Part shown: in pieces, positions 1-64,000 of the stretch
How the letters are laid out: the number at the start of each line of letters is the position of its first letter
How positions within the stretch are numbered: position 1 is the stretch's first letter
DNA from: a virus
Taxonomy: Duplodnaviria > Heunggongvirae > Uroviricota > Caudoviricetes
IMG/VR virus record: IMGVR_UViG_3300002835_000066
Coordinates: 1-64,000 of that record
DNA: 64,000 bases
Reading direction: 5' to 3' (one strand)
Notes under the pieces: generated by a model
Told to the model about the DNA's origin: nothing
Seen by the model: only the letters and a program-made list of their open reading frames with translations
The model's database searches: none
Program-made: the position numbers and the translations under genes

Positions 1-221
1 TGATGGAGCCAACCATCAGCGAATGTTTTTACCTCATCATCTGCGGCAAAGTATGCATCCACGTTGTTGATTGCGTCAATAGTGTCAAGAATGTCTTCAT
101 CATCAACACCCTGTTCACGCAAACTGTCTAGATAAGCAGTAAGGCTAGAGGCTGTATCAGTGCCCGGCACTTCCTGTGCATCGTTCTTCTTACCAAATTC
201 AACCTGAATCACATTGCTCAT
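1..221 (-). CDS. hypothetical protein. N-terminal 73 aa only; the C-terminus runs off the window start
   Basis: ATG at 219-221 on the minus strand. The open frame (MSNVIQVEFGKKNDAQEVPGTDTASSL...) continues to position 1. Absent from the ORF track because it has no stop in the window. Confidence 0.35.
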   Translation of the reverse strand, partial: MSNVIQVEFGKKNDAQEVPGTDTASSLTAYLDSLREQGVDDEDILDTIDAINNVDAYFAADDEVKTFADGWLH

Positions 222-240
222 GATTGGCTCCTTAGATATA

Positions 241-450
241 TTACTTAGAGTCTACTGCCGGTGCTACTGGTGCAACAGCTTCAACACGATCACCAGCGGA
301 TTCGCCGACTTCGGTTGCAGTTACGTCAGCATTAGCAGCTTCGGTAGCAGCAGCTTCGGTAGCAGTTACTTCTGCTGGTGCTTCTGCGGTGCCGCAAGCA
401 GCAAGAGTAGTCAAAGCTGCAATTGCAGCAAGAGTAGTAATAGTCTTCAT
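241..450 (-). CDS. small Ala/Thr/Glu-rich lipoprotein
   Basis: 69 aa. N-terminal signal peptide with a lipobox (LTTLAAC). Low-complexity A/T/E-rich mature region. Confidence 0.45.
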   Translation of the reverse strand: MKTITTLAAIAALTTLAACGTAEAPAEVTATEAAATEAANADVTATEVGESAGDRVEAVAPVAPAVDSK

Positions 451-523
451 TTAGTATTTCCTTTTGTTTTTGGATCCGTAAGTGGATCAAACTATTTATG
501 TAGTACGCAAATGCTACTATTAA

Positions 524-689
524 ACTTGTTACGCTAACACTGCAATATAGATTTGGGACTTCGAAACCCGAACCTGGTCCCTATTGTCGGCCGTTTAGCT
601 TAAGCCTATCGTCGTTCTCTGTGCTAGCCTTACACCACATCCACTGTCAACGGTTGCAACCGTAGAATGCAGTGTTAGCGTAACAAGTC
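524..689. repeat. 21-bp perfect inverted repeat (acttgttacgctaacactgca at 524-544, reverse complement at 669-689) flanking a 124-bp spacer
   Basis: Read directly from the sequence. The second arm ends 8 nt from the 3' end of tRNA-Leu(TAA). Confidence 0.8.
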
Positions 690-696
690 TAAAGTT

Positions 697-783
697 TGGT
701 GCGAGTAGCCGGACTCGAACCGGCACGCCACAAGGACACAAGATTTTAAGTCTCGGGCGTCTACCAATTCCGCCATACTCGCA
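697..783 (-). tRNA. tRNA-Leu (anticodon TAA). Type II, long variable arm. CCA encoded.
   Basis: Minus-strand sequence GCGAGTATGGCGGAATTGGTAGACGCCCGAGACTTAAAATC...GGTTCGAGTCCGGCTACTCGCACCA. Cloverleaf and anticodon loop cuUAAaa. Confidence 0.85.
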
Positions 784-884
784 TATCAAACTAGAAAATC
801 AACAATTAGAAAGAACTAGAAAGTTTTTCACTCTCTCTATGTTCTCACTATACGACATGTTGAGGGTAATGTCAAGAACTATTT

Positions 885-2000
885 TCAGACTCTGGGTAGG
901 AATGCACGATAGTTTAGGTTCTTGAAATTATGGTCTACAATCTTTTTAGCCTCAATCAAAAAAGTTTCTAATTCTACTTGATTAAGACTGCACAATCGTT
1001 CTACCTCATTGACTATCATCAACATGCGTTTGTTATCGTCGGTTTCGTTATCATATGATTCGTCTATCAATCCGTCAAACGTTTTATAGCCCATACTATG
1101 CAAGAGAGGTAAATTTTTTGCAGTACTCATTAATATAAAAGGATGTCTTTTTTGTATAGCTTTAAACGTTTTTTCGCACAACGCTGCTACATTTGGTAAC
1201 TCGTTTTCGTAGAAAATTGCGCCGCCGACAACACTAAAATAGCTATTAAGATAGTAATGATCTAGCGTGTTAGTAACTGGATTCATGTCGTCCGGATTCA
1301 TATCATCTAATATAAGATTAGGTAAATTTATGATCTCATCCTTGTGCCGTTCAAATAACTCTTTGGTAGCAGAGTCCTGAAACTGCATCATACGTTCCCA
1401 AAAGTTATCCCAAGTATTTCCCTCAAATGTTTGTAAGCTAACAAAACCATGGTCTAGTAGATTTCGTGTTTTTAAATGAGATATTAGAGATAATTTACAT
1501 CCTCTCCAACGTCTATTTAAACTTAAGAATTTTTTAGGATATTCTTTGAGTTGTAATGTGTTTAATACATTAGTAGGAGAAACGGAAACCCACCTCTCAT
1601 ACACACATATCCATTGTGATTTTATTTTTGGTAAATTTCTTACTAATGCAATATTGTCAACCACCTCATCAATTTTAGCATTCACACTCAGCAGCAATAT
1701 TGATTCTGCTGGAATAGCAAGTTCTTTGATCAAATAATCGTAGATAGCTTCGGGAACATCTATGAATGGTTCCCGCTCTGCTCCTATGCACAAAGTAATG
1801 TTATTGTTTCGTATTTCTTGCAGGATATGATTTGGAACTACGTCATTTAAATGACGCAATGATTTTCCATCAAAACAAGAAACAAGCCAATATGACTTGT
1901 CTGAAAAATTATAAAAAATGTCAAGAAAGGTATTATCAACTTTGACAGGAGCTTTTTCAGAATCTAGATAGTATGAATCATACTTATTGAGTATCGGCAT
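885..2000 (-). CDS. hypothetical protein (371 aa)
   Basis: Long ORF with no motif I can recognise. Confidence 0.5.
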   Translation of the reverse strand: MPILNKYDSYYLDSEKAPVKVDNTFLDIFYNFSDKSYWLVSCFDGKSLRHLNDVVPNHILQEIRNNNITLCIGAEREPFIDVPEAIYDYLIKELAIPAESILLLSVNAKIDEVVDNIALVRNLPKIKSQWICVYERWVSVSPTNVLNTLQLKEYPKKFLSLNRRWRGCKLSLISHLKTRNLLDHGFVSLQTFEGNTWDNFWERMMQFQDSATKELFERHKDEIINLPNLILDDMNPDDMNPVTNTLDHYYLNSYFSVVGGAIFYENELPNVAALCEKTFKAIQKRHPFILMSTAKNLPLLHSMGYKTFDGLIDESYDNETDDNKRMLMIVNEVERLCSLNQVELETFLIEAKKIVDHNFKNLNYRAFLPRV

Positions 2001-2014
2001 GTTTTATTTATACT

Positions 2015-2090
2015 TGGCACGGGAGGAGGGACTCGAACCCCCGGCACTCGGTTTTGGAGACCGATGCTCTACCAACTGAGCTACACCCGT
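2015..2090 (-). tRNA. tRNA-Trp (anticodon CCA). CCA encoded.
   Basis: ...GCTCAGTTGGTAGAGCATCGGTCTCCAAAACCGA...GGGGGTTCGAGTCCC...GCCA. Anticodon loop cuCCAaa, G73 discriminator. One U-U mismatch in the acceptor stem. Confidence 0.75.
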
Positions 2091-2096
2091 ACTTAA

Positions 2097-2489
2097 TTAA
2101 AAAGTGATTACGCCAGAGTCAATAACCGGATGTTCATCGTCTGTACGATCAACAATAGTGTAAGTGAACTTATAGGTTCCAAGTTCCTTTAGCATTTCTG
2201 CTACAGACTCAAGTTCAAAATCTTTGCACGAGTACAAATCAAACTTGTAATAACTTGGTTCACCTGACCAAAAATGTATTGATGAATGGCTGGTTGTAAT
2301 ACCTACCATCCCAGTTACGCCTTCATTACCCTCATCGTTACACCATACACAGATGGGATCAATTAAGACCTTCATGTCAACTGCTTCAACTAATCGATTG
2401 AACCAATCTTCAAGGAACGTAACGTACTCCGCTTGTGGAGCTTCATTTAGATATCCTGTAACTAGGATGTGCTTATTAACCTGTGCCAA
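2097..2489 (-). CDS. speD: S-adenosylmethionine decarboxylase proenzyme, small SpeH/SpeD-type
   Basis: 130 aa. Motif TTSHSSIHFWSGE matches the pyruvoyl-forming ESHxSIHTWPE cleavage motif of class 1 AdoMetDC. The size fits the small prokaryotic form. Confidence 0.6.
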   Translation of the reverse strand: MAQVNKHILVTGYLNEAPQAEYVTFLEDWFNRLVEAVDMKVLIDPICVWCNDEGNEGVTGMVGITTSHSSIHFWSGEPSYYKFDLYSCKDFELESVAEMLKELGTYKFTYTIVDRTDDEHPVIDSGVITF

Positions 2490-2569
2490 CTCATAAAATC
2501 CTTTCCAATATTAATTTTACTGTCAGATAGCGAATGATTATTTATCATTATGTGCGTAGTTTTAAAAAA

Positions 2570-2644
2570 TGGTACCTCGTGACGGGATTGAACCGCCGAC
2601 CTTATCCGTGTAAAGGATCTGCTCTACCGCTGAGCTAACGAGGC
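2570..2644 (-). tRNA. tRNA-Val (anticodon TAC)
   Basis: GCCTCGTTAGCTCAGCGGTAGAGCAGATCCTTTACACGGATAAGG...GGTTCAATCCCGTCACGAGGTACCA. Anticodon loop uuUACac. Confidence 0.8.
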
Positions 2645-2654
2645 ACGGTAAAAA

Positions 2655-2731
<77 letters not shown>

Positions 2732-2738
2732 TATATTC

Positions 2739-2814
2739 TGGTGGAGACACGGGGGTTCGAACCCCGGACCTACGGCTTGCAAAGCCGTCGCTCTACCAAC
2801 TGAGCTATATCCCC
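2739..2814 (-). tRNA. tRNA-Ala (anticodon TGC)
   Basis: GGGGATATAGCTCAGTTGGTAGAGCGACGGCTTTGCAAGCCGT...GGTTCGAACCCCCGTGTCTCCACCA. G3-U70 identity pair and A73. Confidence 0.85.
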
Positions 2815-2856
2815 ATGAAACTATTTATATCTTACTTACTCAACAAATAAAAAGAA

Positions 2857-2933
2857 TGGTGACCCTGGCAGGGCTCGAACCTGCAACCCCAAGTTTAGAA
2901 GACTCGTACTCTATCCAGTTGAGCTACAGGGCC
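2857..2933 (-). tRNA. tRNA-Arg (anticodon TCT)
   Basis: GGCCCTGTAGCTCAACTGGATAGAGTACGAGTCTTCTAAACTTGG...GGTTCGAGCCCTGCCAGGGTCACCA. Confidence 0.8.
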
Positions 2934-2991
2934 AATCTCTTAATTACTTTTGTAATATAGCAAGTATTGACCGATTTGTCAATAAGAAAGT

Positions 2992-3729
2992 TTAATTTTG
3001 GGCAGATAGAAATCTAGAAAGATTTTCTGCAATTTGCTTATGTCCCAACTCACTTGGATGAGGAGACTTTTCACATGGTTCTACCTTCATCTTGTCAATT
3101 GAACATTGCATAATATCGTTGTTATACCAGTTAAAATTAGTGTTAGAGTACCTTAGTTGTGACTCACTTAATGGATTTGTAAACCCTTCATGTATCATCG
3201 TAAACACATACTTGATACCATGTGCTTTAAAAAAGTTACCTAATGCAGATATTTGAGTGAAGAACTGCTGACCTACGGCTGCATCAGTGCTATACGCATA
3301 ATGTGTTCGGATAATATCTTCTTGTTCGGTGTCGCTAAGTTCCCTGTCTGCGCTGCGAAATATCACAACATCGTGCTTTGCAACAGCCCAATCATTAGTA
3401 TTATTGTCAAAGAATTCAAATCTACTAGGTTCCGACCATTGAATGGCTACAGTCCAATCAGACATGTCTTCGCCGGTTAATACTTTAGGAACAAAGAAGT
3501 CAAGAGTTTTTCTAACGATACGTGCATTAGAGCCGCAGCCTATGCTATGATTGTGAAATTCAGTGCAACCAAGCTTATCTGATAGATGCTTAGGCCATGT
3601 TATGTTTAGACGATGTTTGTTTATATCAGACTGATTATGTTCGTCAAGTAAAGAACCGTGTTCATCATGGAGAGTTTTAATTAACTCTCCGCCCCACGTA
3701 AACGAACATCCACTAGCAAACAACTTCAT
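2992..3729 (-). CDS. SGNH/GDSL-like hydrolase family protein, paralog 1
   Basis: 245 aa. N-terminal FASGCSFTWGG resembles GDSx block I. A later GCGSNARI block resembles the GxND block. Similar size and N-terminal motif to ORFs 4615-5364 and 14296-15051. Confidence 0.4.
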   Translation of the reverse strand: MKLFASGCSFTWGGELIKTLHDEHGSLLDEHNQSDINKHRLNITWPKHLSDKLGCTEFHNHSIGCGSNARIVRKTLDFFVPKVLTGEDMSDWTVAIQWSEPSRFEFFDNNTNDWAVAKHDVVIFRSADRELSDTEQEDIIRTHYAYSTDAAVGQQFFTQISALGNFFKAHGIKYVFTMIHEGFTNPLSESQLRYSNTNFNWYNNDIMQCSIDKMKVEPCEKSPHPSELGHKQIAENLSRFLSAQN

Positions 3730-3745
3730 GTCACGACCTTAAGAA

Positions 3746-3821
<76 letters not shown>

Positions 3822-3827
3822 GAATTT

Positions 3828-3902
3828 TGGCTCCCTAAGATGGATTCGAACCACCGACCAATTGATTAACAGTCAACTGCGCTACCGCTGCGCCATTAGG
3901 GA
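3828..3902 (-). tRNA. tRNA-Asn (anticodon GTT)
   Basis: TCCCTAATGGCGCAGCGGTAGCGCAGTTGACTGTTAATCAAT...GGTTCGAATCCATCTTAGGGAGCCA. Confidence 0.85.
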
Positions 3903-3953
3903 ATAAACTCTATAAACTATTTAATCTTGTTATAGCAGCTTGACAAATAAATG

Positions 3954-4520
3954 TCAAGCCGCTAATTGAACAATTCTACTGTGTTTGGGCACACCGCTCA
4001 ACAGATACTCCATTTGGTCAGCAAGAATGCTGCGGTTTTGGAGAATCATGTTTTCGTAGTGGTTGGGTGCGTACGGAATGTACAACAGTTCCATACGAGA
4101 TTCCTTCAAACTCTTACAACCCTTCTTTTGATTGCAAGGGATGCAAGCAGTAACAACGTTAGTCCATTCGTCAATACCACCGTGGTACCTAGGTACAATG
4201 TGGTCTCGACTTAACTTACTATGATTGCCTATTTGAACACCGCAGTATCCGCACATGTTACGGTCACGGGCAAACAGCGTCTTGTTAGTCAAGATAACTT
4301 TGTTGTGCTTTTTGAAGTTAAAACCTTCACCCTTAACAGCAATGATGCTGGGAGTTTCGATATAACTCTGCGTACCATCATCTTGATAGCCGCCTCTATA
4401 TCTAGCAATAACGTCGCCTAGAGTCCAGGCAACCAAGTTCTTTGCATGATACGAAATTGCTTCGTCGTGGGAGACCCACGTTCTTGGGATACCCGATACG
4501 TCTAAGGCTAGTACTGCCAT
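3954..4520 (-). mobile_element. free-standing HNH homing endonuclease gene inside the tRNA array
   Basis: 188 aa. CGYCG...RDHIVPRYHGG...NVVTACIPCNQKKG reads as CxxC...DHxxP...N...CxxC, the zinc-finger HNH motif. Confidence 0.75.
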
Positions 4521-4614
4521 GTTATGCTCCTTTTTTAAAAATATTTAGACTGTCTTTAATATATACACTATAATCGTACTTAACGCAACCGAAATCTATA
4601 AATATGTTGTTGTT

Positions 4615-5364
4615 CTATTTTACGGAAAACAAATTTTTATGGAAAGAAGATGTACTGAAATCTAAAAAATTATCATCAGTTAGATATGCATATACTGCAT
4701 CCGTTAAGACATGATGATTTTTTTCGTGTAGATGATTCAGTCTAAAATCATCGGGACCATATTTTGTTATAAAATCCCACAATGTGCCGTCAGAAAATTC
4801 GTTGCCACTAACTTCAATCAACGAAAAATTAGCATGTTTGGGGAAATGTTTTGCGATAGATGCTTCATCCACGTCTACACTAATTGATACCGTGTTATTA
4901 GGCAGGCTATGTAATGTATGTAATAGCATGTACCGTTGCGCCGAAATTAAATCTTGATTTTTTAGTAAAAACCAATCTTTGTAAAAATTCTTAAATCTAT
5001 TATAATGTTCATTCGATTCAGATAGGTTAGCTATCATTTGTCGCGGGGCAGCTTCAAAATACTCAGGAAACACTTTAGAAAATGTGAATGCTGCCCACAT
5101 CGGAACAAATTCTTCTGCAACAACCGGACTTCGATAGCTGTCTGTTAAAACAAATATGATCTGATCGTTTGGATCATAATCGTCCCCGGTTAAATATTCA
5201 AAAAATTTTAAGGTTGAATACTCAAACGAAGTACCACGCTCACCGTATGTTTTATATTCTATTCCTAACCTATCGGCTAGCATTTTAAACCAAGTCGAAT
5301 GAGTGGCATTTTTGGGGTCGCTGGGCCACTCAGCAGTAAAACTATCACCGAATAATACTAACAT
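4615..5364 (-). CDS. SGNH/GDSL-like hydrolase family protein, paralog 2
   Basis: 249 aa. N-terminus MLVLFGDSFTAEW is the GDSx block I motif, with the Ser in the expected place. Confidence 0.45.
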   Translation of the reverse strand: MLVLFGDSFTAEWPSDPKNATHSTWFKMLADRLGIEYKTYGERGTSFEYSTLKFFEYLTGDDYDPNDQIIFVLTDSYRSPVVAEEFVPMWAAFTFSKVFPEYFEAAPRQMIANLSESNEHYNRFKNFYKDWFLLKNQDLISAQRYMLLHTLHSLPNNTVSISVDVDEASIAKHFPKHANFSLIEVSGNEFSDGTLWDFITKYGPDDFRLNHLHEKNHHVLTDAVYAYLTDDNFLDFSTSSFHKNLFSVK

Positions 5365-5374
5365 CTGTAATCCT

Positions 5375-6004
5375 TCACTCGTACCAGTCCAAGTTTTTCA
5401 ATTGCTCCAGTATAGATATTTTATCAGACGGCCTAAACAGGTGATAGATTATCCACTGCTTAGTATCTTTTAATCTTATTGGTCCATATGATTCATGGAG
5501 ATGTATTTTTCTGCCAGGTCTAGACCACCATTGCCCGTCATCATCTATATATGACGTTAGGTAATTACTAGGATCATTGACTTTTACATATCTAGCAACG
5601 TTTTCGTAATTGTATTCATTGAATGATAAAAAGCATCCAGCCGCACCTAATGCGCTTACTTCATGATAGATCATATCCTTGATGTCACCGTGAGTATTTC
5701 CGCAATTTTTTCCAGGAATTGTGTAACTACGAACACCGCAGCAAATCATATTATCTATCTCGGATAGATAATATCCTTGACCGCATATAATTTGCTCATT
5801 TTCTTTGCAAATTACATAACCATTCAATGCACCGTCAAATCTTTTTTCTTTGTATAGCAGGTATAGAAAAGTATGAGGTTTGTTTTCCCAATCATTGTAC
5901 TCCATGTTTCTTGCTCCATCCCTAGAATCCAAATCAGCGTTTTTACAAAACTCTGCCAATTCCTCTAGAGGATAACTACTATCAATTTTAAAGAGTTTGC
6001 GCAT
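5375..6004 (-). CDS. hypothetical protein (209 aa)
   Basis: ORF only. Cys-rich (ICGQG...CCG...CGNTHG). Confidence 0.45.
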   Translation of the reverse strand: MRKLFKIDSSYPLEELAEFCKNADLDSRDGARNMEYNDWENKPHTFLYLLYKEKRFDGALNGYVICKENEQIICGQGYYLSEIDNMICCGVRSYTIPGKNCGNTHGDIKDMIYHEVSALGAAGCFLSFNEYNYENVARYVKVNDPSNYLTSYIDDDGQWWSRPGRKIHLHESYGPIRLKDTKQWIIYHLFRPSDKISILEQLKNLDWYE

Positions 6005-6641
6005 TTATGTTCAATCTTGCTCGTGCGGCTTCTAAATTTTCGCTGAATAATTCATCATAGTTTTCAGCGAGAAGAAATTTAGCTTGTTTACCGTTTTGAT
6101 ATGCAGTCAACATCAACATCACATTGCGTTTGGTAACACCATACTTCAACAAGATAGCAAAACTTACTAAAAACCAACCAATAGATTTTGTTTGTGCAAA
6201 CGAAAACATCGCAAGCCTCATTTCTCCGATATCATTAGCAGGATAACCGGTAAGTGTATGCCATGTGTCGTGCGTGTCTCTGTATCTTCTTGCCATCCAG
6301 TTGTATGGATGTTTAGCCTCAATCCAATCATTATTTTTATTTTTTCTTCTACTTATTTTAAGCAGAATCTCTTGGTTGGGAAATAAATTATGACATTCTT
6401 TACCAACAGAACTGTTTGGCCTTTCAGCTAATGTGCCAAAGTAACTAGAAATTTCTTCTGAATCATATGCCGTTCTACCACCATAAGAAGTTTGAAGTAA
6501 TTTAGAGTATGTCCACTTAAGAGAAGGCGAATTTGTTGAGTGCAGTATTTCAAAAACAAAAATTGTATTTGTAGGATTTTTGCGCAACTTTTTAAATACT
6601 TTGTATGTCCTAAGTAAGTCAATTTTATATTTTAGATGCAT
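5988..6641 (-). CDS. Coq4-family protein (ubiquinone biosynthesis COQ4-like). HDxxH(x)11E metal motif present.
   Basis: 217 aa. DTHDTWHTLTGYPANDIGE matches the Coq4 signature HDxxHx11E exactly. Confidence 0.5.
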   Translation of the reverse strand: MHLKYKIDLLRTYKVFKKLRKNPTNTIFVFEILHSTNSPSLKWTYSKLLQTSYGGRTAYDSEEISSYFGTLAERPNSSVGKECHNLFPNQEILLKISRRKNKNNDWIEAKHPYNWMARRYRDTHDTWHTLTGYPANDIGEMRLAMFSFAQTKSIGWFLVSFAILLKYGVTKRNVMLMLTAYQNGKQAKFLLAENYDELFSENLEAARARLNINAQTL

Positions 6642-7383
6642 TTACCACAGTCCTAAGTTTCATATGAATCTTCTTTACTTCGGTAGAATTTGCTAGAAAC
6701 GTATTGAAATTGCCGTTTGGTTCTAAATCGTACATGTAAAGATGTTCATGTGTAAAAAGATATTTTAAAGTTGAGTTATAATATAATTCATAGGATGCTA
6801 CTATATCTTCCGCTCCTAAGAATGTTTCATCAAATCGAAACGATTCGGCACATTGTCTAGAATACAATAAAATTCTATTCCACGGAAGATGGTTTACCAT
6901 AAACTTTCCCAATGCAATCAAATTAAGTGCTTCTCTACCGTCTATTCCTGCGAATGAGTAGATATCAGAACTTTCAAAAAACTCTTGTACCATATACTGT
7001 TTACCTTGATATGTCATAGGATTGTTAGTAAGACCAAGAATATCTATATTAGGATTGTTTTGTATTATACTATGAATCTTATCGATGGCATTTGGAGTAA
7101 GATAATCATCACCATCTATTTGCGTGAGGTAATCATATTCTGTATTGAGAAAGAAATCGAGAACAGAGTTTTTACCCATTGCGGGAGTACCGTTAGATAT
7201 GGTAACCTCATATCTAATACCATATTTTTTACAAGTGTGTTGAGCAGACGTTGCGTATTGTGTATCCGCAGTGTTTATGATCACAACAATATCACTTAGT
7301 GGTGTTTGTTGTAATACGGATTTGATGCAGCGTTCAAGCTTGTCAATTTTATCTGATGTTAATATGGCGACTAGCGTATTCAT
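6625..7383 (-). CDS. glycosyltransferase family 2
   Basis: The true start is probably the internal Met (MNTLVAILTSDK..., cat at 7381-7383), because the longer ORF would overlap tRNA-Leu(GAG). IVVIINTAD and QIDGDDY (DxD) motifs are typical of GT-A/GT2. Confidence 0.65.
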   Translation of the reverse strand: MNTLVAILTSDKIDKLERCIKSVLQQTPLSDIVVIINTADTQYATSAQHTCKKYGIRYEVTISNGTPAMGKNSVLDFFLNTEYDYLTQIDGDDYLTPNAIDKIHSIIQNNPNIDILGLTNNPMTYQGKQYMVQEFFESSDIYSFAGIDGREALNLIALGKFMVNHLPWNRILLYSRQCAESFRFDETFLGAEDIVASYELYYNSTLKYLFTHEHLYMYDLEPNGNFNTFLANSTEVKKIHMKLRTVVNASKI

Positions 7384-7406
7384 ATCTATATTTACTATAT
7401 AATTTT

Positions 7407-7492
7407 TGGTGCCCAAGAAAAGACTCGAACTTTCACGGGCTTTCGCCCACAACGACCTCAACGTTGCGTGTCTACCATTCCACCACCTGGGC
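7407..7492 (-). tRNA. tRNA-Leu (anticodon GAG). Type II.
   Basis: GCCCAGGTGGTGGAATGGTAGACACGCAACGTTGAGGTCGTTG, long variable arm, GAAAGTTCGAGTCTTTTCTTGGGCACCA. Confidence 0.8.
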
Positions 7493-7496
7493 ATAT

Positions 7497-7590
7497 TGGT
7501 ACTCCCTACAGGATTCGAACCTGTGACGCTCTCTAATCTGGAGACGATGCTGGATATAAGCCAGGTGTTTTACCGCTAAACTAAGGGAGT
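7497..7590 (-). tRNA. atypical type II tRNA-like gene (94 nt, 24-nt variable region). Anticodon by standard numbering is TAT. Identity unclear.
   Basis: ACTCCCTTAGTTTAGCGGTAAAACACCTGGCTTATATCCAGCATCGTCTCCAGATTAGAGAGCGTCACAGGTTCGAATCCTGTAGGGAGTACCA. Perfect acceptor, D and T arms. Anticodon stem has 4 bp plus one mismatch. Confidence 0.45.
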
Positions 7591-7591
7591 A

Positions 7592-8260
7592 TTAGATTTT
7601 AAATGTGAATGCAAAAGATACGGTGTTGTCTTCACGCCAATCTTTTGTGTACAAGTCTTGAATTGAGAAACTAGTTTTCTCACTTAACTTGTATTTGATT
7701 TCAGCTTTGTTCTGAATGAAGGTTCTAGAACCTTCTTCAATCATAAACTTATTTGAAACTGAAACTGTTTTACTAAGGTTGTGACTAATCCATACACTTT
7801 CACGAACTACTACATCGCTGTATCCACCTGTACCGTGCTTGAAGCCAACGCTAAGTTCATTTGATATTTTAGTTTTATCAGTCTTTACGAGTCTGAAACC
7901 GTGACCGATGCTATATACTGCTTGATCTTCTGAAAATGTTCTTGGATCGTGTCTATATCTTGCACCAACTTGTAGATAGTGCTTAGGATGAATGTCCTGA
8001 TTGACTTTAGCAAATGCGTTAATCTGCTCTCTAGAAGTTACGCCGTTAGCACTCTTATAAAGAATATCACTTTCAAATGAGTATTCTCTAGGGCCGGTGT
8101 CAGTAACATGCTTGAAGGCTCCAGTAAGAACAATGTTATCATCATTGATAACTGTTCCACCTAATGAACCTGTTGTTTCTTTCTGAACCTGTGCATATGC
8201 AGGGAAAGAAAATAATAATGCTGCTGATAGTATAAGTGTTCTAAACATAGTAATCTCCAA
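7592..8260 (-). CDS. secreted outer-membrane beta-barrel-like protein (DUF481/YdiY-like)
   Basis: Signal peptide (MFRTLILSAALLFSFPAYAQ). Alternating amphipathic beta-strand pattern throughout. Ends in an aromatic residue (FAFTFKI), as OMP barrels do. Confidence 0.45.
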   Translation of the reverse strand: MEITMFRTLILSAALLFSFPAYAQVQKETTGSLGGTVINDDNIVLTGAFKHVTDTGPREYSFESDILYKSANGVTSREQINAFAKVNQDIHPKHYLQVGARYRHDPRTFSEDQAVYSIGHGFRLVKTDKTKISNELSVGFKHGTGGYSDVVVRESVWISHNLSKTVSVSNKFMIEEGSRTFIQNKAEIKYKLSEKTSFSIQDLYTKDWREDNTVSFAFTFKI

Positions 8261-8280
8261 ACTACTATTTAGTAATTTGG

Positions 8281-8351
8281 TGCTGATAAGAAGAATTGAA
8301 CTCCTGTCAACGGGTTACGAATCCGTAGTAATACCACTATACTATATCAGC
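8281..8351 (-). tRNA. putative tRNA-Thr (anticodon CGT). No encoded CCA and weak D and anticodon stems, so it may be degenerate.
   Basis: GCTGATATAGTATAGTGGTATTACTACGGATTCGTAACCCGTTGACAGGAGTTCAATTCTTCTTATCAGCA. Perfect 7-bp acceptor stem and good T arm. Confidence 0.4.
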
Positions 8352-8356
8352 AAGAA

Positions 8357-8926
8357 GTGACGCTGGGCTACCCTGTAAAATTAAAAAAAATATCTTTATT
8401 GATAAATAATATCATGAACAACATTATTACACCCTTAACCAACGTAGACTTTACTGCATGTATTGAAGAACTCAAGTCACACTTGGAACTTCGTATAATA
8501 GCCGTGCCGTCAGCAGAAGCTTGGACTGATATTTATTACTTCATGGTAACAGGGGCAGAGTTACCCATAACAGCTAATGTTCTTGCGGGACTAAATTTAT
8601 CAATAATAAATGTATTATACCTCGAAACGCAAGGAGGAAATGAATACTATCAGGGAACAACGCCTAATAGTTGTATTGTACTTCCTTTAGAAGAAATAGG
8701 GTCAACTGTCAGTGCTTATTCTGCGCCGTTAAATTCACCTAGACTACCTGACTATCCAAACGGTTATCATCCAGAAGATTGTACCTTAATTGAAAGTCAT
8801 TCAGCAGATGAACCGGTATTTCTTGGTTGTGCAATTGAAAATGCTGAACTTGTATATTCTTTCCAAGTTCCGAAAGACAAAATTTACAAGTCAATTGTTA
8901 TTTTCTTCAGTGAAGACACATTATAA
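8357..8926 (+). CDS. hypothetical protein (plus strand, 189 aa)
   Basis: ORF only. The start may be the internal Met at 8414. Confidence 0.35.
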   Translation: MTLGYPVKLKKISLLINNIMNNIITPLTNVDFTACIEELKSHLELRIIAVPSAEAWTDIYYFMVTGAELPITANVLAGLNLSIINVLYLETQGGNEYYQGTTPNSCIVLPLEEIGSTVSAYSAPLNSPRLPDYPNGYHPEDCTLIESHSADEPVFLGCAIENAELVYSFQVPKDKIYKSIVIFFSEDTL

Positions 8927-8949
8927 GTAATTCGTCTTAGTCAACTCAC

Positions 8950-9035
8950 TGGTGCCCCGAGAGGGACTTGAACCCCCACGCCCTAAGGGCAAAAGATTTT
9001 GAATCTTCCGCGTCTACCGATTCCACCATCGGGGC
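8950..9035 (-). tRNA. tRNA-Leu (anticodon CAA). Type II.
   Basis: GCCCCGATGGTGGAATCGGTAGACGCGGAAGATTCAAAATCTTTT, variable arm, GGGGGTTCAAGTCCCTCTCGGGGCACCA. Confidence 0.85.
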
Positions 9036-9223
9036 AGTAAATTGATCCGGTTTGTTTACATGTACGATAGCTGGCGGATATCATGATCCCCTATGTAACA
9101 TGGTTCAGCAGCCGGAACTGCTTAGTAGTGTCGGTTCAGCAGTTCAGGTACTTGTTTATAGACCCTCATAGTGTGCCTTGAAGCATCGTTCTAGACCGAT
9201 GACTTCTTCCGATTTCTGAAATT

Positions 9224-9309
9224 TGGTGCGGATGAAGGGACTCGAACCCCCACACCATTACGATACCAGTACCTAAAACTGGGGCGTCTACCAATTCCGC
9301 CACATCCGC
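9224..9309 (-). tRNA. tRNA-Leu (anticodon TAG). Type II.
   Basis: GCGGATGTGGCGGAATTGGTAGACGCCCCAGTTTTAGGTACTGG, variable arm, GGGGGTTCGAGTCCCTTCATCCGCACCA. Confidence 0.85.
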
Positions 9310-9314
9310 AATCT

Positions 9315-9842
9315 TTATAACCACCAAAGCAAACTGTTAGGTAAGTCTTGTGGTCTAATCGTATACCATATAGGCAACGTATATCTTAATCCATTACTAA
9401 CTTGTGTAACACCATGCTCAAGTTTATGACCATTGTATGCTACAACTCTTCCGGGCTTAGGTTGAACTTCAACTTTTTCTCCGTTAGACCTAGTAATAAA
9501 AGTTTGTCCCCCATCAAAATTATCATTTAGATAGAGAACACTTGTGCATAATCCCCATTCACCTGCTTGCATATCACGATGAGCCATATGCTCATTTTGT
9601 CTGCATTCAATGTGGGCACGTTGCACCATTAAATTCTCAGGTACATGTTTCATTATGAGTGAAACTTTCTCTCTAATGAAATCATCTACCGGTTTGCGTG
9701 TATAATGAGGGACAATCGCTTTGAACGGATAGTTATATCCGTGATCGGTTTCTAGCAGAGAACTTGTGTAGTAGGCAATTAAGCTATCACAGTCCTCAAT
9801 GCTCAACACATCATCAAGTATTGTTACTTCATCATCAAACAT
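9315..9842 (-). CDS. 2OG-Fe(II) oxygenase superfamily protein (prolyl 4-hydroxylase-like)
   Basis: 175 aa. An HxD...H arrangement (HMAHRDMQ ... YNGHKLEHGV) and overall resemblance to the small P4Hc-type oxygenases of marine phages. Confidence 0.55.
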   Translation of the reverse strand: MFDDEVTILDDVLSIEDCDSLIAYYTSSLLETDHGYNYPFKAIVPHYTRKPVDDFIREKVSLIMKHVPENLMVQRAHIECRQNEHMAHRDMQAGEWGLCTSVLYLNDNFDGGQTFITRSNGEKVEVQPKPGRVVAYNGHKLEHGVTQVSNGLRYTLPIWYTIRPQDLPNSLLWWL

Positions 9843-9988
9843 AATGTATTTACTCGCCGTAACTAGTGTCTCAAATTTAGTTACCGATACTAACTCAATA
9901 GTACTGCTACGGACATCAGGTACACTCCTGTTTGGTTTGAGAATGAAACAGGGTCACATATGGTCACCGTACACACACGAGTAAAATT

Positions 9989-10064
9989 TGGTGCTCCCAG
10001 ACGGGTTCGAACCGCCGACACCCTGATCTTCAATCAGGTGCTCTACCAACTGAGCTACAGGAGC
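9989..10064 (-). tRNA. tRNA-Phe (anticodon GAA)
   Basis: GCTCCTGTAGCTCAGTTGGTAGAGCACCTGATTGAAGATCAGG...GGTTCGAACCCGTCTGGGAGCACCA. Confidence 0.85.
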
Positions 10065-10071
10065 ATTTAAA

Positions 10072-10148
10072 TGGCGATCTGTACGGGACTTGAACCCGTG
10101 ACCTTTGGCGTGACAGGCCAACGCTCTAACCAACTGAGCTAACAGACC
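10072..10148 (-). tRNA. tRNA-Asp (anticodon GTC)
   Basis: GGTCTGTTAGCTCAGTTGGTTAGAGCGTTGGCCTGTCACGCCAA...GGTTCAAGTCCCGTACAGATCGCCA. Confidence 0.85.
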
Positions 10149-10155
10149 AATGAAT

Positions 10156-10503
10156 TTATGTTGTTTTATTGTTCTTATGCCACTGTCCATAAAAACAGTG
10201 TAGCATTTCGTGACCTACAAATTCAGGCTGATACTCAACTTTGGGATCAACCATATGTATCGTACATGTATCAAACGGTGGCTTAAGTTCACTAAACGCT
10301 ATGACATCTTTAGATGCAACATCTGCTCTATTACCTAGTACTTTCTGTAAATCAGCTTGTGATTTATAAGTGACAATTTTAATTTGCACTGTAGATTTTT
10401 CATATTGCTTTTCACCAAACCTATATCCATCGGCACCTTTCTGAGGCGCGGGATTACAACTGGTTAACAATAACAGTGCTACTAAAGATACTTTTTTAAA
10501 CAT
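10156..10503 (-). CDS. small lipoprotein with an HExxH zinc-metallopeptidase-like motif
   Basis: 115 aa. Lipobox LLLTSC. VGHEMLHCFYGQWH contains HExxH. Confidence 0.45.
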   Translation of the reverse strand: MFKKVSLVALLLLTSCNPAPQKGADGYRFGEKQYEKSTVQIKIVTYKSQADLQKVLGNRADVASKDVIAFSELKPPFDTCTIHMVDPKVEYQPEFVGHEMLHCFYGQWHKNNKTT

Positions 10504-10529
10504 AGAATAATTCCTCCTATGCTATTTAT

Positions 10530-10604
10530 TGGTAGCCCGAACGGGTTCCGACCCCGCTTCTCTGCCTTGAAAGGGCAGTGTCCTAGCCACTAGACGACCG
10601 GGCC
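10530..10604 (-). tRNA. tRNA-Glu (anticodon TTC)
   Basis: GGCCCGGTCGTCTAGTGGCTAGGACACTGCCCTTTCAAGGCAG...GTCGGAACCCGTTCGGGCTACCA. The T-loop has G54 (GTCGGAA). Confidence 0.75.
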
Positions 10605-10610
10605 ATATTT

Positions 10611-10686
10611 TGGTGGAGCCTACGGGGATTGAACCCGTGACCTTCTGTCTGCCAGACAGATGCTCTCCCAGCTGAGCTAAAGCCCC
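10611..10686 (-). tRNA. tRNA-Ala (anticodon GGC)
   Basis: GGGGCTTTAGCTCAGCTGGGAGAGCATCTGTCTGGCAGACAGA...GGTTCAATCCCCGTAGGCTCCACCA. G3-U70 and A73 Ala identity elements. Confidence 0.8.
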
Positions 10687-10695
10687 AAAATTTTA

Positions 10696-12054
10696 TTATT
10701 TGTATAGCCAACCAAGCTCAGGAAACGTCTTCATGAAATCGGTTCCTCTGACTCTATCCATATTAGAATATTCTCGCATATGCTTCAAATGGTCTTCTGT
10801 AGGTTGAACAAAAAATTCCATATCCTGCTGATTCATTTTTCGCAGTTCTTTTATTTTGTTGATTCCTTCGTTGAGCATTTCAGTTTTTACTACATAATAC
10901 TCTGTGTTAGCAATAATAGTATCGCAATACCAAACTTGAAACTCGTCCAATGATAGTTCAACCATTTCCCAATGTTCTTGTGGCATGTTAATAATACTAA
11001 GATGATTTGGATTTCTTAACAAATTACAAAATAGGAAATATTCAAAAATTGCGTTTTTGTCCTGTGCCATAGAAAACTGATACGCTTGCTTATCTATAAT
11101 TTCTTGCATCATTTCTTTCAAGCGATGAACATTGAGAGAACTTATCACCGGCGAATATACTAGCAGGTGAGTCATTTCATCCTCGTTGCGTAGTTGCTCA
11201 AATGACTCTTGAATCTTCTTAAGATTTTCTGATATAGTTTCCCAATCACCGGGCCAGCGTATGTAATTGAATCTGTCGTGTACTTCGTCTACGCTTGCTA
11301 TTACAACAACAGACTTAAACTGTTTCCAGTAGTCTAGTATATGTTTATCTTTATAGCGAAGTGTGCTGCAATTAGAGGAGTATCTTAATTCTACCTCTTT
11401 ACATCTGTTATTTTCTATTAGTCTATCAAGCGTGTACCAGTGATATTCTGATAACAGTGGCTCGCCGCCTGCAAAGTATATAGTTTCAACACTTTCTATA
11501 TTATCATCTATCAACTTATATGCTAGAGTTTTATCCTGTGGCTCAATAAATTTTGTTCCTACAATCGGATAACCTAACTTGTTCATCAAATCAAACCAAC
11601 TAGAACTTAAATCATGATTGCAAGTAATACATGCTTGATTGCATTTATTAGTGAACCTAAAATCAAGATATTTTAGTTTATTAGTTTTCAACTCTCCTGA
11701 CGGGAGAAGTTTATCCATGTACTCATCATAGTTTTTAGAATAGTTTGCATTGGCTATTGTTCTAGCACTAGACTTACTGAACTTTTCTGTGTCATAACAA
11801 AAAGAACAAGCGGGATTTTTCTCCCCTTGAACCATATTCTTTCTAAATTCTTTATACCGTTCTCCGTTCCACACTGAGTTCCAGTCAGAAACTTCATTGA
11901 TGTTTCCTAAAGATTCTTTTGACATATCGCCTACACAACAGGGCATAACATTGCCGTTCGGGGAGACATAAGTGTGTAGAAGACCTAACATACAGAATGT
12001 TGGATTAGAATTTAAATTATGCTCTTTAGTCATACACGAGTATTTATTCAGCAT
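10696..12054 (-). CDS. radical SAM enzyme with an N-terminal SPASM/twitch-like Cys-rich domain (domain order reversed)
   Basis: Start placed at the internal Met (MLNKYSC..., cat at 12052-12054), because the longer ORF overlaps two tRNA-Pro genes. Residues 20-90 read CMLG...NGNVMPCC...GN...W...NPACSFC, a SPASM/twitch-like pattern. The radical-SAM CxxxCxxC box FTNKCNQACITCN follows. A GGEP-like FAGGEPLL SAM-binding motif is also present. Confidence 0.6.
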   Translation of the reverse strand: MLNKYSCMTKEHNLNSNPTFCMLGLLHTYVSPNGNVMPCCVGDMSKESLGNINEVSDWNSVWNGERYKEFRKNMVQGEKNPACSFCYDTEKFSKSSARTIANANYSKNYDEYMDKLLPSGELKTNKLKYLDFRFTNKCNQACITCNHDLSSSWFDLMNKLGYPIVGTKFIEPQDKTLAYKLIDDNIESVETIYFAGGEPLLSEYHWYTLDRLIENNRCKEVELRYSSNCSTLRYKDKHILDYWKQFKSVVVIASVDEVHDRFNYIRWPGDWETISENLKKIQESFEQLRNEDEMTHLLVYSPVISSLNVHRLKEMMQEIIDKQAYQFSMAQDKNAIFEYFLFCNLLRNPNHLSIINMPQEHWEMVELSLDEFQVWYCDTIIANTEYYVVKTEMLNEGINKIKELRKMNQQDMEFFVQPTEDHLKHMREYSNMDRVRGTDFMKTFPELGWLYK

Positions 12055-12073
12055 ATGAGGGTACTCTATAAAC

Positions 12074-12152
12074 TGGTCGGGAATGTAGGATTCGAACCTA
12101 CGATCTCCTGGCCCCAAACCAGGCGGATTAAACCAGACTTTCCTAATTCCCG
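12074..12152 (-). tRNA. tRNA-Pro (anticodon TGG), second copy with a divergent D-arm
   Basis: CGGGAATTAGGAAAGTCTGGTTTAATCCGCCTGGTTTGGGGCCAGGAGATCGTAGGTTCGAATCCTACATTCCCGACCA. Acceptor and T arm are identical to the copy at 2655-2731. Confidence 0.6.
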
Positions 12153-12158
12153 TTGAAT

Positions 12159-12235
12159 TGGTCGGGGTAGCCGGATTTGAACCGACGACCACTTGTCCCC
12201 CAGACAAGTGCGCTACCAGGCTGCGCTATACCCCG
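12159..12235 (-). tRNA. tRNA-Pro (anticodon GGG)
   Basis: CGGGGTATAGCGCAGCCTGGTAGCGCACTTGTCTGGGGGACAAG...GGTTCAAATCCGGCTACCCCGACCA. Confidence 0.85.
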
Positions 12236-12242
12236 TTGGGTT

Positions 12243-12330
12243 TGGTGGAGTCGGTGAGATTCGAACTCACGGTACCTTTCGGTACGCTACCTTTCCAAGA
12301 TAGTCTAATCGGCCACTCTAGCACGACTCC
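12243..12330 (-). tRNA. tRNA-Ser (anticodon GGA). Type II.
   Basis: GGAGTCGTGCTAGAGTGGCCGATTAGACTATCTTGGAAAGGTAG, long variable arm, GTGAGTTCGAATCTCACCGACTCCACCA. Confidence 0.8.
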
Positions 12331-12468
12331 TTGAAATGGCGCGCCCGCTTTTTTTCTATACTGGGGCTACTTTCGGAAGGTAGTCCATGTATGCGGACGC
12401 ATAAGATTGGAGGGCAGCGGTAACGGTTGTTCGTCACTATTGCAGTGGGTATCACTCGCCGCCATAAG

Positions 12469-12660
12469 TTAAAGTCCGAGAAAATGCATTACTAGCTTGA
12501 AGGGCCAGACATGTTCCCAGAGAAAGTGTTCTAATGGATAGCTGATAGTTACGCCAATCCAAAATCTATAATCAGTAATCAAATTTGAACACGAATTCAT
12601 ACACCGAACTAACAGTCCGGTCTTCTTATCTTCGTGATAATGTGGTTCATGTTCTTTCAT
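12469..12660 (-). CDS. possible small ORF (63 aa, His-rich N-terminus MKEHEPHYHEDKK) in the 400-bp gap inside the tRNA array
   Basis: The ORF-track entry 12469..12855 overlaps tRNA genes. Only the part below 12729 can be coding. No motif support. Confidence 0.2.
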   Translation of the reverse strand: MKEHEPHYHEDKKTGLLVRCMNSCSNLITDYRFWIGVTISYPLEHFLWEHVWPFKLVMHFLGL

Positions 12661-12728
12661 ACAATGTCTATCTCTTTGTGCATATACTAGTATACTATAT
12701 ATCAAGCAGCTTGTCAACCTAGTAATAA

Positions 12729-12803
12729 TGGTACACCCTACTGGGTTTGAACCAGTGACCTTTTCCATGTCAAGGAAATGCTCTACCGCTGAGCTAAGGG
12801 TGC
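12729..12803 (-). tRNA. tRNA-Val (anticodon GAC)
   Basis: GCACCCTTAGCTCAGCGGTAGAGCATTTCCTTGACATGGAAA...GGTTCAAACCCAGTAGGGTGTACCA. Confidence 0.85.
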
Positions 12804-12810
12804 ATGAAAC

Positions 12811-12888
12811 TGGGGTGAAAGACGGGACTCGAACCCGCGACATTCGGTACCACAAACCGACGCTCTAACCAACTGAGCTACAATCACC
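12811..12888 (-). tRNA. tRNA-His (anticodon GTG) with an encoded G-1 opposite C73
   Basis: G-GTGATTGTAGCTCAGTTGGTTAGAGCGTCGGTTTGTGGTACCGA...GGTTCGAGTCCCGTCTTTCACCCCA. The extra 5' G and C73 are the His hallmark. Two U-U mismatches in the acceptor stem. Confidence 0.75.
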
Positions 12889-12894
12889 ATAAAC

Positions 12895-12968
12895 TGGCAT
12901 ACGCTGTAGGAGTCGAACCCACGCTAACTGGGTTGGAACCAGTCGTGCTACCGTAACACTTAGCGTAC
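12895..12968 (-). tRNA. tRNA-Trp (anticodon CCA), second and divergent copy
   Basis: GTACGCTAAGTGTTACGGTAGCACGACTGGTTCCAACCCAGT...GGTTCGACTCCTACAGCGTATGCCA. G73. Confidence 0.6.
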
Positions 12969-12975
12969 ATGAAAT

Positions 12976-13052
12976 TGGTGCCCGCGGAAGGATTCGAACC
13001 TCCGACCCTCAGATTCGTAATCTGATGCTCTATCCAGCTGAGCTACGCGGGC
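12976..13052 (-). tRNA. tRNA-Arg (anticodon ACG)
   Basis: GCCCGCGTAGCTCAGCTGGATAGAGCATCAGATTACGAATCTGA...GGTTCGAATCCTCCGCGGGCACCA. Confidence 0.85.
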
Positions 13053-13059
13053 ATTAACT

Positions 13060-13136
13060 TGGTGGACCCTGAGGGATTCGAACCCCCGACATTCTGTTTC
13101 GAAGACAGACGCTCTATCCAGCTGAACTAAGGGTCC
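13060..13136 (-). tRNA. tRNA-Arg (anticodon TCG)
   Basis: GGACCCTTAGTTCAGCTGGATAGAGCGTCTGTCTTCGAAACAGA...GGTTCGAATCCCTCAGGGTCCACCA. Confidence 0.8.
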
Positions 13137-13149
13137 GATAAATAATAGC

Positions 13150-14235
13150 ATGAATATTTACTACGTAGACTTAATCCCGTATTTTAACCTCTATCATGAA
13201 TTTACAATTCCTAAAGGCATTGAAAGGGTGAAAGCATTAATCAGTGACAAAGATAACAAAATAATACTATCTGCGGTATGGGAAATATGGCCGCATGAAA
13301 AAATCCTAACTGCACTAGAAATACTAGGAGTTACTCCTAATCAAGACAATGTTGTGCTACTGTTAGATGTTTATAGTTACAGCGAACCCAATCATTGGAC
13401 CACTGTAAATACCGTATTATATGATTCTTTGCTGTGTAGAGTACATAAATCAGAGAATCCTGAGTTTGGTCCTAATCTAGACAATGACAAAATATTGTTT
13501 AAAATAGGAACTCCTTATAAAAAACAACGAATATTTACATTATACGATTTGTACCAGCGAAATGAACTCGCTAAGTGCGAATGGTCATTGCATTACGGGT
13601 CTCATCTAGAAGATGCAGTGCGTTGTTATTTGCCTAATATGTCTGATGATGCGTATCAAAGATTTATAACCGATACTGTTAGAAAAATTGATGATGTCTC
13701 ACCAAACTTTGGAACGGGCACTACTAATTTTTATCCAATTGCGTTTAGCCCTACAGCCGAAATGTATGCTAAAACGGCTGTTAGTTTAGTTACTGAAACT
13801 ACATTTCATCCTGAGTATTACTGGTTTATCACAGAAAAAACTTGGAAAACAATTAATAATTTTCATCCCTTCGTGCTAATAGGCTACAAAAAAACGTATG
13901 AATATTTGCATTCCTTAGGATTTGATACCTTTCAGTATGCAGTAAAACATCCATATGAAACATTAGTAGGACCAGAAGAAGATGTAATTAGAATGTGCGT
14001 TGACAATGTGTTGCATTTATTAAGCAACAAAGATCTGCATAGAGACAAACTCACTAAATCCGTGATTAACAATAAAAAAGTATTTACTGATTTAGCAGAC
14101 ACGTATAACAACAAAGTAAACCCATACATAGAAGATTTGATTTGGAATCACTCACTTCAAAAAGTGAGTGATGACCATTCTGTAGAAGTTTATGAAAAAC
14201 TTTGGGGCAAGTATGGTGCTGTTGGAGAGGATTGA
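13150..14235 (+). CDS. hypothetical protein (plus strand, 361 aa)
   Basis: Long ORF convergent with the tRNA array. No motif I recognise. Confidence 0.45.
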   Translation: MNIYYVDLIPYFNLYHEFTIPKGIERVKALISDKDNKIILSAVWEIWPHEKILTALEILGVTPNQDNVVLLLDVYSYSEPNHWTTVNTVLYDSLLCRVHKSENPEFGPNLDNDKILFKIGTPYKKQRIFTLYDLYQRNELAKCEWSLHYGSHLEDAVRCYLPNMSDDAYQRFITDTVRKIDDVSPNFGTGTTNFYPIAFSPTAEMYAKTAVSLVTETTFHPEYYWFITEKTWKTINNFHPFVLIGYKKTYEYLHSLGFDTFQYAVKHPYETLVGPEEDVIRMCVDNVLHLLSNKDLHRDKLTKSVINNKKVFTDLADTYNNKVNPYIEDLIWNHSLQKVSDDHSVEVYEKLWGKYGAVGED

Positions 14236-14289
14236 ACTCTCGACCTCTTCATTACCAATGAAGTGCTACTACCACTGAGCTACAACAGC
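14217..14289 (-). tRNA. tRNA-Thr (anticodon GGT). CCA not encoded.
   Basis: GCTGTTGTAGCTCAGTGGTAGTAGCACTTCATTGGTAATGAAG...GAGAGTTCAATCCTCTCCAACAGCA. Confidence 0.7.
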
Positions 14290-14295
14290 GTCATG

Positions 14296-15051
14296 CTATT
14301 TATTAGAAATATTTGACCAAATATATTTGGCTAAAAATTCATTAAAGTCTTTACCGCTATGCACTAGATCTCTTGCTAGTTCACTGCATGAAGTGTTGGC
14401 ACGTAGTACAGATATTTGATCAGGAATAGCATATAAGTTTACTCCGTGCTTAGTAGTCAATTGTCGTAACATAATTTCTAACAGTAGAAACTTTGTATTA
14501 TTGTATCCGAATGTGTCGGATAAAATCATAAAATCACGTAAATCATTATTGTCTTTTGCAGACCACGGCCCTTCAAATGATATCGTTTTATTTTGGGATA
14601 TCAATGGAAATCTAGACATTCCTGTTTGTTGAAATACAATTGTTTTTGGAGGATTGAAATTAGTAAGTAACCAAACTAGGTTTAAAAAGCTAACTTCGTT
14701 AGAGGAACCTCCTAATCCCATATTGTAGACGGGAATTCCTGCTAAATTTTCAAGATGACAAGAATACGTATCTTCATGATGAATCCCAGTACCCATAGTA
14801 TGTGAACAGCCTATTGTCACGATATAGGGGGCGTGTTGAATAACATCTAAAGAATGATGATTTCTGAAACCATAATTGTCAGACTTATATGTAAGCTGAA
14901 CTAGCGAATCGTAGTATTTCCAAGATTCACCTAATCTTGCTCGATTGGTGAAAAACTTTTCTTTGGAATCACTGCCATAAAAGTGAAAAGTAGTGTTCTC
15001 TACTAGAGCAATTCTATTGCCATAAAAAATAGGAAAAGTATGTTGTAACAT
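14296..15051 (-). CDS. SGNH/GDSL-like hydrolase family protein, paralog 3
   Basis: 251 aa. TIGCSHTMGTG in the block I position and GLGGSSNEVS in the block III position. Confidence 0.35.
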   Translation of the reverse strand: MLQHTFPIFYGNRIALVENTTFHFYGSDSKEKFFTNRARLGESWKYYDSLVQLTYKSDNYGFRNHHSLDVIQHAPYIVTIGCSHTMGTGIHHEDTYSCHLENLAGIPVYNMGLGGSSNEVSFLNLVWLLTNFNPPKTIVFQQTGMSRFPLISQNKTISFEGPWSAKDNNDLRDFMILSDTFGYNNTKFLLLEIMLRQLTTKHGVNLYAIPDQISVLRANTSCSELARDLVHSGKDFNEFLAKYIWSNISNK

Positions 15052-15071
15052 GCAAGCAGCCTTACTCTCTT

Positions 15072-15145
15072 TGGATGCCCCACGAGGACTCGAACCTCGA
15101 TTGACGGAGTCAAAGTCCGCTCTCTTACCATTAGAGGATGGGGCA
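15072..15145 (-). tRNA. tRNA-Gln (anticodon TTG)
   Basis: TGCCCCATCCTCTAATGGTAAGAGAGCGGACTTTGACTCCGT...GGTTCGAGTCCTCGTGGGGCATCCA. U1-A72 is typical of Gln. Confidence 0.8.
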
Positions 15146-15196
15146 GCATCAATATACGTGTATTATATATGCTCTATAGAGCAATGTCAAATATTT

Positions 15197-15272
15197 TGGA
15201 TGCCCGACTAGGGCTCGAACCTAGAACCTACTGAGTCAGAGTCAGTCGATCTACCAATTGATCTATCGGGCA
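15197..15272 (-). tRNA. tRNA-Gln (anticodon CTG)
   Basis: TGCCCGATAGATCAATTGGTAGATCGACTGACTCTGACTCAGT...GGTTCGAGCCCTAGTCGGGCATCCA. Confidence 0.8.
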
Positions 15273-15544
15273 ATATATCATTCATTATTAGAGGACACTC
15301 AAAGGTGCCAGTCGGTTTACAAAGCCGGTGCATTTTTTAACAGTGAATGTTCTCAAATAATGAATGGTTAGCCTTTTGTTGATAAGCGATCTATGTTTCC
15401 TGGCATTTCAGGATTGACCGCTTGAGAGGATCGTAATGTCCTCATCTGATAGTTTTTTCATCACCGCAAAGTGAATCCATCATTACCACCGCCCGTTCAT
15501 TTTTTATAGTGCTTTGCAGCCTCGTTCCGACTTGCACTTCTAAA

Positions 15545-15578
15545 TGGAAAACCCCAAGAACTTGAGTTCCCGGGGTCT
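15545..15578 (-). terminator. putative intrinsic terminator (imperfect GC-rich hairpin, then a U-run on the minus-strand transcript)
   Basis: Minus-strand sense ccccgggaactcaagttcttgggg followed by ttttccattt. Lies just 3' of the small ORF 15608-15748. Confidence 0.4.
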
Positions 15579-15607
15579 AAATAAACTAGTTTAACTATGT
15601 CTACTTA

Positions 15608-15748
15608 TCCGCCGGGCTCTTGTTCCACTGATGGTGTAAAGTCGCCGCGATTGCTTGTAATATATACTGCCGCAACTGCACCCATCGGAGCCAATAATTG
15701 TCCCCAGAGTATATGCTGTTTCAGCGATATGTTACAAGTAGTATTCAT
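15608..15748 (-). CDS. possible 47-aa membrane peptide (MNTTCNISLKQHILWGQLLAPMGAVAAVYITSNRGDFTPSVEQEPGG)
   Basis: Hand-translated. Below the ORF-track size cut-off. Has a hydrophobic core. Sits between an orphan copy of the promoter-leader motif and a terminator-like hairpin. Confidence 0.25.
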
Positions 15749-15902
15749 AGTAAGTTTATTTAGTCCTGGTTAATAATAGTGCATTTTAACGGGTAGTTTT
15801 TCAACTTTTCGTCAAATCTGCATTACATATACTCTTATATATCATTTCAAAACTGTTGTCAAGAAAAAAATGACCTTAGTCAGAAATTAATTTCTGAACG
15901 AG

Positions 15903-15933
15903 CTCCGTTTTCTCAGCTTATAATTAACTATAG
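15903..15933 (-). promoter_or_regulatory. conserved promoter/5'-leader motif, copy 1 of 3. An orphan copy with no adjacent start codon.
   Basis: Plus strand ctccgttttctcagcttataattaactatag. Near-identical blocks lie at 27613-27640 and 28549-28581, each directly abutting a minus-strand ATG. Confidence 0.45.
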
Positions 15934-15980
15934 CACCGTTAGCTTTCTATGTCAACCCCTAATTCACCTCTAAATAGAAG

Positions 15981-16541
15981 ATGAATTACGATTCCTTCTC
16001 TCACGGTCAAATCCAAAGCAAAGTCTGGCTTTGCAAAGAACTTGAACGCTTTGTCCATGCTAACATCAAGATTGCTATCTTAGGTAGCTGGTACAACGTG
16101 CTTTCATTTATGCTTCTAACACGAAACGCGGATAGATATCAATACATTTTGGGCGTAGACATTGACCCGGAGACAAAAGAGATTGCTGACAAGCTTACCG
16201 AAGCATGGCGAATCGGTAAGGATTATAAGGTTGAGAACATTATAGCGGACGCAAATGGTGTAAATTTAGCAGGCTACGACCTTGTAATCAACTGCTCACC
16301 GGAGCATATGAAGGGCAATGATTGGTTTGAGAATCTTGAGTACGGCACTATGGTGTGTATTCAATCAAGTGACGTACAGACAGCGGACGATGATGTTTGG
16401 AAGTGTGTCAACTCTAATGAGTCGTTGGAAGACCTGACACTAAAATACCCGTTATCAAAGTATCTTTACTCCGGGGAGAAGGAGATTAGATATAGCGATG
16501 ATAACGGGTATACGAGATTTATGCTAATCGGTATTAAATAA
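15981..16541 (+). CDS. possible class I SAM-dependent methyltransferase-like protein
   Basis: 186 aa. A Rossmann-like motif I region (IAILGSWYNVLSFMLL ... GVDIDPE), an acidic residue after beta-2, and DLVINCSP. Weak call. Confidence 0.3.
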   Translation: MNYDSFSHGQIQSKVWLCKELERFVHANIKIAILGSWYNVLSFMLLTRNADRYQYILGVDIDPETKEIADKLTEAWRIGKDYKVENIIADANGVNLAGYDLVINCSPEHMKGNDWFENLEYGTMVCIQSSDVQTADDDVWKCVNSNESLEDLTLKYPLSKYLYSGEKEIRYSDDNGYTRFMLIGIK

Positions 16542-16995
16542 GGCACTTACCAATAGCAGGGATTAAACCTGCTATCTTAGCAATATCCACAAGTTGTTCA
16601 TTGGTGTAACCAAACTCTATCAACCCACTCCTAATAACCTCAATACTAAGTTCATCTTTGAGAATCATAGAAACAGCTAAGGCATAGGGAGTAATCTTGA
16701 GGTCAGTGATTAAGAGGTCTCCGCTGATATTGCTAAAAGTCATATCTATTACAGCCGCAGCCACTTCTTCGCGGATATCATTTCCTCTAAGCTCATCGCT
16801 CATTGAAATTTCAAGAGCCAATTCACCGTATCCTACTGCTAAAGAAGCAGCAAGGGCACAAGAATGTGCTTCTACAGTAGAAAGACTAGTATCTTTCATA
16901 ACAGATTCAAGTCTGTTTACCAACTGCGATGCATAGTCAGGCAAGCTGATGGTTACAGTAGTAACCCAATTGCTAGGTTGTACTAGTGAATTCAT
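16534..16995 (-). CDS. hypothetical protein (153 aa, Ala/Leu-rich helical)
   Basis: ORF with a 4-nt start/stop overlap with the downstream gene. Confidence 0.45.
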   Translation of the reverse strand: MNSLVQPSNWVTTVTISLPDYASQLVNRLESVMKDTSLSTVEAHSCALAASLAVGYGELALEISMSDELRGNDIREEVAAAVIDMTFSNISGDLLITDLKITPYALAVSMILKDELSIEVIRSGLIEFGYTNEQLVDIAKIAGLIPAIGKCLI

Positions 16996-17408
16996 AATTT
17001 TGCTTTCTTTACAATTTCTTTATAGCCCTTCCAGCTAGGGTGAACCCCATCTGGCTGAACGTGTTTGGTACCAATGACTTGATCACCGTATTCATTAGCC
17101 AACTTAGTGACGATTACATTGATATTTGATTTGCAGAACTTTGGATTGCAAGGGGGCATAACCCATATTACTCGGTTTGAGCGAACTCGTTCCCGCATCT
17201 TGCGAAGTTCCTTTTCAGTCTTAACACCTTTATGGTCATTGGTACCAAGACTAATTACAACTATTTCAGAATTCAATGGAGTGTTACCCCACTTCTTATT
17301 CCACTGCCATGTGTTATAACCACCCTTGGAATACGATACGCATTCCTTAGGTGCAAACATCTTAGTACCTACTGCGATACTATCGCCTAAAATTAAACAT
17401 TCTAACAT
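16992..17408 (-). CDS. small SGNH hydrolase (GDSL esterase/lipase-like)
   Basis: 138 aa. LILGDSIAVG (block I GDS), ISLGTNDH (block III GxND), DGVHPS (block V DxxH). Confidence 0.6.
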   Translation of the reverse strand: MLECLILGDSIAVGTKMFAPKECVSYSKGGYNTWQWNKKWGNTPLNSEIVVISLGTNDHKGVKTEKELRKMRERVRSNRVIWVMPPCNPKFCKSNINVIVTKLANEYGDQVIGTKHVQPDGVHPSWKGYKEIVKKAKL

Positions 17409-18109
17409 TATCTATACTCCTTTTTTAAAATTTCAAATGTCTCTTCCCAAGTTGAAACATTATAATACTTAGTTGCATGTTGGGCAATGGTATAATCATT
17501 TCCACCGGGGTATATCTTATCTCCAAAGAATACAAAGGGAGATATATGTTCTGCTATCTGACTCTTATCTTTTCCTACAGGATGAATATCTATTCCTGTT
17601 TCGCCCGCGACTGTAGCCTCTAGCATTGGGAAATTTTCGCGGATAAGGAATGCGTAAAAATTTCGTTCATCTACACGAGTATCGTATTCCAAATATTCAG
17701 AACGTTCATTCATGTCTGCGTTGCGTCCAATAATACTGAAATTACAAGAACCGGGGCGCATTTCAATATGGTTACCCGTCCGCTTTGGGAAGGAACTCAA
17801 CTGCAATAGGCTTTCAAGATATTCATGTTGTTCGATAGTCAATGCAAAGTCGTTGACATACTGTAGTTCTCCGCTCACATAGAGAGCGTTTCCGCAGCAG
17901 CTATAGACACCTTTGACAGTATTACATATCTCTTCGCCAAGCTGCTCTAGCGTCTTCTCGTAGTCGCTTCCGGACACAAGATAGACATTATTAGTTTGGC
18001 AGAATGAAAGGAACCATTCCTCAAACGATGGAGCGATACGCTGTCTACTAGGAGTCAGCGTACCGTCTACATCAAATGCGAAATTAAAGAGCGAGGTGGC
18101 TGTAGTCAA
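17408..18109 (-). CDS. phosphomannomutase, eukaryotic PMM type (HAD superfamily)
   Basis: 233 aa. FAFDVDGTLTPSRQ matches the PMM N-terminus LFDVDGTLTPAR. VSGSDYEK..EQLG, KRTGNHIEMRPGSCNFSIIGR and the C-terminal FFGDKIYPGGNDY all align with human PMM2 as I remember it. Confidence 0.7.
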   Translation of the reverse strand: MTTATSLFNFAFDVDGTLTPSRQRIAPSFEEWFLSFCQTNNVYLVSGSDYEKTLEQLGEEICNTVKGVYSCCGNALYVSGELQYVNDFALTIEQHEYLESLLQLSSFPKRTGNHIEMRPGSCNFSIIGRNADMNERSEYLEYDTRVDERNFYAFLIRENFPMLEATVAGETGIDIHPVGKDKSQIAEHISPFVFFGDKIYPGGNDYTIAQHATKYYNVSTWEETFEILKKEYR

Positions 18110-19145
18110 ACAGTGCCTTCTCTTTCGCTCGTGTAAGGATCAGTCGGGCACCCTTGCTTTCAAAGATGAACTTACCTTCCTGACTGTTCAGATTGATAAG
18201 ATGCTCAGGGGCAAAACGAAGGTCAACCCAATCAGAGTCATCATCATTTGGATCAGGATCATATTCAATGTTGACACCCTTCATAGCTAGCGGGTTGCCG
18301 CGCCAAATTTCAGGACTAACAGACTTGATTTCCTTACCACCATCAACCAACTTAATCTCGTACTTAGCACCCTCATCGTATTCAGGCTTAGCGTTGAGCA
18401 TTTCAAGTGCTTCGGTCGGAGTCTCGTCGTAGCGATTCATTTCTTCAACAAGTGCCTTAAGCATATCAAAGTTGAACTCACCGAACAAACTAGTCAATGA
18501 ACAAATTTGGTCAATGTATTGCTTGTTAACGAGGTTGTCTTCACAGTATTCACGAATGAACACCTGATCCAAACCCTTGAAGTCTAGCAGATAGAAGATA
18601 CGACCAGGACGATTACGCATGTGCGAGTCAACACGCCACTTGTCATTCACTGTCAAGATGTAAAGCTTCTTTGAACCGAACACACCATCAAGCAGTGTGA
18701 GGATTTCTTCCTGCTTCTCGTGGTCATAGACCTTTTCAAATTCATCAAAGAGAACGACACACGGCTGGTCAATGTCCTGTAACAGCTTGAAGAAACCATC
18801 GCCAGTCCAATCACGATTGATTACGATAGTAGGAACGCCCTCCTTCGCAAGTTCAACGCTGATGTTCTTAGCAAGCAAAGTCTTACCCGAACCCTTTTCA
18901 CCGTTCAACAGAACACCAGTCTGTTGCGGGCGCTTCCAAAACGAGTTGATAATGCGGTCAGTATGACGCAGGGTATTACCATACATCTTAGATGGGATTT
19001 CAAAATCATCGATAGATTCAAGATAGAGGTTACCCATCGGGTCTACAGCAACGGTGTAGTTGCCTGCAGGAAGCTTCTCGTGTAGGTCCATTGCTTCCTT
19101 GCTGGAAACACGAAAGCTAGTACCGTTCTTCAAAAAATATGCCAT
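18084..19145 (-). CDS. AAA+/P-loop ATPase
   Basis: 353 aa. Walker A LNGEKGSGKT. Walker B VVLFDEFEK. Confidence 0.6.
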   Translation of the reverse strand: MAYFLKNGTSFRVSSKEAMDLHEKLPAGNYTVAVDPMGNLYLESIDDFEIPSKMYGNTLRHTDRIINSFWKRPQQTGVLLNGEKGSGKTLLAKNISVELAKEGVPTIVINRDWTGDGFFKLLQDIDQPCVVLFDEFEKVYDHEKQEEILTLLDGVFGSKKLYILTVNDKWRVDSHMRNRPGRIFYLLDFKGLDQVFIREYCEDNLVNKQYIDQICSLTSLFGEFNFDMLKALVEEMNRYDETPTEALEMLNAKPEYDEGAKYEIKLVDGGKEIKSVSPEIWRGNPLAMKGVNIEYDPDPNDDDSDWVDLRFAPEHLINLNSQEGKFIFESKGARLILTRAKEKALFDYSHLAL

Positions 19146-19156
19146 TACTATATTCC

Positions 19157-19357
19157 TTAATTAGAAAAAACTGCGGCAGCAACTACTACCAATATTACGG
19201 CAATTGCTTGCCACTTAACTCTTGAAAACATCATTTGAGTTTGCTGTGTGCGAGATTCAGTTGTTTGTTCTTGTGAAAACGCGGTAAGTCCGCGCAGTAA
19301 TGCAAACAGAGTAAATCCAACCGCAATAGCAATCAGAAAAATAAGTAGAAACATCAT
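19157..19357 (-). CDS. small membrane protein (two predicted TM helices)
   Basis: 66 aa. MMFLLIFLIAIAVGFTLFALL...AIAVILVVVAAAVF. Confidence 0.4.
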   Translation of the reverse strand: MMFLLIFLIAIAVGFTLFALLRGLTAFSQEQTTESRTQQTQMMFSRVKWQAIAVILVVVAAAVFSN

Positions 19358-19433
19358 TTACGGAACAATCCTACTATTACTAATAGGCATACGATAAGTC
19401 CTGCATATCCCAGTAAACCAATCATCGTATCAT

Positions 19434-19631
19434 TCATTCATCATTTCCTTTACACCATCGTTCCGCTTTTTTATATGCGGTACTTAGTCTTTTATATCGT
19501 TTACTTTCACCGACAGTTTTCATGGTGTAAGCATAACGAACAAAGTATCCTTGGTCATCTTCACACACCGTAGCACCTTTTCTGATGCCATATTGTGCCC
19601 AAACAGACCTTAATACGTTCATCTTACTCAT
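19434..19631 (-). CDS. hypothetical small basic protein
   Basis: Start trimmed to the internal Met (MSKMNVLRS...) to avoid a 50-nt overlap with the upstream gene. Confidence 0.35.
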   Translation of the reverse strand: MSKMNVLRSVWAQYGIRKGATVCEDDQGYFVRYAYTMKTVGESKRYKRLSTAYKKAERWCKGNDE

Positions 19632-19926
19632 GCTCTCCGGTCGCACTACGACCCCATCCTGACTTACGCACAAACAATTCTGGTTTTACTGTTGCAGTAG
19701 TGTATGTCGCAACCGTTAAGGCTGCTGCACCGATAAGGACAGCATGAGCGATTAGATTCACTCCCATAAGCGCATATGTACCGGTCGCAATAGAGAAGGC
19801 GATAGCCCACATCCAACCCAAAACTTGATATACCATATGCCTAATATTGCCTTCGGGTATATGTCGCAATGGACTTTTGTTGTAGTCAAAGATAAAATTC
19901 CAACTATGATATATTGCATTTTTCAT
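19624..19926 (-). CDS. membrane protein (2 TM)
   Basis: 100 aa with two hydrophobic helices (WMWAIAFSIATGTYALMGVNLIAHAVLIGAAALTVATY). Confidence 0.4.
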   Translation of the reverse strand: MKNAIYHSWNFIFDYNKSPLRHIPEGNIRHMVYQVLGWMWAIAFSIATGTYALMGVNLIAHAVLIGAAALTVATYTTATVKPELFVRKSGWGRSATGEHE

Positions 19927-19936
19927 TAGTGTATCC

Positions 19937-20260
19937 TCAAAATTTCAAAAGGTTAAATGCGAGAAGAATATCCCGCTTATCTTCATCAATGGGGTGAACT
20001 GCGATTGCAGTCATTTCACCACCATTCAAATCGGGTTCGCTGAAATGTTCATACTTAATCCCGAACTCAAACAGAATCTTTTCAACCGCAACAAGTGCCT
20101 CAAGATTCCTAACTCCGACGCAGGTAAAATATGTATTATCTGCATCAGCATCTTTACCCAACGCGGACCCTAACTTGTACGCAACGTGTGCAGTCTGCAC
20201 AAGCTGATACTCCTTAAAGATATCTTGACGGGTGAAAAAATATGCGTATCGTTTTGTCAT
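19937..20260 (-). CDS. peptidyl-tRNA hydrolase PTH2-like protein
   Basis: 107 aa. QLVQTAHVAYKLG resembles the PTH2 active-site region (Q..HA). The C-terminal block NGGEMTAIAVHP resembles the PTH2 motif TVTVLAIGP. Moderate. Confidence 0.4.
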   Translation of the reverse strand: MTKRYAYFFTRQDIFKEYQLVQTAHVAYKLGSALGKDADADNTYFTCVGVRNLEALVAVEKILFEFGIKYEHFSEPDLNGGEMTAIAVHPIDEDKRDILLAFNLLKF

Positions 20261-20291
20261 AGTCTTCTTATAGCAAACTATGAATCAGATG

Positions 20292-20525
20292 TCAACCTCT
20301 TTTTACGTTATGAATCGCCGTTGTAAGATTATTGATGTCAGTAGTAGTGCGACGAAACTGCCTGCTATTAAGTTGCAGGGCGGAAGCCATTTTGTGAAGT
20401 TGTTCCTTCAATTGACGAACCTCGTCCTCAAGGTTTTTGATTCTCTTTTTATCGTCTTTTTCAGGTATAGTGGTTGGATTGTCTTCTGTGATTATAATCG
20501 GTTTATTAGTATACATCTTTTTCAT
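20292..20525 (-). CDS. small coiled-coil protein
   Basis: 77 aa, heptad-rich (KNLEDEVRQLKEQLHKMASALQ). Preferred over the overlapping plus-strand ORF 20280..20543 because of operon orientation. Confidence 0.35.
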   Translation of the reverse strand: MKKMYTNKPIIITEDNPTTIPEKDDKKRIKNLEDEVRQLKEQLHKMASALQLNSRQFRRTTTDINNLTTAIHNVKRG

Positions 20526-22422
20526 TTGTTCTCTCTATCGTAATTTGTGTATTGCTTCGTCCTAATTTTTTACCGATGATTAATCGCATGAATAATATTT
20601 CTGGATCGGTGTCTATTATAGGCTCATGAAGATATTCTATATTTAGTAAGGAAGAGCCAGTCACTTCATTGTTCATCGCACTCTCATATATGCCATATGG
20701 GTCAGGTATACTGTATGGATATGTTTTTTTAGGTGAGTACATAAGTGCAGATTGTATGTCAAAAAGTGAGTCATGAATATCTTTGGGAAGCCCGGTATAT
20801 TCAATATCAAATATATTTCGGAGTTCTTCTATAATTGTCTCATGATTTAAGTAAAAATTTGATAGGCTCGCTAGAGGAATAGCGTAAGACTTGTTAATTA
20901 AATCTTGGTGTTCCTGTTTGTATTCCGCGTTGCTTAAGAATGCTGCAAAAAATGACTTCACTCTATGATATTCAGTTGAAAGATAACCGTCACCATTAAT
21001 TAAACAATTTTCCAATTTACTAATAATTTGGCTGAGTGGCATGATATTATTATTTGTTAAATAAAATATTATGATTTTGGCCCAGCCAGTGCTGTGGAAC
21101 ATACTTATAATATAGGTGAACATGTAGCTTTCGACTAGATCATCGAACGGCATAGTATTAGTTGCGCATACTATCTCTTCCTTTTCTATAATTTCATTAT
21201 CAACTGCAAGTCCGTTTGGCGAAGGTCTATTTACGGTTACAGTCTTTATTCCATGTATCTTCTTTTGCATAGAATTGTTAATCTCTGAGTTTTCTAAAAC
21301 TGTTAGTAAATGCGCTTGGTTTCCACTAAATTCAGCATCCAAACTTAATATCTTATAATAAGTATCTTTCCAAGACTCTTTAGTTTCTCCGGGGAGACCC
21401 AGTATAAGTTCAACTATAGGAATAAGTCCTATTTTGTTACATTCTTTTGCTACGTTTTCTATATCATTGAGTTGAAAATTAGAACGTCTAATATCTACTA
21501 GCGTTTGTTCATTCATGGATTGTAACGAAATTATTAAACCGTTAACCTCAGTGCCCTTATAGAATTCTTTAATTATATCAAGAGTTTCTTTCTTCTTAAA
21601 TGACTTAGCCCAAGTAACATATACGGTGCCTGGTTGACCAGTAAGATTTTGAGTTTTGCGTAAGTATTTTGTTATCCGCATGTCTCGTTCTACTAGTATG
21701 CCAAAGTTTGCATCCGATAAAAATACGTAGGGTATATTATGTTTGCTAAGCCAATCAATATCACTAAACACCCGTTCTTCACTAAAGCACTTAACTTTAC
21801 TTTGTGTTAGTGAACCCCAATCACAGAACGTGCATCCATACGGACAGCCCCTATTAGTTTCTAACGTGGCGCTCCATTCAACATTGGGATTTTCTCTTAT
21901 TAGTCTTTCAAAGATACCAGACGCATACGGGCTTGGGCTTACTAGCTCTTTCATTCTAGGAAATTTTATAACTTTATCAGGTGCACCATTGTCGTGAACA
22001 GTTAGTAGCATTTGAAGGAAAGCCTCTTCTCCTTCCCCAATTATGACTGAATCCACATACGGGTGGGTTTCAAAAAATGACTTTCTTTCTGGGTCCTCTG
22101 GTATCTGCGGTCCTCCGAAAAGAATCAAACATTCTGGATACTGTTCTTTTATCGCTTTGGCTACAACTTTCGTATATTCCCAATTCCATGTATAGCAACT
22201 AAATGCTGCTATTTTAGGATTGTCCATTCTTTCAATAACTTGGGCAACAGGTATTCTACTAAAAAAGATGTCAGCTAAATTGTAATTATTTTTGACTACA
22301 TCATTTTGTTCAGCATGACTCCAAAGTACTGCGACAGCATATGGTAGCCAACAAGTTATTTTACCATTTGGCAACGCCGAAGAATAATTTGGCTGAAATA
22401 GGTAGACATTTTTCACTAACAT
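20506..22422 (-). CDS. B12-binding-domain radical SAM enzyme (class B radical SAM family)
   Basis: 638 aa. N-terminal Rossmann-like cobalamin-binding region. ETNRGCPYGCTFCDW is CxxxCxxC. Confidence 0.7.
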   Translation of the reverse strand: MLVKNVYLFQPNYSSALPNGKITCWLPYAVAVLWSHAEQNDVVKNNYNLADIFFSRIPVAQVIERMDNPKIAAFSCYTWNWEYTKVVAKAIKEQYPECLILFGGPQIPEDPERKSFFETHPYVDSVIIGEGEEAFLQMLLTVHDNGAPDKVIKFPRMKELVSPSPYASGIFERLIRENPNVEWSATLETNRGCPYGCTFCDWGSLTQSKVKCFSEERVFSDIDWLSKHNIPYVFLSDANFGILVERDMRITKYLRKTQNLTGQPGTVYVTWAKSFKKKETLDIIKEFYKGTEVNGLIISLQSMNEQTLVDIRRSNFQLNDIENVAKECNKIGLIPIVELILGLPGETKESWKDTYYKILSLDAEFSGNQAHLLTVLENSEINNSMQKKIHGIKTVTVNRPSPNGLAVDNEIIEKEEIVCATNTMPFDDLVESYMFTYIISMFHSTGWAKIIIFYLTNNNIMPLSQIISKLENCLINGDGYLSTEYHRVKSFFAAFLSNAEYKQEHQDLINKSYAIPLASLSNFYLNHETIIEELRNIFDIEYTGLPKDIHDSLFDIQSALMYSPKKTYPYSIPDPYGIYESAMNNEVTGSSLLNIEYLHEPIIDTDPEILFMRLIIGKKLGRSNTQITIERTNEKDVY

Positions 22423-22464
22423 ATTTATGCGGTCGGATGTCTGCTGTAAAAATTGGTTTAGTTA

Positions 22465-23358
22465 TCACCGCTTCAAAGATGTCTTATACTTTATATATTC
22501 GGCAATATGCTCTGCTACATTTATTCCGCAGTATTTTTCAAATCCTTCAAAGCCGGGGGCAGAGTTAGCCTCGCATATCTTGTATCCATCTTTGTCAAAC
22601 AATAAGTCAATACCCGCAATTTCTAATCCACAGATTCTCGCTGTTTCTCTTGCGAGATATTCAATTTCACCATTAACTTCAAACGGCTCGCCATATCCAC
22701 CGTTAGATATGTTTGCTCTGAAATCTCCGGGCGGAGCTATTCTTTTCATTGCACCGATAACTTTACCACCGATGACTAATACACGCAAATCTTCGCCTGG
22801 CTTTTCACCGATATATTCTTGAACTAACAATGTCTTTGGCGTATTGAGATTACCGATGAACTCCATCATCTTTTTAAATGCAGTTTTATTCTCACACAGA
22901 TAGATGCCTTCACCATAGCTACCACTGATAATTTTAACAACACAGGGCCAGCCAATAAGATTGTCTGCAATATCTACATCTACGGGAAATCTAACAAGCA
23001 TTGTATTAGGTACTGGCATTCCTTTACTAGCTAGTAGCTGATGGCTACGCATTTTATCTTTTGCAATTTCTACGCCCACAGAAGAATTAATACATTTGAT
23101 ATGTTCTTCTTCAAACTGTCTAACGATAGCAGTGATGAACTCTGTGGTGCCTGAGCCTGTGCGGGCTAATACGATATCAGGCATGTCAAACTCTTGTCCA
23201 TTGTATTTGACACCATGACCAGTACCTTTTCCCACAACAACATCAAAGTTATCTGGGTGGTAAATGGTTGCAGGGATGCCTAAGTCACGAAGACTTTCTA
23301 CGAGCCGACGATTTTCGTATTCGTCCTCGTCTTTTTTAGACAATATTAGTATTGACAT
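22465..23358 (-). CDS. ATP-grasp ligase, RimK family (alpha-L-glutamate ligase-like)
   Basis: 297 aa. Overall RimK architecture (GWPCVVK...GSYGEGIYL ... LLVQEYI ... DLRVLVIGGKV ... GIDLLFDKDGYKICEANSAPGF). Confidence 0.75.
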   Translation of the reverse strand: MSILILSKKDEDEYENRRLVESLRDLGIPATIYHPDNFDVVVGKGTGHGVKYNGQEFDMPDIVLARTGSGTTEFITAIVRQFEEEHIKCINSSVGVEIAKDKMRSHQLLASKGMPVPNTMLVRFPVDVDIADNLIGWPCVVKIISGSYGEGIYLCENKTAFKKMMEFIGNLNTPKTLLVQEYIGEKPGEDLRVLVIGGKVIGAMKRIAPPGDFRANISNGGYGEPFEVNGEIEYLARETARICGLEIAGIDLLFDKDGYKICEANSAPGFEGFEKYCGINVAEHIAEYIKYKTSLKR

Positions 23359-23360
23359 TC

Positions 23361-23392
23361 GTTAATCCGTTTATAGTATTTATCGGATTAAC
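23361..23392 (-). promoter_or_regulatory. 9-bp stem / 14-nt loop hairpin ending 3 nt upstream of the ATP-grasp start codon, where it would occlude the ribosome-binding region
   Basis: gttaatccg ... cggattaac inverted repeat. The ATG (cat) is at 23356-23358. Confidence 0.4.
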
Positions 23393-23426
23393 ATACATAT
23401 AAAGAAACGGGGACTTGCCCCGTTTC
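23390..23426 (-). terminator. intrinsic terminator after the peroxiredoxin gene
   Basis: Plus-strand gaaacgggg-acttg-ccccgtttc hairpin. The minus-strand transcript continues UUUAUAUGUAUGUU. Confidence 0.55.
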
Positions 23427-23428
23427 CC

Positions 23429-23968
23429 TTAATTAGAACCCTGCAAGTATGCAAGGATTGTTTCAGGCGAAGTTTCGCCATACGGATCAGTTTCGCAGTT
23501 ATGCTCAATGCCATCTTCAATGAACCACTGTTCAATCTTGCCATTATCAACAATAACAGCATAGCGCCATGAACGAACTCCGAAGCCAACATTGTCCTTC
23601 TGAACAAGCATGTTCATCTGTGAAGTGAACACACCAGAACCGTCTGGAATAACCTTAACGTTCTGAATGTTCTGATCCTTAGCCCAGCAATTCATGACAA
23701 ATGCATCATTCACTGACATGCAGTAGATTTCATCGATGCCCAAAGCCTTAAACTGGTCAAAGTTCTGCTCAAAGCCCGGAAGCTGATAAGTTGAGCAAGT
23801 TGGGGTAAAAGCGCCCGGAAGCGAAAATAGGATTACTCGCTTACCAGCGAAATAATCATATGAAGTTACGTCCTGCCAACGATATGGATTCGGGCCTTCG
23901 ATGGAGTCATCACGGACACGAGTCTTAAAAGTTACAGCAGGAACAACTGTGGGTAATTGTTCAATCAT
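23429..23968 (-). CDS. peroxiredoxin (Prx5/glutaredoxin-dependent type)
   Basis: 179 aa. PGAFTPTCS peroxidatic-Cys motif and overall AhpC/TSA fold pattern. Confidence 0.8.
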   Translation of the reverse strand: MIEQLPTVVPAVTFKTRVRDDSIEGPNPYRWQDVTSYDYFAGKRVILFSLPGAFTPTCSTYQLPGFEQNFDQFKALGIDEIYCMSVNDAFVMNCWAKDQNIQNVKVIPDGSGVFTSQMNMLVQKDNVGFGVRSWRYAVIVDNGKIEQWFIEDGIEHNCETDPYGETSPETILAYLQGSN

Positions 23969-24023
23969 TAGTTTCTCCTAAAAAAATATTGGGTAGGAGC
24001 ACTATACCCCTACCCAATTATAC

Positions 24024-24821
24024 TTACTTTACGTTAACGATACCCTTGAAGTCGTAAGGGACGATGATCGTATTGACCTTGCCTTCCTTAACAGCTTCGG
24101 CAATCGTCACAAGAGCAGTTGCTTCCATGTACTTAGTAGCGCCTGCGTTAGCATTAAGAGCAGCAATACGCTCGGCTTCAAGCTTTGCAGTACGAACTTC
24201 TACCTGCTTCTGCTTTTCAGCATTTTGTGCCTCGACCAAAAGGTTAGCTGATGCTACGATATTCGCAGCAGGCTTAACCTGACGAACAAGAACCTGTGAG
24301 ATTGAAATTGCACCATCTAGCTTTTCAGCAGCGAGGCTAGCAACGATTTCAGCACGAATAAGCTGTTCAATTTCAGCACGGTTGTCAGCCATCTTCAACG
24401 ACTCGTAACGACGAGCAACCTTGTATGCAGCGTTACGACCAAGCTGACGAATGTAGTTATACATCAACAGAGTGTCGCCGTCTTCAGTTTCGGCGTGAAA
24501 TCCGCGATTCTTTTCAATATAGATTTCAGCAGCACTTGTTGGATTGATTGAATAGATAACTGCCATATCAAAGTCGGCAACAGTTGAGTTATCGCTAGCG
24601 AGAGGGGTCAAGTCAGCGATATCAACCTGAACATCCTTAGTCGGGAAAGTAAGAACTTCACCGATCAGAGTCTGGTTGATTGAACCAGGTTGAAGTTCAG
24701 TAGTTTGAATTTGCTTATCAAAGCCGCGACGAACGCCGACTTCACCCGTTTCAATACGAGTACAAGCAGCAGTCGTGGCCATCAAACCAGCGAGAACGGC
24801 AATCTTAGCAATACGATTCAT
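24024..24821 (-). CDS. SPFH/band-7 domain lipoprotein (HflC/prohibitin-like)
   Basis: 265 aa. Lipobox LMATTAAC. An SPFH-like core followed by an Ala/Glu-rich coiled-coil (AEKQKQVEVRTAKLEAERIAALNANAG). Confidence 0.5.
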   Translation of the reverse strand: MNRIAKIAVLAGLMATTAACTRIETGEVGVRRGFDKQIQTTELQPGSINQTLIGEVLTFPTKDVQVDIADLTPLASDNSTVADFDMAVIYSINPTSAAEIYIEKNRGFHAETEDGDTLLMYNYIRQLGRNAAYKVARRYESLKMADNRAEIEQLIRAEIVASLAAEKLDGAISISQVLVRQVKPAANIVASANLLVEAQNAEKQKQVEVRTAKLEAERIAALNANAGATKYMEATALVTIAEAVKEGKVNTIIVPYDFKGIVNVK

Positions 24822-24835
24822 TTTAATTTACTTCC

Positions 24836-25012
24836 TTAAAAGAGTAGAACGATTAATGTTGCAGCAACAATCGCTAGCAACGAACACAATGTACTATAGC
24901 CTAACCACTTTGTCAAGCTAATTTTTTCTTTTCCGGTCATTTTCCGAAAAATATCAATCCCAAAAAAGAAAATGAGAAAGAGTGAGATAAAGGCAACGAT
25001 AATTTTAACCAT
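24836..25012 (-). CDS. small 2-TM membrane protein immediately upstream of the SPFH gene (NfeD/YqiJ-like partner)
   Basis: 58 aa, hand-translated (MVKIIVAFISLFLIFFFGIDIFRKMTGKEKISLTKWLGYSTLCSLLAIVAATLIVLLF). Below the ORF-track cut-off. The position matches the usual SPFH operon layout. Confidence 0.4.
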   Translation of the reverse strand: MVKIIVAFISLFLIFFFGIDIFRKMTGKEKISLTKWLGYSTLCSLLAIVAATLIVLLF

Positions 25013-25070
25013 ACTTAGGTCTCCTTAGTGTTTTACGAAGATTAAGTTATAGCAGATAGTTAGGGGGTTG

Positions 25071-25325
25071 TCAAGAGTCTAGGTTGTCCGTTTTGCAACT
25101 TTGGTCAAAACGTTTCTCTTGTAGGGTAGGCTTGTTAAAAATCTTTTCTGAATGACACACTTGACATTTAGGATTGCCGCAATCTAGTGCATGATGCTTC
25201 GCAAGCCTGTGCGGCTGCTTTAACAGATGAGTCAATCCAAATGCTTTAGCAATACGCATTTGCTTTTTAATTACGTTTGCAGTATGCTGAAGGCGCTTTG
25301 CCCTCTTGTTGCGGTCGTCGCTCAC
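25071..25325 (-). CDS. small basic Cys-containing protein (GTG start in the track)
   Basis: 84 aa, highly basic, with CGNPKCQVCH. A 45-aa basic ORF (25322-25459) lies upstream and overlaps it by 4 nt. Confidence 0.35.
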   Translation of the reverse strand: MSDDRNKRAKRLQHTANVIKKQMRIAKAFGLTHLLKQPHRLAKHHALDCGNPKCQVCHSEKIFNKPTLQEKRFDQSCKTDNLDS

Positions 25326-25501
25326 TTGTTTCTCGTGTTTGGTGTTTGTGAATTTTTTTGTTTGTTGGCAGCTTCTTGCTGTTGCTGCCTTGTCCAGCCC
25401 ATTCTTTTTATATTACCGGACTCAATAACCCGTTGAATCAGTTTTTTGCCGGAACCCATATTATTCAAATCCATCAGTATCTCTCACTATCTATATACTT
25501 A

Positions 25502-27106
25502 TCACGTTGAAACATAATTAAGTTTCTTCTTTTTATAATCTTCAATGAAGTCTATCTTTGATTGAAGAGGTGGTCTGACTCCTCCCAAATCTCTGTATGA
25601 CCCTAGCATATCTTTATCATCTTTGCCGTATACATACCATTCATCCATACGCCAATGGTCTACGCCAAAGTCCATGTAGTCTTCTTTGCCCCATACATTA
25701 TTTGCAATCCAAAGAATTGCATCACGTTCGGTCATGCCTGTATTACTTTTCCAATGATATAATAACATAGTAGGCGCGCAGTTACGCATAAATGACTTAA
25801 TGTAATATTTTAATTCAGGAACAACATTATTACTTTGGAATATCCTCTTTAGATCAGGATGAGATTCATCTAGCATAATCTCATCTGTCTCTACTAAACT
25901 ATATCCTTGCTTTTCATAGGATGAGGATAAGGTACTTTGTTTAACATTATTATGTGTGCTAGTGATAAACAACGGAGCAAAGCTTAGGTGATTTGTTTTC
26001 CAATGTTCATCACACCACTTTTTAGTTTCGTTTAATGTTTCTTCTGTTTCGTATGGCAATCCTGCAATAAGGCTAATAGTGCCACTGTAATAACCATTAT
26101 GTTTCATGATATAATCTTTAGTGTCAAGAATAGCTTGTTGAATTTTTGCTGGGTCCATTCCTTTACCGGCAGCAGATGCACTAGGACGATGAAATGATTC
26201 TACTCCGTAAAACTGCCCATTGAACTGCATTCTAGCTAAATGTTCTATATCTTGCGGTCTTGTGTGCAACAGGTCTGCCCTAATATATCCACCAAAATTT
26301 GGTTTAAAAGGAAGTTTCTCTACAACGTCTGCATACTTGATGATCTTTTCGCTGTGGTCGTTAAACGTTTCATCTGCGATTGAATATCGGTGAATCCCAT
26401 AGCTATCATAGTTTCTCATCAAATTATCATGGAAATCTTCGGTGCATCTAGTGTGGTCATCTTTCACTCCTAAAATCGGATAGGTGCAAAACGAACACTT
26501 AAATCTGCATCCGCGGCTAGTTTCCATAGTTACGGCTTCGAATGGTTGTAGGAAATCTCTCTTTTCATAATCGATAGAAAGATTTCGCATTGGATAAGCA
26601 GGATAGTCGTGAAGTGCGTGAACTGTTCTTCTTTTATTTCCTTCTTTATCGATTACTTCTTCTTTATACTTTGCAGTACCTTTTAAGATTTCAAGTATAG
26701 CAAGTTCACCGTAACCCACTACCATGTAATCAGCAGGAATCAAGTGTACATTATGAAACTCTGTAGAACCAGTAACAATCAATATATCAGGATATGTTTG
26801 CTTCAACCACGTAAAAGAATAATAAAGGGTTTCAGTATTCATGTTGAATATTGCACCCAAACCAACAAACTTAGTGTTAGCATTCACTCGTGATTTTATA
26901 AGTTCTTTGAATTCTTCAAACGTCCAACTTGGGGCGAAGTCAATAACTTCAACATCAATTCCGTTCTGTCTAAGAAATGAAGCGATTCGGTGTGAACCGG
27001 CATGGCGGCGCACGGAACTAAAATTAATTCCGTGCATATCACTCGGACGAGAAGGCTCATCCGAGTTTATCATCCCTCCAAAAATTAAACCGTTGATTCT
27101 CATCAA
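25502..27106 (-). CDS. B12-binding-domain radical SAM enzyme, second copy
   Basis: 534 aa. ETSRGCRFKCSFCTYP is CxxxCxxC. N-terminal B12-binding-like Rossmann region. Paralog of 20506-22422. Confidence 0.7.
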   Translation of the reverse strand: MMRINGLIFGGMINSDEPSRPSDMHGINFSSVRRHAGSHRIASFLRQNGIDVEVIDFAPSWTFEEFKELIKSRVNANTKFVGLGAIFNMNTETLYYSFTWLKQTYPDILIVTGSTEFHNVHLIPADYMVVGYGELAILEILKGTAKYKEEVIDKEGNKRRTVHALHDYPAYPMRNLSIDYEKRDFLQPFEAVTMETSRGCRFKCSFCTYPILGVKDDHTRCTEDFHDNLMRNYDSYGIHRYSIADETFNDHSEKIIKYADVVEKLPFKPNFGGYIRADLLHTRPQDIEHLARMQFNGQFYGVESFHRPSASAAGKGMDPAKIQQAILDTKDYIMKHNGYYSGTISLIAGLPYETEETLNETKKWCDEHWKTNHLSFAPLFITSTHNNVKQSTLSSSYEKQGYSLVETDEIMLDESHPDLKRIFQSNNVVPELKYYIKSFMRNCAPTMLLYHWKSNTGMTERDAILWIANNVWGKEDYMDFGVDHWRMDEWYVYGKDDKDMLGSYRDLGGVRPPLQSKIDFIEDYKKKKLNYVST

Positions 27107-27257
27107 GTGTATTTAATGTCGGGATTACTTAGGATTTTCATTATCATATTGTTACGGACGATAACCTAAAACTAAAAGTCCCACACCGATTGCAGCATAG
27201 AACGAGAGTTGAAGGAAACCAAAATTCTTATGAATCCAATACATTTTACATTTATCC

Positions 27258-27614
27258 TTAAACGAGTTCTTTTTCATAAAGTTTGAATCCAAATGTGTCA
27301 CATACATAGATGTTACCGTTGATAACAAAGAGGTCACCAATCATTGAACTACGATGACCATACTTGCGACCACCGACAGTCATGAGCGGCATGATAACTT
27401 CAACGTTTTCGCTGAAATCTTCGTTATGCTCACCGTCTTCAAAAGTCGGTCCCATACTCCATGAACCAAAAATGTTCTGTGTGCGAGTAAAAGCATATTC
27501 ACATGCATCTATATCCGCTTCTTTGAAGCCCACCTGGTGCTTGGGGACATTCACGAGAGCAACAGTGTCCATTGCAGATGTTGCAGGGTCAAAATAGATA
27601 ACTTTAACTTGCAT
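27258..27614 (-). CDS. hypothetical protein (118 aa)
   Basis: Preceded by the conserved leader motif with GGAG 9 nt before the ATG. Confidence 0.5.
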   Translation of the reverse strand: MQVKVIYFDPATSAMDTVALVNVPKHQVGFKEADIDACEYAFTRTQNIFGSWSMGPTFEDGEHNEDFSENVEVIMPLMTVGGRKYGHRSSMIGDLFVINGNIYVCDTFGFKLYEKELV

Positions 27615-27640
27615 TTCGTATCTCCGTTTTCACAGCTTAT
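27613..27640 (-). promoter_or_regulatory. conserved promoter/5'-leader motif, copy 2
   Basis: Plus strand ctccgttttcacagcttataattaacac. In minus-strand sense this reads TTAATTATAAGCTGTGAAAACGGAGATACGAAATG. Confidence 0.45.
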
Positions 27641-27690
27641 AATTAACACTACACTAGTTTTGGGTAAGAGTCAACCGAAAAATGACCTAA

Positions 27691-27897
27691 TCAGTCAAAC
27701 GGTACGTTTTTATCTTGCTTTTTACCTGTATAGTGGTCATCGGATACGCAGATAGTCTTTACGGGCCCTTCACGAACTTGAGCGGGATATTGTTCAGCTA
27801 CCAATTCACACATAGTCTTATTGCTAAGTTGCATTTCTTGCTTAGACAGATACTCTCCCTCAGGAGTGAGGAAGAAGACAATGAGCCAAAACTTCAC
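27691..27897 (-). CDS. small protein, tandem paralog A (MKFWLIVFFLTPEGEYL...)
   Basis: 68 aa. Shares an N-terminal motif and Cys spacing with the next ORF. The two overlap in an ATGA start/stop. Confidence 0.5.
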   Translation of the reverse strand: MKFWLIVFFLTPEGEYLSKQEMQLSNKTMCELVAEQYPAQVREGPVKTICVSDDHYTGKKQDKNVPFD

Positions 27898-28094
27898 TGG
27901 TCAAGTCCACGCTGAATGCGATAGTCTTCATCGCTAGTGCAATAAAACTGCGCCTGCAAATCGCTGTTGACGATGGTCTTAGCCACTTGTCCGGCAAACT
28001 CTACGCACTGCTCTTTGTTAGCAGACTCATATATATCTTTAGCAACAAACTCGCCTTCCTGCGTGAACAGGTATACAATCAACCAAAAACTCAT
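27894..28094 (-). CDS. small protein, tandem paralog B (MSFWLIVYLFTQEGEFV...)
   Basis: 66 aa, paralog of 27691-27897. Confidence 0.5.
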   Translation of the reverse strand: MSFWLIVYLFTQEGEFVAKDIYESANKEQCVEFAGQVAKTIVNSDLQAQFYCTSDEDYRIQRGLDQ

Positions 28095-28345
28095 TACTTA
28101 TACTCCTTAAACCACTTGAGAACATTCTGTTTATTCTTATCAAAGAACGAAACATCCATACCAAAATGCTTCTTACTCTTGAAAATCTTACCCTGCCATG
28201 CGTAGCCGCCTGCATTTTTGGGGCGATACGTCCACTTAAGCTGACCGATAACTTCACCGTCACACTTGATAGCAAAGGTATGAAACTTTTCATTTCCGAG
28301 GTCGGCAAAACCATCACGAACTTTTGCAAGAGTCCACATAGACAA
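28094..28345 (-). CDS. hypothetical small protein (83 aa)
   Basis: Preferred over the overlapping frame 28039..28329 because of its composition and tight packing with its neighbours. Confidence 0.4.
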   Translation of the reverse strand: MSMWTLAKVRDGFADLGNEKFHTFAIKCDGEVIGQLKWTYRPKNAGGYAWQGKIFKSKKHFGMDVSFFDKNKQNVLKWFKEYK

Positions 28346-28350
28346 TCTCC

Positions 28351-28542
28351 TTAGCGAGGACGATAGGGGCGGGCACCTTGTTCATCAAGATAAACAGTGC
28401 GACCATCAGCAGTGCGAACGATGATGTCCTGAATCATTTCCTCAGGATCATTAGTAGTGTCCATATAGGCGCCAACAATCAGAACTTCGTTGCCATGTGC
28501 ATCATAGCTATAACCTTGAACCATATCACCGACTTGAAACAT
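28351..28542 (-). CDS. hypothetical small protein (64 aa, start at MFQVGDMVQGY)
   Basis: Start moved to the Met that sits at the conserved spacing from the leader motif (cat at 28540-28542). Confidence 0.45.
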   Translation of the reverse strand: MFQVGDMVQGYSYDAHGNEVLIVGAYMDTTNDPEEMIQDIIVRTADGRTVYLDEQGARPYRPR

Positions 28543-28548
28543 TTGATA

Positions 28549-28581
28549 TCTCCGTTTTCTCAGCTTATAATTTACTATAGC
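28549..28581 (-). promoter_or_regulatory. conserved promoter/5'-leader motif, copy 3
   Basis: Plus strand tctccgttttctcagcttataatttactatagc. In minus-strand sense this reads TAAATTATAAGCTGAGAAAACGGAGATATCAAATG. Confidence 0.45.
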
Positions 28582-28626
28582 AAAATGGGTAACCAATGTC
28601 AACCGTTTTCTTCCAAAAAATGAATA

Positions 28627-28887
28627 TTAGGCGGCAGCGGATTCTTCATGAGTGTAGTCGCGGAAAGTGACTACAAACTTCATCGTTTCAAGATAAGTAT
28701 CAGCAAGCCGGGCAATAGAGTAGTTGCAAGGAGACTTTTCGTTAGGATATTCAACGTAAATCCAATCAATTAGTTTGCCCGCTGCGTTGGGAGCCCGCAT
28801 AATCTTAACTACTTCACCACTGATAGTACCAGCAGCAGACTCATAACGAACACGATCACCAATAAGAACAGTTTTAGGGGTAGCCAT
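28627..28887 (-). CDS. hypothetical small protein (86 aa)
   Basis: ORF. Confidence 0.4.
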   Translation of the reverse strand: MATPKTVLIGDRVRYESAAGTISGEVVKIMRAPNAAGKLIDWIYVEYPNEKSPCNYSIARLADTYLETMKFVVTFRDYTHEESAAA

Positions 28888-28947
28888 AAGTAGAACCTTT
28901 CGTTGCTCTTTATTTATGACTGATAATATCAGTTTTTGATAATCATG

Positions 28948-30045
28948 TCAACTAAAAAGATCAACTTTTTCCCAAGGGAGATACGATTTTCCAAAGTGAC
29001 CATAGTTAGTAGTAGAACTATAGATTGGTCTAAACAGGTCAAATCTTTCAATAATACCCTTAGGAGTTAAATCTACATTCTCTAGAATATACTTTTCTAA
29101 GTCTTTGCTTTCACCATCACTGTCAACGTAGAAGCTAGTTGGTTCTTCAACCCCGATTGCATAGCTAAGCTGAATCTGTGCCCAAGTTGCTTTGCCGCTT
29201 GCTACAATATTATTAGCAATGTAACGAGCCATGTAAGCAGCACTGCGGTCAACCTTTGTCGGATCCTTGCCGCTGAATGCGCCGCCGCCGTGTGGTGCTG
29301 CGCCGCCATATGTATCAACGATAATCTTACGCCCAGTAAGTCCAGTGTCACCGTCTGGTCCTCCGATCACGAACCTACCTGTAGGGTTAATCAAGAACTT
29401 AGTTTCTTTGTCAATCAAATCTGTTGGTACAACAGCACGAATAATCTGTTCAATACCATTACGAACTTCGCTGATATCAACGTCAGGGTGATGCTGTGAT
29501 GAGCAAACAATCTTATCAATTCTGTTGATTGTACCATCGTCATTATATTCAACGGTTACTTGACTCTTGCTATCAGGTCCCATCCAAATTTGACCGTCAT
29601 TCTTTCTCAAATGAGTTAGGGTCTCTACAATCTTATGACTATAATAGATTGCTGCTGGCATGTTGTTTTCTGTTTCGTTGACTGCATAACCAAACATCAA
29701 TCCTTGATCACCTGCACCGAAATTATCAGTACCTAATGCAATGTCTGGACTTTGTCCGTGCATCAAATTGATTATGTCAGCGGTTTGCCAATGAAATCCT
29801 TCCTGTTCGTACCCAACATTTTTGATCACTTTACGAATTATGTAGTCTAAATCTAGCGGATCAATTTCGCCTTTAAACTCGCCAGCAACAATTACTTTAT
29901 TAGTTGTTACTAACGTTTCACACGCACATCGTAATGCTGGATCCAAATTACTCATAACCATATCTAATACACCATCACTGATGGCGTCGGCTATTTTATC
30001 TGGGTGACCTTCGGATACTGATTCACTGGTAAACAGGTATGACAT
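28948..30045 (-). CDS. metK: S-adenosylmethionine synthetase
   Basis: Start at the internal Met (MSYLFTSESVSEGHPDK, cat at 30043-30045). The GHPDK N-terminal motif, GGGAFSGKDPTKVDRSAAYMARYIA (the MAT signature GGGAFSGKDxTKVDRS) and the right length (366 aa). Confidence 0.9.
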   Translation of the reverse strand: MSYLFTSESVSEGHPDKIADAISDGVLDMVMSNLDPALRCACETLVTTNKVIVAGEFKGEIDPLDLDYIIRKVIKNVGYEQEGFHWQTADIINLMHGQSPDIALGTDNFGAGDQGLMFGYAVNETENNMPAAIYYSHKIVETLTHLRKNDGQIWMGPDSKSQVTVEYNDDGTINRIDKIVCSSQHHPDVDISEVRNGIEQIIRAVVPTDLIDKETKFLINPTGRFVIGGPDGDTGLTGRKIIVDTYGGAAPHGGGAFSGKDPTKVDRSAAYMARYIANNIVASGKATWAQIQLSYAIGVEEPTSFYVDSDGESKDLEKYILENVDLTPKGIIERFDLFRPIYSSTTNYGHFGKSYLPWEKVDLFS

Positions 30046-30104
30046 ATTATTTCCTTTATTAAGAATTATAGAATATTTTGCAGGGATTTGCAATGTGTTT
30101 TGGG

Positions 30105-33086
30105 TTAATTAATCCAACAATCGCAGTTACATTCAATTACACGCTCAATAGCTTCGTTTACTGAATATACTGCCGGGTATAGAGTACTCCCGGTATAGTC
30201 TGAATCTACTTCAAAAGGAATATCTGTAGCTAATTGCTCCGGAGTAGAAATGATAATTCTGTCCGGTCTAACAATTGGATTTAGTGAAGAAGGGACTGTG
30301 GGTCCTACCACCGCAACCGAAACTCCATTTAAAATAGGAGTTATGTCTCCCGGTGACGTTGTTCTTGTGGTTAAAAATTCCCCAATCAAGGTTGAGTCAG
30401 AGGGGAAATACGTGCCATTGGGTCTAGGAGTAATAACACGATTGCCAAGCTTATTTGTAGGCCAACTTGCGGTAGTAAAGCCGGTTACACCTACAAGAAC
30501 ATTTCCGTATGTTCCCGGATCCTCTTTGACTATATCAATAATAGGACTTGTAATTGGGTTATTGATAGCCGCTGGAATAGTTCCATTAGTAGTAAGTGTT
30601 TTCTCATCCATGAGAGACATAGTATCTGCAATATGATTATCTAACGGAATTCCAGCAGAAATCAATCTAATTTGATTTCGTTCTTGTCTCATTTGAACTA
30701 CCGCGCTTTGTCCGCCCAAAGTGTCTAAATTACAAATTGCTTCTAGTGTTTGTGCAGACATATGCGGTTTAGTATCTTGTGCGATAGTAGGAATAGAGTC
30801 AACAAACGAATTGATAGTCGATGGATATGGATAGGCAAATAAATCTTTAGGTACTGCTACCGGTGGCAATGCAGTGTACCTAGCTCGTTGTTCAATAACC
30901 AATTGACCACCTAATATATTCCAATACGTGTTCAATAACTGAGTTACTTCTAAATTATTCTGAGAAATTAATGAAATTTCTGCATTAGCTAAGTCAATAT
31001 AATTCTGTACTACTGCATTCATTGGACTTGGCCAGCCGGTTGTACCGGCTGCGGTGTTTGTTCCGCCACCGTTTGATGTAGGCGGGGCCTCTATTGTTAC
31101 GGTCGGCAGAGTAGTCGTGTCAGTTCCTGAGCTGGTTAGCTCTACTGAGGTCACTCTACCAAACAAGCCGCCGCCATTTGATCCAACAAGAAAATCATCA
31201 GTTTCTATAGTAGCAGTAGCAGTTGCTCCACTGCCACCGTTAATAGAAATAGTAGGTGCTGCTGCGCCGCCTCTACCATATCCTCCACCAAGATCAGTAA
31301 GCGTAACACCTGTAACATTATAATATGTAGTGAATACAGTTGGAGGAGATTCAACTACATAAGAGGTATACTGCACACTAACAGTAGCCGGTTTCCATGA
31401 CACTGCTAAAAATAGGTCACGATATATCGATTTTAATGTATCAGTTTCTGCCTCTAGCATTCTATTATATAGATTTTCCCATGGATAAGGAAGACCGGAC
31501 ATAGAACCAAAGAAATCTGACATAGTATAAGTGCCATATGGTCCCGAACCTAATGCTTCTTTTAGTTGTAAGCTGTCGATTGCCTCTTGACTAGTCGGCT
31601 TACTTGTTCCACTGACAAGGGGAAAATCAATAGTGCTTTCTAAGGACTTGACTGCTCTAGCGAACTGTTGAATGTCTGCTCTATCAATGTTTCTGATTTG
31701 GCGCATAGCAAATGAGAACGCGCCGGCAGCAACTGCTTGTTCTAATGGTATTACGCCACGTAGATACGAACCAAATCCTTTGATTAACGCTACTGTATTA
31801 TCTACTGATTGAATACTAGAAACTGCTGAGGGAACATTATTAGGTGTCTGCGCTCCTACATAAGTATCCATATCAGGACTAGTTAATGCTGGATTTAATC
31901 CTCCGAAGATATACAAAGGATAATATGTTTTACTATTAGTGGGGAGTCCTAATTCACCGTTGTACTTAGGAACAGTTAATGATTGATAGCTGTTAGGGAA
32001 TAGTTTTTTTACATCAAGTAAATCTGCTAAGCTTTCTAAGCCCTCTATTTGACATTGTAGAGGTGCTATTATATCGCTAAGGTTTTCACCAACCATAATT
32101 AAGAAGGCGCTGTAAATTTGTCGTTCTTGTGTTTTTGTGGGGGACTGTAGTTTTCCAGATACTAGTTGCTGCAATTCAGTATTTTCTAACCCTGCTGACA
32201 ACAATGCTAATACTAAATCTGGTATTACTGCGTTGTTTTCTCCTAATATTTTTAATAGAGACGAGGGTAATCCAAAAGAAGAAATATCACTTAGGTTAAG
32301 AATTTTTCCTAAATTTTCTAAATCCTGACCAAATTCTTTATTTGCTAAATTTACACCAAATACATCAGCACTGATCAAATCGTCCATGTTACTGAATGTG
32401 CCGTCCAAAAACGTTTTTGCATTTTGGTTAGACATAACAGTTTGGCTAACACTTTCTACAAACGACAATGCAGACAGAAAGGATGCCAAAAACTCCGGAT
32501 ATTCCGGATTAGCTGCTGATACTTCTCCTCCATTCCAATTGAATTCATTCCATGCTTGTAATGCATGTAGTCTAATATATCCCCATTGAGTGACGGCTGC
32601 ATTCGGGTTGGAACTATCATATGGCAACCAGGTTGCTTCCTGACCCTGATTAGTAGCACTCGTAATGCTATATCCAGAAGTTGCAGGTCCGGGCAATGCA
32701 CCGGAGACACCCTGCTGAATTCCGTACTTCTCTGAAATAGATGGGGTCACTGAATCTGCAGGTCGTGCCCATATACCAGCTGGATCAATCGCAACATATG
32801 AGGCTGGTTTTGAGTTACCTAACGCAGGAATTGATGCTGACCCTATTGCAATAAGATTATTATAAACACCAGATGTCACTAGAGTTCTTAGATATGCATC
32901 ATTGATTGCCCAAGTGAGCATTCTTAAACATGTTCCGCTAACTAATGTGCCAAAAGTGTAATCGGTATTTGTTTTACTAGCACCCATATAAGATGCTGCT
33001 ATAGGATTGATTGTTAAACCCTGATTTTGTAGATAAGAACCAACTACGTTAATTCCAAGCGGACTTTGTGTTCCAGTATCAGCCAT
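30105..33086 (-). CDS. large virion structural protein (993 aa), probably baseplate or tail-fibre associated
   Basis: Follows directly after a PAAR gene. Ser/Thr/Gly/Asn-rich composition typical of fibre or baseplate proteins. No enzymatic motif. Confidence 0.4.
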   Translation of the reverse strand: MADTGTQSPLGINVVGSYLQNQGLTINPIAASYMGASKTNTDYTFGTLVSGTCLRMLTWAINDAYLRTLVTSGVYNNLIAIGSASIPALGNSKPASYVAIDPAGIWARPADSVTPSISEKYGIQQGVSGALPGPATSGYSITSATNQGQEATWLPYDSSNPNAAVTQWGYIRLHALQAWNEFNWNGGEVSAANPEYPEFLASFLSALSFVESVSQTVMSNQNAKTFLDGTFSNMDDLISADVFGVNLANKEFGQDLENLGKILNLSDISSFGLPSSLLKILGENNAVIPDLVLALLSAGLENTELQQLVSGKLQSPTKTQERQIYSAFLIMVGENLSDIIAPLQCQIEGLESLADLLDVKKLFPNSYQSLTVPKYNGELGLPTNSKTYYPLYIFGGLNPALTSPDMDTYVGAQTPNNVPSAVSSIQSVDNTVALIKGFGSYLRGVIPLEQAVAAGAFSFAMRQIRNIDRADIQQFARAVKSLESTIDFPLVSGTSKPTSQEAIDSLQLKEALGSGPYGTYTMSDFFGSMSGLPYPWENLYNRMLEAETDTLKSIYRDLFLAVSWKPATVSVQYTSYVVESPPTVFTTYYNVTGVTLTDLGGGYGRGGAAAPTISINGGSGATATATIETDDFLVGSNGGGLFGRVTSVELTSSGTDTTTLPTVTIEAPPTSNGGGTNTAAGTTGWPSPMNAVVQNYIDLANAEISLISQNNLEVTQLLNTYWNILGGQLVIEQRARYTALPPVAVPKDLFAYPYPSTINSFVDSIPTIAQDTKPHMSAQTLEAICNLDTLGGQSAVVQMRQERNQIRLISAGIPLDNHIADTMSLMDEKTLTTNGTIPAAINNPITSPIIDIVKEDPGTYGNVLVGVTGFTTASWPTNKLGNRVITPRPNGTYFPSDSTLIGEFLTTRTTSPGDITPILNGVSVAVVGPTVPSSLNPIVRPDRIIISTPEQLATDIPFEVDSDYTGSTLYPAVYSVNEAIERVIECNCDCWIN

Positions 33087-33093
33087 ATTATTT

Positions 33094-33366
33094 TTAACTC
33101 ACAAATACAGTAGGGCTACCCTGTATTATCGGGTGACCGCATGTGGTGCTTGACCCAACTCTTAATACCGGAACACCTTCAGCAAATACAGTTGGGCTTC
33201 CAGTAAGGGTTACCGATGCTTTATGTGGACCACCGGCAGGGTGAGGAGTTATTTTACTTACGTGCAGTCCAACCGGACGATTGTTAGCGAAGACAGTCTT
33301 TGCTCCTCTAATAATCTTTCCGCCGCCCGTGTTAATATCGCCTATTCTACTTAGTGGTTTTCCCAT
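33094..33366 (-). CDS. PAAR-repeat spike-tip protein
   Basis: 90 aa. Repeated ...G.PV.RVGD...C.GHP.I.GSPTVF... pattern (GSPTVFAEGVPVLRVGSSTTCGHPIIQGSPTVFVS), characteristic of the PAAR domain. Confidence 0.65.
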   Translation of the reverse strand: MGKPLSRIGDINTGGGKIIRGAKTVFANNRPVGLHVSKITPHPAGGPHKASVTLTGSPTVFAEGVPVLRVGSSTTCGHPIIQGSPTVFVS

Positions 33367-33369
33367 ATA

Positions 33370-33669
33370 TCATCCTAAAATTAACTTCTTGTCCGGGACC
33401 ACTAAACCAGTAGTAGCCTCAATATACTTTACCTTAACACTGTCATCTGTCAATGCAAAGATAGTTACGTTATTAATATTTAGTCTTGCAGGATCCTTTG
33501 GATCTGCGGTAAACATGCTCTGTATCAATCCCAATCCTTGGGGACCGGGGGCAACTGATACTGGATCCTTTAAGGATAGATAATTATCTTGAATATCAGT
33601 AACTTTTCCTACAACTTCTTCACCGCTCGTGAGCTTGAATGTATAGGTTTCTCCAACTTTAATTGTCAT
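33370..33669 (-). CDS. hypothetical protein (99 aa)
   Basis: ORF between the glutaredoxin and PAAR genes. Confidence 0.4.
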   Translation of the reverse strand: MTIKVGETYTFKLTSGEEVVGKVTDIQDNYLSLKDPVSVAPGPQGLGLIQSMFTADPKDPARLNINNVTIFALTDDSVKVKYIEATTGLVVPDKKLILG

Positions 33670-33682
33670 ATTTTTTTCTTTC

Positions 33683-33916
33683 TTATGCTGCTTCTGCTAA
33701 AAACTTAGCACGAAGTTCTGTAAATCCACCGACGAGTTCTCCGTCGAGGAAAATCTGAGGTACGGTACGTGCATTAGGAACTGCTTCAAGCAAGTCTTCC
33801 TTAGTGTACCCTTCACCAATCTTCTTTTCTTCGTATTCAATACCCTTCTGTTCTAGAAGTGTCTTTGCCTGCACACAATAGGGGCAGTGATCCTTTGACC
33901 ATACAATTGCTCTCAT
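33683..33916 (-). CDS. nrdC: glutaredoxin
   Basis: 77 aa. CPYC active site. GG motif near the C-terminus. Confidence 0.85.
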   Translation of the reverse strand: MRAIVWSKDHCPYCVQAKTLLEQKGIEYEEKKIGEGYTKEDLLEAVPNARTVPQIFLDGELVGGFTELRAKFLAEAA

Positions 33917-33927
33917 TATTTTTCTCC

Positions 33928-35028
33928 TTATAAATTCGGTAGTTCATCGTAATCTAGTGAATCACTCATCACTCCGATTACATATGAGGTTGATTCTGAT
34001 TCTTGAAGTGCAGTTTGCTTCTTACTGGTATCCATATGCTTGTTGAACCAAGGAATAGGAGTAGTCTTTGGCGCTGGATTCCAATACTTAATACCAATCT
34101 GCTTAAGAGCGTCTACGGAGTTGTAGTCAACGAAATCCATCATAATCTTTTCGTTGAGACCGATTACTGGACCCTTCTTAAAGAGATATGCAGCCCACTC
34201 TTTTTCTTCACGAATTACATCTTCGTAAATCTTACGAACTTCATGTTCACAGTCAATCTTTGCCTTAGCAAAACGAGGGTCTTCTTTGATAACCTGATTA
34301 ATCATCCAAGCAGTCCACTCTTTGTGCAAGAGTTCGTCTTGTAGAATCAAACTGATGATATTGCCATTACCCATGAACATCTTATTTTCGACCATTGCGA
34401 GACTTGTAGCGAACGATACCATAAAGCGGAAAGCTTCAAGAGCGTAAGAAGCATGTAGAGCTAGCCAAATTGCATTGATATGTTCTTGTTCGGCTACAGC
34501 TATTCCAAGTTCTTTCTTACAATTAAGAGCATGTAGCTTATCATAATAATCACCTACACTAGAAGCCATATCGATGATTTCCTGAGTGTCATGAATTGTG
34601 TTGAACACTTCTTTAGGAACATTATAGATGTTGCGAATGATATGGCTGTATGAACGAGAGTGAATATTTGTTTCAAAGAAGCTCCAGTTGCTCATAATAG
34701 CTTCAAGTTCAGGTATAGAGCAGACAGGAGTAAAGACTTGCGCTGGTGCTCTGCCTTGTAAGCTATCAAGTGCAGTCTGTCTAAGAACATTGCTAGTAAA
34801 GATGTGAGCAACGGCTTCGCTTGCATCCTTCATATCATTAGCATCTTTAGAGAGATTAACTTCTTCCGGAACCCAAAAGAATCCACGGGCTGATTGTTCA
34901 ATCTTTTGTAGCTTCTGATACTTTACTTCTTCAAATCGTTGAATAGTTACAGGGCCTGCTGGGTCAAGAAACATCTTGCGGTTAAGATAGTCTGTTTTTG
35001 TAGTTAGATTATATTGACTCTTGCTCAT
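33928..35028 (-). CDS. nrdB: ribonucleotide reductase class Ia beta subunit
   Basis: 366 aa. Di-iron ligand motifs (ExxH: ETNIHSRSYSHII, ELLHKEW). R2 length. Adjacent to nrdA. Confidence 0.85.
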   Translation of the reverse strand: MSKSQYNLTTKTDYLNRKMFLDPAGPVTIQRFEEVKYQKLQKIEQSARGFFWVPEEVNLSKDANDMKDASEAVAHIFTSNVLRQTALDSLQGRAPAQVFTPVCSIPELEAIMSNWSFFETNIHSRSYSHIIRNIYNVPKEVFNTIHDTQEIIDMASSVGDYYDKLHALNCKKELGIAVAEQEHINAIWLALHASYALEAFRFMVSFATSLAMVENKMFMGNGNIISLILQDELLHKEWTAWMINQVIKEDPRFAKAKIDCEHEVRKIYEDVIREEKEWAAYLFKKGPVIGLNEKIMMDFVDYNSVDALKQIGIKYWNPAPKTTPIPWFNKHMDTSKKQTALQESESTSYVIGVMSDSLDYDELPNL

Positions 35029-35649
35029 TTAATAATTCCCCGATGCTAATACGATTTTACAAATATGTTCTAGACGCTCAATATGTTCATATGCTCGCCA
35101 GGGAGTAGTGTCAATTGCAACTACACCATGCCCCTTAATGCCTACAATGTCATAAGCAATATTGCCTTCACTGTCAAGTCCTAAGTTAGTATGACATTGT
35201 GTAGCAAGTTCTTCACTGATAGGAGGAACATCGCCTACATTTGGAGCGACTCTAGTGTACCTGCCCAACTCAGGGAAGTGTATCACAAGCTCATTCAAGT
35301 TAATACCGGCGTGCATTGCAGCAACACAGTATGTAGGGTGAACATGGACTACAACACGAATGTCATCACTGTGCTGACCTAAAGCTTTTAGTAAGCCATA
35401 GTGCAGGGGAATCTCTCCGCTTGGCTGTAGCTCACTAGAGATAGCGGTGTAGGGTAAAACTTGCCAGCCGTTCTCATTTAACCCAATCTTTTTGAATTGA
35501 TCGGGCTGTAGTGTCTGCTTTCTTACACCACTAGGTGTGATATAGAAGTGGTCACGGTCATGATGGCGAATACTGATGTTGCCGTCGCGGCTAGTAATCC
35601 AGTTACGAGCATAGGCATCCTTTAAAATATCGCAAATTGTTTCTAACAT
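35029..35649 (-). CDS. class II aldolase/adducin-family protein (FucA/MtnB-like)
   Basis: 206 aa. GNISIR...FYITPSGV near the N-terminus and VHVHPTY (the HxH metal site) are typical of the family. Confidence 0.5.
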   Translation of the reverse strand: MLETICDILKDAYARNWITSRDGNISIRHHDRDHFYITPSGVRKQTLQPDQFKKIGLNENGWQVLPYTAISSELQPSGEIPLHYGLLKALGQHSDDIRVVVHVHPTYCVAAMHAGINLNELVIHFPELGRYTRVAPNVGDVPPISEELATQCHTNLGLDSEGNIAYDIVGIKGHGVVAIDTTPWRAYEHIERLEHICKIVLASGNY

Positions 35650-37958
35650 TATAATTTACAGCTTTCGCAATCACCATCATCTTCAAAGAAGTCAATAACT
35701 TCTAGTGGTGCTTCATCTTCCTCTTCTTTAGAACCCTTCTTGTTAATCAAGCTGTAATAGAGAGTCTTAATTCCCCACTTATGAGCAAGCATCAAGTTCT
35801 TTGCGATAAGAGTAGTTGGGACTTTTCTATCAGGGAAGTGAGCAGGGTTATAGAATGTGTCAGTACTGATTGACTGATCCATATAAGCAGCAAGAACAGC
35901 AGAGGTCTTGAGATAACCTACGCAATCTGTTTGGTCCCACATAAGCTGATACTTGTTCTTCAACTTTTGATATTCAGGGACAACCTGAATGAATGACCCA
36001 GCCTTACTTTCCTTAACACTAATCAAGCTCATTGGCATTGCGATTCCGTTAGTAGAATTGATAACTACTGAACTTGATTCTACTGGAGCAATTGCACCTA
36101 CTGTAGCATTACGCACCCCGTATTCTACCATGTCCGCACGAAGCGTTTCCCATTCAAGTTCAGGAGTAAAGTCAGCTAGTTCGTTAGCTCCATTTGAGCG
36201 AAGCTCCCAAGAGAAGATTCCGTTACCATAACGAGTCTTGTCACTGTCTAAGCACTTACCACGTTCTTTAGCAAGTTCAACATTGGCTTCCATCAAATAA
36301 TATGTTTGATGTTCTGCCCAACTCTTTACGTCTTGTAGTGCTTCTGATTCGCCGTACTTGTATCCACGTTTGGCATGCCAGTATGCAAGATTAGTTACAC
36401 CAATACCAATTGGTCTAATCTCATCGTTTGACAGCTTAGACTGAATTGACAAGAAGTCCTGATAATCAAGAATGTTGTTTAGACTGCGCAATAGAATCCG
36501 ACATGCTCTACGCATATCTTCTGGATTTCTAAACGCACCCCAATTCATACTCCCGAGGGTACAAAGTGCGATTCGTCCTGCAGGATCATCTAGACGCTTG
36601 AATGACTTTGTGGGAAGAAGGATCTCGACACAGAGGTTTGATTGATAGATTGTATGATACTCAGGGTCGAACGGACCTTGATTCATAACGTTGTCAATGA
36701 ACACAAGATAGATTCTACCTGTGTCAGTGCGTTCCTTAAGAATGCCTCCCTTAAAGACTTCCTCAGCACTCATTACCTTCTTACGTAAATCCTTACGCTT
36801 TTCATACTTCACATAAAGTTCTTCAAACTTTGCTGTATTTTGATAGAATGCTTCATACAAATCAGGCACTTCGTTTGGATCAAAGAATGTGATATTCTCT
36901 TTGTTCTTGAACCGCTTCCAAAAGAATGCACTAAGAACAACACCATAGTCCATGTGACGAACACGGGTTTCTTCGGTGCCCTGATTGTTCTTGAGAACGA
37001 TCAAGTCATCAAACTGATAGTGCCAGATAGGATAGAACACAGTAGCCGATGCATTACGAATTCCGCCCTGTGAGCAAGAACGTAAGTCACCGAACCACTT
37101 CTTTAGAAACGGAATCATACCAGTATGCATGATTTCGCCCCCTCGAATAGGCGAACCGAGGGAGCGAAGTCTGCCGATTTCTAATCCAATGCCAGCTCGT
37201 TTGCTAGCATACTTAGCCATCATTTCTCCGGAAGCGAAAATCGAATCCAAATCATCGTCGCTGCGAATAAGGACGCAAGAACTAAACTGTTTAGTTGGAG
37301 TGCCGAGACCAGCAAGCACAGGAGTAGCCAGGGTAAACAGACCATCACTCGCTGCATTGTAGTATTCCTTAATAAACTTGAGGCGCTTGCTAGCTTCTTC
37401 ACGGTGAAATATTGTTGCAGCCGCAATCAAATAGCGAACTTGTGGAGTTTCGTAGATTTCTTTTGTTGCTCTATTGCGAACAAGATATTTTTCAATCATC
37501 TGTTCGATTGCTGCGTATGAGTACTCCTCATCCTTTTCATGTTCGATGAAGTCATTCATCTTATTCCAATCGTCTTCGGAATACCATTCTAAAAGTTCAT
37601 TAGTATATAGGCCTGTTGCTACATTAGTCTTAACAATTTCATACAAGTGTGGTACTTGGTAGTCTCCGTAAACATCTTTACGAAGCATAGAAAGTCGTTG
37701 TCTACCAGCAACGTATTGATAATTAACGTGTCCAACATCAGGATTACTTTCAACATCAATCAAGTCCACGATAGCTCTAAGAGTGATTTCATCAATCTCT
37801 CGTGTAGTGATGCCATCATAAAACTGTGGATGTGCTTTGATTTCTATCATGGATTGACTTACATCAGCCGTGCCATTGCACACCTTTGTAATCTGTTGTT
37901 GCCACTTTTCCAGGGCAAGCGGCTCTGTGTTACCCGATCGTTTCTTTACATTAATCAT
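35649..37958 (-). CDS. nrdA: ribonucleotide reductase class Ia alpha subunit
   Basis: 769 aa. N-terminal ATP-cone. Catalytic region NLCVEI. C-terminal redox Cys pair (CESCKL). Confidence 0.9.
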   Translation of the reverse strand: MINVKKRSGNTEPLALEKWQQQITKVCNGTADVSQSMIEIKAHPQFYDGITTREIDEITLRAIVDLIDVESNPDVGHVNYQYVAGRQRLSMLRKDVYGDYQVPHLYEIVKTNVATGLYTNELLEWYSEDDWNKMNDFIEHEKDEEYSYAAIEQMIEKYLVRNRATKEIYETPQVRYLIAAATIFHREEASKRLKFIKEYYNAASDGLFTLATPVLAGLGTPTKQFSSCVLIRSDDDLDSIFASGEMMAKYASKRAGIGLEIGRLRSLGSPIRGGEIMHTGMIPFLKKWFGDLRSCSQGGIRNASATVFYPIWHYQFDDLIVLKNNQGTEETRVRHMDYGVVLSAFFWKRFKNKENITFFDPNEVPDLYEAFYQNTAKFEELYVKYEKRKDLRKKVMSAEEVFKGGILKERTDTGRIYLVFIDNVMNQGPFDPEYHTIYQSNLCVEILLPTKSFKRLDDPAGRIALCTLGSMNWGAFRNPEDMRRACRILLRSLNNILDYQDFLSIQSKLSNDEIRPIGIGVTNLAYWHAKRGYKYGESEALQDVKSWAEHQTYYLMEANVELAKERGKCLDSDKTRYGNGIFSWELRSNGANELADFTPELEWETLRADMVEYGVRNATVGAIAPVESSSVVINSTNGIAMPMSLISVKESKAGSFIQVVPEYQKLKNKYQLMWDQTDCVGYLKTSAVLAAYMDQSISTDTFYNPAHFPDRKVPTTLIAKNLMLAHKWGIKTLYYSLINKKGSKEEEDEAPLEVIDFFEDDGDCESCKL

Positions 37959-38518
37959 TCGTTGCCTATTTTCTTTTTTAATGAACTGATATTGATTTGC
38001 TTTGTTATTGTGAAGTCTGCGAGAGATGTATTTAATACCGACTCGGGCCAGTAATTCATCACATATTTTGCGTCATCAACTAAAACTAATACTACATTTT
38101 CTCTATTATAATCTATTGCGTCAACAAAGTCAATGTCGTTGATACCCAATAGCATTAGCGTGTATACCATTCCCAAAGCTCGGGAATACTTGCAATAATC
38201 ATTATCACTAATAAGTTCCCAAGGTCCGGGCCAATCTACTACATCTGCTGGATGCAGGTAGTGAGAACTGATTGGTGCTCGTTGCCAAAATCTATCGACC
38301 TCAACACATATGGTTTGTGTATCACCATTTTTTAAAGATTCTCTAAGATCATGCCAGGCCCGAAGGCGAGTATAATAGTCTAATAAGAATACGTTGATCA
38401 CACTATACTTATCACCATTTACTGAGCGGACATGTTTCTTGTTCTTCTGAGGTTTGCACTGAAAGTGGAATATCATTAAGTCTACATTTTGGATAGGGTA
38501 GTTCAATGTTTTCTTCAC
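37955..38518 (-). CDS. hypothetical protein (187 aa)
   Basis: ORF overlapping the nrdA start by 4 nt. Confidence 0.45.
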   Translation of the reverse strand: MKKTLNYPIQNVDLMIFHFQCKPQKNKKHVRSVNGDKYSVINVFLLDYYTRLRAWHDLRESLKNGDTQTICVEVDRFWQRAPISSHYLHPADVVDWPGPWELISDNDYCKYSRALGMVYTLMLLGINDIDFVDAIDYNRENVVLVLVDDAKYVMNYWPESVLNTSLADFTITKQINISSLKKKIGNE

Positions 38519-38581
38519 AAGTGGTACAGAATGAAATTCTTATTGCTTGAGTTGCAGGGTCAATGTTGTTTCCTAATTGTG

Positions 38582-39784
38582 TCATACTCCGTATTTCCCT
38601 CTAAATGCAGCAAAGTTTAATGCAACCTGTTCTGCTGTCAGTGCGACATTATACACTTGTATAGCGGGTATGCTACCTGCAAATTTTGCGTTCCAAGAGT
38701 TGCCTATTGTATCAACCGGGTTATTATTTCCTGATGTAGAGTTTGCCACATTACTGTCTAATACCCCGTCTACATACATAGCCATCGTACTATTAGAATT
38801 GTTTACCCAAGTTAGCAAATGCCAGTTATTATCGTTGACAGTTGTACCAACGCCTAACTTCTGTGCCCATGCAGAGTTTTGATAAGTCCAATATGCAATC
38901 TTTCCGCTGTTTACACATAAAGCTGAGTATACTGGTCCGCCACTTAAGTTGGACAGTATTGAACCTTGACCAAGACCGGTTGCATCAGTAGTAGTTTTAA
39001 CCCAAGCACTAACAGTCCATGGCAGATTTCCATTACCTAAACTAATTGTAGGGATAGTTAAGAAGTCGGTTGATCCGTTAAAGCTAAATGTATTATTAGA
39101 TGCGTAGGTTAAACTATTGATAGTTATTGTTCTACTTCCAGTAACATCTAGCAGTGCATTAGTTGAGCTTCTGGAGCCAAACGGACCTACAAACGGAGCA
39201 GTAAAGTTACTAGATGAACTAATTAATACCTGAGGGTTTCTATAAAGAATGAATCCACTAGTAGCTAAACTAGTTCCGTTACATGCACCTGGATATAATA
39301 ACATTCTACATGTGCCAGTAGATCCGGCCTGAGCAGTAAATGTAGCCGTTTTCCAAACGCCGGTTACTGTCGGCGTAGGATCGGCTGCTGAGTTACTTAC
39401 TGCCGATTCAAAATTAGCGAGATAGTTGGTAACAGGATATCCGCCAGCACCCGGGGAAATATAATAATCAAATGTAAACGTTGCCCACTGACCAGCAGTA
39501 ATACTAACATCGTTGCCATGGTAATAGCATCCGCCTGCTGCAACTAAATCATATCGGTATACTACATCATTATTCGTAATAGAGTAGTTATCAAATGTTC
39601 CTGAATATGTTCGCTGAAACGTTCCGGTGCCTTGAACTTGAAAGGCAACATTATTGCTACCATCGGGAGTAGGGACCGCAAATTGGTTTGATACGGCTGC
39701 TCCTCTATACGACTGCGGATCATACATATCATAACCAAACAGTAATCCATCAGTAACTATTTTAGGACCGGATGCTACACTCAT
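38582..39784 (-). CDS. tail-fibre family protein, paralog 1 (C-terminal Laminin_G_3/ConA-like domain)
   Basis: N-terminus MSVASGPKIVTDGLL and C-terminus ...NNWHLLTWV...YVDGV...ALTAEQVALNFAAFRGKYGV are shared with seven downstream genes. Confidence 0.55.
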   Translation of the reverse strand: MSVASGPKIVTDGLLFGYDMYDPQSYRGAAVSNQFAVPTPDGSNNVAFQVQGTGTFQRTYSGTFDNYSITNNDVVYRYDLVAAGGCYYHGNDVSITAGQWATFTFDYYISPGAGGYPVTNYLANFESAVSNSAADPTPTVTGVWKTATFTAQAGSTGTCRMLLYPGACNGTSLATSGFILYRNPQVLISSSSNFTAPFVGPFGSRSSTNALLDVTGSRTITINSLTYASNNTFSFNGSTDFLTIPTISLGNGNLPWTVSAWVKTTTDATGLGQGSILSNLSGGPVYSALCVNSGKIAYWTYQNSAWAQKLGVGTTVNDNNWHLLTWVNNSNSTMAMYVDGVLDSNVANSTSGNNNPVDTIGNSWNAKFAGSIPAIQVYNVALTAEQVALNFAAFRGKYGV

Positions 39785-42006
39785 AAGTTGAATCTCCCGC
39801 GTATAGCATTAAAGTTTTGTGCTACTTCAGCATCAGATAGTGCCCTAGTGTAAGCAGTAACCATAGCCATATCACCTTGCCAAAATCCTGCATAGCCATT
39901 ACCTATGGTGATGTTGGCTGGTGTGTTAGCTAAAACCCCATATGGATTAGCTGTGGTTACACTCAACGCTCCATTTAGATACCATTTATATTGACTAGTG
40001 CTTCTAACAGTAGATATTACATTCCAAACACTTCTAGGGGTTGTCGGGCTTCCTACCCCCACATATGGTTCAGCGTTTGATCCTGCATTTCCGTAGAAGC
40101 CGCTGATGTTTTCGCCTTGTTCGTGTGTCCAAGTACCATACCCGCCATACGCTTGGTCCCATGGATTTCTTCTACCTGAGGTATATGTGTGTCTCATTAC
40201 TATCTGTAACGATTGAGCAGAAGCAAAATTCAAAGTAGCGTTATTGATAATTGTACCGTAATTACTAGTACCGTTAAAAGTATAAAACCCATTGTTAGTA
40301 GAAGGCAAATCTAGAAATGTACAGTTGTTGTTACTGCCGCTTATATCATACCACGTATTGCCTGCGTTTTGCAGTAGTTCTTGGATATTAGGTTCTGTGC
40401 CATCACACAAATCTACTCTTGGTTGATAGAATTGTAATCTTGTAGTGTTATCTGCACAATAATACAAATACGTTCTATGTAGACTTGTAGTTGAATTGGA
40501 ATTCCACTTTAAATCACCGGTGCCAATGTTGCACCCGTTTATATCACCGGCTCTACCGTTAATAGTATAATATCCAGTAGTAGGATTTCTACCAGTGAAT
40601 GTAGTGTTGGCTGGATATATATGACCTACAAACAAGTACCAAGTATTCTGTGCTAACCCACTAGTACCGCTGCACTCCCAATACGGATTGTCTGCTGCTG
40701 TATCATCACTCATTTTGCGCAGGCCGCCGTTACTTCCAGTACCTAAATAAAATGTGCCGCCACCGGTACTTGATGTTCTACGAACCCATACTGAGAAACG
40801 ATATAGTTGAGTATTGTCTATAGCAAAATCTGCTGTGTTCCAGCCACCGTCATCATTAGTTTCTGCTAGTGGTCTTGCTTCCCAAACAACTGCATTATTA
40901 CCCCATGGATTACTTGCAACTACTCTTTCGTTTTCAGCCGTTGCCCCGTTTTGACTATAACCAGTAATACTGCCTGAACCAGTGACCCAGTTGTTCCAGT
41001 TGATGACAGAGCGATTGCCTACGTTTGAATTAGGATTAGCAGCATCTAAGCATAGAGCCATATTTCCTACTGAGATAGGTGCTCCTCCAGTACTCTCTCC
41101 CAAAGAAGAATTGTATCTGACAATTACAATTCCAGATCCACCGTCACCGCCTTTATTCGTGAAGTTATAGTGGGAGCCGCCTCCTCCGCCGCCGCCCGTG
41201 TTGAGGCCACCATCGCCGCCCGGAGTGTTTGTTTGTGAGTTAGGAGAACCGCCACCTCCAGGAGAACCATTATTATACCCAGTTCCCCCAGTAGTCACTC
41301 CGACTGCGCCGCCACCACCTCCACCAACGCCGCCGTTACCTCCTGCACTTAAACTATATGCTGCGCCACCTCCACCACCGCCCCAAAAAAGATTACGATT
41401 GAGTATGCCATTCGCTATGCCTGGGCCACCATTGGGTGTGTTATTCGCATCAGTGCCGGCGCCACCAGCGCCACCACCACCACCACTATAGTAAGAACTG
41501 TTACCCCAGCCCCCGCGATTTCCTTGTCCGGCAGTACCGGTACCAGACGCACCGTAGCCTGTTCCAGTAGACAATGCAGGGGTTACACCGTTGTTATAAC
41601 CAGACCCGCCGCCGCCAGAGCCACCACTATTACCAAAACTGTTACCAAACGTATAGTATGATGTTCCGCCTGCTCCACCACCAACAGCAGTATTGCTACC
41701 AAATATACTATTTCCGCCATTTGTTCCCTTAGTAGTTGCGTGTCCACCAGTACCTGCAGGGGCTCCTGCACCTCCAGCACCAACTGTAACAGTTACTGGT
41801 GTACCTGAGGTTACTGATACACTCGTATTGCTAATGACGCCTCCGCCGCCGCCGCCGCCTCCCATATCTGATCCGGCCCCACCACCGCCGGCAACTACAA
41901 GAACTTCAATTGTACCTGTAAAGGACGGGGTAAAGACTCCAGAAGTTGCAAAAACTCTGACAGTATCAGTAGGAGCAGCGATATTTGGACCGGAAGCGAT
42001 TGCCAT
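39781..42006 (-). CDS. glycine-rich tail-fibre family protein, paralog 2 (741 aa)
   Basis: N-terminus MAIASGPNIAAPTDTVRVFATSG, a 300-aa poly-Gly/Ser/Asn region, and the C-terminal LamG-like block ending QNFNAIRGRFNL. Confidence 0.55.
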   Translation of the reverse strand: MAIASGPNIAAPTDTVRVFATSGVFTPSFTGTIEVLVVAGGGGAGSDMGGGGGGGGVISNTSVSVTSGTPVTVTVGAGGAGAPAGTGGHATTKGTNGGNSIFGSNTAVGGGAGGTSYYTFGNSFGNSGGSGGGGSGYNNGVTPALSTGTGYGASGTGTAGQGNRGGWGNSSYYSGGGGGAGGAGTDANNTPNGGPGIANGILNRNLFWGGGGGGAAYSLSAGGNGGVGGGGGGAVGVTTGGTGYNNGSPGGGGSPNSQTNTPGGDGGLNTGGGGGGGSHYNFTNKGGDGGSGIVIVRYNSSLGESTGGAPISVGNMALCLDAANPNSNVGNRSVINWNNWVTGSGSITGYSQNGATAENERVVASNPWGNNAVVWEARPLAETNDDGGWNTADFAIDNTQLYRFSVWVRRTSSTGGGTFYLGTGSNGGLRKMSDDTAADNPYWECSGTSGLAQNTWYLFVGHIYPANTTFTGRNPTTGYYTINGRAGDINGCNIGTGDLKWNSNSTTSLHRTYLYYCADNTTRLQFYQPRVDLCDGTEPNIQELLQNAGNTWYDISGSNNNCTFLDLPSTNNGFYTFNGTSNYGTIINNATLNFASAQSLQIVMRHTYTSGRRNPWDQAYGGYGTWTHEQGENISGFYGNAGSNAEPYVGVGSPTTPRSVWNVISTVRSTSQYKWYLNGALSVTTANPYGVLANTPANITIGNGYAGFWQGDMAMVTAYTRALSDAEVAQNFNAIRGRFNL

Positions 42007-42008
42007 TA

Positions 42009-42377
42009 TTATTCTCCCATTAATGGTTCAATGGTAGACAGTTCCCATTGTTGAACTGCTTCATTCCAAACATATGCATTACCATCATCGGGGTAGTCTA
42101 TAGGGGCTTTCCATTGACCAATAGTTTCATCAAGTACCCAGCTATCAAATGGCTTCGGAGGGATAAATGCATCCAAAGCTTCATCATATGAATAACCAAC
42201 ACCAGCATAATTCTTTCTTAATGGTGTGCCACCTTGCGTATGAACACCGGCGTGGGTATTGTAACTAGTTTGAATCCATTCTTGGGGAGGGCCCCACAAA
42301 CCAGTATCAATCATATCTTGTTCGATGACTATAACCTCCGTTACAGTTCCATCTTGTACTCTAGCAAAATGTGTCAT
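42009..42377 (-). CDS. hypothetical small protein between fibre genes (122 aa). Possible fibre assembly or chaperone protein.
   Basis: ORF with 4-nt overlaps on both sides. Confidence 0.35.
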   Translation of the reverse strand: MTHFARVQDGTVTEVIVIEQDMIDTGLWGPPQEWIQTSYNTHAGVHTQGGTPLRKNYAGVGYSYDEALDAFIPPKPFDSWVLDETIGQWKAPIDYPDDGNAYVWNEAVQQWELSTIEPLMGE

Positions 42378-43966
42378 AAATTAAATCTCCCTCTTAGTGC
42401 ATTGAAATTTTGTAGTATTTCTACTGCGGTAAGCACTCTGCTGTAAGCTACAAAGCTTGCTATTTTTCCATTCCAGTTTCTATCGCCTAAATTCCATCTG
42501 CCAATATCTAATGATTGACCATCATATAAAATGTTTCTATTGTTTGCAAGATCGCCTTGATTTAAAAATACACCATTAACATACACAATTGCTCTGTCAG
42601 AAGGAGTAAACGTCATTGTTATATTAGTCCAAATGTTGGCTGTCAGAGAAATTCCTCCAACAGCACTTATACCGCCGGTAGCGTCATGTGTGCCGAATCC
42701 ATAAACATTTGTATTCGTGCTGTCTTGTTGTAGCACAAAGCTTCGTGTTCCGGTGTGCGAGTTATCAAAAATGTCTGCATATTGAACTTGCGTAGTACCT
42801 GGGTTTACCCACACACTTATAGTAAAGTTTTGATAAGTGAAAAACGATCCCAAACTAACATAATCATTTACTCCATCTAAAACTAGAGATCCTAAATTAG
42901 CTGAGTTATATCCAACGCCATTAACAAGCGTCCCGTTATTGCCGCTACCACTAACGTCTCTCCAAAATGTACCTGATCCAGGATATGATAGCGGATTTCC
43001 AGCATCTACGCACACTACCATATCTCCTACTGAAGCAACTGCGCCTCCGGTACTTGATCCCAGTGAAGAATTGTATCTTATGATTACGATTCCTGAGCCG
43101 CCAGCACCGCCGGAGGTAACTTGCCAAGCGCCTCCGCCGCCTCCGCCGCCGGTGTTCATAGCGCCTGCTGCGCCATTGGTGTCAATTGCTGCTCCGATGC
43201 CCGAATTCAGCCCGTTACCACCACCATTAGTTGGACCAATGCCTCCTGAACAACTTCCGCCACCTCCGCCGCCGATGCCGCCGTCACCGGCATAGCCATT
43301 ATAATAGCCGCCGCCTCCGCCACCGCCAGCCCAGTAATATACTGTACCTAATATACTATTAACAACGCCGGCTCCACCGCGACCGTTTGCATTACCGGGA
43401 CTACTTTGAACAGTGTTACTATTAGTGTCTGCTGCTGCTGCACCAGCGCCGCCGCCGCCTGCTGCTGCTGTGGGTCCGCTAGTTCTGGCGGCTGTCATAT
43501 TTCCGCCACGATTGCCGTAAATTATTCCGGTATTTGAACCTAATGAATTTCCACTGCTAGTGCCGCCTTGATTTAATACGCTGTTATTTGATGCTGCGCC
43601 TCCGCCAGAACCACCAGTTACGCCGGCACCTGAATCGTGTACTCCGGAACCTCCGCCTCCCTTAGCAGTTGCTCCAAATGCAGTAGAGTCTCCTCCGCTG
43701 CCGCTGATACTGGAATATACTATTGCGGTGCCGCCAGCACCCACAGTAATAGTATATGGAGTTCCTGAAGTAACTGACACGGCAGGCATATACACTACGC
43801 CGCCGCCACCGCCGCCGCCTCCGATGCCGCCACCGCCGGCTCCGCCGCCAGCGACTACTAACACTTCAACTGTTCCCGTAAACGCAGGTGTAAAGGTTCC
43901 AGAGGTTGCAAAGACTCTGACAGTATCAATAGGAACAACAATATTTGGACCAGATGCTACACTCAT
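42374..43966 (-). CDS. glycine-rich tail-fibre family protein, paralog 3 (530 aa)
   Basis: N-terminus MSVASGPNIVVPIDTVRVFATSGTFTPAFTGTVEVLVVAGGG. C-terminus ...DGVNDYVSLGS...FTISVWV...VLTAVEILQNFNALRGRFNL. Confidence 0.55.
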   Translation of the reverse strand: MSVASGPNIVVPIDTVRVFATSGTFTPAFTGTVEVLVVAGGGAGGGGIGGGGGGGGVVYMPAVSVTSGTPYTITVGAGGTAIVYSSISGSGGDSTAFGATAKGGGGSGVHDSGAGVTGGSGGGAASNNSVLNQGGTSSGNSLGSNTGIIYGNRGGNMTAARTSGPTAAAGGGGAGAAAADTNSNTVQSSPGNANGRGGAGVVNSILGTVYYWAGGGGGGGYYNGYAGDGGIGGGGGGSCSGGIGPTNGGGNGLNSGIGAAIDTNGAAGAMNTGGGGGGGAWQVTSGGAGGSGIVIIRYNSSLGSSTGGAVASVGDMVVCVDAGNPLSYPGSGTFWRDVSGSGNNGTLVNGVGYNSANLGSLVLDGVNDYVSLGSFFTYQNFTISVWVNPGTTQVQYADIFDNSHTGTRSFVLQQDSTNTNVYGFGTHDATGGISAVGGISLTANIWTNITMTFTPSDRAIVYVNGVFLNQGDLANNRNILYDGQSLDIGRWNLGDRNWNGKIASFVAYSRVLTAVEILQNFNALRGRFNL

Positions 43967-45165
43967 ACCCCATACCTTCCGCGTAATGCGTTAAAGTTCT
44001 GCATTACTTCTGTTGCTGTTAGGGCTCTGTTATAGATCCTGCTTAAAGGTAATAAACCATTAAAGTTATGCACGCCGTCAGTGAGGCCTAAGCCGTAAGT
44101 TCCTAACACATATGTTGCATCGGGTATTGTTCCGGTTTGTGCTTCAGAATATATTTGCACCCCGTTTAAATAGGCCCTCATGATAGACCCGTCATACGTT
44201 CCCACAATGTGAGACCATGCATTATTAGGAACACTGCCGTTATACGATGCTACTCTACTCACGGATGTTTGATTTGCCCAGTGCAGTGAAAAAGTTACTC
44301 CTCCGTCAGTCGAGTCAATAATGCCCAAATACATACTGTTAGTTGAAGAAATTGATCCTCCTCTAATAGTTCCTGTTACCGTCGGTTTAGTAGGTCTAAT
44401 CCAAGACTCGCAGGTTATCGCAGTTGTTGGTTTGGTTGCAAAAGTAGACACTGTTAGGTAATTATTTGATCCATTGAAGCTAAACGACCCATCTGATGGA
44501 TATGTCAAACTTGTCGCAGTAATAATGTCCTGACCAGTAGGGTCTAATAATGCTTGTGTGTTTGATCTTGTACCTGGGACAAACGGTGTTGCATACGTGC
44601 CAAGCTCAAGTTGAAATCCACAATACTGAATTGTATATCCACCCGTTAGTCCGCCGGAATGTATCGGGAAATAATCTAGCACTGTGCCCGCAGTACACGG
44701 CCCAGTAGTTGAATATCTTACCCACTCAGTAGTATATGTTGGATTCCAATCGCCAGTAACTGCTTGGTCAACTCCATTTGATCTCCACAATTGACTATTA
44801 CTAAGATTAGAGGTAGCTGTCGGGCCGCTGATGATTCTAGCATAATACGAAAAGGTATGAGTGCCTGTTGTCGCTACAGTACCTTGAACTGCCCAATATT
44901 TATAGCCAGTTGTGCCGGTAGTATATTGCATTACTGCGGGAGAACCGATTGGATTTGAAACATTTGTGACGTAAGTATAGGTTTGTGTACCGGTAGCATC
45001 ATAATTATAACCACCGAATACAAAACTAGATCCGTTCCAATTAGCGTACGGGTTTGGTACTAGGTTTGTAGTGGGGGCGCCTTTCCAGGAACGGCCCGTA
45101 TTGCTCATATCATAAACAAGTACTAATCCATTAGTAACTATAGAAGGAGAATGTGCGAGAGCCAT
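43963..45165 (-). CDS. tail-fibre family protein, paralog 4
   Basis: MALAHSPSIVTNGLVLVYD ... ALTATEVMQNFNALRGRYGV. Confidence 0.55.
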   Translation of the reverse strand: MALAHSPSIVTNGLVLVYDMSNTGRSWKGAPTTNLVPNPYANWNGSSFVFGGYNYDATGTQTYTYVTNVSNPIGSPAVMQYTTGTTGYKYWAVQGTVATTGTHTFSYYARIISGPTATSNLSNSQLWRSNGVDQAVTGDWNPTYTTEWVRYSTTGPCTAGTVLDYFPIHSGGLTGGYTIQYCGFQLELGTYATPFVPGTRSNTQALLDPTGQDIITATSLTYPSDGSFSFNGSNNYLTVSTFATKPTTAITCESWIRPTKPTVTGTIRGGSISSTNSMYLGIIDSTDGGVTFSLHWANQTSVSRVASYNGSVPNNAWSHIVGTYDGSIMRAYLNGVQIYSEAQTGTIPDATYVLGTYGLGLTDGVHNFNGLLPLSRIYNRALTATEVMQNFNALRGRYGV

Positions 45166-46403
45166 TATATACCATACCTTCCACGGAGTGCATTAAAGTT
45201 TTGTAGTACTTCTGTATCAGTTAATACTCTACTGTAGATATAATGATTAGATATATTAACCGGAGAACAGTAGCCAGTGTCTACACTAATAGAACCTAGT
45301 GTTATTCCACCAATTGAATTTATAGCAAGATTAGTTCCAGCTTCCGCTCTTAAGATTGTTAGTGCGCCTGCTGTGTAATTAGTCATAGTTCCGTTAAAAA
45401 TTGAAATAGTACAATTTGCTCTTGTCATTGGACCAGCAACCTTTCTCCACGCCACACCAATCCATGTATTCAGTGGATAAGTTTGTCCGGTCGTGAAAGT
45501 ACTTTGACCCCAACTATCTACTGTGATTTCATTAGTGTTATTATAGTTCCAATTGCAAATTCCTTGTGCAGTGCCACCTGCATTTGAGCCGCCAATACCC
45601 CAAAAACCTTTGCTTGAGAAACTACCAGTTCGGTAGTAAAAGCCCATAACTGTTAGATCAGGATTACCTTGCAATACTGTCGGTGTCGGGGTAACGGTAG
45701 AAAAATCATTAACTCCATCAAATACGATACTACCTAAATTAGATGTATTATAAGTTGGTCCGTTAGTTAATGTGCTATTGAAGGCGTTACCGCTTCTATC
45801 AAGTAAATTAGAACGGTTAGTATTTTTCATAGGATTAAAACTAGAAGGAGTTGATGCTTGTTCTACTTGAATACCGTCCCACCAAATGTTTGTGCCGGTG
45901 CCGCCTGTAGGAGTTCCGTCTAATCTAAATTGTATGAAAGCAACGTTTGCATTTGAGAAGGTGAACGAATAACTTACTCTTGTCCAATCAGTAGTTATAG
46001 CGATGCTGCCAGCGCCGTAATCAGGAAATGTAAAGTCGCCGCCGCCTGAGTCCGCCCCAAAAATAAATAGTTCGCCGGTAGTAACAACTGATCCTTTAAC
46101 ATACACACTTACCGTCCAAGTTTGGCCGCTTGCAGCAGTTGATACATTATAAGGTGACGAATTATATGAGGCAATGTGTGGATCGTCTCCAGAGATAGCC
46201 ATCTTCAAGGGAATTCCACCTGCTGGACTAGGTGAGGTAGTAGAGTCTCTTGATAATGTTGCTGCGTAAGCAGAGGTGCCACTCCAACCGAATATATCTA
46301 GCGGAATAGGAAATGTATTAGGGCTATAGCTGCGAGGATTTCCAGCGTCGGCGCAATACACTAACCCATTAGTAACTACAGAAGGAGAGTGACCGAGTGC
46401 CAT
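45165..46403 (-). CDS. tail-fibre family protein, paralog 5
   Basis: MALGHSPSVVTNGLVYCADAGNPRSY ... VLTDTEVLQNFNALRGRYGI. Confidence 0.55.
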   Translation of the reverse strand: MALGHSPSVVTNGLVYCADAGNPRSYSPNTFPIPLDIFGWSGTSAYAATLSRDSTTSPSPAGGIPLKMAISGDDPHIASYNSSPYNVSTAASGQTWTVSVYVKGSVVTTGELFIFGADSGGGDFTFPDYGAGSIAITTDWTRVSYSFTFSNANVAFIQFRLDGTPTGGTGTNIWWDGIQVEQASTPSSFNPMKNTNRSNLLDRSGNAFNSTLTNGPTYNTSNLGSIVFDGVNDFSTVTPTPTVLQGNPDLTVMGFYYRTGSFSSKGFWGIGGSNAGGTAQGICNWNYNNTNEITVDSWGQSTFTTGQTYPLNTWIGVAWRKVAGPMTRANCTISIFNGTMTNYTAGALTILRAEAGTNLAINSIGGITLGSISVDTGYCSPVNISNHYIYSRVLTDTEVLQNFNALRGRYGI

Positions 46404-47074
46404 TAGATGCCGTACCTCCCTCGTGCTGCGTTGAAGTTTTGTAGCACTTCTGCGGCTGACAATACTCTATTGTACACTCTGCAAATAGATAATGCTCCAT
46501 TATAGTAATATCCGCCTGAGTTATAAGACCCTATGTACATCCCACTTGCATTAGTTGATATTGTTCCGGTTTGTGCATCTGAATTTACTTGGACACCGTT
46601 AATATAAAGTATTCTACTACCAGATGTATAAGTCCCTACAACCTGAAACCAATTAGATGTATTCATAAATGATGCAGTAGTTGTAGAAAGATTTGTGACA
46701 CCCCCAATATTCATTCTCCATTGTATCAAACCGCCTTCTTGAAACAATGCATATTGAGAATTTACAGTTCCTTTTTCGAACCAGAATCCATTTTGTGTAG
46801 TTGCGTTTGTCTTAACCCATACTTCAACTGTAGGAGTTTGTGTGTTAAGTGCAGTGTTGTCACTTGCGCTTGCAAAGTCATTTACGCCATCAAACGTAAA
46901 TGATCCCAAATTGCTACTTGAATATACGGGACCATTAGTTAGAGCAAAATTAAAACCACTACTTGTAGCATCATTCCATTGTGTACCCGACCCCGAATAT
47001 GATCTAGGATTGCCCGCATCTACACATAATACTAGCCCGGTAGTTACTATAGAAGGGGAATGCGCTAGGGCCAT
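46403..47074 (-). CDS. tail-fibre family protein, paralog 6 (short, LamG domain only)
   Basis: MALAHSPSIVTTGLVLCVDAGNPRSY ... FDGVNDF ... VLSAAEVLQNFNAARGRYGI. Confidence 0.55.
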   Translation of the reverse strand: MALAHSPSIVTTGLVLCVDAGNPRSYSGSGTQWNDATSSGFNFALTNGPVYSSSNLGSFTFDGVNDFASASDNTALNTQTPTVEVWVKTNATTQNGFWFEKGTVNSQYALFQEGGLIQWRMNIGGVTNLSTTTASFMNTSNWFQVVGTYTSGSRILYINGVQVNSDAQTGTISTNASGMYIGSYNSGGYYYNGALSICRVYNRVLSAAEVLQNFNAARGRYGI

Positions 47075-47077
47075 ATA

Positions 47078-47347
47078 TTATACCAAAGGAATATCAATAG
47101 TCCAGGCTTCAGTGGACATTAGTTCTAGTGCTTCATCATGCGTCATGTATGGGCCTTTTGATGTCAATGCTGCTACTGAGCTAGGAACACCATTGGCAGA
47201 TATCCACTTGACAATTGTTTTAGTTCCATCTACACTGATACGAAGCGTATCAATTGATGTTTGTTCTATCTGTTCAAAGTCTAACGATGATGCTTCGCTC
47301 AAATCAAGCGTAACATATGTTAGACCGTTTTCTTCTGTTAAACTCAT
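47078..47347 (-). CDS. hypothetical small acidic protein between fibre genes (89 aa)
   Basis: ORF. Confidence 0.35.
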   Translation of the reverse strand: MSLTEENGLTYVTLDLSEASSLDFEQIEQTSIDTLRISVDGTKTIVKWISANGVPSSVAALTSKGPYMTHDEALELMSTEAWTIDIPLV

Positions 47348-47997
47348 ATTCCATATCTCCCTCTGGTAGCATTGAAATTCTGTGTTACTTGGTCAGCCGT
47401 TAGTGCAGTGTTGTACATCATGACATTAGAAATGAGACCTTGCCACGCATAAGCACCTCCCGGTTGCCACCAACCTACACGCAAGCCAACTGACCAATCT
47501 GCTGTTCCGGTAGTTGATTGCTGACCCTGATAAACACCTTGCCGATATATTGATACATTTGAACCGTTATAAGATACGCAATAACATCCCCAAGTTCCGA
47601 GTGGGATACTTGTAGGCTTGCTATAATAGTATTCTCCGGTTGCTCCCCCGTGAGTGTAGAACCAACTATTGTCACCGTACCAATAAAATGAAGCATTGGT
47701 TCTTGCTGCTACTGGCATTCTGTTTTCAGCGTCTCGCTTTGCCCAAAACATAATAGTATAAGTTGCCATAGTTCCTAAATTAGCTGAGAAATCTACATAA
47801 TCGTCTACACCATCAAAAGATAGCGACCCTAAGTTAGCAGAATTGTACGTGGGACCGTTTACGATAGAACCGGTATTATTACTGCCACTCAATTGAAACC
47901 AATTAGTTCCCGAACCAGGATAACTTCTTGGATTAGCTGCATCTACGCAGAATAGTAAACCATTAGTTACAATTGAGGAGTTATACGAAATACTCAT
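47344..47997 (-). CDS. tail-fibre family protein, paralog 7 (short)
   Basis: MSISYNSSIVTNGLLFCVDAANPRSYPGSG ... FDGVDDYV ... ALTADQVTQNFNATRGRYGI. Confidence 0.55.
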   Translation of the reverse strand: MSISYNSSIVTNGLLFCVDAANPRSYPGSGTNWFQLSGSNNTGSIVNGPTYNSANLGSLSFDGVDDYVDFSANLGTMATYTIMFWAKRDAENRMPVAARTNASFYWYGDNSWFYTHGGATGEYYYSKPTSIPLGTWGCYCVSYNGSNVSIYRQGVYQGQQSTTGTADWSVGLRVGWWQPGGAYAWQGLISNVMMYNTALTADQVTQNFNATRGRYGI

Positions 47998-48641
47998 ATT
48001 CCGTATCTCCCTCGGTAAGCGTTAAAGTTTTGTATAATCTGAGCCTCAGTTAATACTGTGTTGTATATTAGCAAGATTCCTATCTGAGAATTAGAAAATT
48101 CACTGAGTCCCGGAAAATAGCAGCCGATTCCTAAACCGTTAGGGCCTTGGCTCCCTCCGGTGCTTGGGCCGGCAGTAAGCACACCATTTGTATACATGCT
48201 ATATGAATCAGATGCAATATTGCCAGTTGCTGCATAGATTCTCCAATTAGTATCACTGGCCCCGGAGGCAACTCCAGATACCCATCCTTCAGCATAATAG
48301 TTTTCAGTAGTAGTACCCCATTGCCCCATTAGCCAATTGTTGTTTCTGCCGGAAAAGGTTCTTCCGCCTGCTACTGCGTATCTCGCTGCACCAATTATAG
48401 TATAATTAGTTGATGCCATATTAGGTCCAGGAATATCTATGTAGTCGTTTACCCCATCTAGAACAAATACTCCACCGTTAACTGAGCTATAAGTAGGACC
48501 GTTCACTAGTGTGCCGGTGTATCCGTTGCCACTTGCGTCACTAATAGTGGTTCCTGAGCCTGGATAAGTTCTAAGATTACCCGGGTCAAAACAAGCAATT
48601 AAGTTAGAAGTAACTATTCCTGGATTATACGAAATAGCCAT
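47994..48641 (-). CDS. tail-fibre family protein, paralog 8 (short)
   Basis: Start set at MAISYNPGIVTS (cat at 48639-48641), which matches the family N-terminus. Ends VLTEAQIIQNFNAYRGRYGI. Confidence 0.5.
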   Translation of the reverse strand: MAISYNPGIVTSNLIACFDPGNLRTYPGSGTTISDASGNGYTGTLVNGPTYSSVNGGVFVLDGVNDYIDIPGPNMASTNYTIIGAARYAVAGGRTFSGRNNNWLMGQWGTTTENYYAEGWVSGVASGASDTNWRIYAATGNIASDSYSMYTNGVLTAGPSTGGSQGPNGLGIGCYFPGLSEFSNSQIGILLIYNTVLTEAQIIQNFNAYRGRYGI

Positions 48642-48646
48642 AACTA

Positions 48647-51600
48647 TTATCCGTATGTAGCGTTTAGCGTATACCATTGTGTTGCTGAAACTGAGACAAA
48701 CTCTAGTCTTGCGCCTGCTGGTTGTGCATAAGCAGCGTTAGTTGCAGCAGAGTTGATAGCAGCACCAGAAGGAGGATATACATTCAATGCAGTAGCACTT
48801 GTGTTCATAACAAGGATTCTGGCGCCAGCCGGAACAGTTGGAAGAATAACACCAGTACTTGCACTTACCGTACTTACTACGTTGATCGGTCTAGTTAGTG
48901 TAGTAGCAGTACCCTGTGTCGAGCCTGCTGCTGTAATGCCTGTAGTGACACCATATGATACAAAGCCACCTGATGCTGCAAACTGAATGTTGCCGCCAGC
49001 ATCAACACTAATCATTGGGATACCAGAAACATCGTTAACTGTAAAGATGTTGCCGGTCATGCTATCTGTAATACTGAACAACTGTCCTGCGTTACCTGAC
49101 CAAGCTAATGTACCGCCATTGAGCATTGTGCTGTTGATAGTATTTGCAGCATTAGGTGATACGTAAGCAATATTACTTGCAATGTTTAAGTTTGTGAAGA
49201 AGCTGTTTGCGTTTGCACCAATACCGCCTGTGACAATTAGCGCACCAGTAGTTCTGCTTGTCGCCGCAGTGCTGTTTGTGATACTTACTGCGCCACTTGA
49301 AGTCAAACCAGTGAGTGTACCGACAGACGTAATGTTTGGTTGAGCAGCAGTTGTTACAGTACCGGCTGTGGTTGCACTAGTAGCAGCGCCGCTTAATGCA
49401 CCAACAAACGTTGTAGCAGTAATAGAATTGTTTGATAAGTTAGCAGTGAGACCTGTGCTGGTGAGTTCATTAACATTGCCGGTTGCTGCGCTTGCAAAGA
49501 CAATAAAGTTATTACCTGTACCGGCCGCTACACTTATCGTATCAGTAACACCTGATTGAGCAACGTTTAAGTTTGCTACTTGCGTAGTTGAAGTTACTGT
49601 TAATGGAGCAGTACCAGTAGCAATGTTTGAAATTAGTCTAGTACCAGTAATAGTTCCATTTACACCCAATGATGTTAATGTACCAACGCTTGTGATATTT
49701 GGTTGTGCTGCTGTTGTTACAGTACCAGCAGTACCTGCTGAAGTTGCGAATGTCGCATTTGCTACAGTACCAGTGACATTAGCACCGGCAATAGCACTTA
49801 ATCCACTACCATTACCAGTGAATACACCTGTATTAGCAGTAAACGCTGATGCAGTAACAGTACCACTTACACCTAAACTTGTTAGCGTACCAGTTGAAGT
49901 GATGTTTGGTTGTGCTGCTGTTGTTACAGTACCAGCAGTAGTTGCGCTAGTTGCTGCTCCTGATAGGGCGCCGACAAAAGTTGTAGCAGTAATAGAATTG
50001 TTTGATAAGTTAGCAATAAGACCAGTACTTGTTAGTTCTGTTATGTTTCCGGTTGCTGCGTTTGCAAAGATAAGGAAGTTATTTCCTGTTCCAGCAGCTA
50101 CGCTAATGAAGTCAGCAACGTTTGCATAGTTAACATTCAAGTTAGCTACACGAGTTGTTGAAGTTACTGTCAACGGAGCAGTACCTGTTGCAACATTTGA
50201 TGTTAATGTACTTGCAACAACCGCAGTAGTTGCATTTAAATTACCAACGTTAGCATTACCGGTAACTGCTAATGATGTAAGCGTACCCACACTAGTGATG
50301 TTTGGTTGAGCGGCTGTTGTTACTGTACCTGCTGTTGTGGCACTTGTTGCAGCTCCTGATAGAGCGCCGACGAATGTTGTAGCAGTAATAGAATTGTTTG
50401 ATAAGTTAGCAGTAAGGCCTGTGCTTGTTAGTTCTGTTATATTACCTGTTGCCGCATTTGCAAAGATAAGGAAGTTATTACCTGTTCCAGCCGCTACGCT
50501 AATGAAGTCCGCGACATTTGCATAATTAACATTCAAGTTAGCAACGCGGGTAGTACTTGTTACTGTTAATGGAGCAGTACCAGTTGCAACATTTGAAGTC
50601 AGCGTACTTGCTACTACTGCTCCGGCAGTATTTAGGTTACCTGCACTTGCGTTACCTGTTACAGCTAGTGATGTTAATGTACCCACACTCGTAATATTAG
50701 GCTGTGCTGCTGTTGTTACTGTACCAGCTGTACCTGCACTAGTTGCAAAAGTTGCGTTAGCAACTGTACCAGTTACGTTAGCACCAGTAAGAGCGGTTAG
50801 TCCACTACCATTGCCTGTAAATACGCCGGAGTTAGCAGTGAATGCCGGGGCTGTTATAGTGCCGCTTGAGTTTAGTCCGGTTAGTGTACCGACAGCGGTA
50901 ACCTGTGTCTGACTTGCATTTACACTAAACGTTGAACCAGTTAGTGTTAAACCAGTTCCTGCTTGATAGGTTCCCGCACCTGAGAACTGCTCCCAAACTA
51001 TTGGATCCGTGCCGACAGTAGTAACTTCGTCAATTTGCACCCAACCAGTTGAATTATATACTGTACCGGCGGTGATGAAAGTGAAGTCACCACCTGCGAT
51101 TTCAACAGCAGTATCAAAATCAGTAGCACGAGTCAACACTGTTGCACTTGTTCTTACATAGATACCATTATTTGCTTGAGTTGCTTCGTTCTTAACAAGA
51201 ATACGCATTCCGTCTGATAGTGTGACACCATCAATAGTTGTATATGAACCTGTTGTAGTTAGTGTTGCACCTACACCAGCTGTACCGTTATTATATGTAA
51301 CTGTACCACCTGAAATAGTTGCAAGTGTAGTAGTTGTGGCCGCGTTACAAGAAGGGTGAATATTCAAACCTTGAGCAACATCGTCTACATATTGTTTGGT
51401 TGCTGCATCGGTTGATGCAGTTGGAGTAGCAAGATTGATAATTGTATTGCTAGTCATATCCAAATTACCAGCAATGCTGCTTACGCCTGTGCCTGTTACA
51501 CTAAGTATACCAGTTGTAGTTAAGTTACCTGCTGCAACGTTACCTGTCACTGTCGCTGATGTTAGTGTACCAACTGATGTAATGTTTGGTTGTGCTGCTG

Positions 51601-54600
51601 TTGTTAGTGTGCCGGTGAACAAGTTAGCAGTAATAACATTAGCACCAGAGATGTTACCACCTGTGCCTGATCCTGTTATGATATTACCAGCAGAAAGATT
51701 TCCGGATACGTTAGCAGTACCGGTGATGTTTGCTCCAGTACCGGTAACAACAAGCACATTAGCATTACCAACTGCTGAGATATTGACATTGCCGTTTGCA
51801 GCAGGAATATTTACGTTTGAGTTGCCGTTTGCGTGTGGTCCAAGCAAGTTACCGACTGTTGCATTTCCAGTTACAGCAAGAGAAGTTAATGTACCAACTG
51901 AGGTGATATTTGGCTGCGCCGCAGTTGTTACAGTACCAGCTGTGGTTGCGCTCGTAGCAGCACCACTCAATGCACCAACGAATGTAGTTGCTGTGATAGA
52001 GTTATTAGATAAGTTAGCAGTAAGACCGGTGCTTGTTAGTTCTGATATGTTGCCCGTTGCTGCGTTTGCGAATATGAGGAAGTTATTTCCTGTTCCAGCA
52101 GCTACACTGATAAAATCAGCAATGTTTGCACGAGCAACATACAAGTTAGGAACAACTGTGGTAGATGTTACTACAAACGGAGCAGTACCAGCAGCAACAT
52201 TTGAGATTAGTTGCGGAGCAGTCACGTTCGCAGTTGCAAGAACTTGAGCAGTACCTAAGTTACCTACGTTAGCATTACCATTAGCGTTTAACGTTCCAGC
52301 AACGTTGATTCCAGTACTTGTGATAGTAATCTCGGCGGGCGTGCCTGTTGCAGAAAGAGTAATATTACCGTTCGCAGTAATAGAGATATTACTATTGCCG
52401 TTTTGCACTAGCGGTACGTTAGCTGCGGTAGTAAAGATACCTGTTGCTAACCCTAAGTTACCGACGTTAGCATTGCCGGTCACATTCAATGTTCCAGCAA
52501 CGTTTGCGCCAGTTCCCGTTACTACTACAATATTTGCATTACCTACGGCTGAGATATTAACATTACCATTTGCAGCAGGAATGTTGACATTTGAGTTTCC
52601 ATTTGCGTGTGGTCCAAGCAAGTTACCGACTGTTGCATTTCCGGTTACAGCAAGAGAAGTTAATGTACCAACGCTTGTAATATTTGGCTGCGCCGCAGTT
52701 GTAACTGTCCCAGCAGTAGTTGCACTTGTTGCAGCTCCACTTAGAGCACCGACGAACGTAGTGGCCGTGATGCTTGAGTTACCTAAGTTAGCACTAATGC
52801 CAGTATTAATAACAGCACTTGAGTTGCCATTTGCACTACTTGTACTGAATGTTGGGTATACTGTAGTTGCAGTTGAGGTGTTCTGTAATAATGCTGATGC
52901 ATTTGTCGCAGCAGTAGCACTTGCTACTGTACCGGTTACATTAGCACCTGCAATTGCACTTAGGCCACTACCGTTACCAGTGAATACACCTGTATTAGCA
53001 GTGAATGCAGAAGCAGTTACCGTACCACTGACACCTAATGATGTTAATGTACCAACTGATGTAATGTTAGGTTGCGCTGCCGTTGTTACTGTACCGGCTG
53101 TGGTTGCGCTCGTAGCAGCACCACTTAATGCACCAACGAATGTAGTGGCTGTGATAGAGTTATTTGATAAGTTAGCAATGAGTCCAGTACTTGTTAGCTC
53201 TGTTATGTTACCTGTTGCCGCATTTGCGAATATGAGGAAGTTATTGCCTGTGCCAGCAGCTACGCTAATAAAATCAGCAACGTTTGCATAATTAACGTTC
53301 AAGTTAGCAACACGAGTAGTGCTTGTTACTGTTAGTGGAGCAGTACCGGTTGCGACATTGGACGTTAGAGTACTTGCAACTACAGCACCAGCAGTATTCA
53401 AGTTGCCTGCACTTGCGTTACCCGTAACTGCTAATGATGTTAATGTACCAACTGATGTGATATTTGGTTGTGCTGCTGTTGTTAGTGTGCCACCTAAGGT
53501 AGTTGCTACTACACCAGTCGCGCCTAAGTTACCAACATTAGCGTTTCCAGTTGCGTTTAATGTACCTGCTACGTTAACACCAGTTGCAGTTACAACAACA
53601 ACGTTAGCAGTACCTACAGCACTGATATTAACATTTCCATTTGCTGCTGGAATGTTTACGTTTGAGTTGCCGTTAAGAATTGATGAGCCTGCTGCTACCG
53701 TAATACCAGTTAACTGACTACCATTCCCAATGAAGAACGGAGCAGAAACGTTACCGGCAAATGCTACGTTAGTGTTAGCGGAATAAGCAGTCATTGATAT
53801 GCCACTTACTACACCGGTTGCATTTTGAGTGAATAGACGGAAGTTGTTACTTGCATCGACATCCATGTTCCAAGTAGAGTTTGCTTGACCGGTTATGTTA
53901 TTGACGCCTGCATACCCTAATATTATTTGACCACCTTCAGCGCCAGTTGAACCAACTATAAGGTTGTCATTACCGTATATTCGGGTAGTTGCGTTTAAGT
54001 TACCAACGTTAGCATTTGCTGTTACAGCCAATGATGACAGCGTACCCACTGATGTAATGTTAGGTTGAGCCGCAGTTGTTACTGTACCCGCAGTAGTTGC
54101 AGAACCAGCAGAAGTTGCGAATGTCGCATTTGCAACAGTACCGGTGACATTAGCACCTGCAAGTTGTGATAGGCCTGCACCATTGCCTGTAATCAATCCG
54201 CTGTTTAGTGTGATTGTTCCATTACCAAATACTGCATTAGCTGTAGCATTACCGACAGTTAGACCGGTCAACGTACCGACTGATGTGATATTGGGTTGAG
54301 CAGCAGTTGTAACTGTGCCAGCAGTAGTTGCAGCGCCGGTCAACGCCCCAACAAATGTTGTTGATGTTACACTAGTTAGACCAGTTACAGTTGTTGTAGT
54401 AGTGCCAAGTTCAAGAGTTGTATTACCTAGAATTACGTTTGAGTTTGCTAGTCTTACTTGAGCAAGAGTACCACTTGAGACGTTGCTTGCATTTAGTGTA
54501 GTTAAGTTAGCACCACTACCTGCAAACAATGTAGCACTGACAAGAGCAACACCATTAATGTTTGAGCCAGTACCTGACATTGTGATATCGGCGTTTGCTG

Positions 54601-57600
54601 CTAATGTCAAACCAGTTAATGTACCAACCGATGTAATATTGGGTTGAGCCGCTGTTGTTACAGTGCCGGCTGTTGTAGCAGAACCAGCAGAAGTTGCGAA
54701 TGTCGCATTTGCTACTGTGCCTGACACGTTAGCTCCGGCTACTGCGTTAGCTGTAGTTGCAAAAGCGACTGCACCAGTAACGTTAGCGCCTGCGATTGCA
54801 CTCAGCCCACTGCCATTACCTGTAAAGACGCCAGTGTTTGCAGTGATGTTAACACCAGTGATTGTCCCGTTAACGCCGAGTCCAGTTAATGTACCGACTG
54901 AAGTAATATTACCTTGTGCAGCAGTTGTTACTGTACCCGCAGTACCTGCTGAAGTTGCGAATGTCGCATTTGCTACTGTACCAGTAACATTAGCTCCTGC
55001 AATTGCACTTAGACCTGAGCCATTACCAGTAAAGACTCCTGTGTTAGCAGTGATATTTGCAGCAGTAATGTTGCCACTTACACCAAGTGACGTAAGCGTA
55101 CCAACACTTGTGATATTGGGTTGTGCAGCAGTAGTTACAGTGCCTGCCGTAGTAGCAGCGCCAGTCAATGCACCAACGAATGTAGTAGACGTAACGCTTG
55201 ATAAGCCAGTTACAGTTGTTGTAGTAGTGCCAAGTGCAAGAGTTGTGTTACCTAATATTACATTTGAGTTTGCTAGTCTTGCTTGTGCTAATGTACCACT
55301 TGAAACGTTACTTGCATTTAGTGCAGTAAGTGCCGAACCATTACCTGTAAATACACCGGTATTTGCTGTGAATGCTGGGGCAGTGACAGTGCCGCTTGAG
55401 TCTAAACCAGTTAGTGTACCTACACTAGTGATTGTGGGCTGTGCTACGTTTACGCTAAACTGTGAGCCAGTTAATGTTAAACCAGTACCAGCAGTATATG
55501 TACCCGCACCAGAGAACTGTACCCAAACAACTGCGGATGTACCGACAGTTGTTACTGGATCTGGCATCACCCAACCCGTATTATCGTATAGCGTTCCGGC
55601 AGTGACGAATGTGAAGTCACCTCCTGCCATTTCAGTAGGAGTATCAAAATCAGTTGAACGAGTTAATACAGTTGTGCTTGTGCGATCATATATACCATTA
55701 TGCGCTGTGTTTGCTTCATTCTTAACAAGGATGCGCATTCCATTTGATAGGGTAACACCGTCAATAGTGGTATATGTTCCAGTTGTAGTTAAGGTTGCGC
55801 CGACACCGGCAGTACCATTATTATATGTTACAGTACCACCTGAAATAGTTGCCAATGTAGTTTGTGTGGCTGCGTTACAACTATCGTGTGTATGTAGACC
55901 TTGAGCAACATCGTCAACATATTGTTTAGTAGCAGCATCAGTTGAATTAACCGGAGCTGCAAGATTGATAATATTGTTGCTGGTCATGTCTAGGTTGCCA
56001 GCAATGCTGCTTACGCCAGTACCAGTTACACTCAATACACCAGTTGTTGTCAAGTTACCAGCAGCGACATTGCCTGTTACTGTAGCACTTGTTAGTGTGC
56101 CTACTGAGGTGATATTAGGTTGTGCAGCGGTGTATACTGTACCCGCTACTAATGCGTTAGCTACTTGACCACTAACATTAGCTCCAGCCACTGCGTTAGC
56201 TGTTGTAGCGAATGCAACTGCTCCACTAACATTAGCTCCGGCTACTGCATTGGCTGTTGTAGCGAATGCTACTGCACCAGTAACGTTAGCCCCAACAATT
56301 GAACTTAATCCATTACCATTGCCAGTGAATACACCAGAGTTAGCAGTGATGTTAACACCAGTAATTGTTCCGTTAACACCAAGTCCGGTTAATGTACCGA
56401 CACTAGTTATGTTACCTTGGGCAGCAGTTGTTACAGTACCCGCTGTTCCTGCACTTGTTGCAAATGTCGCATTTGCTACAGTACCGGTTACATTAGCACC
56501 TGCAATTGCACTTAACCCACTACCGTTACCAGTGAATACGCCTGTATTTGCTGTGATGTTTGCAGCAGTAACGTTGCCGCTGACACCTAAACTTGTTAGT
56601 GTACCGACTGATGTAATGTTGGGCTGGGCTGCTGTAGTGACAGTACCAGCAGTTGTAGCACTCGTAGCGGCGCCACTTAGCGCGCCAACGAATGTAGTTG
56701 CGGTAATAGAGTTGTTTGATAGGTTAGCAGTGAGGCCTGTACTTGTTAGTTCGGTGATATTCCCAGTTGCTGCGTTGGCAAAGATGAGGAAATTATTCCC
56801 AGTTCCAGCGGCCACACTGATAAAATCAGCAACGTTTGCGTGATTGACATTTAAATTAGCTACACGAGTAGTTGAAGTTACCGTTAGTGGCGCAGTACCT
56901 GTTGTGACATTTGAAGTCAGTGTACTTGCTACTACTGCACCAACAGTATTTAAATTACCTGCACTTGCATTGCCTGTGACCGCAAGTGAGCTTAATGTAC
57001 CAACCGAAGTGATATTTGGCTGAGCCGCAGTTGTTACTGTACCAGCAGAGGTTGCAAATGTCGCATTTGCTACAGTACCGGTGACATTAGCACCCGCGAG
57101 TTGTGATAGGCCTGCGCCGTTGCCAGTAATCAATCCAGAGTTGAGAGTGATTGTTCCGTTGCCGAATACCGCATTAGCAGTTGCATTACCAATAGTTAGT
57201 CCAGTTAGCGTACCGACTGAAGTGATATTAGGTTGTGCTGCCGTTGTGACAGTACCTGCTGTAGTTGCTGCGCCAGTCAATGCCCCGACAAATGTAGTTG
57301 ATGTAACACTTGATAAGCCAGTTATTGTTGTTGTAGTAGTGCCAAGTGCAAGAGTTGTATTACCTAGAATTACGTTTGAGTTTGCTAGTCTTGCTTGAGC
57401 AAGAGTACCACTTGATACATTGCTTGCATTTAGTGCGGTCAATGCTGAACCATTACCGGTGAATACACCTGTATTTGCAGTGATGTTTGCAGCAGTAATG
57501 TTACCACTTACACCTAAACTAGTTAGATTGCCTACGCTAGTGATATTCGGCTGTGCTGCGGTTGTTACCGTTCCGGAAGTTGTTGCACTTGATACAGTAC

Positions 57601-58222
57601 CGGTTACGTTAGCCCCAGTAATTGAACTTAGTGAACTACCATTGCCGCTTACATTAGTGAAGACCCCTTGAGTCGCGCCGATATTACCGACATTAGCGTT
57701 GCCGGTAGCATTTAATGTACCGGCAACATTAACACCAGTACCAGTTACAACAAGAACGTTTGCATTACCAGCAACACTGAGATTGATGTTACCGCCCGCT
57801 GCTGGAATATTTAAATTTGAGTTACCGTTTGAAACGTTTGATACTGAAGTAATAATTCCAGTTAGCTGACTACCATTACCAATAAAGAAGTTAGCAGCTA
57901 AGTTGCCATCACTATTGCGAACAGCAACAGTATTTGCTGTATTTGCAGTTGCAGTGTTGTATCCATCCAATAAATCAGCATTAAGATTTGCGACTACTGT
58001 AGTAGAAGATACGGTTAATGGAGCAGTGCCAGTTGCTACGTTTGAAATTAGTCTTACGCCACTGATATTGCCTGTTGCGGTAATATTACCGGTGACATCT
58101 AAGTTCCCCGGTGGTACTGTACTAGTTCTTATCCAAGCAGTCTGTGCGCTATTGTAGGTATAGGTTATCCCGTTTACAACAGTTGTTTCACCATTAGTTG
58201 GGTTTGTTGGGAATAATGCCAT
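48647..58222 (-). CDS. giant repetitive tail-fibre protein (3191 aa)
   Basis: Uninterrupted 9.6-kb ORF made of dozens of near-identical repeats (ATTFVGALSGAATSATTAGTVTTAAQPNITSVGTLTSLAVTGN...). It contains two copies of the conserved module of about 190 aa, which carries the motif ...NLA.P..STDAATKQYVDD... and a knob-like LVKNEA..NGIY...TR..DFD region. Confidence 0.7.
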   Translation of the reverse strand: MALFPTNPTNGETTVVNGITYTYNSAQTAWIRTSTVPPGNLDVTGNITATGNISGVRLISNVATGTAPLTVSSTTVVANLNADLLDGYNTATANTANTVAVRNSDGNLAANFFIGNGSQLTGIITSVSNVSNGNSNLNIPAAGGNINLSVAGNANVLVVTGTGVNVAGTLNATGNANVGNIGATQGVFTNVSGNGSSLSSITGANVTGTVSSATTSGTVTTAAQPNITSVGNLTSLGVSGNITAANITANTGVFTGNGSALTALNASNVSSGTLAQARLANSNVILGNTTLALGTTTTTITGLSSVTSTTFVGALTGAATTAGTVTTAAQPNITSVGTLTGLTIGNATANAVFGNGTITLNSGLITGNGAGLSQLAGANVTGTVANATFATSAGTVTTAAQPNITSVGTLSSLAVTGNASAGNLNTVGAVVASTLTSNVTTGTAPLTVTSTTRVANLNVNHANVADFISVAAGTGNNFLIFANAATGNITELTSTGLTANLSNNSITATTFVGALSGAATSATTAGTVTTAAQPNITSVGTLTSLGVSGNVTAANITANTGVFTGNGSGLSAIAGANVTGTVANATFATSAGTAGTVTTAAQGNITSVGTLTGLGVNGTITGVNITANSGVFTGNGNGLSSIVGANVTGAVAFATTANAVAGANVSGAVAFATTANAVAGANVSGQVANALVAGTVYTAAQPNITSVGTLTSATVTGNVAAGNLTTTGVLSVTGTGVSSIAGNLDMTSNNIINLAAPVNSTDAATKQYVDDVAQGLHTHDSCNAATQTTLATISGGTVTYNNGTAGVGATLTTTGTYTTIDGVTLSNGMRILVKNEANTAHNGIYDRTSTTVLTRSTDFDTPTEMAGGDFTFVTAGTLYDNTGWVMPDPVTTVGTSAVVWVQFSGAGTYTAGTGLTLTGSQFSVNVAQPTITSVGTLTGLDSSGTVTAPAFTANTGVFTGNGSALTALNASNVSSGTLAQARLANSNVILGNTTLALGTTTTTVTGLSSVTSTTFVGALTGAATTAGTVTTAAQPNITSVGTLTSLGVSGNITAANITANTGVFTGNGSGLSAIAGANVTGTVANATFATSAGTAGTVTTAAQGNITSVGTLTGLGVNGTITGVNITANTGVFTGNGSGLSAIAGANVTGAVAFATTANAVAGANVSGTVANATFATSAGSATTAGTVTTAAQPNITSVGTLTGLTLAANADITMSGTGSNINGVALVSATLFAGSGANLTTLNASNVSSGTLAQVRLANSNVILGNTTLELGTTTTTVTGLTSVTSTTFVGALTGAATTAGTVTTAAQPNITSVGTLTGLTVGNATANAVFGNGTITLNSGLITGNGAGLSQLAGANVTGTVANATFATSAGSATTAGTVTTAAQPNITSVGTLSSLAVTANANVGNLNATTRIYGNDNLIVGSTGAEGGQIILGYAGVNNITGQANSTWNMDVDASNNFRLFTQNATGVVSGISMTAYSANTNVAFAGNVSAPFFIGNGSQLTGITVAAGSSILNGNSNVNIPAANGNVNISAVGTANVVVVTATGVNVAGTLNATGNANVGNLGATGVVATTLGGTLTTAAQPNITSVGTLTSLAVTGNASAGNLNTAGAVVASTLTSNVATGTAPLTVTSTTRVANLNVNYANVADFISVAAGTGNNFLIFANAATGNITELTSTGLIANLSNNSITATTFVGALSGAATSATTAGTVTTAAQPNITSVGTLTSLGVSGTVTASAFTANTGVFTGNGSGLSAIAGANVTGTVASATAATNASALLQNTSTATTVYPTFSTSSANGNSSAVINTGISANLGNSSITATTFVGALSGAATSATTAGTVTTAAQPNITSVGTLTSLAVTGNATVGNLLGPHANGNSNVNIPAANGNVNISAVGNANIVVVTGTGANVAGTLNVTGNANVGNLGLATGIFTTAANVPLVQNGNSNISITANGNITLSATGTPAEITITSTGINVAGTLNANGNANVGNLGTAQVLATANVTAPQLISNVAAGTAPFVVTSTTVVPNLYVARANIADFISVAAGTGNNFLIFANAATGNISELTSTGLTANLSNNSITATTFVGALSGAATSATTAGTVTTAAQPNITSVGTLTSLAVTGNATVGNLLGPHANGNSNVNIPAANGNVNISAVGNANVLVVTGTGANITGTANVSGNLSAGNIITGSGTGGNISGANVITANLFTGTLTTAAQPNITSVGTLTSATVTGNVAAGNLTTTGILSVTGTGVSSIAGNLDMTSNTIINLATPTASTDAATKQYVDDVAQGLNIHPSCNAATTTTLATISGGTVTYNNGTAGVGATLTTTGSYTTIDGVTLSDGMRILVKNEATQANNGIYVRTSATVLTRATDFDTAVEIAGGDFTFITAGTVYNSTGWVQIDEVTTVGTDPIVWEQFSGAGTYQAGTGLTLTGSTFSVNASQTQVTAVGTLTGLNSSGTITAPAFTANSGVFTGNGSGLTALTGANVTGTVANATFATSAGTAGTVTTAAQPNITSVGTLTSLAVTGNASAGNLNTAGAVVASTLTSNVATGTAPLTVTSTTRVANLNVNYANVADFISVAAGTGNNFLIFANAATGNITELTSTGLTANLSNNSITATTFVGALSGAATSATTAGTVTTAAQPNITSVGTLTSLAVTGNANVGNLNATTAVVASTLTSNVATGTAPLTVTSTTRVANLNVNYANVADFISVAAGTGNNFLIFANAATGNITELTSTGLIANLSNNSITATTFVGALSGAATSATTAGTVTTAAQPNITSTGTLTSLGVSGTVTASAFTANTGVFTGNGSGLSAIAGANVTGTVANATFATSAGTAGTVTTAAQPNITSVGTLTSLGVNGTITGTRLISNIATGTAPLTVTSTTQVANLNVAQSGVTDTISVAAGTGNNFIVFASAATGNVNELTSTGLTANLSNNSITATTFVGALSGAATSATTAGTVTTAAQPNITSVGTLTGLTSSGAVSITNSTAATSRTTGALIVTGGIGANANSFFTNLNIASNIAYVSPNAANTINSTMLNGGTLAWSGNAGQLFSITDSMTGNIFTVNDVSGIPMISVDAGGNIQFAASGGFVSYGVTTGITAAGSTQGTATTLTRPINVVSTVSASTGVILPTVPAGARILVMNTSATALNVYPPSGAAINSAATNAAYAQPAGARLEFVSVSATQWYTLNATYG

Positions 58223-58273
58223 TATCTATTTCCTATACTCATCTTACTATTTATAATCATATGAATCATGCTT

Positions 58274-61200
58274 TTAGAACCTTCCAACTGCTACTTCAAT
58301 TACGCCAAAGTCTCCGTTGAAGTTTTCTAGTGCTTTACCTATAATAGTTCCTGCTCGTGCTTCATTATTTGCAGTAGCGTGTCCGTTACTAGCTGATACC
58401 ATTAAGTCACCCTTTTCAATTGGGCCAATAACTTTACACGGCACACGACCCTGTAGTGCGATTTCTGCAACATATTCTGCTTCTAGCATTGCATTCATTG
58501 AGTATGCTGGGTTAGTTGTGACAACGCCTGCAACTTTAGTTGAATCAAATGCATTAGCTAGTGTGACTTCTTGTTCGCCACCAAATAATAGAACTGTGCC
58601 TGGCTCATAGGTATCATCTGCTGTATACTTTTCTGCAAGGTCAGCGTAAGTAGCTTGCCATCTTGAACCAGCAGTGAGGGTCCAGTTACCAGTGACAGTA
58701 CCTGCGGTTACGTTTGATCCTGCTGTAATAGCAGTAGTCTGTAGTGTTGTGGGATTGAAAGTTCCATTGTATGTTAATGCGCCAGCACCGGCGCGACCTA
58801 ACTTAGTTGTACTATCCGCATTACCAAAGACAATATAACCGTTTGCGGCATTTTGTTGTCCTCTAATACTTATAGTATCAGCAGCGTTAACATCACCAAT
58901 CCATGCATCATCGCCAATTCTAAAGTTTGTTCCGTTGCCGTTATTTCCTGATAGGAAAATATCGGCAGTTACGTTACCTGTTACTGCTAGTGATGTTAGT
59001 GTACCAACTGAAGTTATATTAGGTTGTGCTGCTGTTGTTACCGTGCCGGCGGTAGTTGCACTCGTAGCCGCCCCGGTTAATGCCCCAACAAAAGTAGTTG
59101 ATGTGACGCTTGACAAGCCAGCTACAGTCGTAGTTGTACCACCTAATGTTAAAGTAGTGTTGCCGAATGTTATTGTACTGTTTGCAAGTCTTGCTTGAGC
59201 TAACGTACCACTTGCAATACTAGTTGCGTTTATTCCAGTTATTGATGACCCATTACCTGAGAAGGAGTTGGCACTTACTAAGTTAACCCCAGAAATCTGC
59301 GATCCAGCGCCTGACATTGTAATTTGTGCGTTTGCTACAAAAGTCAATCCACTAAACGAAGTACTTACTGATGTGATATTTGGCTGTGCTGCTGTTGTTA
59401 CAGTACCGGCTGTTGTAGCAGAACCAGCAGAAGTTGCGAATGTCGCATTTGCTACTGTGCCCGACACATTAGCACCTGCTACTGCATTTGCTGTTGTAGC
59501 GAATGATACTGCGCCAGTAACATTTGCGCCCGCAATCGCACTCAACCCACTACCGTTACCAGTGAATATACCGGTGTTAGCAGTAAATGCCGGTGCAGTT
59601 ATCGTACCACTTGAGTTTAGTCCGGTTAATGTACCGACAGCCGTAACCTGAGTCTGAGACGCATTAACACTAAACTGAGAACCAGTTAATGTTAGACCAG
59701 TACCAGCAGTATACGTGCCGGCGCCACTGAACTGTACCCAGACTACATTAGTTGTACCGACGGTAGTAACTGGGTCAGTCATTACCCAGCCTGTATTATC
59801 ATACAAGGTACCAGCAGTAACGAATGTAAAGTCACCACCAGCCATTTCTGCGGGTGTGTCAAAATCAGTTGAGCGAGTTAAAACAGTAGTGCTGGTGCGA
59901 TCATAGATACCATTATGTGCAGCATTTGCTTCGTTCTTAACAAGAATACGCATACCATTTGACAACGTAACACCATCAATTGTAGTGAATGTTCCGGTGG
60001 TAGTTAAGTTTGCTCCGACTCCACTTGCGCCGTTGTTGTAGGTTACTGTGCCACCTGAGATAGATGCCAAAGTAGTTTGAGTAGCTGCATTACAGCTATC
60101 GTGAGTGTGAAGTCCTTGAGCAACATCATCTACGTACTGTTTGGTAGCAGCATCAGTTGAATTAGTAGGCGTAGCAAGATTGATAATTGTGTTGCTGGTC
60201 ATATCTAGATTACCTGCAATACTGCTTACACCAGTACCAGTTACGCTGAGTACACCAGTTGTTGTTAGATTGCCTGCCGCAACATTACCGGTAACAGTAG
60301 CACTTGTTAATGTACCAACACTCGTGATATTTGGCTGCGCCGCAGTTGTTACGGTACCTGCTGTAGTTGCCGCGCCACTTAGTGCACCTGTAAATGTTGT
60401 TGCACTTACGTTACCTGCACTGATGTTTCCAGTTACAGCCAATGAAGTTAGTGTACCAACTGATGTAATGTTAGGTTGAGCCGCAGTTGTTACTGTGGCT
60501 GCTGAACCAGTTGCGTTACCTGTTAATGCACCAGTAAATGTTGTTGCACTTACGTTACCTGCACTGACGTTACCTGTTACAGCAAGTGAGGTTAGTGTAC
60601 CTGTACTTGTAATATTGGGTTGTGCCGCAGTTGTCAATGAACCTGCTACCGTAGTGAACACACCCGCGGCTGCTCCGATGTTGCCAACGTTAGCGTTGCC
60701 AGTTACACTTAACGCACCACCGGTTGTTAAGTTACCACCAGATACGTTGCCGGTCGCAGCAACGGTGCCGCTTGTAGTTAAGTTACCATTAGCATCCAAT
60801 GCCATACGAGTTGTAAGAGTTACATTTGCGCCTGCTGTGCCAGTTGGTGCGTTAGTCCATTGATGGGCTCCACCTTGCATTGAATAGTCAGCGGCTGCGC
60901 CGTTTTGAATATATTTGTTGTTAGTACCATCAAAGAAGTAGTTTTGGGAAAGGTACGTGTTAATGTCACCGCTAAAGTTCCAAAACGATGCACTTCCTAT
61001 TTGCACTACGTTTGCTGATGCCCACGCATTAGCGGTAGTGTTGACTCCTACAACAGGACCCGTTTTGACATTTCCAGTAACACTCAATGCGCCGCCGGTA
61101 GTTAGATTTCCACCTGTAACATTGCCTGTAGCAGTTAAACTACTTAATGTACCAACTGATGTAATATTAGGCTGTGCTGCTGTTGTTACAGTACCGGCTG

Positions 61201-61933
61201 TCGTGGCACTTGTAGCTGCGCCAGATAGTGCGCCGACAAATGTAGTTGCAATCAATGCACCGTTTGCTAGATTAGCACTGAATGCAGTATTTGAATTGAG
61301 TTGATAGTTGCCGTTAGCAGTAGATGAGATAAACGCTGGAAAATAAGTACCGGTTGATTGCACGTTATTCAAAACTGCGGCTGCATTTGAACCAGCTATA
61401 TTAGGTAGGGGAAGACTACTAATATCAACCCACTGAGAAGAAGTTCCATCATCTAGATACTCAAAGAGAATACCATTAAATGTGTTATACCATTGATCAC
61501 CGTTCTGCGGGCTAGCAGGAGCAGTATTTGATTGAGAAATTATTCCGGTTAAGCCATATGAGCCGCGAAAAACAGCATTACTTGTAAAGGTCGCTATGTT
61601 TGCAACGCCGTTGACACTTACTACAACATTGCCATTTGCAGCAGGAATGCTGACATTAGATGTGCCATTTGCGATTGCAGTGGCGCTAGAAATCGATTGC
61701 CAGCTTAGGTTTCCTGCGCCATCTGTTTGTAGATATTGTCCGGAACTACCACCTGTGAGCTTTACATTACTGTTTGAACCTAAGGCAACATTAGCTGCGG
61801 CAGTGAGATTTGCATTTCCTGTGACTGCAAGATTAGTTACGGTTGCGTTACCGGTCGTGGCATCCAATGTAATGTTGCCAACCGTAATACCGTTGATTAC
61901 GTTAAAATATTTTAGTGCCACAGTTCCATACAT
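58274..61933 (-). CDS. repetitive tail-fibre protein (1219 aa) with a distinct C-terminal domain
   Basis: Same repeat units, plus one copy of the TDAATKQYVDD module. The unique C-terminus (...YADLAEKYTADDTYEPGTVLLFGG...GRVPCKVIGPIEKGDLMVSASNGHA...GKALENFNGDFGVIEVAVGRF) may be a trimerisation or chaperone-like domain. Confidence 0.65.
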   Translation of the reverse strand: MYGTVALKYFNVINGITVGNITLDATTGNATVTNLAVTGNANLTAAANVALGSNSNVKLTGGSSGQYLQTDGAGNLSWQSISSATAIANGTSNVSIPAANGNVVVSVNGVANIATFTSNAVFRGSYGLTGIISQSNTAPASPQNGDQWYNTFNGILFEYLDDGTSSQWVDISSLPLPNIAGSNAAAVLNNVQSTGTYFPAFISSTANGNYQLNSNTAFSANLANGALIATTFVGALSGAATSATTAGTVTTAAQPNITSVGTLSSLTATGNVTGGNLTTGGALSVTGNVKTGPVVGVNTTANAWASANVVQIGSASFWNFSGDINTYLSQNYFFDGTNNKYIQNGAAADYSMQGGAHQWTNAPTGTAGANVTLTTRMALDANGNLTTSGTVAATGNVSGGNLTTGGALSVTGNANVGNIGAAAGVFTTVAGSLTTAAQPNITSTGTLTSLAVTGNVSAGNVSATTFTGALTGNATGSAATVTTAAQPNITSVGTLTSLAVTGNISAGNVSATTFTGALSGAATTAGTVTTAAQPNITSVGTLTSATVTGNVAAGNLTTTGVLSVTGTGVSSIAGNLDMTSNTIINLATPTNSTDAATKQYVDDVAQGLHTHDSCNAATQTTLASISGGTVTYNNGASGVGANLTTTGTFTTIDGVTLSNGMRILVKNEANAAHNGIYDRTSTTVLTRSTDFDTPAEMAGGDFTFVTAGTLYDNTGWVMTDPVTTVGTTNVVWVQFSGAGTYTAGTGLTLTGSQFSVNASQTQVTAVGTLTGLNSSGTITAPAFTANTGIFTGNGSGLSAIAGANVTGAVSFATTANAVAGANVSGTVANATFATSAGSATTAGTVTTAAQPNITSVSTSFSGLTFVANAQITMSGAGSQISGVNLVSANSFSGNGSSITGINATSIASGTLAQARLANSTITFGNTTLTLGGTTTTVAGLSSVTSTTFVGALTGAATSATTAGTVTTAAQPNITSVGTLTSLAVTGNVTADIFLSGNNGNGTNFRIGDDAWIGDVNAADTISIRGQQNAANGYIVFGNADSTTKLGRAGAGALTYNGTFNPTTLQTTAITAGSNVTAGTVTGNWTLTAGSRWQATYADLAEKYTADDTYEPGTVLLFGGEQEVTLANAFDSTKVAGVVTTNPAYSMNAMLEAEYVAEIALQGRVPCKVIGPIEKGDLMVSASNGHATANNEARAGTIIGKALENFNGDFGVIEVAVGRF

Positions 61934-62029
61934 CCCTGTTGTGCCTTATAAGAATTTATTATTAAACTCTCACAAGTATACATTATTTATCTTTTGTACT
62001 GCCAAAGCTTGTTATAAACTTTTATCAAT

Positions 62030-62061
62030 TAACAAAAAAGTCCCACCGTTTCCGATGGGAC
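62030..62061 (-). terminator. intrinsic terminator downstream of the partial fibre gene
   Basis: Plus-strand gtccca-ccgtttccga-tgggac hairpin. The minus-strand transcript continues CUUUUUUGUUAAUU. Confidence 0.6.
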
Positions 62062-62093
62062 CTTGTTGTGTTTTAGTATGTTAACTTACAATA

Positions 62094-64000
62094 TTACACT
62101 AAGTTATATTGTGTAGTCCACACAGTTGAGTTGCTGCTTGCTGGCGTTACTTGTAGTTTGAGGTTGCCAGAATCTACAACTACTTGTAGACTGCTTCCAG
62201 TTACTGTGCCGATATTTACTGTTGCGAAAATAGTATAATCAACATTAGCACCGTCAGTAACAGCCACTACCTTAGCAACACTATGCTTGCCGCCGGCAGA
62301 ATCAATACCCTTAACTAGATATTCAATGCCGGTTGTACCTGTTACTGCAAATGAAGCAATAGTCTGATTTGCGGTAGTTGCAGTTGTAGTTACCGTACCG
62401 GATGTTACTGTTGTACTACCAATGATAACATTGCCAGTAACATTAGCAGTTGTTAAGTTTGCTGATGTTGCAGAGACATTGCCGCTGCTGATATTACCAG
62501 TTACAGCAAGTGAAGTTAGTGTACCAACTGAAGTAATGTTTGGTTGAGCATTAGTGTAAACTGTACCGGCAACAAGTGCGTTACCTACTTGACCTGAAAC
62601 ATTAGCACCAGTGATTGCAGTTAATGCAGAACCATTACCACTTACGTTAGTGAATGCACCAGTAGTTCCGCTTACATTACCGGCAGCTACGTTACCAGTT
62701 ACATCAAGTGAAGTTAGTGTACCAACACTTGTGATATTTGGCTGAGCAGCAGTTGTTAATGTACCTGCAAAGAAGTTAGCTGTAGCAAGATTGCCTAAGT
62801 TAGCATTGCCGCCACTGATATTGCCTGTTACTGACAAGTTAGCAAGAGTACCAACACTTGTCAAGCTTGAGTTGACAATAGTTGCTGCAAGTGTGGTGCC
62901 TGTCAAATTAGCAGCATTTGCAGTAATTGCTACGTTTGCAGCGGCAGTTAACTGACCTTGTGCATTTACAGTGAATGACGCAACTGCATCACCGCTTCCA
63001 TAGCTACTAGCAGTGACAGCAGTATTTGTAATACTGAAGGTGTCACCGGTTAGCGTTAAGCCAGTGCCAGCCTTATATGTACCAGCACCTGAGAACTGTA
63101 CCCATGCAATTGGATCAGTACCAACAGTATTAACTTCGTCAATTTGCACCCAACCAGTTGAGTTATATTCTGTACCAGCAGTAACAAATGTAAAGTCACC
63201 GCCTTGAATCTCAGCAGCAGTATCAAAGTCAGCAGCACGAGTCAATACAGTAGCACTTGTTCTTACATAGATACCGTTGTTTGCTTGAGCCGCTTCGTTC
63301 TTGACGAGGATTCTCATACCATTTGATAGTGTAACACCATCAAGAGTTGTCAGCCCAACTCCTAAGGTTAGTGTTGCACCAACACCAGCAGTACCGTTGT
63401 CATAAGTTACACTGCCGCCTGTGATAGATGCAAGAGTAGCAGGAGTTGCAGCATCGCAACTTGCATGAATATGCAAACCTTGAGCAACGTCATCAACATA
63501 TTGCTTGGTTGCTGCGTCGGTTGATGCTGTTGGAGTAGCAACGTTTGAGACTCTTGCGCCCCAAACATCAACTGTTCCTGTACCAGTTGGCTTCAAGAAG
63601 ACATTGCTATTTGCGCCAGTAGCTGAAATGCTAACACTTGTAGTTCTGCCGACGATTAAATCAGTTACAAGATTTGCACTTGTTTGAATATTACCGGTAA
63701 CAGTAAGGTCAGTTAATGTTCCAACACTTGTTACGTTTGGTTGAGCAGCAGTCGTGAGTGTACCAGTTAGTGTAGCGCCTGAAACGTCTCCGGTAGCACT
63801 TAGGTTACCAGTAGTTGTATTGCCGGTTACAGCAAGTGAAGTTAGTGTACCAACTGAAGTAATGTTTGGCTGAGCATTAGTGTAAACTGTACCAGCTACA
63901 AGTGCGTTGCCTACTTGACCGGTTACATTAGCACCAGCGATTGCAGTTAGAGCAGCACCGTTACCAATGAAGTTAGTAGCAGATACGTTACCAACTACAG
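62094..64000 (-). CDS. repetitive tail-fibre protein, 5'-partial. The N-terminus lies beyond the window end.
   Basis: The track ORF 62094..63596 begins at the first Met of a frame that stays open to position 64000. Hand-translating upstream gives the same repeat units (...NFIGNGAALTAIAGANVTGQVGNALVAGTVYTNAQPNITSVGTLTSLAVTGN...). It contains one copy of the TDAATKQYVDD module and a unique C-terminal 130 aa. Confidence 0.65.
   Translation of the reverse strand, partial: VVGNVSATNFIGNGAALTAIAGANVTGQVGNALVAGTVYTNAQPNITSVGTLTSLAVTGNTTTGNLSATGDVSGATLTGTLTTAAQPNVTSVGTLTDLTVTGNIQTSANLVTDLIVGRTTSVSISATGANSNVFLKPTGTGTVDVWGARVSNVATPTASTDAATKQYVDDVAQGLHIHASCDAATPATLASITGGSVTYDNGTAGVGATLTLGVGLTTLDGVTLSNGMRILVKNEAAQANNGIYVRTSATVLTRAADFDTAAEIQGGDFTFVTAGTEYNSTGWVQIDEVNTVGTDPIAWVQFSGAGTYKAGTGLTLTGDTFSITNTAVTASSYGSGDAVASFTVNAQGQLTAAANVAITANAANLTGTTLAATIVNSSLTSVGTLANLSVTGNISGGNANLGNLATANFFAGTLTTAAQPNITSVGTLTSLDVTGNVAAGNVSGTTGAFTNVSGNGSALTAITGANVSGQVGNALVAGTVYTNAQPNITSVGTLTSLAVTGNISSGNVSATSANLTTANVTGNVIIGSTTVTSGTVTTTATTANQTIASFAVTGTTGIEYLVKGIDSAGGKHSVAKVVAVTDGANVDYTIFATVNIGTVTGSSLQVVVDSGNLKLQVTPASSNSTVWTTQYNLV

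Follow-up and report, generated by a model that had tools for sequence, protein, structure and literature searches.

A dense array of CCA-encoding tRNA genes on viral DNA includes a tRNA(UAU) with an extra variable arm

The stretch of DNA analysed here (the window, 64 kb of the IMG/VR virus record IMGVR_UViG_3300002835_000066) carries a run of tRNA genes interleaved with protein genes between positions 697 and 15272 (Table 1). Both ARAGORN and a search with Rfam RF00005 at its gathering threshold (29 bits) return exactly 28 tRNA genes in this interval, all on the minus strand and with Rfam scores of 48.5-73.6 bits, at the coordinates where a sequence-only reading had folded 28 tRNAs by hand; a permissive Rfam scan of positions 1-16500 found no further RNA. 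All 28 fold as canonical cloverleaves, encode their CCA and are grouped tightly, with tRNA sequence making up 2198 of the 14576 bases and 13 of the 27 inter-tRNA spacers measuring 4-10 nt. The 26 distinct anticodons described earlier (four for Leu, three each for Arg and Thr, two each for Pro, Ala, Val and Gln) stand, as do the two copies each of Pro(TGG) and Trp(CCA), and domain matches confirm the interleaved HNH endonuclease and accessory enzymes. The specificities number 15 amino acids rather than the 14 first counted, and all 28 genes end in CCA, where two exceptions had been claimed; in both Gln genes the CCA follows U73. The same reading had found no Met, Ile, Lys, Gly, Cys or Tyr gene in the window, which holds except for Ile: an Ile anticodon, UAU (codon AUA), is present in the gene at 7497-7590, and the claim that Ile is missing is therefore wrong.

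Table 1. Features of the tRNA island, from left to right (L087 and L090 are related arrays described in the text)
Feature	Position	Strand	Remarks
tRNA-Leu(TAA)	697-782	(-)	86 nt, CCA encoded; Rfam 57.1 bits, ARAGORN
Candidate sigma-70 promoter TTGACA-N17-TATAGT	847-875	(-)	directly upstream of Leu(TAA); kept in L087 and L090, spacer changed
ORF, 371 aa	885-2000	(-)	no family match; lineage-specific
tRNA-Trp(CCA) copy 1	2015-2090	(-)	ARAGORN; Rfam 68 bits
AdoMet decarboxylase (SpeD-like)	2097-2489	(-)	PF02675, E=2.4e-12; kept in relatives
Arg(TCT)-Ala(TGC)-Pro(TGG)-Val(TAC) tight cluster	2570-2933	(-)	Arg(TCT) 2857-2933, Ala(TGC) 2739-2814, Pro(TGG) 2655-2731, Val(TAC) 2570-2644; spacers 42, 7, 10 nt; ARAGORN, Rfam
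Candidate sigma-70 promoter TTGACA-N17-TATATT	2954-2982	(-)	upstream of Arg-Ala-Pro-Val cluster
DUF6071 protein	2992-3729	(-)	lineage-specific cargo
Asn(GTT) and Thr(TGT)	3746-3902	(-)	Asn(GTT) 3828-3902, Thr(TGT) 3746-3821; 6 nt between
HNH endonuclease, 188 aa	3954-4520	(-)	Pfam HNH_5 (E=1.6e-11), HNH; same position in relatives, 76-91% aa identity
Four-gene cargo block: ORF249, ORF209, Coq4-like, GT2	4615-7383	(-)	not in relatives
Coq4-like protein	5988-6641	(-)	part of cargo block 4615-7383
Family-2 glycosyltransferase	6625-7383	(-)	part of cargo block 4615-7383
tRNA-Leu(GAG)	7407-7492	(-)	ARAGORN; Rfam 49.1 bits
tRNA(UAU), 94 nt, extra variable arm	7497-7590	(-)	ARAGORN; Rfam 60.3 bits
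DUF481 protein (outer-membrane beta-barrel family)	7592-8248	(-)	kept in relatives
tRNA-Thr(CGT)	8278-8351	(-)	ARAGORN; Rfam 61.8 bits
ORF, 189 aa, antisense to array	8357-8926	(+)	no family match
Leu(TAG) and Leu(CAA)	8950-9309	(-)	Leu(TAG) 9224-9309, Leu(CAA) 8950-9035; ARAGORN, Rfam
2OG-Fe(II) oxygenase	9315-9842	(-)	PF13640, E=2.5e-10
Asp(GTC) and Phe(GAA)	9989-10148	(-)	Asp(GTC) 10072-10148, Phe(GAA) 9989-10064; 7 nt between
Ala(GGC) and Glu(TTC)	10530-10686	(-)	Ala(GGC) 10611-10686, Glu(TTC) 10530-10604; 6 nt between
Radical SAM protein	10696-12054	(-)	SPASM domain N-terminal to radical SAM core; lineage-specific cargo
Ser(GGA), Pro(GGG) and Pro(TGG) copy 2	12074-12330	(-)	Ser(GGA) 12243-12330, Pro(GGG) 12159-12235, Pro(TGG) copy 2 12074-12152 (79 nt)
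Candidate sigma-70 promoter TTGACA-N17-TATACT	12689-12717	(-)	kept in L090
Arg(TCG)-Arg(ACG)-Trp(CCA) copy 2-His(GTG)-Val(GAC) tight cluster	12729-13136	(-)	all spacers 7 nt
ORF, 361 aa, antisense to array	13150-14235	(+)	no family match
tRNA-Thr(GGT)	14214-14289	(-)	ARAGORN; Rfam 66.3 bits
ORF, 251 aa	14296-15051	(-)	no family match
Gln(CTG) and Gln(TTG)	15072-15272	(-)	Gln(CTG) 15197-15272, Gln(TTG) 15072-15145; both U1:A72, U73
Candidate promoter TTGACA-N17-TATAAT	15162-15190	(-)	perfect 12/12; between Gln genes; kept in L087
Candidate sigma-70 promoter TTGACA-N17-TATAGT	15927-15955	(-)	upstream (right-hand) end of array

The earlier suggestion that the array continues elsewhere is borne out by two overlapping metagenome contigs. 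Contig L081 matches window positions 1-12000 at 99.97% identity and carries three more genes, Tyr(GTA), Met(CAT) and Ser(TGA), which start 18 nt past the window's left edge. Contig L337, which shares a 771-nt overlap with L081 at 100% identity, contributes Ser(GCT), Cys, Ile(GAT), Lys(TTT) and Lys(CTT). These eight genes bring the array to at least 36 tRNAs, which serve 19 amino acids, Gly being the only one of the amino acids listed as missing for which no tRNA was found in the window, L081 and L337. The window edge cuts this co-oriented array, and the interval 697-15272 holds its upstream two-thirds.

That this is a phage tRNA island, as first described, agrees with matches to PHROG virion and tail-fibre families in the window, which also encodes ribonucleotide reductase and MetK, and with DNA identical to the window in IMG/VR contigs. 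Dense bacterial arrays do exist (for example, Pyrinomonadaceae contigs with 20-27 tRNAs in 8 kb), but we give almost no credence to a bacterial chromosome or plasmid array binned as viral, because the virion structural and tail-fibre genes lie in the same 64 kb together with a 3191-aa ORF typical of large phages, IMG/VR contigs as long as 357 kb carry related arrays, and an Rfam search of the window returned neither rRNA nor other cellular RNA. Single genes of the window recur at 59-79% amino-acid identity on contigs of 353-358 kb, and a jumbo genome size is plausible for this phage.

Four relatives (L087, IMG/VR 3300032116_000900; L088; L090, UViG_3300042377_000534; and L093, 3300043548_000155) follow the window's tRNA order, with 34-38 tRNAs packed into 16-21 kb. 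The tRNA order is conserved in the relatives and the intervening protein genes are mostly exchanged, with sharing limited to the HNH, AdoMet_dc and DUF481 genes and one small ORF. L087, L090 and L093 share with the window the tRNA order, the long-armed tRNA(UAU) and the HNH and AdoMet decarboxylase genes, and the DUF481 gene and promoter positions are common to the window, L087 and L090. The relatives' arrays are about 40% shorter for the same tRNAs because most of the window's cargo (radical SAM, the Coq4/GT2 block, DUF6071, ORF371, ORF361 and ORF251) is missing from them. In L087, Pro(CGG) takes the place of the window's second Pro(TGG). In L091 (IMG/VR 3300044701_000569, a contig of 357 kb) the tRNA order is different and the long-armed tRNA(UAU) is absent.

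Two details reported from the sequence, G3:U70 in both Ala genes and an encoded G-1 in tRNA-His, are correct; the G-1 lies opposite C73 and is conserved in four relatives, and the His acceptor stem has two U.U mismatches. Decay after duplication had also been proposed for the divergent copies, and it is very unlikely that Thr(CGT) and the second copies of Pro(TGG) and Trp(CCA) are decaying pseudogenes. Their Rfam scores (61.8 bits at 8281-8351, 61.4 at 12077-12152 and 52.2 at 12898-12968) fall short of those of the top-scoring genes, which reach 74, and the D loop of the second Pro(TGG) is enlarged, but all three lie far above the threshold. The second Pro(TGG) is 81% identical to the first, with the last 30 nt identical, and its anticodon stem and D arm are remodelled, with compensatory changes in the anticodon and D stems; the second Trp(CCA) is 100% identical in L090 and 89% identical in L087, where the acceptor-stem changes are compensated, and both of these second copies retain every stem. 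L087 and L088 also have Thr(CGT). The two Trp genes are only 51% identical and may possibly come from different sources.

Exact matches to TTGACA-N17-TATAnT occur six times in the window against 0.05 expected, and all six of these sigma-70 consensus sites are on the minus strand, five of them within the island and oriented along the tRNAs. For three of them, L087 or L090 has a counterpart at the same place between the tRNAs, with identical hexamers and a different spacer sequence. Weaker promoter-like sites overall are not enriched (62 versus 52.7 +/- 8.5). Because five exact consensus promoters lie inside it, the island is probably transcribed by the host sigma-70 polymerase, and such transcription, which is usually early or middle, suggests expression at these stages. 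The two antisense ORFs would interrupt or oppose long array transcripts.

Of the codons in the window's genes, 71% can be decoded by its 26 anticodons under simple wobble rules, 78% once the three genes at the edge are added, and 100% with seven further anticodons, five of them confirmed for this phage and two, both Gly, found only in L093; the extended array and the Gly genes of relatives cover all 61 sense codons. The phage genes (G+C 40%) favour A/U-ending codons, and the island's U34 tRNAs serve ten of these (GCA, GAA, CAA, AGA, ACA, GTA, TTA, CTA, CCA and ATA); AUA, 24% of the phage's Ile codons, has its own dedicated tRNA. This match is what would be expected if, in line with the sequence-only reading, tRNAs for codons frequent in the phage and rare in the host boost late-gene translation, a model that the jumbo phage XacN1 is reported to fit (PMC5852040). 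We regard such selective compensation as a tentative possibility, since the set also serves some of the rarest phage codons [Thr(CGT) for ACG, RSCU 0.32; Arg(TCG) for CGA and CGG, 0.66 and 0.20; Pro(GGG) for CCC, 0.54] and is a near-complete standard complement, not a tuned subset. Promoters of this host sigma-70 type are not obviously late, which, together with the rare-codon tRNAs, also speaks against the earlier statement that codon usage is rewritten late in infection.

Phage tRNAs can also evade tRNA-targeting defences (PMC10264068, PMC11555353), and the array might mainly replace cleaved or depleted host tRNAs with variants that anticodon nucleases miss. Consistent with this, the two Trp(CCA) genes differ in their anticodon-loop flanks (CUCCAAA versus UUCCAAC) and are both conserved, the second Pro(TGG) has the remodelled anticodon stem and D arm described above, and contig L086, with an identical flanking protein, carries a very divergent Tyr allele with an unchanged anticodon arm. 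Known anticodon nucleases, however, each target one or few tRNAs, and some 36-40 tRNAs exceed what would be needed against them, which makes this an unlikely main role.

We consider it very likely, instead, that this array of at least 36 genes belongs to an uncultured large tailed phage, is transcribed by the host, gives near-self-sufficient decoding and acts as a landing pad. Host sigma-70 RNA polymerase would produce several polycistronic precursors early or in mid infection, from which host RNase P and 3' exonucleases would free the tRNAs, with CCA addition unnecessary. The resulting set, fitted to the 40% G+C, A/U-ending usage, would sustain phage translation under any host tRNA pool, whether poorly matched, depleted or cleaved, and accessory genes and the resident HNH endonuclease may accumulate in the array.

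Phage T4 carries 8 tRNAs, and T5 about 24 that are interspersed with HNH homing endonucleases. The Xanthomonas jumbo phage XacN1 has 56 tRNAs for all 20 amino acids, located in its terminal repeats (PMC5852040). Like these clusters, the island consists of co-oriented, close-set tRNA genes with small ORFs and an HNH endonuclease in the gaps, near-complete amino-acid coverage and associated translation-related and metabolic accessory genes, and the array as such is an ordinary feature, a large-phage tRNA cluster of a known kind. It differs from them in that the HNH gene is a stable resident shared with relatives and not a sporadic invader, and in that a nucleotide search of 50,697 deposited phage records found no similarity to the window beyond single tRNAs.

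The sole unusual item of the array is the tRNA(UAU), which combines a 7/5 acceptor/T branch and a 4-bp D stem with A73-CCA, the anticodon loop CUUAUAU and an extra variable arm formed by a 4-bp stem and an invariant 7-nt loop, CAGAUUA. This arm motif is found at more than 150 loci, mostly viral, and the anticodon is UAU in every tRNA that bears it; within the family, the 7/5 branch is 100% paired in 59 sequences and most members have A73. The tRNA-Ile(UAU) of Mycoplasma mobile and of Lactobacillus plantarum belong to the ordinary class I type, in which the variable loop is short, whereas the phage tRNA has the 4-bp extra arm and its invariant loop, and the exact motif is absent from the Lactobacillus and Mycoplasma species genomes searched. 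All three share the UAU anticodon, U33, A37 and A73, and in each AUA decoding would be independent of TilS, the lysidine-forming enzyme. Reading of AUA without lysidine has been described for M. mobile (PMC3575796) and, according to the citation of Tomikawa 2018 in PMC9976931, for L. plantarum. A long variable arm together with the Ile anticodon UAU also occurs in the nematode nev-tRNA-Ile(UAU), which is eukaryotic and is charged with Leu in vitro (PMC3333845, PMC4300185), and in bacterial allo-tRNA(UAU), but the latter has an 8/4 or 9/3 branch and mostly G73 or U73 (PMC5389517), in contrast to the 7/5 branch, predominant A73 and sequence-invariant arm loop of the phage family. The long-armed tRNA(UAU) represents a widespread type of phage tRNA that reads AUA and has apparently not been described.

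ARAGORN and Rfam return an identical set of 28 tRNA genes at 697-15272, all on the minus strand, in agreement with the number obtained by hand in the sequence-only reading. With the Rfam tRNA model, whose threshold is 29 bits, all 28 score between 48.5 and 73.6 bits. A permissive Rfam scan of positions 1-16500 yielded only tRNA cross-hits beyond these. The 26 distinct anticodons counted earlier hold as well, with four for Leu, three each for Arg and Thr and two each for Pro, Ala, Val and Gln, as do the two copies each of Pro(TGG) and Trp(CCA). From the sequences themselves we recovered the G3:U70 pair in both Ala genes and the encoded G-1 of tRNA-His, which faces C73 and is kept in four relatives. 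Other details of that reading need correction: CCA ends all 28 genes and not all but two, the window holds 15 specificities instead of 14, and an Ile gene is present after all, since the gene at 7497-7590 has anticodon UAU, reading the Ile codon AUA. The tRNA-His gene (12811-12887, minus strand) has two U.U mismatches in its acceptor stem, at 5:68 and 6:67, and its counterparts in relatives have one or two acceptor mismatches at positions 4-6. Both tRNA-Gln genes (15072-15145 and 15197-15272, minus strand) have U1:A72 and the discriminator U73 followed by CCA, a sequence that may account for the earlier miscount of CCA ends; the usual bacterial base is G73, and its replacement in both genes may bear on the charging enzyme.

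The tRNAs occupy 2198 of the 14576 bases of the island, and 13 of the 27 inter-tRNA spacers are 4-10 nt long. Canonical cloverleaves and anticodon loops, co-orientation and close spacing (as polycistronic transcription would allow) and location in a phage are those of a phage tRNA gene cluster, the location being indicated by PHROG virion and tail-fibre families in the same window and by identical or related DNA in IMG/VR viral contigs. The island is a phage tRNA array, ordinary in kind, from a new and uncultured lineage.

Pfam matches bear out the HNH endonuclease and accessory enzymes described among the tRNAs, and these are listed below together with the promoter matches of the window. Six further island ORFs have no family match in Pfam or PHROGs, and among ten island ORFs searched against PHROGs the radical SAM protein gave the sole informative match. 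In the long ORF numbering of this protein the SPASM domain (residues 72-137) precedes the radical SAM core (residues 185-337), an order opposite to the usual one.

Protein genes of the island and TTGACA-N17-TATAnT promoter matches of the window
Feature	Positions	Strand	Source	Placement or remark
AdoMet decarboxylase	2097-2489		Pfam	
DUF6071 protein	2992-3729		Pfam	
HNH endonuclease	3954-4520		Pfam	
Coq4-like protein	5988-6641		Pfam	
Family-2 glycosyltransferase	6625-7383		Pfam	
DUF481 protein	7592-8248		Pfam	
2OG-Fe(II) oxygenase	9315-9842		Pfam	
Radical SAM protein with SPASM domain	10696-12054	-	Pfam	
Promoter match	15927-15955	-		before first tRNA
Promoter match	15162-15190	-		between the two Gln genes; perfect 12/12
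Promoter match	12689-12717	-		after Val(GAC)
Promoter match	2954-2982	-		before Arg-Ala-Pro-Val group
Promoter match	847-875	-		before Leu(TAA)
Promoter match	28574-28602	-		outside island

The rest of the window looks like that of a large phage rich in accessory genes. It encodes phosphomannomutase, an AAA ATPase, two B12-binding radical SAM proteins, a RimK-type ATP-grasp enzyme, a redoxin, an SPFH protein, SAM synthetase (MetK), both ribonucleotide reductase subunits, a class II aldolase, tail-fibre or virion structural proteins and three Laminin_G_3 paralogues. Genes related to SAM or translation are concentrated at 2097-2489, 10696-12054, 20506-22422, 22465-23358, 25502-27106 and 28948-30093 (SAM synthetase, SAM decarboxylase, three radical SAM proteins including the two that bind B12, and the RimK-type enzyme, whose family glutamylates ribosomal protein S6). 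Within 38582-48677, two tail-fibre-like paralogues (39781-42006 and 42374-43966, minus strand) have an N-terminal PHROG 2295 region in common; after them come the three Laminin_G_3 paralogues in tandem (46403-48677, minus strand) and then, within 48647-61933, giant minus-strand ORFs of 3191 and 1219 aa that have no family match.

The array extends past the left edge of the window, as had been suspected. A 371-aa protein encoded at 885-2000 is found on many metagenome contigs, and one contig of the same phage, L081, is 99.97% identical to positions 1-12000 and reaches 1.5 kb past the edge. It adds Tyr(GTA), Met(CAT) and Ser(TGA), the first beginning 18 nt beyond position 1, with Rfam scores of 54.7-57.9 bits. 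Another contig of this phage, L337, shares 771 nt at 100% identity with the end of L081 and contributes Ser(GCT), Cys(GCA), Ile(GAT), Lys(TTT) and Lys(CTT). Because these two contigs add eight genes to the 28 of the window, the phage array comprises at least 36 tRNA genes, which serve 19 amino acids. Among the six thought to be missing, Met, Ile, Lys, Cys and Tyr are now seen and Gly alone is not yet seen; in the relative L093, genes for Gly(TCC) and Gly(GCC) follow later in the array. Directly after Lys(CTT), about 5 kb past the left edge, lies a 92-nt tRNA-like element (L337:3219-3310) with an acceptor-like stem (GGGGAAAG/CUUUCCCC), a good T arm and no CCA; the ARAGORN call has an 'anticodon' of 2 nt, and Rfam gives no call.

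A nucleotide search of positions 1-16000 against 50,697 phage records gave matches to single tRNAs only and no related genome. MetK was also tried as a way to find relatives, but this metabolic gene is so widely shared that it drew in unrelated phages and was not useful for taxonomy. Related viral contigs were found through a flavin-binding protein encoded just past the edge. Four uncultured relatives (L087, L088, L090 and L093), with 75-93% amino-acid identity in this protein, carry 34-38 tRNAs within 16-21 kb, in essentially the order of the window. The cargo they have in common consists only of the HNH endonuclease, AdoMet decarboxylase, the DUF481 protein and one small ORF, and the relatives have no radical SAM gene, Coq4/glycosyltransferase block or DUF6071 gene, nor several of the ORFs without a family match. 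Since the tRNA order is kept and few protein genes are shared, the tRNA backbone is stable while its protein cargo turns over. The HNH endonuclease of the window is 76-91% identical to those of the relatives and sits at the same position in them, and its gene is a long-term resident and not a recent invader.

This phage is present in the metagenomes JGI 3300042503, 3300001282 and 3300020575 and ENA ERZ27272032. None of its contigs found to date exceeds 14 kb, and the window with its extension gives about 70 kb of contiguous sequence, in which terminase, portal, capsid and DNA polymerase find no match. A more distant relative with its own tRNA order (L091) is a contig of 357,559 bp, and a tail-fibre-like protein has a match on a contig of 352,754 bp. 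Contigs of this size (353-358 kb) have single genes in common with the phage at 59-79% amino-acid identity, which makes a jumbo genome (>200 kb) plausible for it.

The second copies of duplicated tRNAs had been suspected of decay, a reading that finds no support. Pro(TGG)-2 (12074-12152) is 81% identical to copy 1, with the final 30 nt identical; its anticodon stem has changed from CCUGC/GCAGG to CCUGG/CCAGG, a compensatory change, and the D-stem differences are also compensatory. Trp-2 (12895-12968) is only 51% identical to Trp-1 and differs from it at loop positions 32 and 38, and it is conserved at 100% in L090 and at 89% in L087, where the acceptor-stem changes are compensated. In L087 an unrelated Pro(CGG) occupies the position of Pro(TGG)-2. 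Another contig, L086, encodes an identical 371-aa flanking protein, yet its tRNA-Tyr is swapped for a very divergent allele (L086:7768-7868, compared with L085:7390-7490 and with L081:12011-12111, just outside the left edge of the window), which keeps the anticodon arm, has a non-canonical T loop (GGAUCGAUACC) and receives no ARAGORN or Rfam call. Variant phage tRNAs have been proposed to evade tRNA-targeting defences (PMC10264068, PMC11555353), and the patterns in the duplicates and the Tyr allele would fit selection for variant tRNA bodies.

To describe codon coverage, we applied simple wobble rules to the codons used in the window genes. The 26 anticodons of the window cover 71% of codons, the three at the edge raise this to 78%, and seven more reach 100%, five of them confirmed in this phage and the two for Gly only in the relative. 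The phage genes favour A/U-ending codons and the island has the corresponding U34 tRNAs, and tRNAs for rare codons are present as well (RSCU of 0.32 for ACG, 0.66 and 0.20 for CGA and CGG, 0.54 for CCC). The set resembles a nearly complete bacterial complement of the standard kind (G34 and U34, with some C34) and not a tuned subset. For this reason we favour, as the common denominator, translation that does not depend on the tRNA pool of the host, with codon matching and defence evasion viewed as non-exclusive benefits. The island is a further case of a large phage with a nearly complete tRNA set, here in a lineage that is aquatic and uncultured.

The window contains six exact matches to TTGACA-N17-TATAnT, where shuffles predict 0.05; all are on the minus strand, which is the gene strand, and five of the six are in the island. 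Three of the sites have counterparts in L087 or L090 at matching places between the tRNAs, where the hexamers are unchanged but the spacers differ. Weaker promoter-like and terminator-like sites showed no enrichment. Host sigma-70 polymerase would transcribe the array from several promoters, and host RNase P and 3' exonucleases would process the transcripts. The tRNAs of T4 and T5, transcribed early or middle, follow the same pattern. Judged from these sites, 'late' expression does not fit, and the proposal of late codon rewriting finds no support, in that the consensus promoters match the early or middle pattern and the set includes rare-codon tRNAs. The matches further suggest a host with housekeeping promoters of the TTGACA/TATAAT consensus. 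The fixed backbone, fast gene turnover and conserved host-type promoters fit early-expressed autonomy modules that are also hot spots of gene gain.

The more interesting lead is not the island as a whole but the tRNA(UAU) at 7497-7590 (minus strand), the one element deserving follow-up. This tRNA is 94 nt long, with an acceptor stem of 7 bp, a D stem of 4 bp, a T stem of 5 bp, the anticodon loop CUUAUAU and A73-CCA, and its variable region of about 24 nt contains a hairpin. In the window and three relatives (L087:5714-5804, L090:4195-4288 and L093:4002-4095) the hairpin loop, CAGAUUA, is invariant and the stems covary. An alignment-free count anchored on the loop gives an extra arm with a 4-bp stem, in which the closing pair is C:G and the next three pairs outward are paired in 99%, 99% and 97% of cases; the first and third of these switch among GC, UA, CG, AU and UG, and shifted registers give only 13-55% pairing. 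In an alignment of 59 members, which was fitted to a covariance model and therefore leans towards structure, 97.1% of the cells are paired vs 68.4% in shuffles, with two-sided changes in 22 of 25 pairs, among them three of the four pairs of the extra arm. The thermodynamic fold of the 94-nt tRNA alone is not distinctive (z = -0.83), so that the structure is supported by covariation and not by folding energy. At least two body types exist, that of the window, whose 4-bp D stem is 99.6% paired, and another in which the D stem has 3 bp and the anticodon stem is longer. Contigs of Solimonas/Pseudomonadota metagenome-assembled genomes (L223, L245 and L253) have a variant with two hairpins in the variable region, in which one of the GGUCCC-UUCG-GGGACC type precedes the CAGAUUA arm; ARAGORN misses this variant.

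We asked how widely this tRNA occurs with a pattern made of the loop with its closing pair and the T arm (CCAGATTAG-N6-14-GGTTCRAATCC), which leaves the anticodon free. Matches lie on at least 120 viral contigs, which are 4-247 kb long. Among the viral matches listed, all 110 motif-bearing tRNAs called by ARAGORN have TAT (87 distinct sequences, 88-96 nt), and eight of the ten remaining loci show the same tRNA type by eye, with a TTATA loop. In 185,579 bacterial and archaeal species, represented by one genome each, there are 39 matches, of which the 28 with a tRNA called by ARAGORN all have UAU and five more can be recognised by eye; the bacterial matches mostly sit in dense tRNA arrays of metagenome-assembled genomes, and 13 belong to Pyrinomonadaceae. 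The motif thus occurs at more than 150 loci, mostly viral, and each tRNA bearing it has anticodon UAU. Conversely, at loci not retrieved through the motif, all 14 TAT tRNAs among 697 tRNAs are long-armed. Acidobacterial contigs of Pyrinomonadaceae and Blastocatellia (L220-L248, including chromosome OZ243957.1) have dense arrays of 11-27 tRNAs within 8 kb, the long-armed tRNA included. Cultured carriers are Lactobacillus phage LpeD (L216:278-369), which grows on L. plantarum, Synechococcus phages S-SRM01 (MW015081.1:32944-33031) and S-SKS1, and Levilactobacillus phage ENFP1, whose loop is a variant; the tRNA is annotated as tRNA-Ile in ENFP1 and is unannotated in the other three of these four records. 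Among 793 clustered ORFs within 5 kb of the tRNA at motif-bearing viral loci there is no constant partner gene, and the commonest neighbours are HNH endonucleases, at 24 and 16 loci. Given this lack of a constant neighbouring protein, any partner is probably a host factor.

Several known tRNA types resemble this one in part. Like class II tRNAs (bacterial Leu, Ser and Tyr), it has a long variable arm, whose 4-bp stem shows 97-99% pairing and covaries at positions 1 and 3; unlike them, every member has UAU and not a Leu, Ser or Tyr anticodon, and the D stem of the window's subtype has 4 bp and not 3. The nearest analogues, the nematode nev-tRNA-Ile(UAU) and the bacterial allo-tRNA(UAU), both differ from it in defining features. 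Allo-tRNAs have a 12-bp branch split 8/4 or 9/3, in contrast to 7 bp plus 5 bp here, and we rejected an 8/4 reading, as the 7-bp acceptor and 5-bp T stem are 100% paired in the 59 sequences. The extra arm was also considered as the true anticodon arm and rejected: its loop has neither U33 nor purine 37, a variable loop of 2 nt would be left, and the UAU loop is canonical.

UAU, U33 and A37 are invariant in the long-armed tRNAs. Of the Ile identity elements, A73 is found in at least 77 of 115 sequences, C4:G69 in 42 of 59 and U12:A23 in 48 of the same 59. Comparison with the phage's own Ile(GAU), Met, Thr and Asn tRNAs revealed no informative resemblance, and the sequence is not close to that of Ile(GAU). 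AUA makes up 24% of the Ile codons of the window genes, and, as indirect evidence on charging by IleRS, homologues of the phage MetK have I, V or L where it has its three AUA codons, so that normal Ile decoding of AUA is the simplest reading. Alternatively, by analogy with the nematode nev-tRNA(UAU), a different synthetase may charge the long-armed tRNA, in which case AUA would be deliberately mistranslated. The CAGAUUA loop could be an added IleRS determinant, or it could block U34-modifying enzymes or MetRS, and if either were true the phages would read AUA in any host without the lysidine-forming enzyme TilS. This loop equals the anticodon loop of tRNA-Ile(GAU) except at positions 33 and 37, a likeness that is a lead and not evidence. 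In the open-access literature, the only literature searched, we found no description of a long-variable-arm tRNA-Ile(UAU) in phages. We propose tentatively, as something possible rather than probable, that these tRNAs are a widespread, mostly phage-borne and undescribed AUA-decoding class whose CAGAUUA loop may be recognised, by its sequence, by a conserved bacterial factor. Should this loop prove to act as a recognition signal, it would add a new identity element to those of tRNAs and would explain how phages decode AUA across hosts.

What the first reader, a model, noticed from the sequence alone, without database searches (positions are those of the whole stretch)
7497..7590. Atypical 94-nt type II tRNA-like gene whose anticodon does not match any long-arm tRNA family
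The acceptor stem (7 perfect bp plus ACCA), the D arm and the T arm are canonical, and the variable region is 24 nt (a TCTC/GAGA hairpin). With standard numbering the anticodon loop is CUUAUAU, so the anticodon would be UAU. That would be an Ile/AUA reader, but Ile tRNAs never have long variable arms, and the anticodon stem has a C-C mismatch. The gene could be a decoding oddity, a suppressor-like tRNA (UUA sits one register away in the loop) or a structured tRNA-like regulatory RNA.
Basis: seen in the sequence. Interest (0 to 1): 0.5.

Follow-up and report, generated by a model that had tools for sequence, protein, structure and literature searches.

The report
Phage isoleucine tRNA with two anticodon-like arms
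The odd 94-base gene is a real phage tRNA that reads the rare isoleucine codon AUA, and its extra arm is a conserved hairpin displaying GAU, the ordinary isoleucine anticodon, which probably lets the host's charging enzyme accept it.

Summary
Window 7497-7590 (minus strand) encodes a 94-nt tRNA with anticodon UAU, a C·C mismatch at 27-43 and a 24-nt variable region (ARAGORN; Rfam tRNA 60.3 bits).

It belongs to a large family found almost only in phages. I collected 187 genes (138 distinct sequences). Cultured examples are Lactobacillus, Vibrio and Stenotrophomonas phages.

Three searches keyed on different parts of the molecule gave the same link. Every long-arm relative has anticodon UAU, and nearly every phage tRNA-Ile(UAU) recovered has the arm.

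The arm does not look like a class II variable arm:
- Its stem covaries.
- It carries a 7-nt loop, Y-A-G-A-U-N-N, with GAU at the anticodon positions.
- A is usual at position "38".
- C-G is the third pair from the loop in 92%.

These match the E. coli IleRS determinants G34, A35, U36, A38 and C29-G41. Deleting the UAU hairpin in silico makes ARAGORN call tRNA-Ile(GAU) in 54 of 70 sequences; Leu/Ser/Tyr controls give at most 1%.

AUA sites in this phage's genes align with Ile, not Leu. That argues against a nematode-type Leu tRNA, and the loop register argues against a suppressor.

Best explanation, inferred and not shown: the UAU arm decodes AUA, and the GAU arm supplies isoleucine identity that bacterial IleRS reads poorly from UAU. 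I found no published description.

The parts
7497..7590 (-). Whole tRNA gene: 94 nt, tRNA-Ile(UAU) with an extra fifth arm. The 3' CCA is encoded.
   Evidence: ARAGORN. Rfam RF00005 60.3 bits. Sequence read.
7584..7590 (-). Acceptor stem, 5' strand (ACUCCCU). It pairs with 7501-7507 (AGGGAGU).
   Evidence: Seven Watson-Crick pairs. All 7 pairs show changes on both sides across the family.
7567..7581 (-). D arm (GUUU AGCGGUA AAAC): 4-bp stem with a 7-nt loop, the class I type rather than the class II type.
   Evidence: G15 pairs with C48, and this pair covaries across the family (AU 28, GC 10, GU 2).
7549..7565 (-). Anticodon arm CCUGG-CUUAUAU-CCAGC. The anticodon UAU is at 7556-7558. There is a C.C mismatch at 27-43.
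   Evidence: UAU is invariant in the family. The 27-43 pair is C.C in 67 and G.U in 33 of 138 sequences.
7527..7546 (-). Second, anticodon-arm-like hairpin: CG-UCUC / CAGAUUA / GAGA-(G)-CG. The loop is at 7534-7540 and GAU at 7536-7538. There is a bulged G on the 3' strand.
   Evidence: RNAalifold predicts this helix independently. All 5 pairs covary. The loop is Y-A-G-A-U-N-N in 70/70 and 138/138 sequences. The third pair from the loop is C-G in 64/70 and 127/138.
7508..7524 (-). T arm: ACAGG UUCGAAU CCUGU.
   Evidence: Four of five pairs covary.
7497..7500 (-). Discriminator A73 plus the encoded CCA.
   Evidence: A at 73 is nearly invariant in alignment A1.
7407..7492 (-). Context only: tRNA-Leu(GAG), 4 nt downstream on the same strand, part of the 28-tRNA array at 697-15272.
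7592..8260 (-). Context only: a DUF481 (outer-membrane-protein-like) ORF that ends 1 nt upstream of the tRNA. The spacing suggests co-transcription and a Gram-negative host.

Best explanation
This is a functional, phage-encoded tRNA-Ile that reads the isoleucine codon AUA with an unmodified-type UAU anticodon. It supplements the host's scarce AUA decoder: AUA makes up 25% of Ile codons in this window.

Its fifth arm is not a class II variable arm. It is a conserved imitation of the anticodon arm of the major isoleucine tRNA. It has a 5-6 bp stem with one bulged purine and a 7-nt loop with G-A-U at the anticodon positions. A sits at position '38', and C-G forms the '29-41' pair.

Proposed mechanism: bacterial IleRS recognises G34 (or lysidine), A35, U36, A38 and C29-G41, and charges a UAU anticodon very poorly. 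The GAU arm would present these determinants to the host IleRS. The tRNA would then be isoleucylated in any host, without TilS and without an adapted IleRS. The UAU arm, with proper U33 and A37, does the decoding on the ribosome.

The mimic loop has A at '33', and U at '37' in most copies. That should stop it acting as an anticodon.

Both arms leave the same junction and are about the same length, and the 27-43 pair of the UAU arm is usually weak. The GAU arm may therefore take the anticodon-arm position, stacked under the D stem, during charging.

Shown here:
- tRNA status;
- family-wide conservation and covariation;
- the exclusive link between UAU and the GAU arm;
- restriction almost entirely to phage sequences;
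- AUA read as Ile.

Inferred:
- recognition of the second arm by IleRS;
- the conformational exchange between the two arms.
For: **tRNA status.** ARAGORN and Rfam both call it. Cultured-phage homologues also pass the Rfam threshold at 47.8-62.7 bits.

**Family size and sampling.**
- The anticodon-arm pattern found 72 viral loci; 40 of the 41 distinct tRNAs are long.
- The D-arm pattern does not involve the anticodon. Of 123 tRNAs, all 24 long ones are Ile(UAU), and every other isoacceptor is short.
- The second-arm/T-arm pattern also does not involve the anticodon. All 81 tRNAs it recovered are Ile(UAU).
- Overall, Ile(tat) genes are 187 long and 11 short; Ile(gat) genes are 0 long of 79.

**Restriction to phages.** Among 185,579 species genomes there are only 3 copies, all on MAG contigs that carry other tRNA genes (2-11 per stretch) and may be misbinned phage DNA.

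**Structure.** 93.5% of cells are paired, against 66% in shuffled controls. All helices covary, including the extra arm and the 15-48 pair. RNAalifold finds the extra helix on its own.

**Mimicry of the tRNA-Ile(GAU) anticodon arm.**
- The loop is CAGAUUA or CAGAUAA in most copies. Phage tRNA-Ile(GAU) loops are CUGAUAA or UUGAUAA.
- C-G is the third pair from the loop in 92%. It is 9.8% at 29-41 in all phage tRNAs and 51% in phage tRNA-Ile(GAU).
- A at '38' is 86-93% in the mimic loop but about 13-17% in the true UAU loop.
- After deleting the UAU hairpin plus 2 nt, ARAGORN calls tRNA-Ile(gat) in 54/70. In 230 Leu/Ser/Tyr controls the same-family call is at most 1%.
- AGAU occurs in the variable arm of 4 of 230 Leu/Ser/Tyr tRNAs.

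**AUA means Ile.** There are 139 AUA sites in window ORFs aligned to relatives, with subject ATA codons excluded. Aligned residues are I 0.29, V 0.21, L 0.14. The log-likelihood is best for Ile: -24 for Val, -61 for Leu, -86 for Met.

**Literature.**
- E. coli IleRS charges a UAU tRNA 360-fold worse than the lysidine form (PMC3575796).
- The IleRS determinants listed in the review PMC9976931 include A73 and the anticodon, C29-G41, and t6A37 as a strong determinant.
- G34, A35, U36 and A38 as individual determinants come from my memory of Nureki et al. 1994.

**No phage partner.** No phage protein is consistently encoded within +/-5 kb in 200 loci. The best is an HNH endonuclease in 31.
Against: - No aminoacylation, expression or structural data exist. 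IleRS contact with the second arm is inference only.
- Class I synthetases bind with the variable region facing solvent (textbook knowledge, from memory). The mimic can therefore only be read if the two arms exchange position, which is unproven.
- Position '37' of the mimic loop is U in most members, whereas t6A37 is a strong determinant for bacterial IleRS.
- The mimic stem carries a bulge that real anticodon stems lack.
- Lactobacillus plantarum has its own tRNA-Ile(UAU), and lactic-acid-bacterial IleRS is reported to recognise it (paper titles cited in PMC9976931). Yet its phages LpeD and Lpa804 keep the arm, so need for the arm is not obvious in every host.
- Eleven short phage tRNA-Ile(UAU) genes exist without the arm.
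Confidence: 0.45

Rival explanations
1. It is an ordinary AUA-reading tRNA-Ile that host IleRS charges through the UAU arm and A73. The extra arm then has another job. Options:
- tuning decoding so that UAU does not misread AUG;
- blocking host U34-modifying enzymes;
- shielding the tRNA from host tRNA-cleaving defence nucleases;
- stabilising the fold.
For: - AUA behaves as Ile.
- A UAU tRNA misreads AUG on E. coli ribosomes (PMC3575796), so there is a second problem the arm could solve.
- The 27-43 pair is weak in about 79% of members. A 2026 paper links unpaired 27-43 to altered wobble (PMC13092985).
- Phages of L. plantarum keep the arm even though UAU recognition by lactic-acid-bacterial IleRS is reported (paper title cited in PMC9976931).
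Against: None of these roles explains four features together:
- the loop is always G-A-U at the anticodon positions of a 7-nt loop;
- A38 and the C-G third pair are conserved while neighbouring pairs covary;
- what remains after deleting the UAU hairpin is a complete tRNA-Ile(GAU) cloverleaf.
Confidence: 0.3
2. The GAU arm is a decoy. It binds a host factor that normally recognises the anticodon arm of tRNA-Ile(GAU), such as an anticodon nuclease or toxin, a T-box leader, or IleRS itself. This would help the phage independently of charging this tRNA.
For: - The loop and stem mimic tRNA-Ile(GAU).
- A at '33' could make the loop non-cleavable or non-decoding.
- Phage tRNAs with altered anticodon loops occur in the same clusters. 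For example, Achelous tRNA-Ile(GAU) has C33.
Against: - It does not explain why the decoy is always fused to a UAU tRNA and never to another tRNA or free-standing.
- No tRNA-Ile-specific nuclease is known to me.
- T-boxes are absent from the Gram-negative hosts (Vibrio, Stenotrophomonas).
Confidence: 0.1
3. It is a two-headed decoder. Either arm can stack under the D stem and enter the ribosomal A site, so one tRNA reads AUA through UAU and AUC/AUU through GAU.
For: - After removal of the UAU hairpin the rest is a canonical tRNA-Ile(GAU) cloverleaf in 54/70.
- The two arms are of similar size.
- The window's 28 tRNAs include no separate tRNA-Ile(GAU).
Against: - The GAU loop has A at '33' in all members and U at '37' in most. 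Decoding loops need U33 and a purine at 37 (general knowledge).
- Achelous and DLP6 carry a separate normal tRNA-Ile(GAU) in the same cluster.
- The window may simply not contain the whole tRNA array.
Confidence: 0.05
4. It is a mischarging tRNA like the nematode nev-tRNA-Ile(UAU). The long arm plus A73 would make it a LeuRS substrate, so AUA would be partly read as Leu.
For: - Nematode long-arm tRNA-Ile(UAU) is charged with Leu in vitro (PMC3333845, PMC4300185).
- LeuRS ignores the anticodon (PMC11028032 abstract), and A73 is present.
Against: - AUA sites fit Ile far better than Leu (delta lnL -61).
- The body is not Leu-like: it has a 4-bp D stem with a 7-nt D loop, and the extra arm has a 7-nt loop.
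- The arm's conserved sequence is unnecessary for LeuRS.
- Low-level ambiguity cannot be excluded by the codon test.
Confidence: 0.05
5. It is a degenerate or non-functional tRNA gene, or a tRNA-like regulatory element, or a stop-codon suppressor read in a shifted register (UUA).
For: The architecture is unusual, the anticodon stem has a mismatch, and the single-sequence fold energy is unremarkable.
Against: - 138 distinct sequences in very different phages keep all five helices through compensatory changes, along with the UAU anticodon, U33, A37 and (in most) an encoded CCA.
- The UUA register would put C at 33 and U at 37.
Confidence: 0.02

Closest known systems
Bacterial tRNA-Ile2 with an unmodified UAU anticodon (Mycoplasma mobile; Lactobacillus plantarum; Bacillus subtilis tilS-deletion suppressor)
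   Same: It has the same anticodon and presumably the same job: reading AUA as Ile without lysidine. It faces the same two problems, IleRS recognition of U34 and AUG misreading (PMC3575796, PMC3919564).
   Different: Those tRNAs are ordinary class I molecules of about 75 nt, and the problem is solved on the protein side (IleRS Arg865 in M. mobile, plus a special ribosome). Here the tRNA carries a fifth arm with GAU, occurs almost only in phage sequences, and spans hosts from Lactobacillus to Vibrio and Stenotrophomonas.
Nematode nev-tRNA-Ile(UAU) (Hamashima et al. 2012, PMC3333845)
   Same: It has a UAU anticodon combined with a long extra arm, an isotype that normally has none.
   Different: nev-tRNAs are eukaryotic and are charged with Leu. 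Here the body is class I-like, the extra arm has a conserved 7-nt GAU loop, and AUA sites behave as Ile.
allo-tRNAs (Mukai et al. 2017, PMC5389517)
   Same: They are non-canonical long-arm tRNAs from bacteria and phages found in metagenomes, and UAU is one of their predominant anticodons.
   Different: allo-tRNAs have an 8/4 or 9/3 acceptor/T architecture, G73 or U73, and serine identity. This family is 7/5 with A73 and has a sequence-conserved extra loop.
Class II tRNAs (Leu, Ser, Tyr in bacteria)
   Same: A base-paired extra arm lies between the anticodon arm and the T arm. ARAGORN and Rfam treat this arm as a long variable region.
   Different: - The anticodon family is wrong.
- The D arm is class I type.
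- The extra loop is 7 nt with an invariant AGAU, which occurs in only 4 of 230 Leu/Ser/Tyr controls.
- Deleting the anticodon hairpin leaves a valid same-family tRNA here but not in class II controls.
Anticodon-arm mimicry read by a synthetase (E. coli thrS mRNA operator bound by ThrRS; valine-accepting tRNA-like structures of plant viruses). Recalled from memory, not tested here.
   Same: The principle is the same: an RNA hairpin that imitates a cognate anticodon arm is recognised by the matching aminoacyl-tRNA synthetase.
   Different: Those mimics sit in mRNAs or viral genomes and serve regulation or 3'-end charging. Here the mimic would sit inside a working tRNA next to its real, different anticodon.

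Membership tests
tRNA (Rfam RF00005) | Cloverleaf with acceptor, D, anticodon and T arms, scoring above the curated threshold. | tested here: met
   60.3 bits against a gathering score of 29, with model positions 1-71 all matched. ARAGORN also calls it.
tRNA (Rfam RF00005) | Tertiary-fold signatures: U8, A14, G18G19, the T-loop UUCGA, and the R15-Y48 Levitt pair. | tested here: met
   All are present in the sequence. The 15-48 pair covaries as AU 28, GC 10, GU 2.
AUA-decoding tRNA-Ile with UAU anticodon | U34-A35-U36 in a 7-nt loop with U33 and a purine at 37. | tested here: met
   The loop is CUUAUAU. UAU is kept in all 138 distinct family members.
AUA-decoding tRNA-Ile with UAU anticodon | AUA codons of the genome mean isoleucine. 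| tested here: met
   139 AUA sites fit Ile best (delta lnL -24 for Val, -61 for Leu). Control codons were assigned correctly.
AUA-decoding tRNA-Ile with UAU anticodon | Charged with isoleucine by IleRS. | not testable with these tools
   A73, C4-G69 and U12-A23 are present in the window copy. No biochemical data exist.
Class II (long variable arm) tRNA-Leu/Ser/Tyr | Anticodon of Leu, Ser or Tyr. | tested here: not met
   The anticodon is UAU. No alternative register gives a Leu, Ser or Tyr anticodon with U33 and R37.
Class II (long variable arm) tRNA-Leu/Ser/Tyr | A variable arm that is a plain spacer hairpin and cannot replace the anticodon arm. | tested here: not met
   Here the arm has a 7-nt GAU loop. 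Hairpin deletion leaves tRNA-Ile(gat) in 54/70, against at most 1% same-family calls in 230 class II controls.
nev-tRNA-like mischarged long-arm tRNA | The codon matching the anticodon is (partly) translated as Leu. | tested here: not met
   The Leu model is 61 log-likelihood units worse than Ile at AUA sites. Low-level ambiguity is not excluded.
allo-tRNA | 8/4 or 9/3 acceptor/T-stem architecture with G73 or U73. | tested here: not met
   The architecture is 7/5 with A73.
Suppressor tRNA / tRNA-Sec | An anticodon complementary to a stop codon in the canonical register, or a match to the Sec-type structure. | tested here: not met
   UUA lies out of register. There is no tRNA-Sec hit at E<=10.
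IleRS anticodon-arm determinants (E. coli set: G34, A35, U36, t6A37, A38, C29-G41) carried by the second arm | G-A-U at loop positions 3-5, A at position 7, and C-G as the third pair from the loop. | tested here: met
   GAU is present in 138/138. A is at position 7 in 60/70 (129/138). C-G is the third pair in 64/70 (127/138). Background C29-G41 is 9.8%.
IleRS anticodon-arm determinants (E. coli set: G34, A35, U36, t6A37, A38, C29-G41) carried by the second arm | A37 that can be modified to t6A. | tested here: not met
   Loop position 6 is U in 48/70 and A in only 15/70.
IleRS anticodon-arm determinants (E. coli set: G34, A35, U36, t6A37, A38, C29-G41) carried by the second arm | Physical recognition of the arm by IleRS. 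| not testable with these tools
   This needs aminoacylation kinetics, footprinting or a structure.

The most novel reading that the evidence does not exclude
This is a new tRNA architecture: a five-arm tRNA with two anticodon-type arms that divide the work. The GAU arm is read by the host isoleucyl-tRNA synthetase, possibly by swapping into the anticodon-arm position through the weak 27-43 hinge. The UAU arm is read by the ribosome. The identity signal and the decoding triplet would therefore be physically separated within one tRNA. Phages would use this to decode AUA in any host without lysidine synthetase or an adapted IleRS.
Probability: 0.35. Interest if true: 0.9.

Novelty: new variant of a known kind. 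Interest (0 to 1): 0.7.

Why it matters
For most synthetases, IleRS among them, the anticodon doubles as an identity signal. That ties what a tRNA reads to what it carries.

If phages have uncoupled the two by adding a surrogate anticodon arm, three things follow:
- It would be a new natural way to rewire tRNA identity.
- It would explain how phages decode AUA independently of host TilS and IleRS.
- It would offer a ready-made design for orthogonal or anticodon-independent tRNAs in synthetic biology.

The family is abundant in viral metagenomes. It is also present in culturable systems (Vibrio phage Achelous and its relatives, Lactobacillus phages LpeD, Lpa804, ENFP1 and 3-521, and Stenotrophomonas phage DLP6), so the hypothesis can be tested directly.

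For annotation, these genes are currently labelled plain 'tRNA-Ile' or left unannotated.

Tried and rejected
- **Near-identity search.** Searching window 7000-8400 against 50,697 phage records found only a 31-nt T-arm match, so there is no close cultured relative. The NrdA protein is at most 60% identical to any cultured phage.
- **Single-sequence folding.** It gave the cloverleaf, but z = -0.83 is not informative.
- **Suppressor register (UUA).** Rejected on U33/A37 and on the family-wide invariance of UAU.
- **tRNA-Sec or another Rfam family.** Nothing at E<=10 apart from chance hits far below threshold.
- **allo-tRNA.** Rejected: the molecule is 7/5 with A73.
- **Leu-charged nev-type tRNA.** Disfavoured by the AUA codon test.
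- **Intron or spliced insertion.** Bacterial tRNA introns are group I and far larger, and there is no bulge-helix-bulge motif. This was not pursued.
- **Phage-encoded partner protein.** All-against-all clustering of ORFs within +/-5 kb in 200 loci found nothing in more than 31 loci. The top clusters are an HNH endonuclease, an RNaseH-like protein and a NUMOD3 homing endonuclease.
- **Pairing of the loop with the T loop or the anticodon loop.** Considered by eye; I saw no covariation, so I dropped it.
- **Literature.** Eight full-text searches found nematode nev-tRNAs, allo-tRNAs and M. mobile tRNA-Ile(UAU), but no description of this phage family. The library covers open-access papers only, so absence is not proof.
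- **Model A versus model B.** Which arm stacks on the D stem cannot be decided by secondary-structure tools, because both models share the same base pairs.
Full report
**1. The observation**

The feature lies on the minus strand at 7497-7590. Read 5'->3', the RNA is ACUCCCU-UA-GUUU-AGCGGUA-AAAC-A-CCUGG-CUUAUAU-CCAGC-AU-CGUCUC-CAGAUUA-GAGA(G)CG-UC-ACAGG-UUCGAAU-CCUGU-AGGGAGU-A-CCA.

- seven perfect acceptor pairs and ACCA;
- canonical D and T arms;
- anticodon loop CUUAUAU, giving UAU with U33 and A37;
- a C.C mismatch at 27-43;
- a 24-nt variable region with a UCUC/GAGA hairpin.

ARAGORN calls tRNA-Ile(tat) at exactly these coordinates. It is one of 28 tRNA genes, all on the minus strand, between 697 and 15272. 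Rfam's tRNA model scores 60.3 bits against a threshold of 29, treating the arm as a 20-nt insertion. No tRNA-Sec or other family matches. The folding energy of the single sequence is unremarkable (z = -0.83), so the case rests on comparison with relatives.

**2. It belongs to a large family found almost only in phages**

The window has no close cultured relative. Its NrdA protein is at most 60% identical to cultured phages, yet it has at least 599 relatives at 82-99% identity in viral metagenome contigs. A sensitive BLAST with the tRNA found homologous long tRNA-Ile(UAU) genes in Lactobacillus phages ENFP1 and LpeD.

Three collection scans, each keyed on a different part of the molecule, gave the same picture:
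- **(a) Anticodon arm.** The pattern CACCYGGYTTATAYCCRGCAT found 72 viral loci. Of the 41 distinct tRNAs, 40 are 91-96 nt and one is short.
- **(b) D arm.** The pattern TAGTTTARYGGTAAAAC says nothing about anticodon or extra arm. It found 123 tRNAs of many isotypes. All 24 long ones are Ile(UAU), every other isoacceptor is short, and only 2 Ile(UAU) are short.
- **(c) Second arm plus T loop.** The pattern CAGATTAGNGN10GTTCRA says nothing about the anticodon. All 81 tRNAs it recovered are Ile(UAU).

Across the window and the 398 loci then held (2,811 tRNA genes):
- 187 tRNA-Ile(UAU) genes are long and 11 are short;
- the long ones comprise 138 distinct sequences;
- none of 79 tRNA-Ile(GAU) genes is long.

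Among Ile(UAU) genes picked up only incidentally, 6 are armed and 3 are not. In one genome for each of 185,579 bacterial and archaeal species, scan (a) found only three armed copies. All three are on MAG contigs that carry other tRNA genes and may be misbinned phage DNA.

Cultured carriers:
- Lactobacillus phages ENFP1, LpeD, Lpa804 and 3-521 (Herelleviridae);
- 38 Vibrio phage records, including the T5-like Thalassavirus Achelous, and V6Aob;
- Stenotrophomonas phage DLP6.

Where annotated, they are labelled simply 'tRNA-Ile'. All pass the Rfam tRNA threshold.

**3. The structure is real**

I aligned 42 diverse members (A1).
- 93.5% of pair cells are standard pairs, against 65.9% in shuffles and 37-50% in slid controls.
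- 25 of 27 pairs change on both sides.
- All five pairs of the extra helix covary.
- The 15-48 Levitt pair switches between A-U (28) and G-C (10).

RNAalifold predicts the extra helix independently. The molecule therefore keeps a normal L-shape core. The 27-43 pair of the UAU arm is C.C or G.U in about three quarters of members.

**4. The extra arm is not a class II variable arm**

In all 70 distinct sequences from scans (a) and (b), neither of which specified the arm, the hairpin has a loop of usually 7 nt reading Y-A-G-A-U-N-N:
- CAGAUUA in 45;
- CAGAUAA in 12;
- the rest UAGAUGG and similar variants.

GAU therefore occupies loop positions 3-5, exactly where an anticodon sits, and GAU is the anticodon of the major tRNA-Ile. 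Phage tRNA-Ile(GAU) loops in the same loci are CUGAUAA or UUGAUAA. The Vibrio-phage version (CAGAUAA) differs from the canonical loop only at position 33.

Further matches to the Ile anticodon arm:
- The third pair from the loop is C-G in 64/70 (127/138 overall), while its neighbours covary freely.
- C29-G41 is found in only 9.8% of all phage tRNAs here but in 51% of phage tRNA-Ile(GAU).
- A at loop position 7 ('38') is 86-93% in the extra loop but only 13-17% in the true UAU loop.

The review PMC9976931 lists as E. coli IleRS determinants A73 and the anticodon, C29-G41, and t6A37 as a strong determinant. G34, A35, U36 and A38 as individual determinants I recall from Nureki et al. 1994, which that review cites.

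An operational test supports the same reading. After deleting the UAU hairpin plus 2 nt in silico, ARAGORN calls the remainder a normal tRNA-Ile(gat) in 54 of 70 sequences. The same operation on 230 Leu/Ser/Tyr class II tRNAs leaves a same-family tRNA in at most 1%. AGAU occurs in the variable arm of only 4 of those 230.

The molecule can therefore be described equally well in two ways: as tRNA-Ile(UAU) plus a GAU arm, or as tRNA-Ile(GAU) with a UAU hairpin inserted after position 26. The base pairs are identical either way. Only the 3D stacking differs.

**5. What AUA means**

AUA makes up 247 of 998 Ile-box codons in the window's ORFs. I aligned the ORFs by tblastn to relatives' DNA and discarded aligned subject codons that were themselves ATA.
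- 139 AUA sites align with I 0.29, V 0.21, L 0.14.
- AUU/AUC sites give I 0.52, V 0.17, L 0.10.
- Leu sites give L 0.62, I 0.08.

A likelihood comparison over all 20 amino acids puts Ile first, with Val at -24, Leu at -61 and Met at -86. Control codons treated the same way were assigned correctly. The one exception was ATG, because excluding the only Met codon leaves no Met to align. This argues against a nematode-type Leu-charged tRNA (PMC3333845).

**6. Mechanism**

Two published facts frame the problem (PMC3575796). E. coli IleRS charges a UAU-anticodon tRNA-Ile 360-fold less efficiently than the lysidine form. A UAU tRNA also cannot tell AUA from AUG on E. coli ribosomes. Cells solved the first problem on the protein side, with Arg865 in M. 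mobile IleRS.

A phage that wants a TilS-independent AUA reader usable in any host has to solve it on the RNA side. The conserved GAU arm carries most of the anticodon-arm determinants that the true UAU arm lacks. It is found on UAU tRNAs and nowhere else. No phage protein is consistently encoded nearby: the best is an HNH endonuclease in 31 of 200 loci. That points to a universal host factor as its reader.

I therefore propose that the GAU arm is a surrogate identity element for host IleRS, and that the UAU arm decodes. A at '33' (invariant) and U at '37' (the majority) should keep the mimic from working as an anticodon.

The weak point is geometry. Class I synthetases leave the variable region facing solvent (textbook knowledge, from memory). 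Reading the mimic would therefore require the GAU arm to take the anticodon-arm position. The equal arm lengths, the shared junction and the weak 27-43 pair make this conceivable, but nothing here shows it.

Other caveats:
- U rather than A at '37' in most members;
- the bulge in the mimic stem;
- retention of the arm in phages of L. plantarum, where lactic-acid-bacterial IleRS is reported to recognise UAU (paper titles cited);
- the existence of a few unarmed phage tRNA-Ile(UAU) genes.

**7. Comparison with the known, and novelty**

The gene is a member of tRNA (met) and of AUA-reading tRNA-Ile(UAU) (met as far as sequence and codon evidence go; charging is untested). It is not a member of the following:
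- class II Leu/Ser/Tyr tRNAs;
- allo-tRNAs, which are 8/4 or 9/3 with G73/U73 (PMC5389517);
- nev-tRNAs;
- tRNA-Sec;
- suppressor tRNAs.

The closest functional analogy is synthetase recognition of anticodon-arm mimics, such as the thrS operator (from memory).

Eight full-text searches found no description of this phage family. The library is limited to open-access papers. I rate the finding a new variant of a known kind: a previously unremarked, widespread five-arm tRNA-Ile.

**8. Verdict**

| Claim | Confidence |
|---|---|
| The observation | confirmed |
| Functional AUA/Ile tRNA of a conserved phage family | about 0.85 |
| The extra arm is an IleRS identity mimic | about 0.45 |
| Interest | 0.7 |

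Noticed in passing
L006 5801-5889; L007 307-394; L055 11224-11308 (viral contigs that also carry the two-arm tRNA-Ile): These are 85-89-nt long-arm tRNAs with anticodon CCA (Trp), a Ser-like D arm and discriminator G73. They look like class II, possibly SerRS-type, tRNAs aimed at UGG or UGA.
   Followed up: no
L036 6448-6533; L041 1804-1889; L032 7524-7608; L193 1335-1418; L107 1336-1423; L162 3847-3934: More non-canonical long-arm tRNAs occur in phage clusters: Lys(CUU) and Lys(UUU) with U73, and Met(CAU), 84-88 nt. Their extra loops are short and do not imitate an anticodon loop.
   Followed up: no
L116 8584-8669 and 10351-10436; L188 2061-2146; L195 536-621: These are 86-nt tRNA-like genes that ARAGORN calls Lys(ttt). 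Their D arm resembles that of the ENFP1-type Ile tRNA, and they contain UAGAUAC and CAGAUG motifs. They may be divergent or degenerate relatives of the two-arm family.
   Followed up: no
L222 3904-3979 (Vibrio phage Achelous): The ordinary tRNA-Ile(GAU) next to the two-arm tRNA has C rather than U at position 33 (loop CCGAUAA).
   Followed up: no
L002 4256-4327 (Lactobacillus phage LpeD): ARAGORN reports a tRNA with an 8-nt anticodon loop and a four-base anticodon (tttg). The two-arm tRNA-Ile in this genome is not annotated in GenBank.
   Followed up: no
window 697-15272: 28 tRNA genes, all on the minus strand, are interleaved with small ORFs. These include an HNH endonuclease (3954-4520), a Coq4-like protein (5988-6641), a family-2 glycosyltransferase (6625-7494), a DUF481 outer-membrane-type protein (7592-8260) and a 2OG-Fe(II) oxygenase (9315-9842).
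   Followed up: partly
window 6625-7494: The longest reading of the glycosyltransferase ORF runs through tRNA-Leu(GAG) at 7407-7492. The Pfam match starts at residue 42, so the real start codon is probably downstream of the tRNA.
   Followed up: no
window 12074-12152: A 79-nt tRNA-Pro(UGG) with the anticodon at position 37 sits beside a second tRNA-Pro(UGG) of normal size at 2655-2731. It is slightly oversized and I did not examine it.
   Followed up: no
window 48647-58222 and 40000-44000: There is a 3,191-aa ORF of unknown function. Separately, GC content rises locally to 0.47 over paralogous virion or tail-fibre-like genes at 38582-46403.
   Followed up: no
L224-L303: The window's phage lineage is very abundant in viral metagenomes. 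At least 599 contigs matched the NrdA peptide patterns, and the 80 best carry NrdA at 82-99% identity. The closest cultured phages (Xanthomonas, Ralstonia, Stenotrophomonas myophages) reach only 54-60%.
   Followed up: partly

Follow-up and report, generated by a model that had tools for sequence, protein, structure and literature searches.

An N-terminal twitch domain ahead of the radical-SAM core in a phage protein of family NF033640, and the gene neighbourhoods of its relatives

The window analysed here, 64,000 nucleotides of a virus of the class Caudoviricetes (IMG/VR record IMGVR_UViG_3300002835_000066), carries between two tRNA genes a gene for a radical-SAM protein with a Cys-rich, SPASM/twitch-like segment ahead of its catalytic core. 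The auxiliary domain of SPASM/twitch enzymes described so far reportedly follows the core (Grell, Goldman and Drennan 2015). The locus thus raises two questions, whether this domain order is genuine and what an enzyme built in this way may do in the midst of a tRNA island.

Gene integrity, domain order and family

Positions 10696..12054 of the minus strand form a single uninterrupted ORF of 452 codons plus stop. The true start is likely at 12033, yielding a 445-residue product: this start is preferred because the homologs all begin at Met8 in both the 21- and 78-sequence alignments, and initiation at 12054 adds seven residues found in no homolog. Residues are numbered below along the 452-codon ORF (C21, C138 and so on), except where the 445-residue numbering from Met8 (C14, C131 and so on) is indicated. 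The CX3CX2C box, which the initial annotation located at about residue 190, occupies residues 138-145; the higher figure is its position in a longer 503-residue ORF with a TTG start that runs through two tRNA genes. A promoter and terminator scan around the gene returned no signal exceeding the shuffled expectation, and a DNA search of cultured phages for near-identical sequence matched tRNA fragments only.

Pfam analysis reports a SPASM domain (PF13186) at residues 21-86, spanning model positions 1-66 of 67 with 45.5 bits (cut-off 21.5; E 9.5e-12), and a Radical_SAM domain (PF04055, above the gathering score) at residues 134-286. The N-terminal position of the Cys-rich domain, first noticed from the sequence alone, is thereby upheld, and with it the departure from the described order. 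The corresponding translation is CMLGLLHTYVSPNGNVMPCCVGD...NPACSFC. A PDB profile search aligns this domain to the twitch domain of BtrN (4m7s residues 161-240, E 2e-8), identifying it as a true SPASM/twitch homolog, while the TIGR04085 model scores 21.2, below its cut-off of 27. An unrelated zinc ribbon, the other identity considered for this segment, is ruled out by the same BtrN alignment. Eight cysteines (C21, C39, C40, C83, C86, C138, C142 and C145) are invariant among 21 aligned sequences; among 78 sequences seven remain invariant and C21 is kept in at least 90%. In both alignments only five conserved cysteines belong to the N-terminal domain and none follows the core, and the second SPASM motif (CX2CX5CX3C...C, 7-8 Cys) is absent. 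With a single auxiliary-cluster motif (CX12GX4C...CX2C), the domain is therefore a twitch rather than a full SPASM domain.

Both the CX3CX2C and the GGE SAM-binding motifs of PF04055 are present in the core, and C138, C142 and C145 are invariant in the 78 sequences; SAM cleavage and cluster binding are accordingly predicted from sequence. Foldseek analysis against the PDB reports weak whole-chain matches (TMq at most 0.34) and no solved structure with the same overall architecture; the core is most similar to BlsE, SkfB, anSME, MoaA and viperin. A pVip/viperin assignment was set aside, since the PADLOC pVip match is weak and confined to the core (E 1.8e-7, 28.9 bits; PDB viperin E 1.4e-6) and a twitch domain is present. 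Behind the core, the all-helical C-terminal domain returns no Pfam match above threshold. It ends in a conserved D..R...FPEL tail (D433, R436, P445 and E446 in the 21-sequence alignment).

The protein matches the NCBIfam model NF033640 (N_Twi_rSAM, "twitch domain-containing radical SAM protein") with 310 bits against a cut-off of 170 (E 2.6e-92), residues 17-448 being colinear with positions 1-395 of the 398 in the model. A further HMM, derived from 78 homologs, likewise aligns to it over positions 1-410. Judged by sequence comparison, the Pfam E-values and this full-length match are far beyond chance and the protein is a genuine member of the family. Relatives amount to 7,204 representatives (50%-identity clusters, E<=1e-30) and are found in the genomes of 329 bacterial species as well as in 595 or more viral stretches. 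The suggestion that a circularly permuted family would be new thus does not hold: NF033640 already defines the layout, and more than 7,000 clusters share it. NF033640 is a curated sequence model without an assigned function. Its CX3CX2C core, its N-terminal twitch Cys motif and its C-terminal helices all recur in the window protein; the window copy differs from the family at large in being phage-encoded, single and set among tRNA genes. Family members are fused only to additional N_Twi copies, to TPR repeats or to unannotated extensions, some genes consisting of tandem copies fused into one polypeptide. Literature searches covering N-terminal twitch or SPASM domains, permuted SPASM and the NCBIfam product name turned up neither a paper on the family nor a characterised member, and those for the accessions of syntenic contigs were likewise without result.

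The same data dispose of the concern, raised at the outset, that the look of a permuted enzyme could stem from a frameshift, from faulty assembly or from the fusion of two genes. The ORF is unbroken and colinear with a curated full-length HMM, the domain order is identical in the 7,204 clusters, orthologs at 56-90% identity share the length of the window protein, and its AlphaFold2 model is compact (pLDDT 94.2, pTM 0.92), so that the probability of an artefact is practically negligible.

Gene neighbourhoods in the window and beyond

Table 1. Positions in the window of the radical-SAM (rSAM) gene, its domains and its candidate partners
Feature	Position	Strand	Basis or remark
GT-B-fold glycosyltransferase-like gene, family v1	885..2000	minus	
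DUF6071 gene, viral partner family v22	2992..3729	minus	Pfam DUF6071 E 1e-11; v22 HMM E 4.6e-15
GT2-like (GT-A, DxD) glycosyltransferase candidate	6670..7383	minus	L001 homolog
tRNA-Ala(GGC), 9 nt downstream of rSAM stop	10611..10686	minus	context only
N_Twi radical-SAM gene, likely start	10696..12033	minus	445 aa; NF033640 match, homolog starts
C-terminal all-helical domain, family-specific, without Cys	10699..11130	minus	AF2 secondary structure
Radical-SAM partial TIM-barrel core with invariant GGE motif	11197..11655	minus	
CX3CX2C (CNQACITC), predicted ligands of the SAM-binding [4Fe-4S] cluster	11620..11643	minus	translation, invariant Cys
Twitch domain, one auxiliary [4Fe-4S] motif C-X12-G-X4-C(C)...C-X2-C	11797..11994	minus	Pfam SPASM, BtrN alignment
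tRNA-Pro(TGG), immediately upstream of rSAM start	12074..12152	minus	context only
Second v1 (GT-B-like) gene	13150..14235	plus	v1 HMM E 8.3e-26
Weak second v22-like gene	14296..15051	minus	v22 HMM E 7e-6
Viral partner family v12 member	15981..16541	plus	v12 HMM E 2.4e-39

Several genes of the window belong to families that accompany N_Twi genes elsewhere (Table 1). Family v1, assigned a GT-B-like fold by fold search, ranks by frequency among the top two virus-specific neighbours of these genes; its second window copy is divergent from the rSAM gene, with the tRNA gene block between them, and is kept at the same place in a syntenic 346.7-kb contig (L001) that repeats the layout around the rSAM gene, tRNA arrangement included. 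In viral loci, family v22 adjoins N_Twi genes in 9 cases of 10, and its HMM also matches proteins beside the rSAM arrays of contigs L092 and L094, among them an SGNH-like 267-residue protein of L092. The weak v22-like gene returns no match in Pfam or PHROG. The GT2-like candidate is 36% identical over 253 residues to an L001 gene with a weak PF00535 (Glycos_transf_2) match. Family v12 also comprises ORF347 of the cultured Ralstonia jumbo phage RsoM2USA (E 2.4e-43), two genes downstream of the N_Twi rSAM ORF349; the module of this phage, in which ORF352-353 are GT8-like, comes directly after the tail sheath gene and another gene whose product mass spectrometry has confirmed as a virion structural protein. 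A search of the window for extra rSAM copies, a carbamoyltransferase or an NDP-sugar epimerase found none. The partners are separated from the rSAM gene by tRNA genes and unrelated small genes, one of them lying on the opposite strand. With a single rSAM copy and scattered partners, the case for co-function is weaker in the window than in compact arrays.

Such arrays are the rule among the 80 viral loci that were compared (1.15 Mb), 72 of which carry two to seven family copies, these counts not being independent since many of the loci come from related phages with the same synteny. L092 holds six to seven copies, L094 at least eight and Vibrio phage K566 four, and 33 of the 78 bacterial loci contain extra copies, up to eight. 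Among the viral neighbours, family v2 resembles GT8 enzymes (glycogenin, NleB) through its DxD motif (PDB profile E 0.002). An NDP-sugar epimerase is encoded in 11 loci (adjacent in 9) and a carbamoyltransferase in 8 (adjacent in 5), the latter overlapping the stop or start of the rSAM gene in two distant phages. PDB sequence searches with partner families v0, v1 and v3 returned no match. The v3 gene, located upstream of viral arrays, encodes a Gly/Ser/Thr-rich protein; this placement and the TPR fusions would agree with a peptide or protein as substrate, too. In bacteria, GT2 enzymes are the commonest neighbour family (10 of 258 de-duplicated neighbours), accompanied by GDSL/SGNH proteins, TagH/Wzt-like ABC ATPases, AsnB-type amidotransferases, NodU-like carbamoyltransferases, methyltransferases, and CysD/CysN with a sulfotransferase; the enrichment is modest, most neighbours being without a Pfam match. 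Across marine and freshwater phages, Bdellovibrionota and Bacteroidota, family genes are consistently found within glycosylation-type clusters.

Candidate functions

Given these neighbourhoods, we lean, with somewhat better than even confidence, towards a radical sugar- or glycan-tailoring enzyme that performs one step of a phage glycosylation module. C14, C32, C76 and C79 (445-residue numbering) would hold one fully Cys-ligated auxiliary [4Fe-4S] cluster which, by analogy with BtrN-type enzymes, may take or give the electron that resolves the substrate radical. The invariant C33 beside C32 may serve as H-atom donor, and the substrate is probably capped by the C-terminal helical domain. From gene context, that is by guilt by association, the substrate would most likely be a sugar, either a nucleotide-sugar or a sugar already present on a glycan or glycoprotein, and the tailoring step could be an oxidation, an epimerisation, a dehydration or a similar reaction. 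The usual viral module would combine two to seven rSAM paralogs with glycosyltransferases of both GT8-like and GT-B-fold type, with NDP-sugar epimerases, a carbamoyltransferase and SGNH-like proteins. That of the window phage would be reduced to one rSAM enzyme, two GT-B-fold genes, DUF6071-type genes and the GT2-like gene, with tRNA genes interleaved. A tail or fibre protein of the virion, or the host envelope, is the candidate bearer of the glycan.

The location of the gene first suggested an enzyme that modifies tRNA, or another RNA. Same-strand tRNA genes indeed flank it within 9-40 nt, making co-transcription probable; the arrangement recurs in the 346.7-kb relative, and in bacterial loci 8 of the 11 tRNA genes have a family gene no more than 2 kb away. 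Against this, the island also holds an unrelated HNH endonuclease, Coq4, DUF481, a 2OG oxygenase and a lipoprotein, and the 80 viral loci contain one tRNA gene in all, none within 2 kb of a family gene and none at all in L004, L008, L010, L011 and L094. Just six loci supply the bacterial cases, and several of these are Bdellovibrionota loci that resemble one another in arrangement; because they are few and alike we read their tRNA proximity as insertion of islands at tRNA genes. Moreover, Pfam and NCBIfam searches found no TRAM, PUA, THUMP or other RNA-binding domain and no match to the MiaB, RlmN/Cfr or TYW1 families, and arrays of up to eight paralogs are unlike tRNA modification enzymes. 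The tRNA association is local to the lineage of the window phage, and an RNA substrate, tRNA being the one first proposed, has become very improbable. Not much better placed, and in our view improbable, is a nucleotide-modifying enzyme of the viperin/MoaA type serving phage-host conflict or DNA hypermodification: several invariant arginines of the alignments could bind phosphates, but a nucleotide-sugar substrate explains the same features. The relevant matches span the generic core only, far below family thresholds, and genes for kinases, nucleotidyltransferases or DNA modification do not recur beside the family. To our knowledge viperins are devoid of an auxiliary cluster, whereas the window protein possesses a twitch domain.

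A more serious contender, although we consider it unlikely, is a RiPP-like peptide or protein maturase, the paralogs of an array each introducing a radical modification (epimerisation, methylation or a cross-link) into a virion protein or a ribosomal peptide, with v3 as one candidate substrate. Among characterised SPASM/twitch enzymes the majority mature peptides; structure searches place SkfB, SuiB and CteB high on their lists, and the N-terminal domain gives weak NCBIfam matches to sactipeptide and mycofactocin maturases. TPR-repeat fusions occur in some members, v3/v9-like structural genes adjoin the arrays, and one multi-rSAM contig carries upstream small ORFs and an Asp/Arg hydroxylase. 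The NCBIfam maturase matches are nevertheless far below their cut-offs and limited to the twitch segment, Pfam and NCBIfam searches of the protein found no RRE or leader-binding domain, and precursor, protease and C39-exporter families are unmatched among the annotated neighbours. The recurrent partners are instead glycosyltransferases and sugar-nucleotide enzymes. The peptide substrate also put forward initially keeps some fitting features, such as the TPR fusions, while the neighbourhoods favour carbohydrate chemistry.

If the glycan-tailoring reading is correct, these enzymes would extend the range of reactions known to shape the surface glycans of phages and bacteria. More tentatively, and here we are rather doubtful, N_Twi arrays might, with glycosyltransferases of GT8-like and GT-B-fold type and the uncharacterised families v0, v4 and v6 as partners, constitute an undescribed viral radical glycan-tailoring pathway that decorates the host surface, or tail or fibre proteins of the virion, with heavily modified sugars. 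The window phage would then carry a reduced form scattered through its tRNA island. Such a pathway would be the first radical-SAM-dependent phage glycosylation system and would provide a function for more than 7,000 clusters. For annotation, the lesson is that a position in a phage tRNA island is poor ground for inferring a tRNA-related function.

Comparison with known systems

The closest relative of the N-terminal domain is found in BtrN, the 2-deoxy-scyllo-inosamine dehydrogenase and prototype twitch enzyme (PDB 4m7s/4m7t), which acts on a sugar-like substrate and whose auxiliary cluster is thought to accept an electron from the substrate radical. The twitch domains are homologous, and their C...C and CxxC cluster motifs align. 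The two proteins differ in other respects: the twitch follows the core in BtrN and precedes it in the window protein; BtrN, of about 250 residues, is devoid of the C-terminal helical domain and of the extra invariant cysteine of the CC pair; and the similarity of the cores is low. BlsE (cytosylglucuronate decarboxylase, 7vob), SkfB, anSME and MoaA align to the window protein in the core only. As for the domain order, an auxiliary Fe-S site is encoded ahead of the radical-SAM core in MiaB/RimO and in LipA, which are therefore precedents for an N-terminal auxiliary-cluster region.

Two habits distinguish the family as a whole: its divergent paralogs, up to eight in number, stand in tandem arrays, and they reside in glycosylation-type clusters. 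Environmental viral genomes of T4-like type have been reported to carry as many as 12 radical-SAM genes (Nishimura et al. 2017, PMC5332604), in a paper that gives neither a domain analysis nor a function for these genes. Going by that description, L092 and L094 represent the same kind of array, with N_Twi paralogs as its units, whereas the window phage differs from those multi-rSAM genomes in carrying a single copy.

Gene layout and family membership

The gene under study is a single unbroken ORF of 452 codons, flanked by tRNA-Pro(TGG) and tRNA-Ala(GGC) genes. The initial annotation had placed a SPASM/twitch-like Cys domain ahead of the radical-SAM (rSAM) core, and Pfam placement together with direct translation bears this out: SPASM (PF13186) covers residues 21-86 (E 9.5e-12, model positions 1-66 of 67) and Radical_SAM (PF04055) residues 134-286. 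The CxxxCxxC box, put there at about residue 190, occupies residues 138-145; the former value fits a 503-aa TTG ORF running through two tRNA genes. Since all homologs in alignments of 21 and 78 sequences start at the second Met of the window ORF, the true gene is probably 10696..12033, encoding 445 aa. With one auxiliary-cluster motif only (C-X12-G-X4-C ... C-X2-C), the N-domain is, judging by its sequence, a twitch rather than a full SPASM domain. The domain order is reversed (twitch, then core), a true circular permutation being no more than a possibility. Five N-domain Cys (C21, C39, C40, C83, and C86 in 452-aa numbering), the three core Cys and the GGE motif, several Arg, His, Tyr, Trp, and Asp residues, and the C-terminal tail D..R...FPEL are invariant or near-invariant among aligned homologs. 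AlphaFold, run on an alignment of 78 sequences, yields a compact model of high confidence (pLDDT 94.2, pTM 0.92).

This layout, initially proposed as a new radical-SAM family, is already catalogued as NCBIfam NF033640 (N_Twi_rSAM, "twitch domain-containing radical SAM protein"), in which "N_Twi" is by our own interpretation N-terminal twitch. Residues 17-448 match model positions 1-395 of 398 with 310 bits, the curated cut-off being 170. Because the architecture is catalogued, the window protein adds a phage-encoded member to a family that is known but uncharacterised; a literature search found no paper describing this family or the order of its domains. With a profile of 78 homologs, 7,204 cluster representatives (50% identity) are recovered at E<=1e-30, rising to 16,201 when the threshold is relaxed to E<=1e-10. 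Many representatives are 790-1,466 aa long with two or three matched stretches, and look like fused tandem copies. Other members carry C-terminal TPR repeats or unannotated N-terminal extensions of 135-240 aa; P0121-P0146, P0209, and P0226 illustrate these various layouts. Of the species genomes scanned, 329 contain relatives; most belong to Bdellovibrionota and Bacteroidota, with Acidobacteriota and other groups also represented. In IMG/VR, relatives are encoded in at least 595 stretches of viral contigs.

Family neighbourhoods and the window island

Family genes occur in arrays. Extra paralogs, up to eight, lie beside the query match in 33 of 78 bacterial loci, and 72 of 80 viral loci, which are not phylogenetically independent, hold 2-7 copies. 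The T4-like contig that encodes P0019, an ortholog with 63% identity, harbours 6-7 paralogs; at least 8 are present on a further contig and 4 in Vibrio phage K566. The window has one copy only. A 2017 survey (PMC5332604) had recorded, without explanation, T4-like viral genomes from the sea that carry as many as 12 radical-SAM genes. In the phage-like metagenomic contigs L008, L010, and L011, N_Twi rSAM genes adjoin 700-851-aa B12-binding and other radical-SAM genes; in L008, four short ORFs (75-90 aa) and a gene for an Asp/Arg hydroxylase are also present upstream. On the T4-like phage contig L092, ARAGORN calls a permuted tmRNA-like gene (13393-13809, tag peptide AANDNVAFEMRLAA) a few kb from the rSAM array.

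The context of the family is of the glycosylation type. Many viral contigs conserve the order v9 – v3 – v4 – two v2 – v6 or v11 – v0 – N_Twi rSAM ×2-5 – v5 – v1 – v22 or v7, the v numbers denoting partner families clustered from viral neighbourhoods: v9 is tail-fibre-like, v3 Gly/Ser/Thr-rich (~316 aa), v5 another rSAM, and v2 resembles GT8 glycosyltransferases (glycogenin, NleB) via the nucleotide-sugar/DxD region (E 0.002, PDB profile). Of the 80 viral loci, 11 contain NDP-sugar epimerase/dehydratase homologs (adjacent in 9) and 8 NodU-type carbamoyltransferases (adjacent in 5), the latter overlapping the rSAM stop/start in two distant phages. In bacteria, the GT2 glycosyltransferase is the commonest neighbour family (10 of 258 de-duplicated neighbours, a modest enrichment with many neighbours unannotated), accompanied by GDSL/SGNH proteins, TagH/Wzt-like polysaccharide-export ATPases, further radical-SAM genes, methyltransferases, AsnB-type amidotransferases, PhyH and WelO5-like oxygenases, and, in Crocinitomicaceae, CysD/CysN with a sulfotransferase; tRNA-modification, RRE, leader-peptidase, and precursor families were absent from these 258. 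In four loci from Flavobacteriales, Crocinitomicaceae, Saprospiraceae, and a Henriciella MAG (L020, L026, L062, L076), 1-3 N_Twi rSAM genes occur together with 1-8 genes for PhyH dioxygenases and one for a TagH-like ABC ATPase. Large GDSL proteins and a WelO5-like oxygenase are encoded in most of them, and L026 adds CysD/CysN and a sulfotransferase. Such gene content resembles that of a pathway whose exported product would be sulfated and heavily oxidised.

An experimentally tractable version of the module occurs in a cultured jumbo phage of Ralstonia, RsoM2USA, where it spans ORF347-355 (L177, 209786-228691), every gene being annotated as hypothetical. Its ORF356 is a virion protein by mass spectrometry and ORF359 the tail sheath gene (PMC8504454). 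The module directly follows these two genes, a position that hints at glycosylation of a virion protein.

Window ORFs were scanned with HMMs built from the viral partner clusters. The partner genes found are not contiguous with the rSAM gene, and the window returned no v0, v2, v3, v4, or v5 with these HMMs and no carbamoyltransferase or epimerase. Because v1, v22, and v12 matches and a GT2-like gene lie in the tRNA island, the latter looks like a reduced glycosylation module with tRNA and other small genes interleaved. The island also includes genes that are plainly unrelated, for an HNH endonuclease, Coq4, DUF481, a 2OG-Fe(II) oxygenase, and a small lipoprotein, which speaks against a tRNA-linked role. 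The 115-aa ORF directly downstream of the rSAM gene keeps its position in L001, a 346.7-kb contig syntenic with the window. Two copies each of tRNA-Pro(TGG) and tRNA-Trp(CCA) are present, and the tRNA-Ile(TAT), far above normal class I length and equally long in L001, could reflect an intron, an insertion, or a mis-call. Outside the island, a segment (residues ~575-716) of a protein of 1,219 aa is similar to proteins from cyanophages, pelagiphages, and other sources that serve in tail fibres, capsid decoration, or virion structure, and v9, the head family of the viral module, matches this ORF.

Features of the window and genes of the RsoM2USA module
Feature	Position	Remark
v1 gene (GT-B-fold-like)	885..2000	HMM E 2.7e-72
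v22 gene (Pfam DUF6071)	2992..3729	partner HMM
HNH endonuclease	3954-4520	tRNA island
Coq4-like gene	5988-6641	tRNA island
GT2-like candidate	6670..7383	36% identical to GT2-like gene of L001
tRNA-Ile(TAT)	7497-7590	94 nt; L001 14106-14199
DUF481 protein	7592-8260	tRNA island
2OG-Fe(II) oxygenase	9315-9842	tRNA island
115-aa ORF	10156-10503 (-)	lipoprotein-type signal (…LLLTSC), HExxH motif (HEMLH); weak PHROG match only, family of unknown function
tRNA-Ala(GGC)	10611..10686	
N_Twi rSAM ORF	10696..12054 (-)	
CNQACITC	11620..11643	direct translation
CMLG...PCCVGD...ACSFC	11797..11994	direct translation
tRNA-Pro(TGG)	12074..12152	
v1 gene	13150..14235	HMM E 8e-26
v22 gene, weak	14296..15051	partner HMM
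v12 gene	15981..16541	partner HMM
3,191-aa ORF	48647-58222 (-)	very large
1,219-aa ORF	58274-61933 (-)	very large
v3/v9-like	RsoM2USA ORF355	
v4	RsoM2USA ORF354	
GT8-like	RsoM2USA ORF353, ORF352	
v6	RsoM2USA ORF351	
v0	RsoM2USA ORF350	
N_Twi rSAM	RsoM2USA ORF349	
v0	RsoM2USA ORF348	
v12	RsoM2USA ORF347	

Alternative roles and the proposed reaction

That the reversed layout is an artefact has a negligible probability: orthologs at 56-90% identity keep the length and layout of the window protein, one of them on L001 in synteny that includes the tRNAs, so that a frameshift, mis-assembly, or chance fusion, initially raised as a caveat, is ruled out. A role in tRNA modification, initially suggested by the surroundings of the gene, is very improbable. 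The gene does lie among 28 tRNA genes (697..15272), all on the minus strand as it is, a placement common to the window and L001, but the tRNA neighbourhood is limited to this phage lineage: across the 80 viral loci, 1.15 Mb in all, there is a single tRNA gene, and no family gene has one within 2 kb; five other phage-like loci have no tRNA gene, and the protein has no RNA-binding domain or tRNA-modification family match in Pfam or NCBIfam. In the 79 bacterial loci scanned, 8 of 11 tRNA genes lie <=2 kb from a family gene; since all come from six loci, of which several belong to Bdellovibrionota and share a similar arrangement, this proximity looks like genomic islands beside tRNA genes.

A peptide or protein substrate, to which the TPR fusions of some members and the v3 protein of the viral module point, is a lesser possibility, and a nucleotide-modifying role of the viperin type is improbable. 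Carbohydrate tailoring is the role that we favour, with moderate confidence. The CX3CX2C cluster would cleave SAM to yield a 5'-deoxyadenosyl radical, which would abstract an H atom from a sugar carbon of an NDP-sugar or of a glycan-bound sugar. The twitch cluster may then take up or give back an electron and so resolve the radical on the substrate, a step proposed for BtrN; oxidation, epimerisation, dehydration, or a related change would result. The gene matters for the role of its very large family and for a link to phage glycosylation that can be put to the test, rather than for the permutation.

A PDB profile search aligns the N-domain with the twitch domain of BtrN (E 2e-8), the cluster Cys being in register. 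Of the two Cys in the invariant CC pair, the first is the counterpart of a BtrN ligand, which makes the second an extra conserved residue that may serve as an H-atom donor. The N-domain is homologous to the BtrN twitch domain, but possesses this additional conserved Cys.
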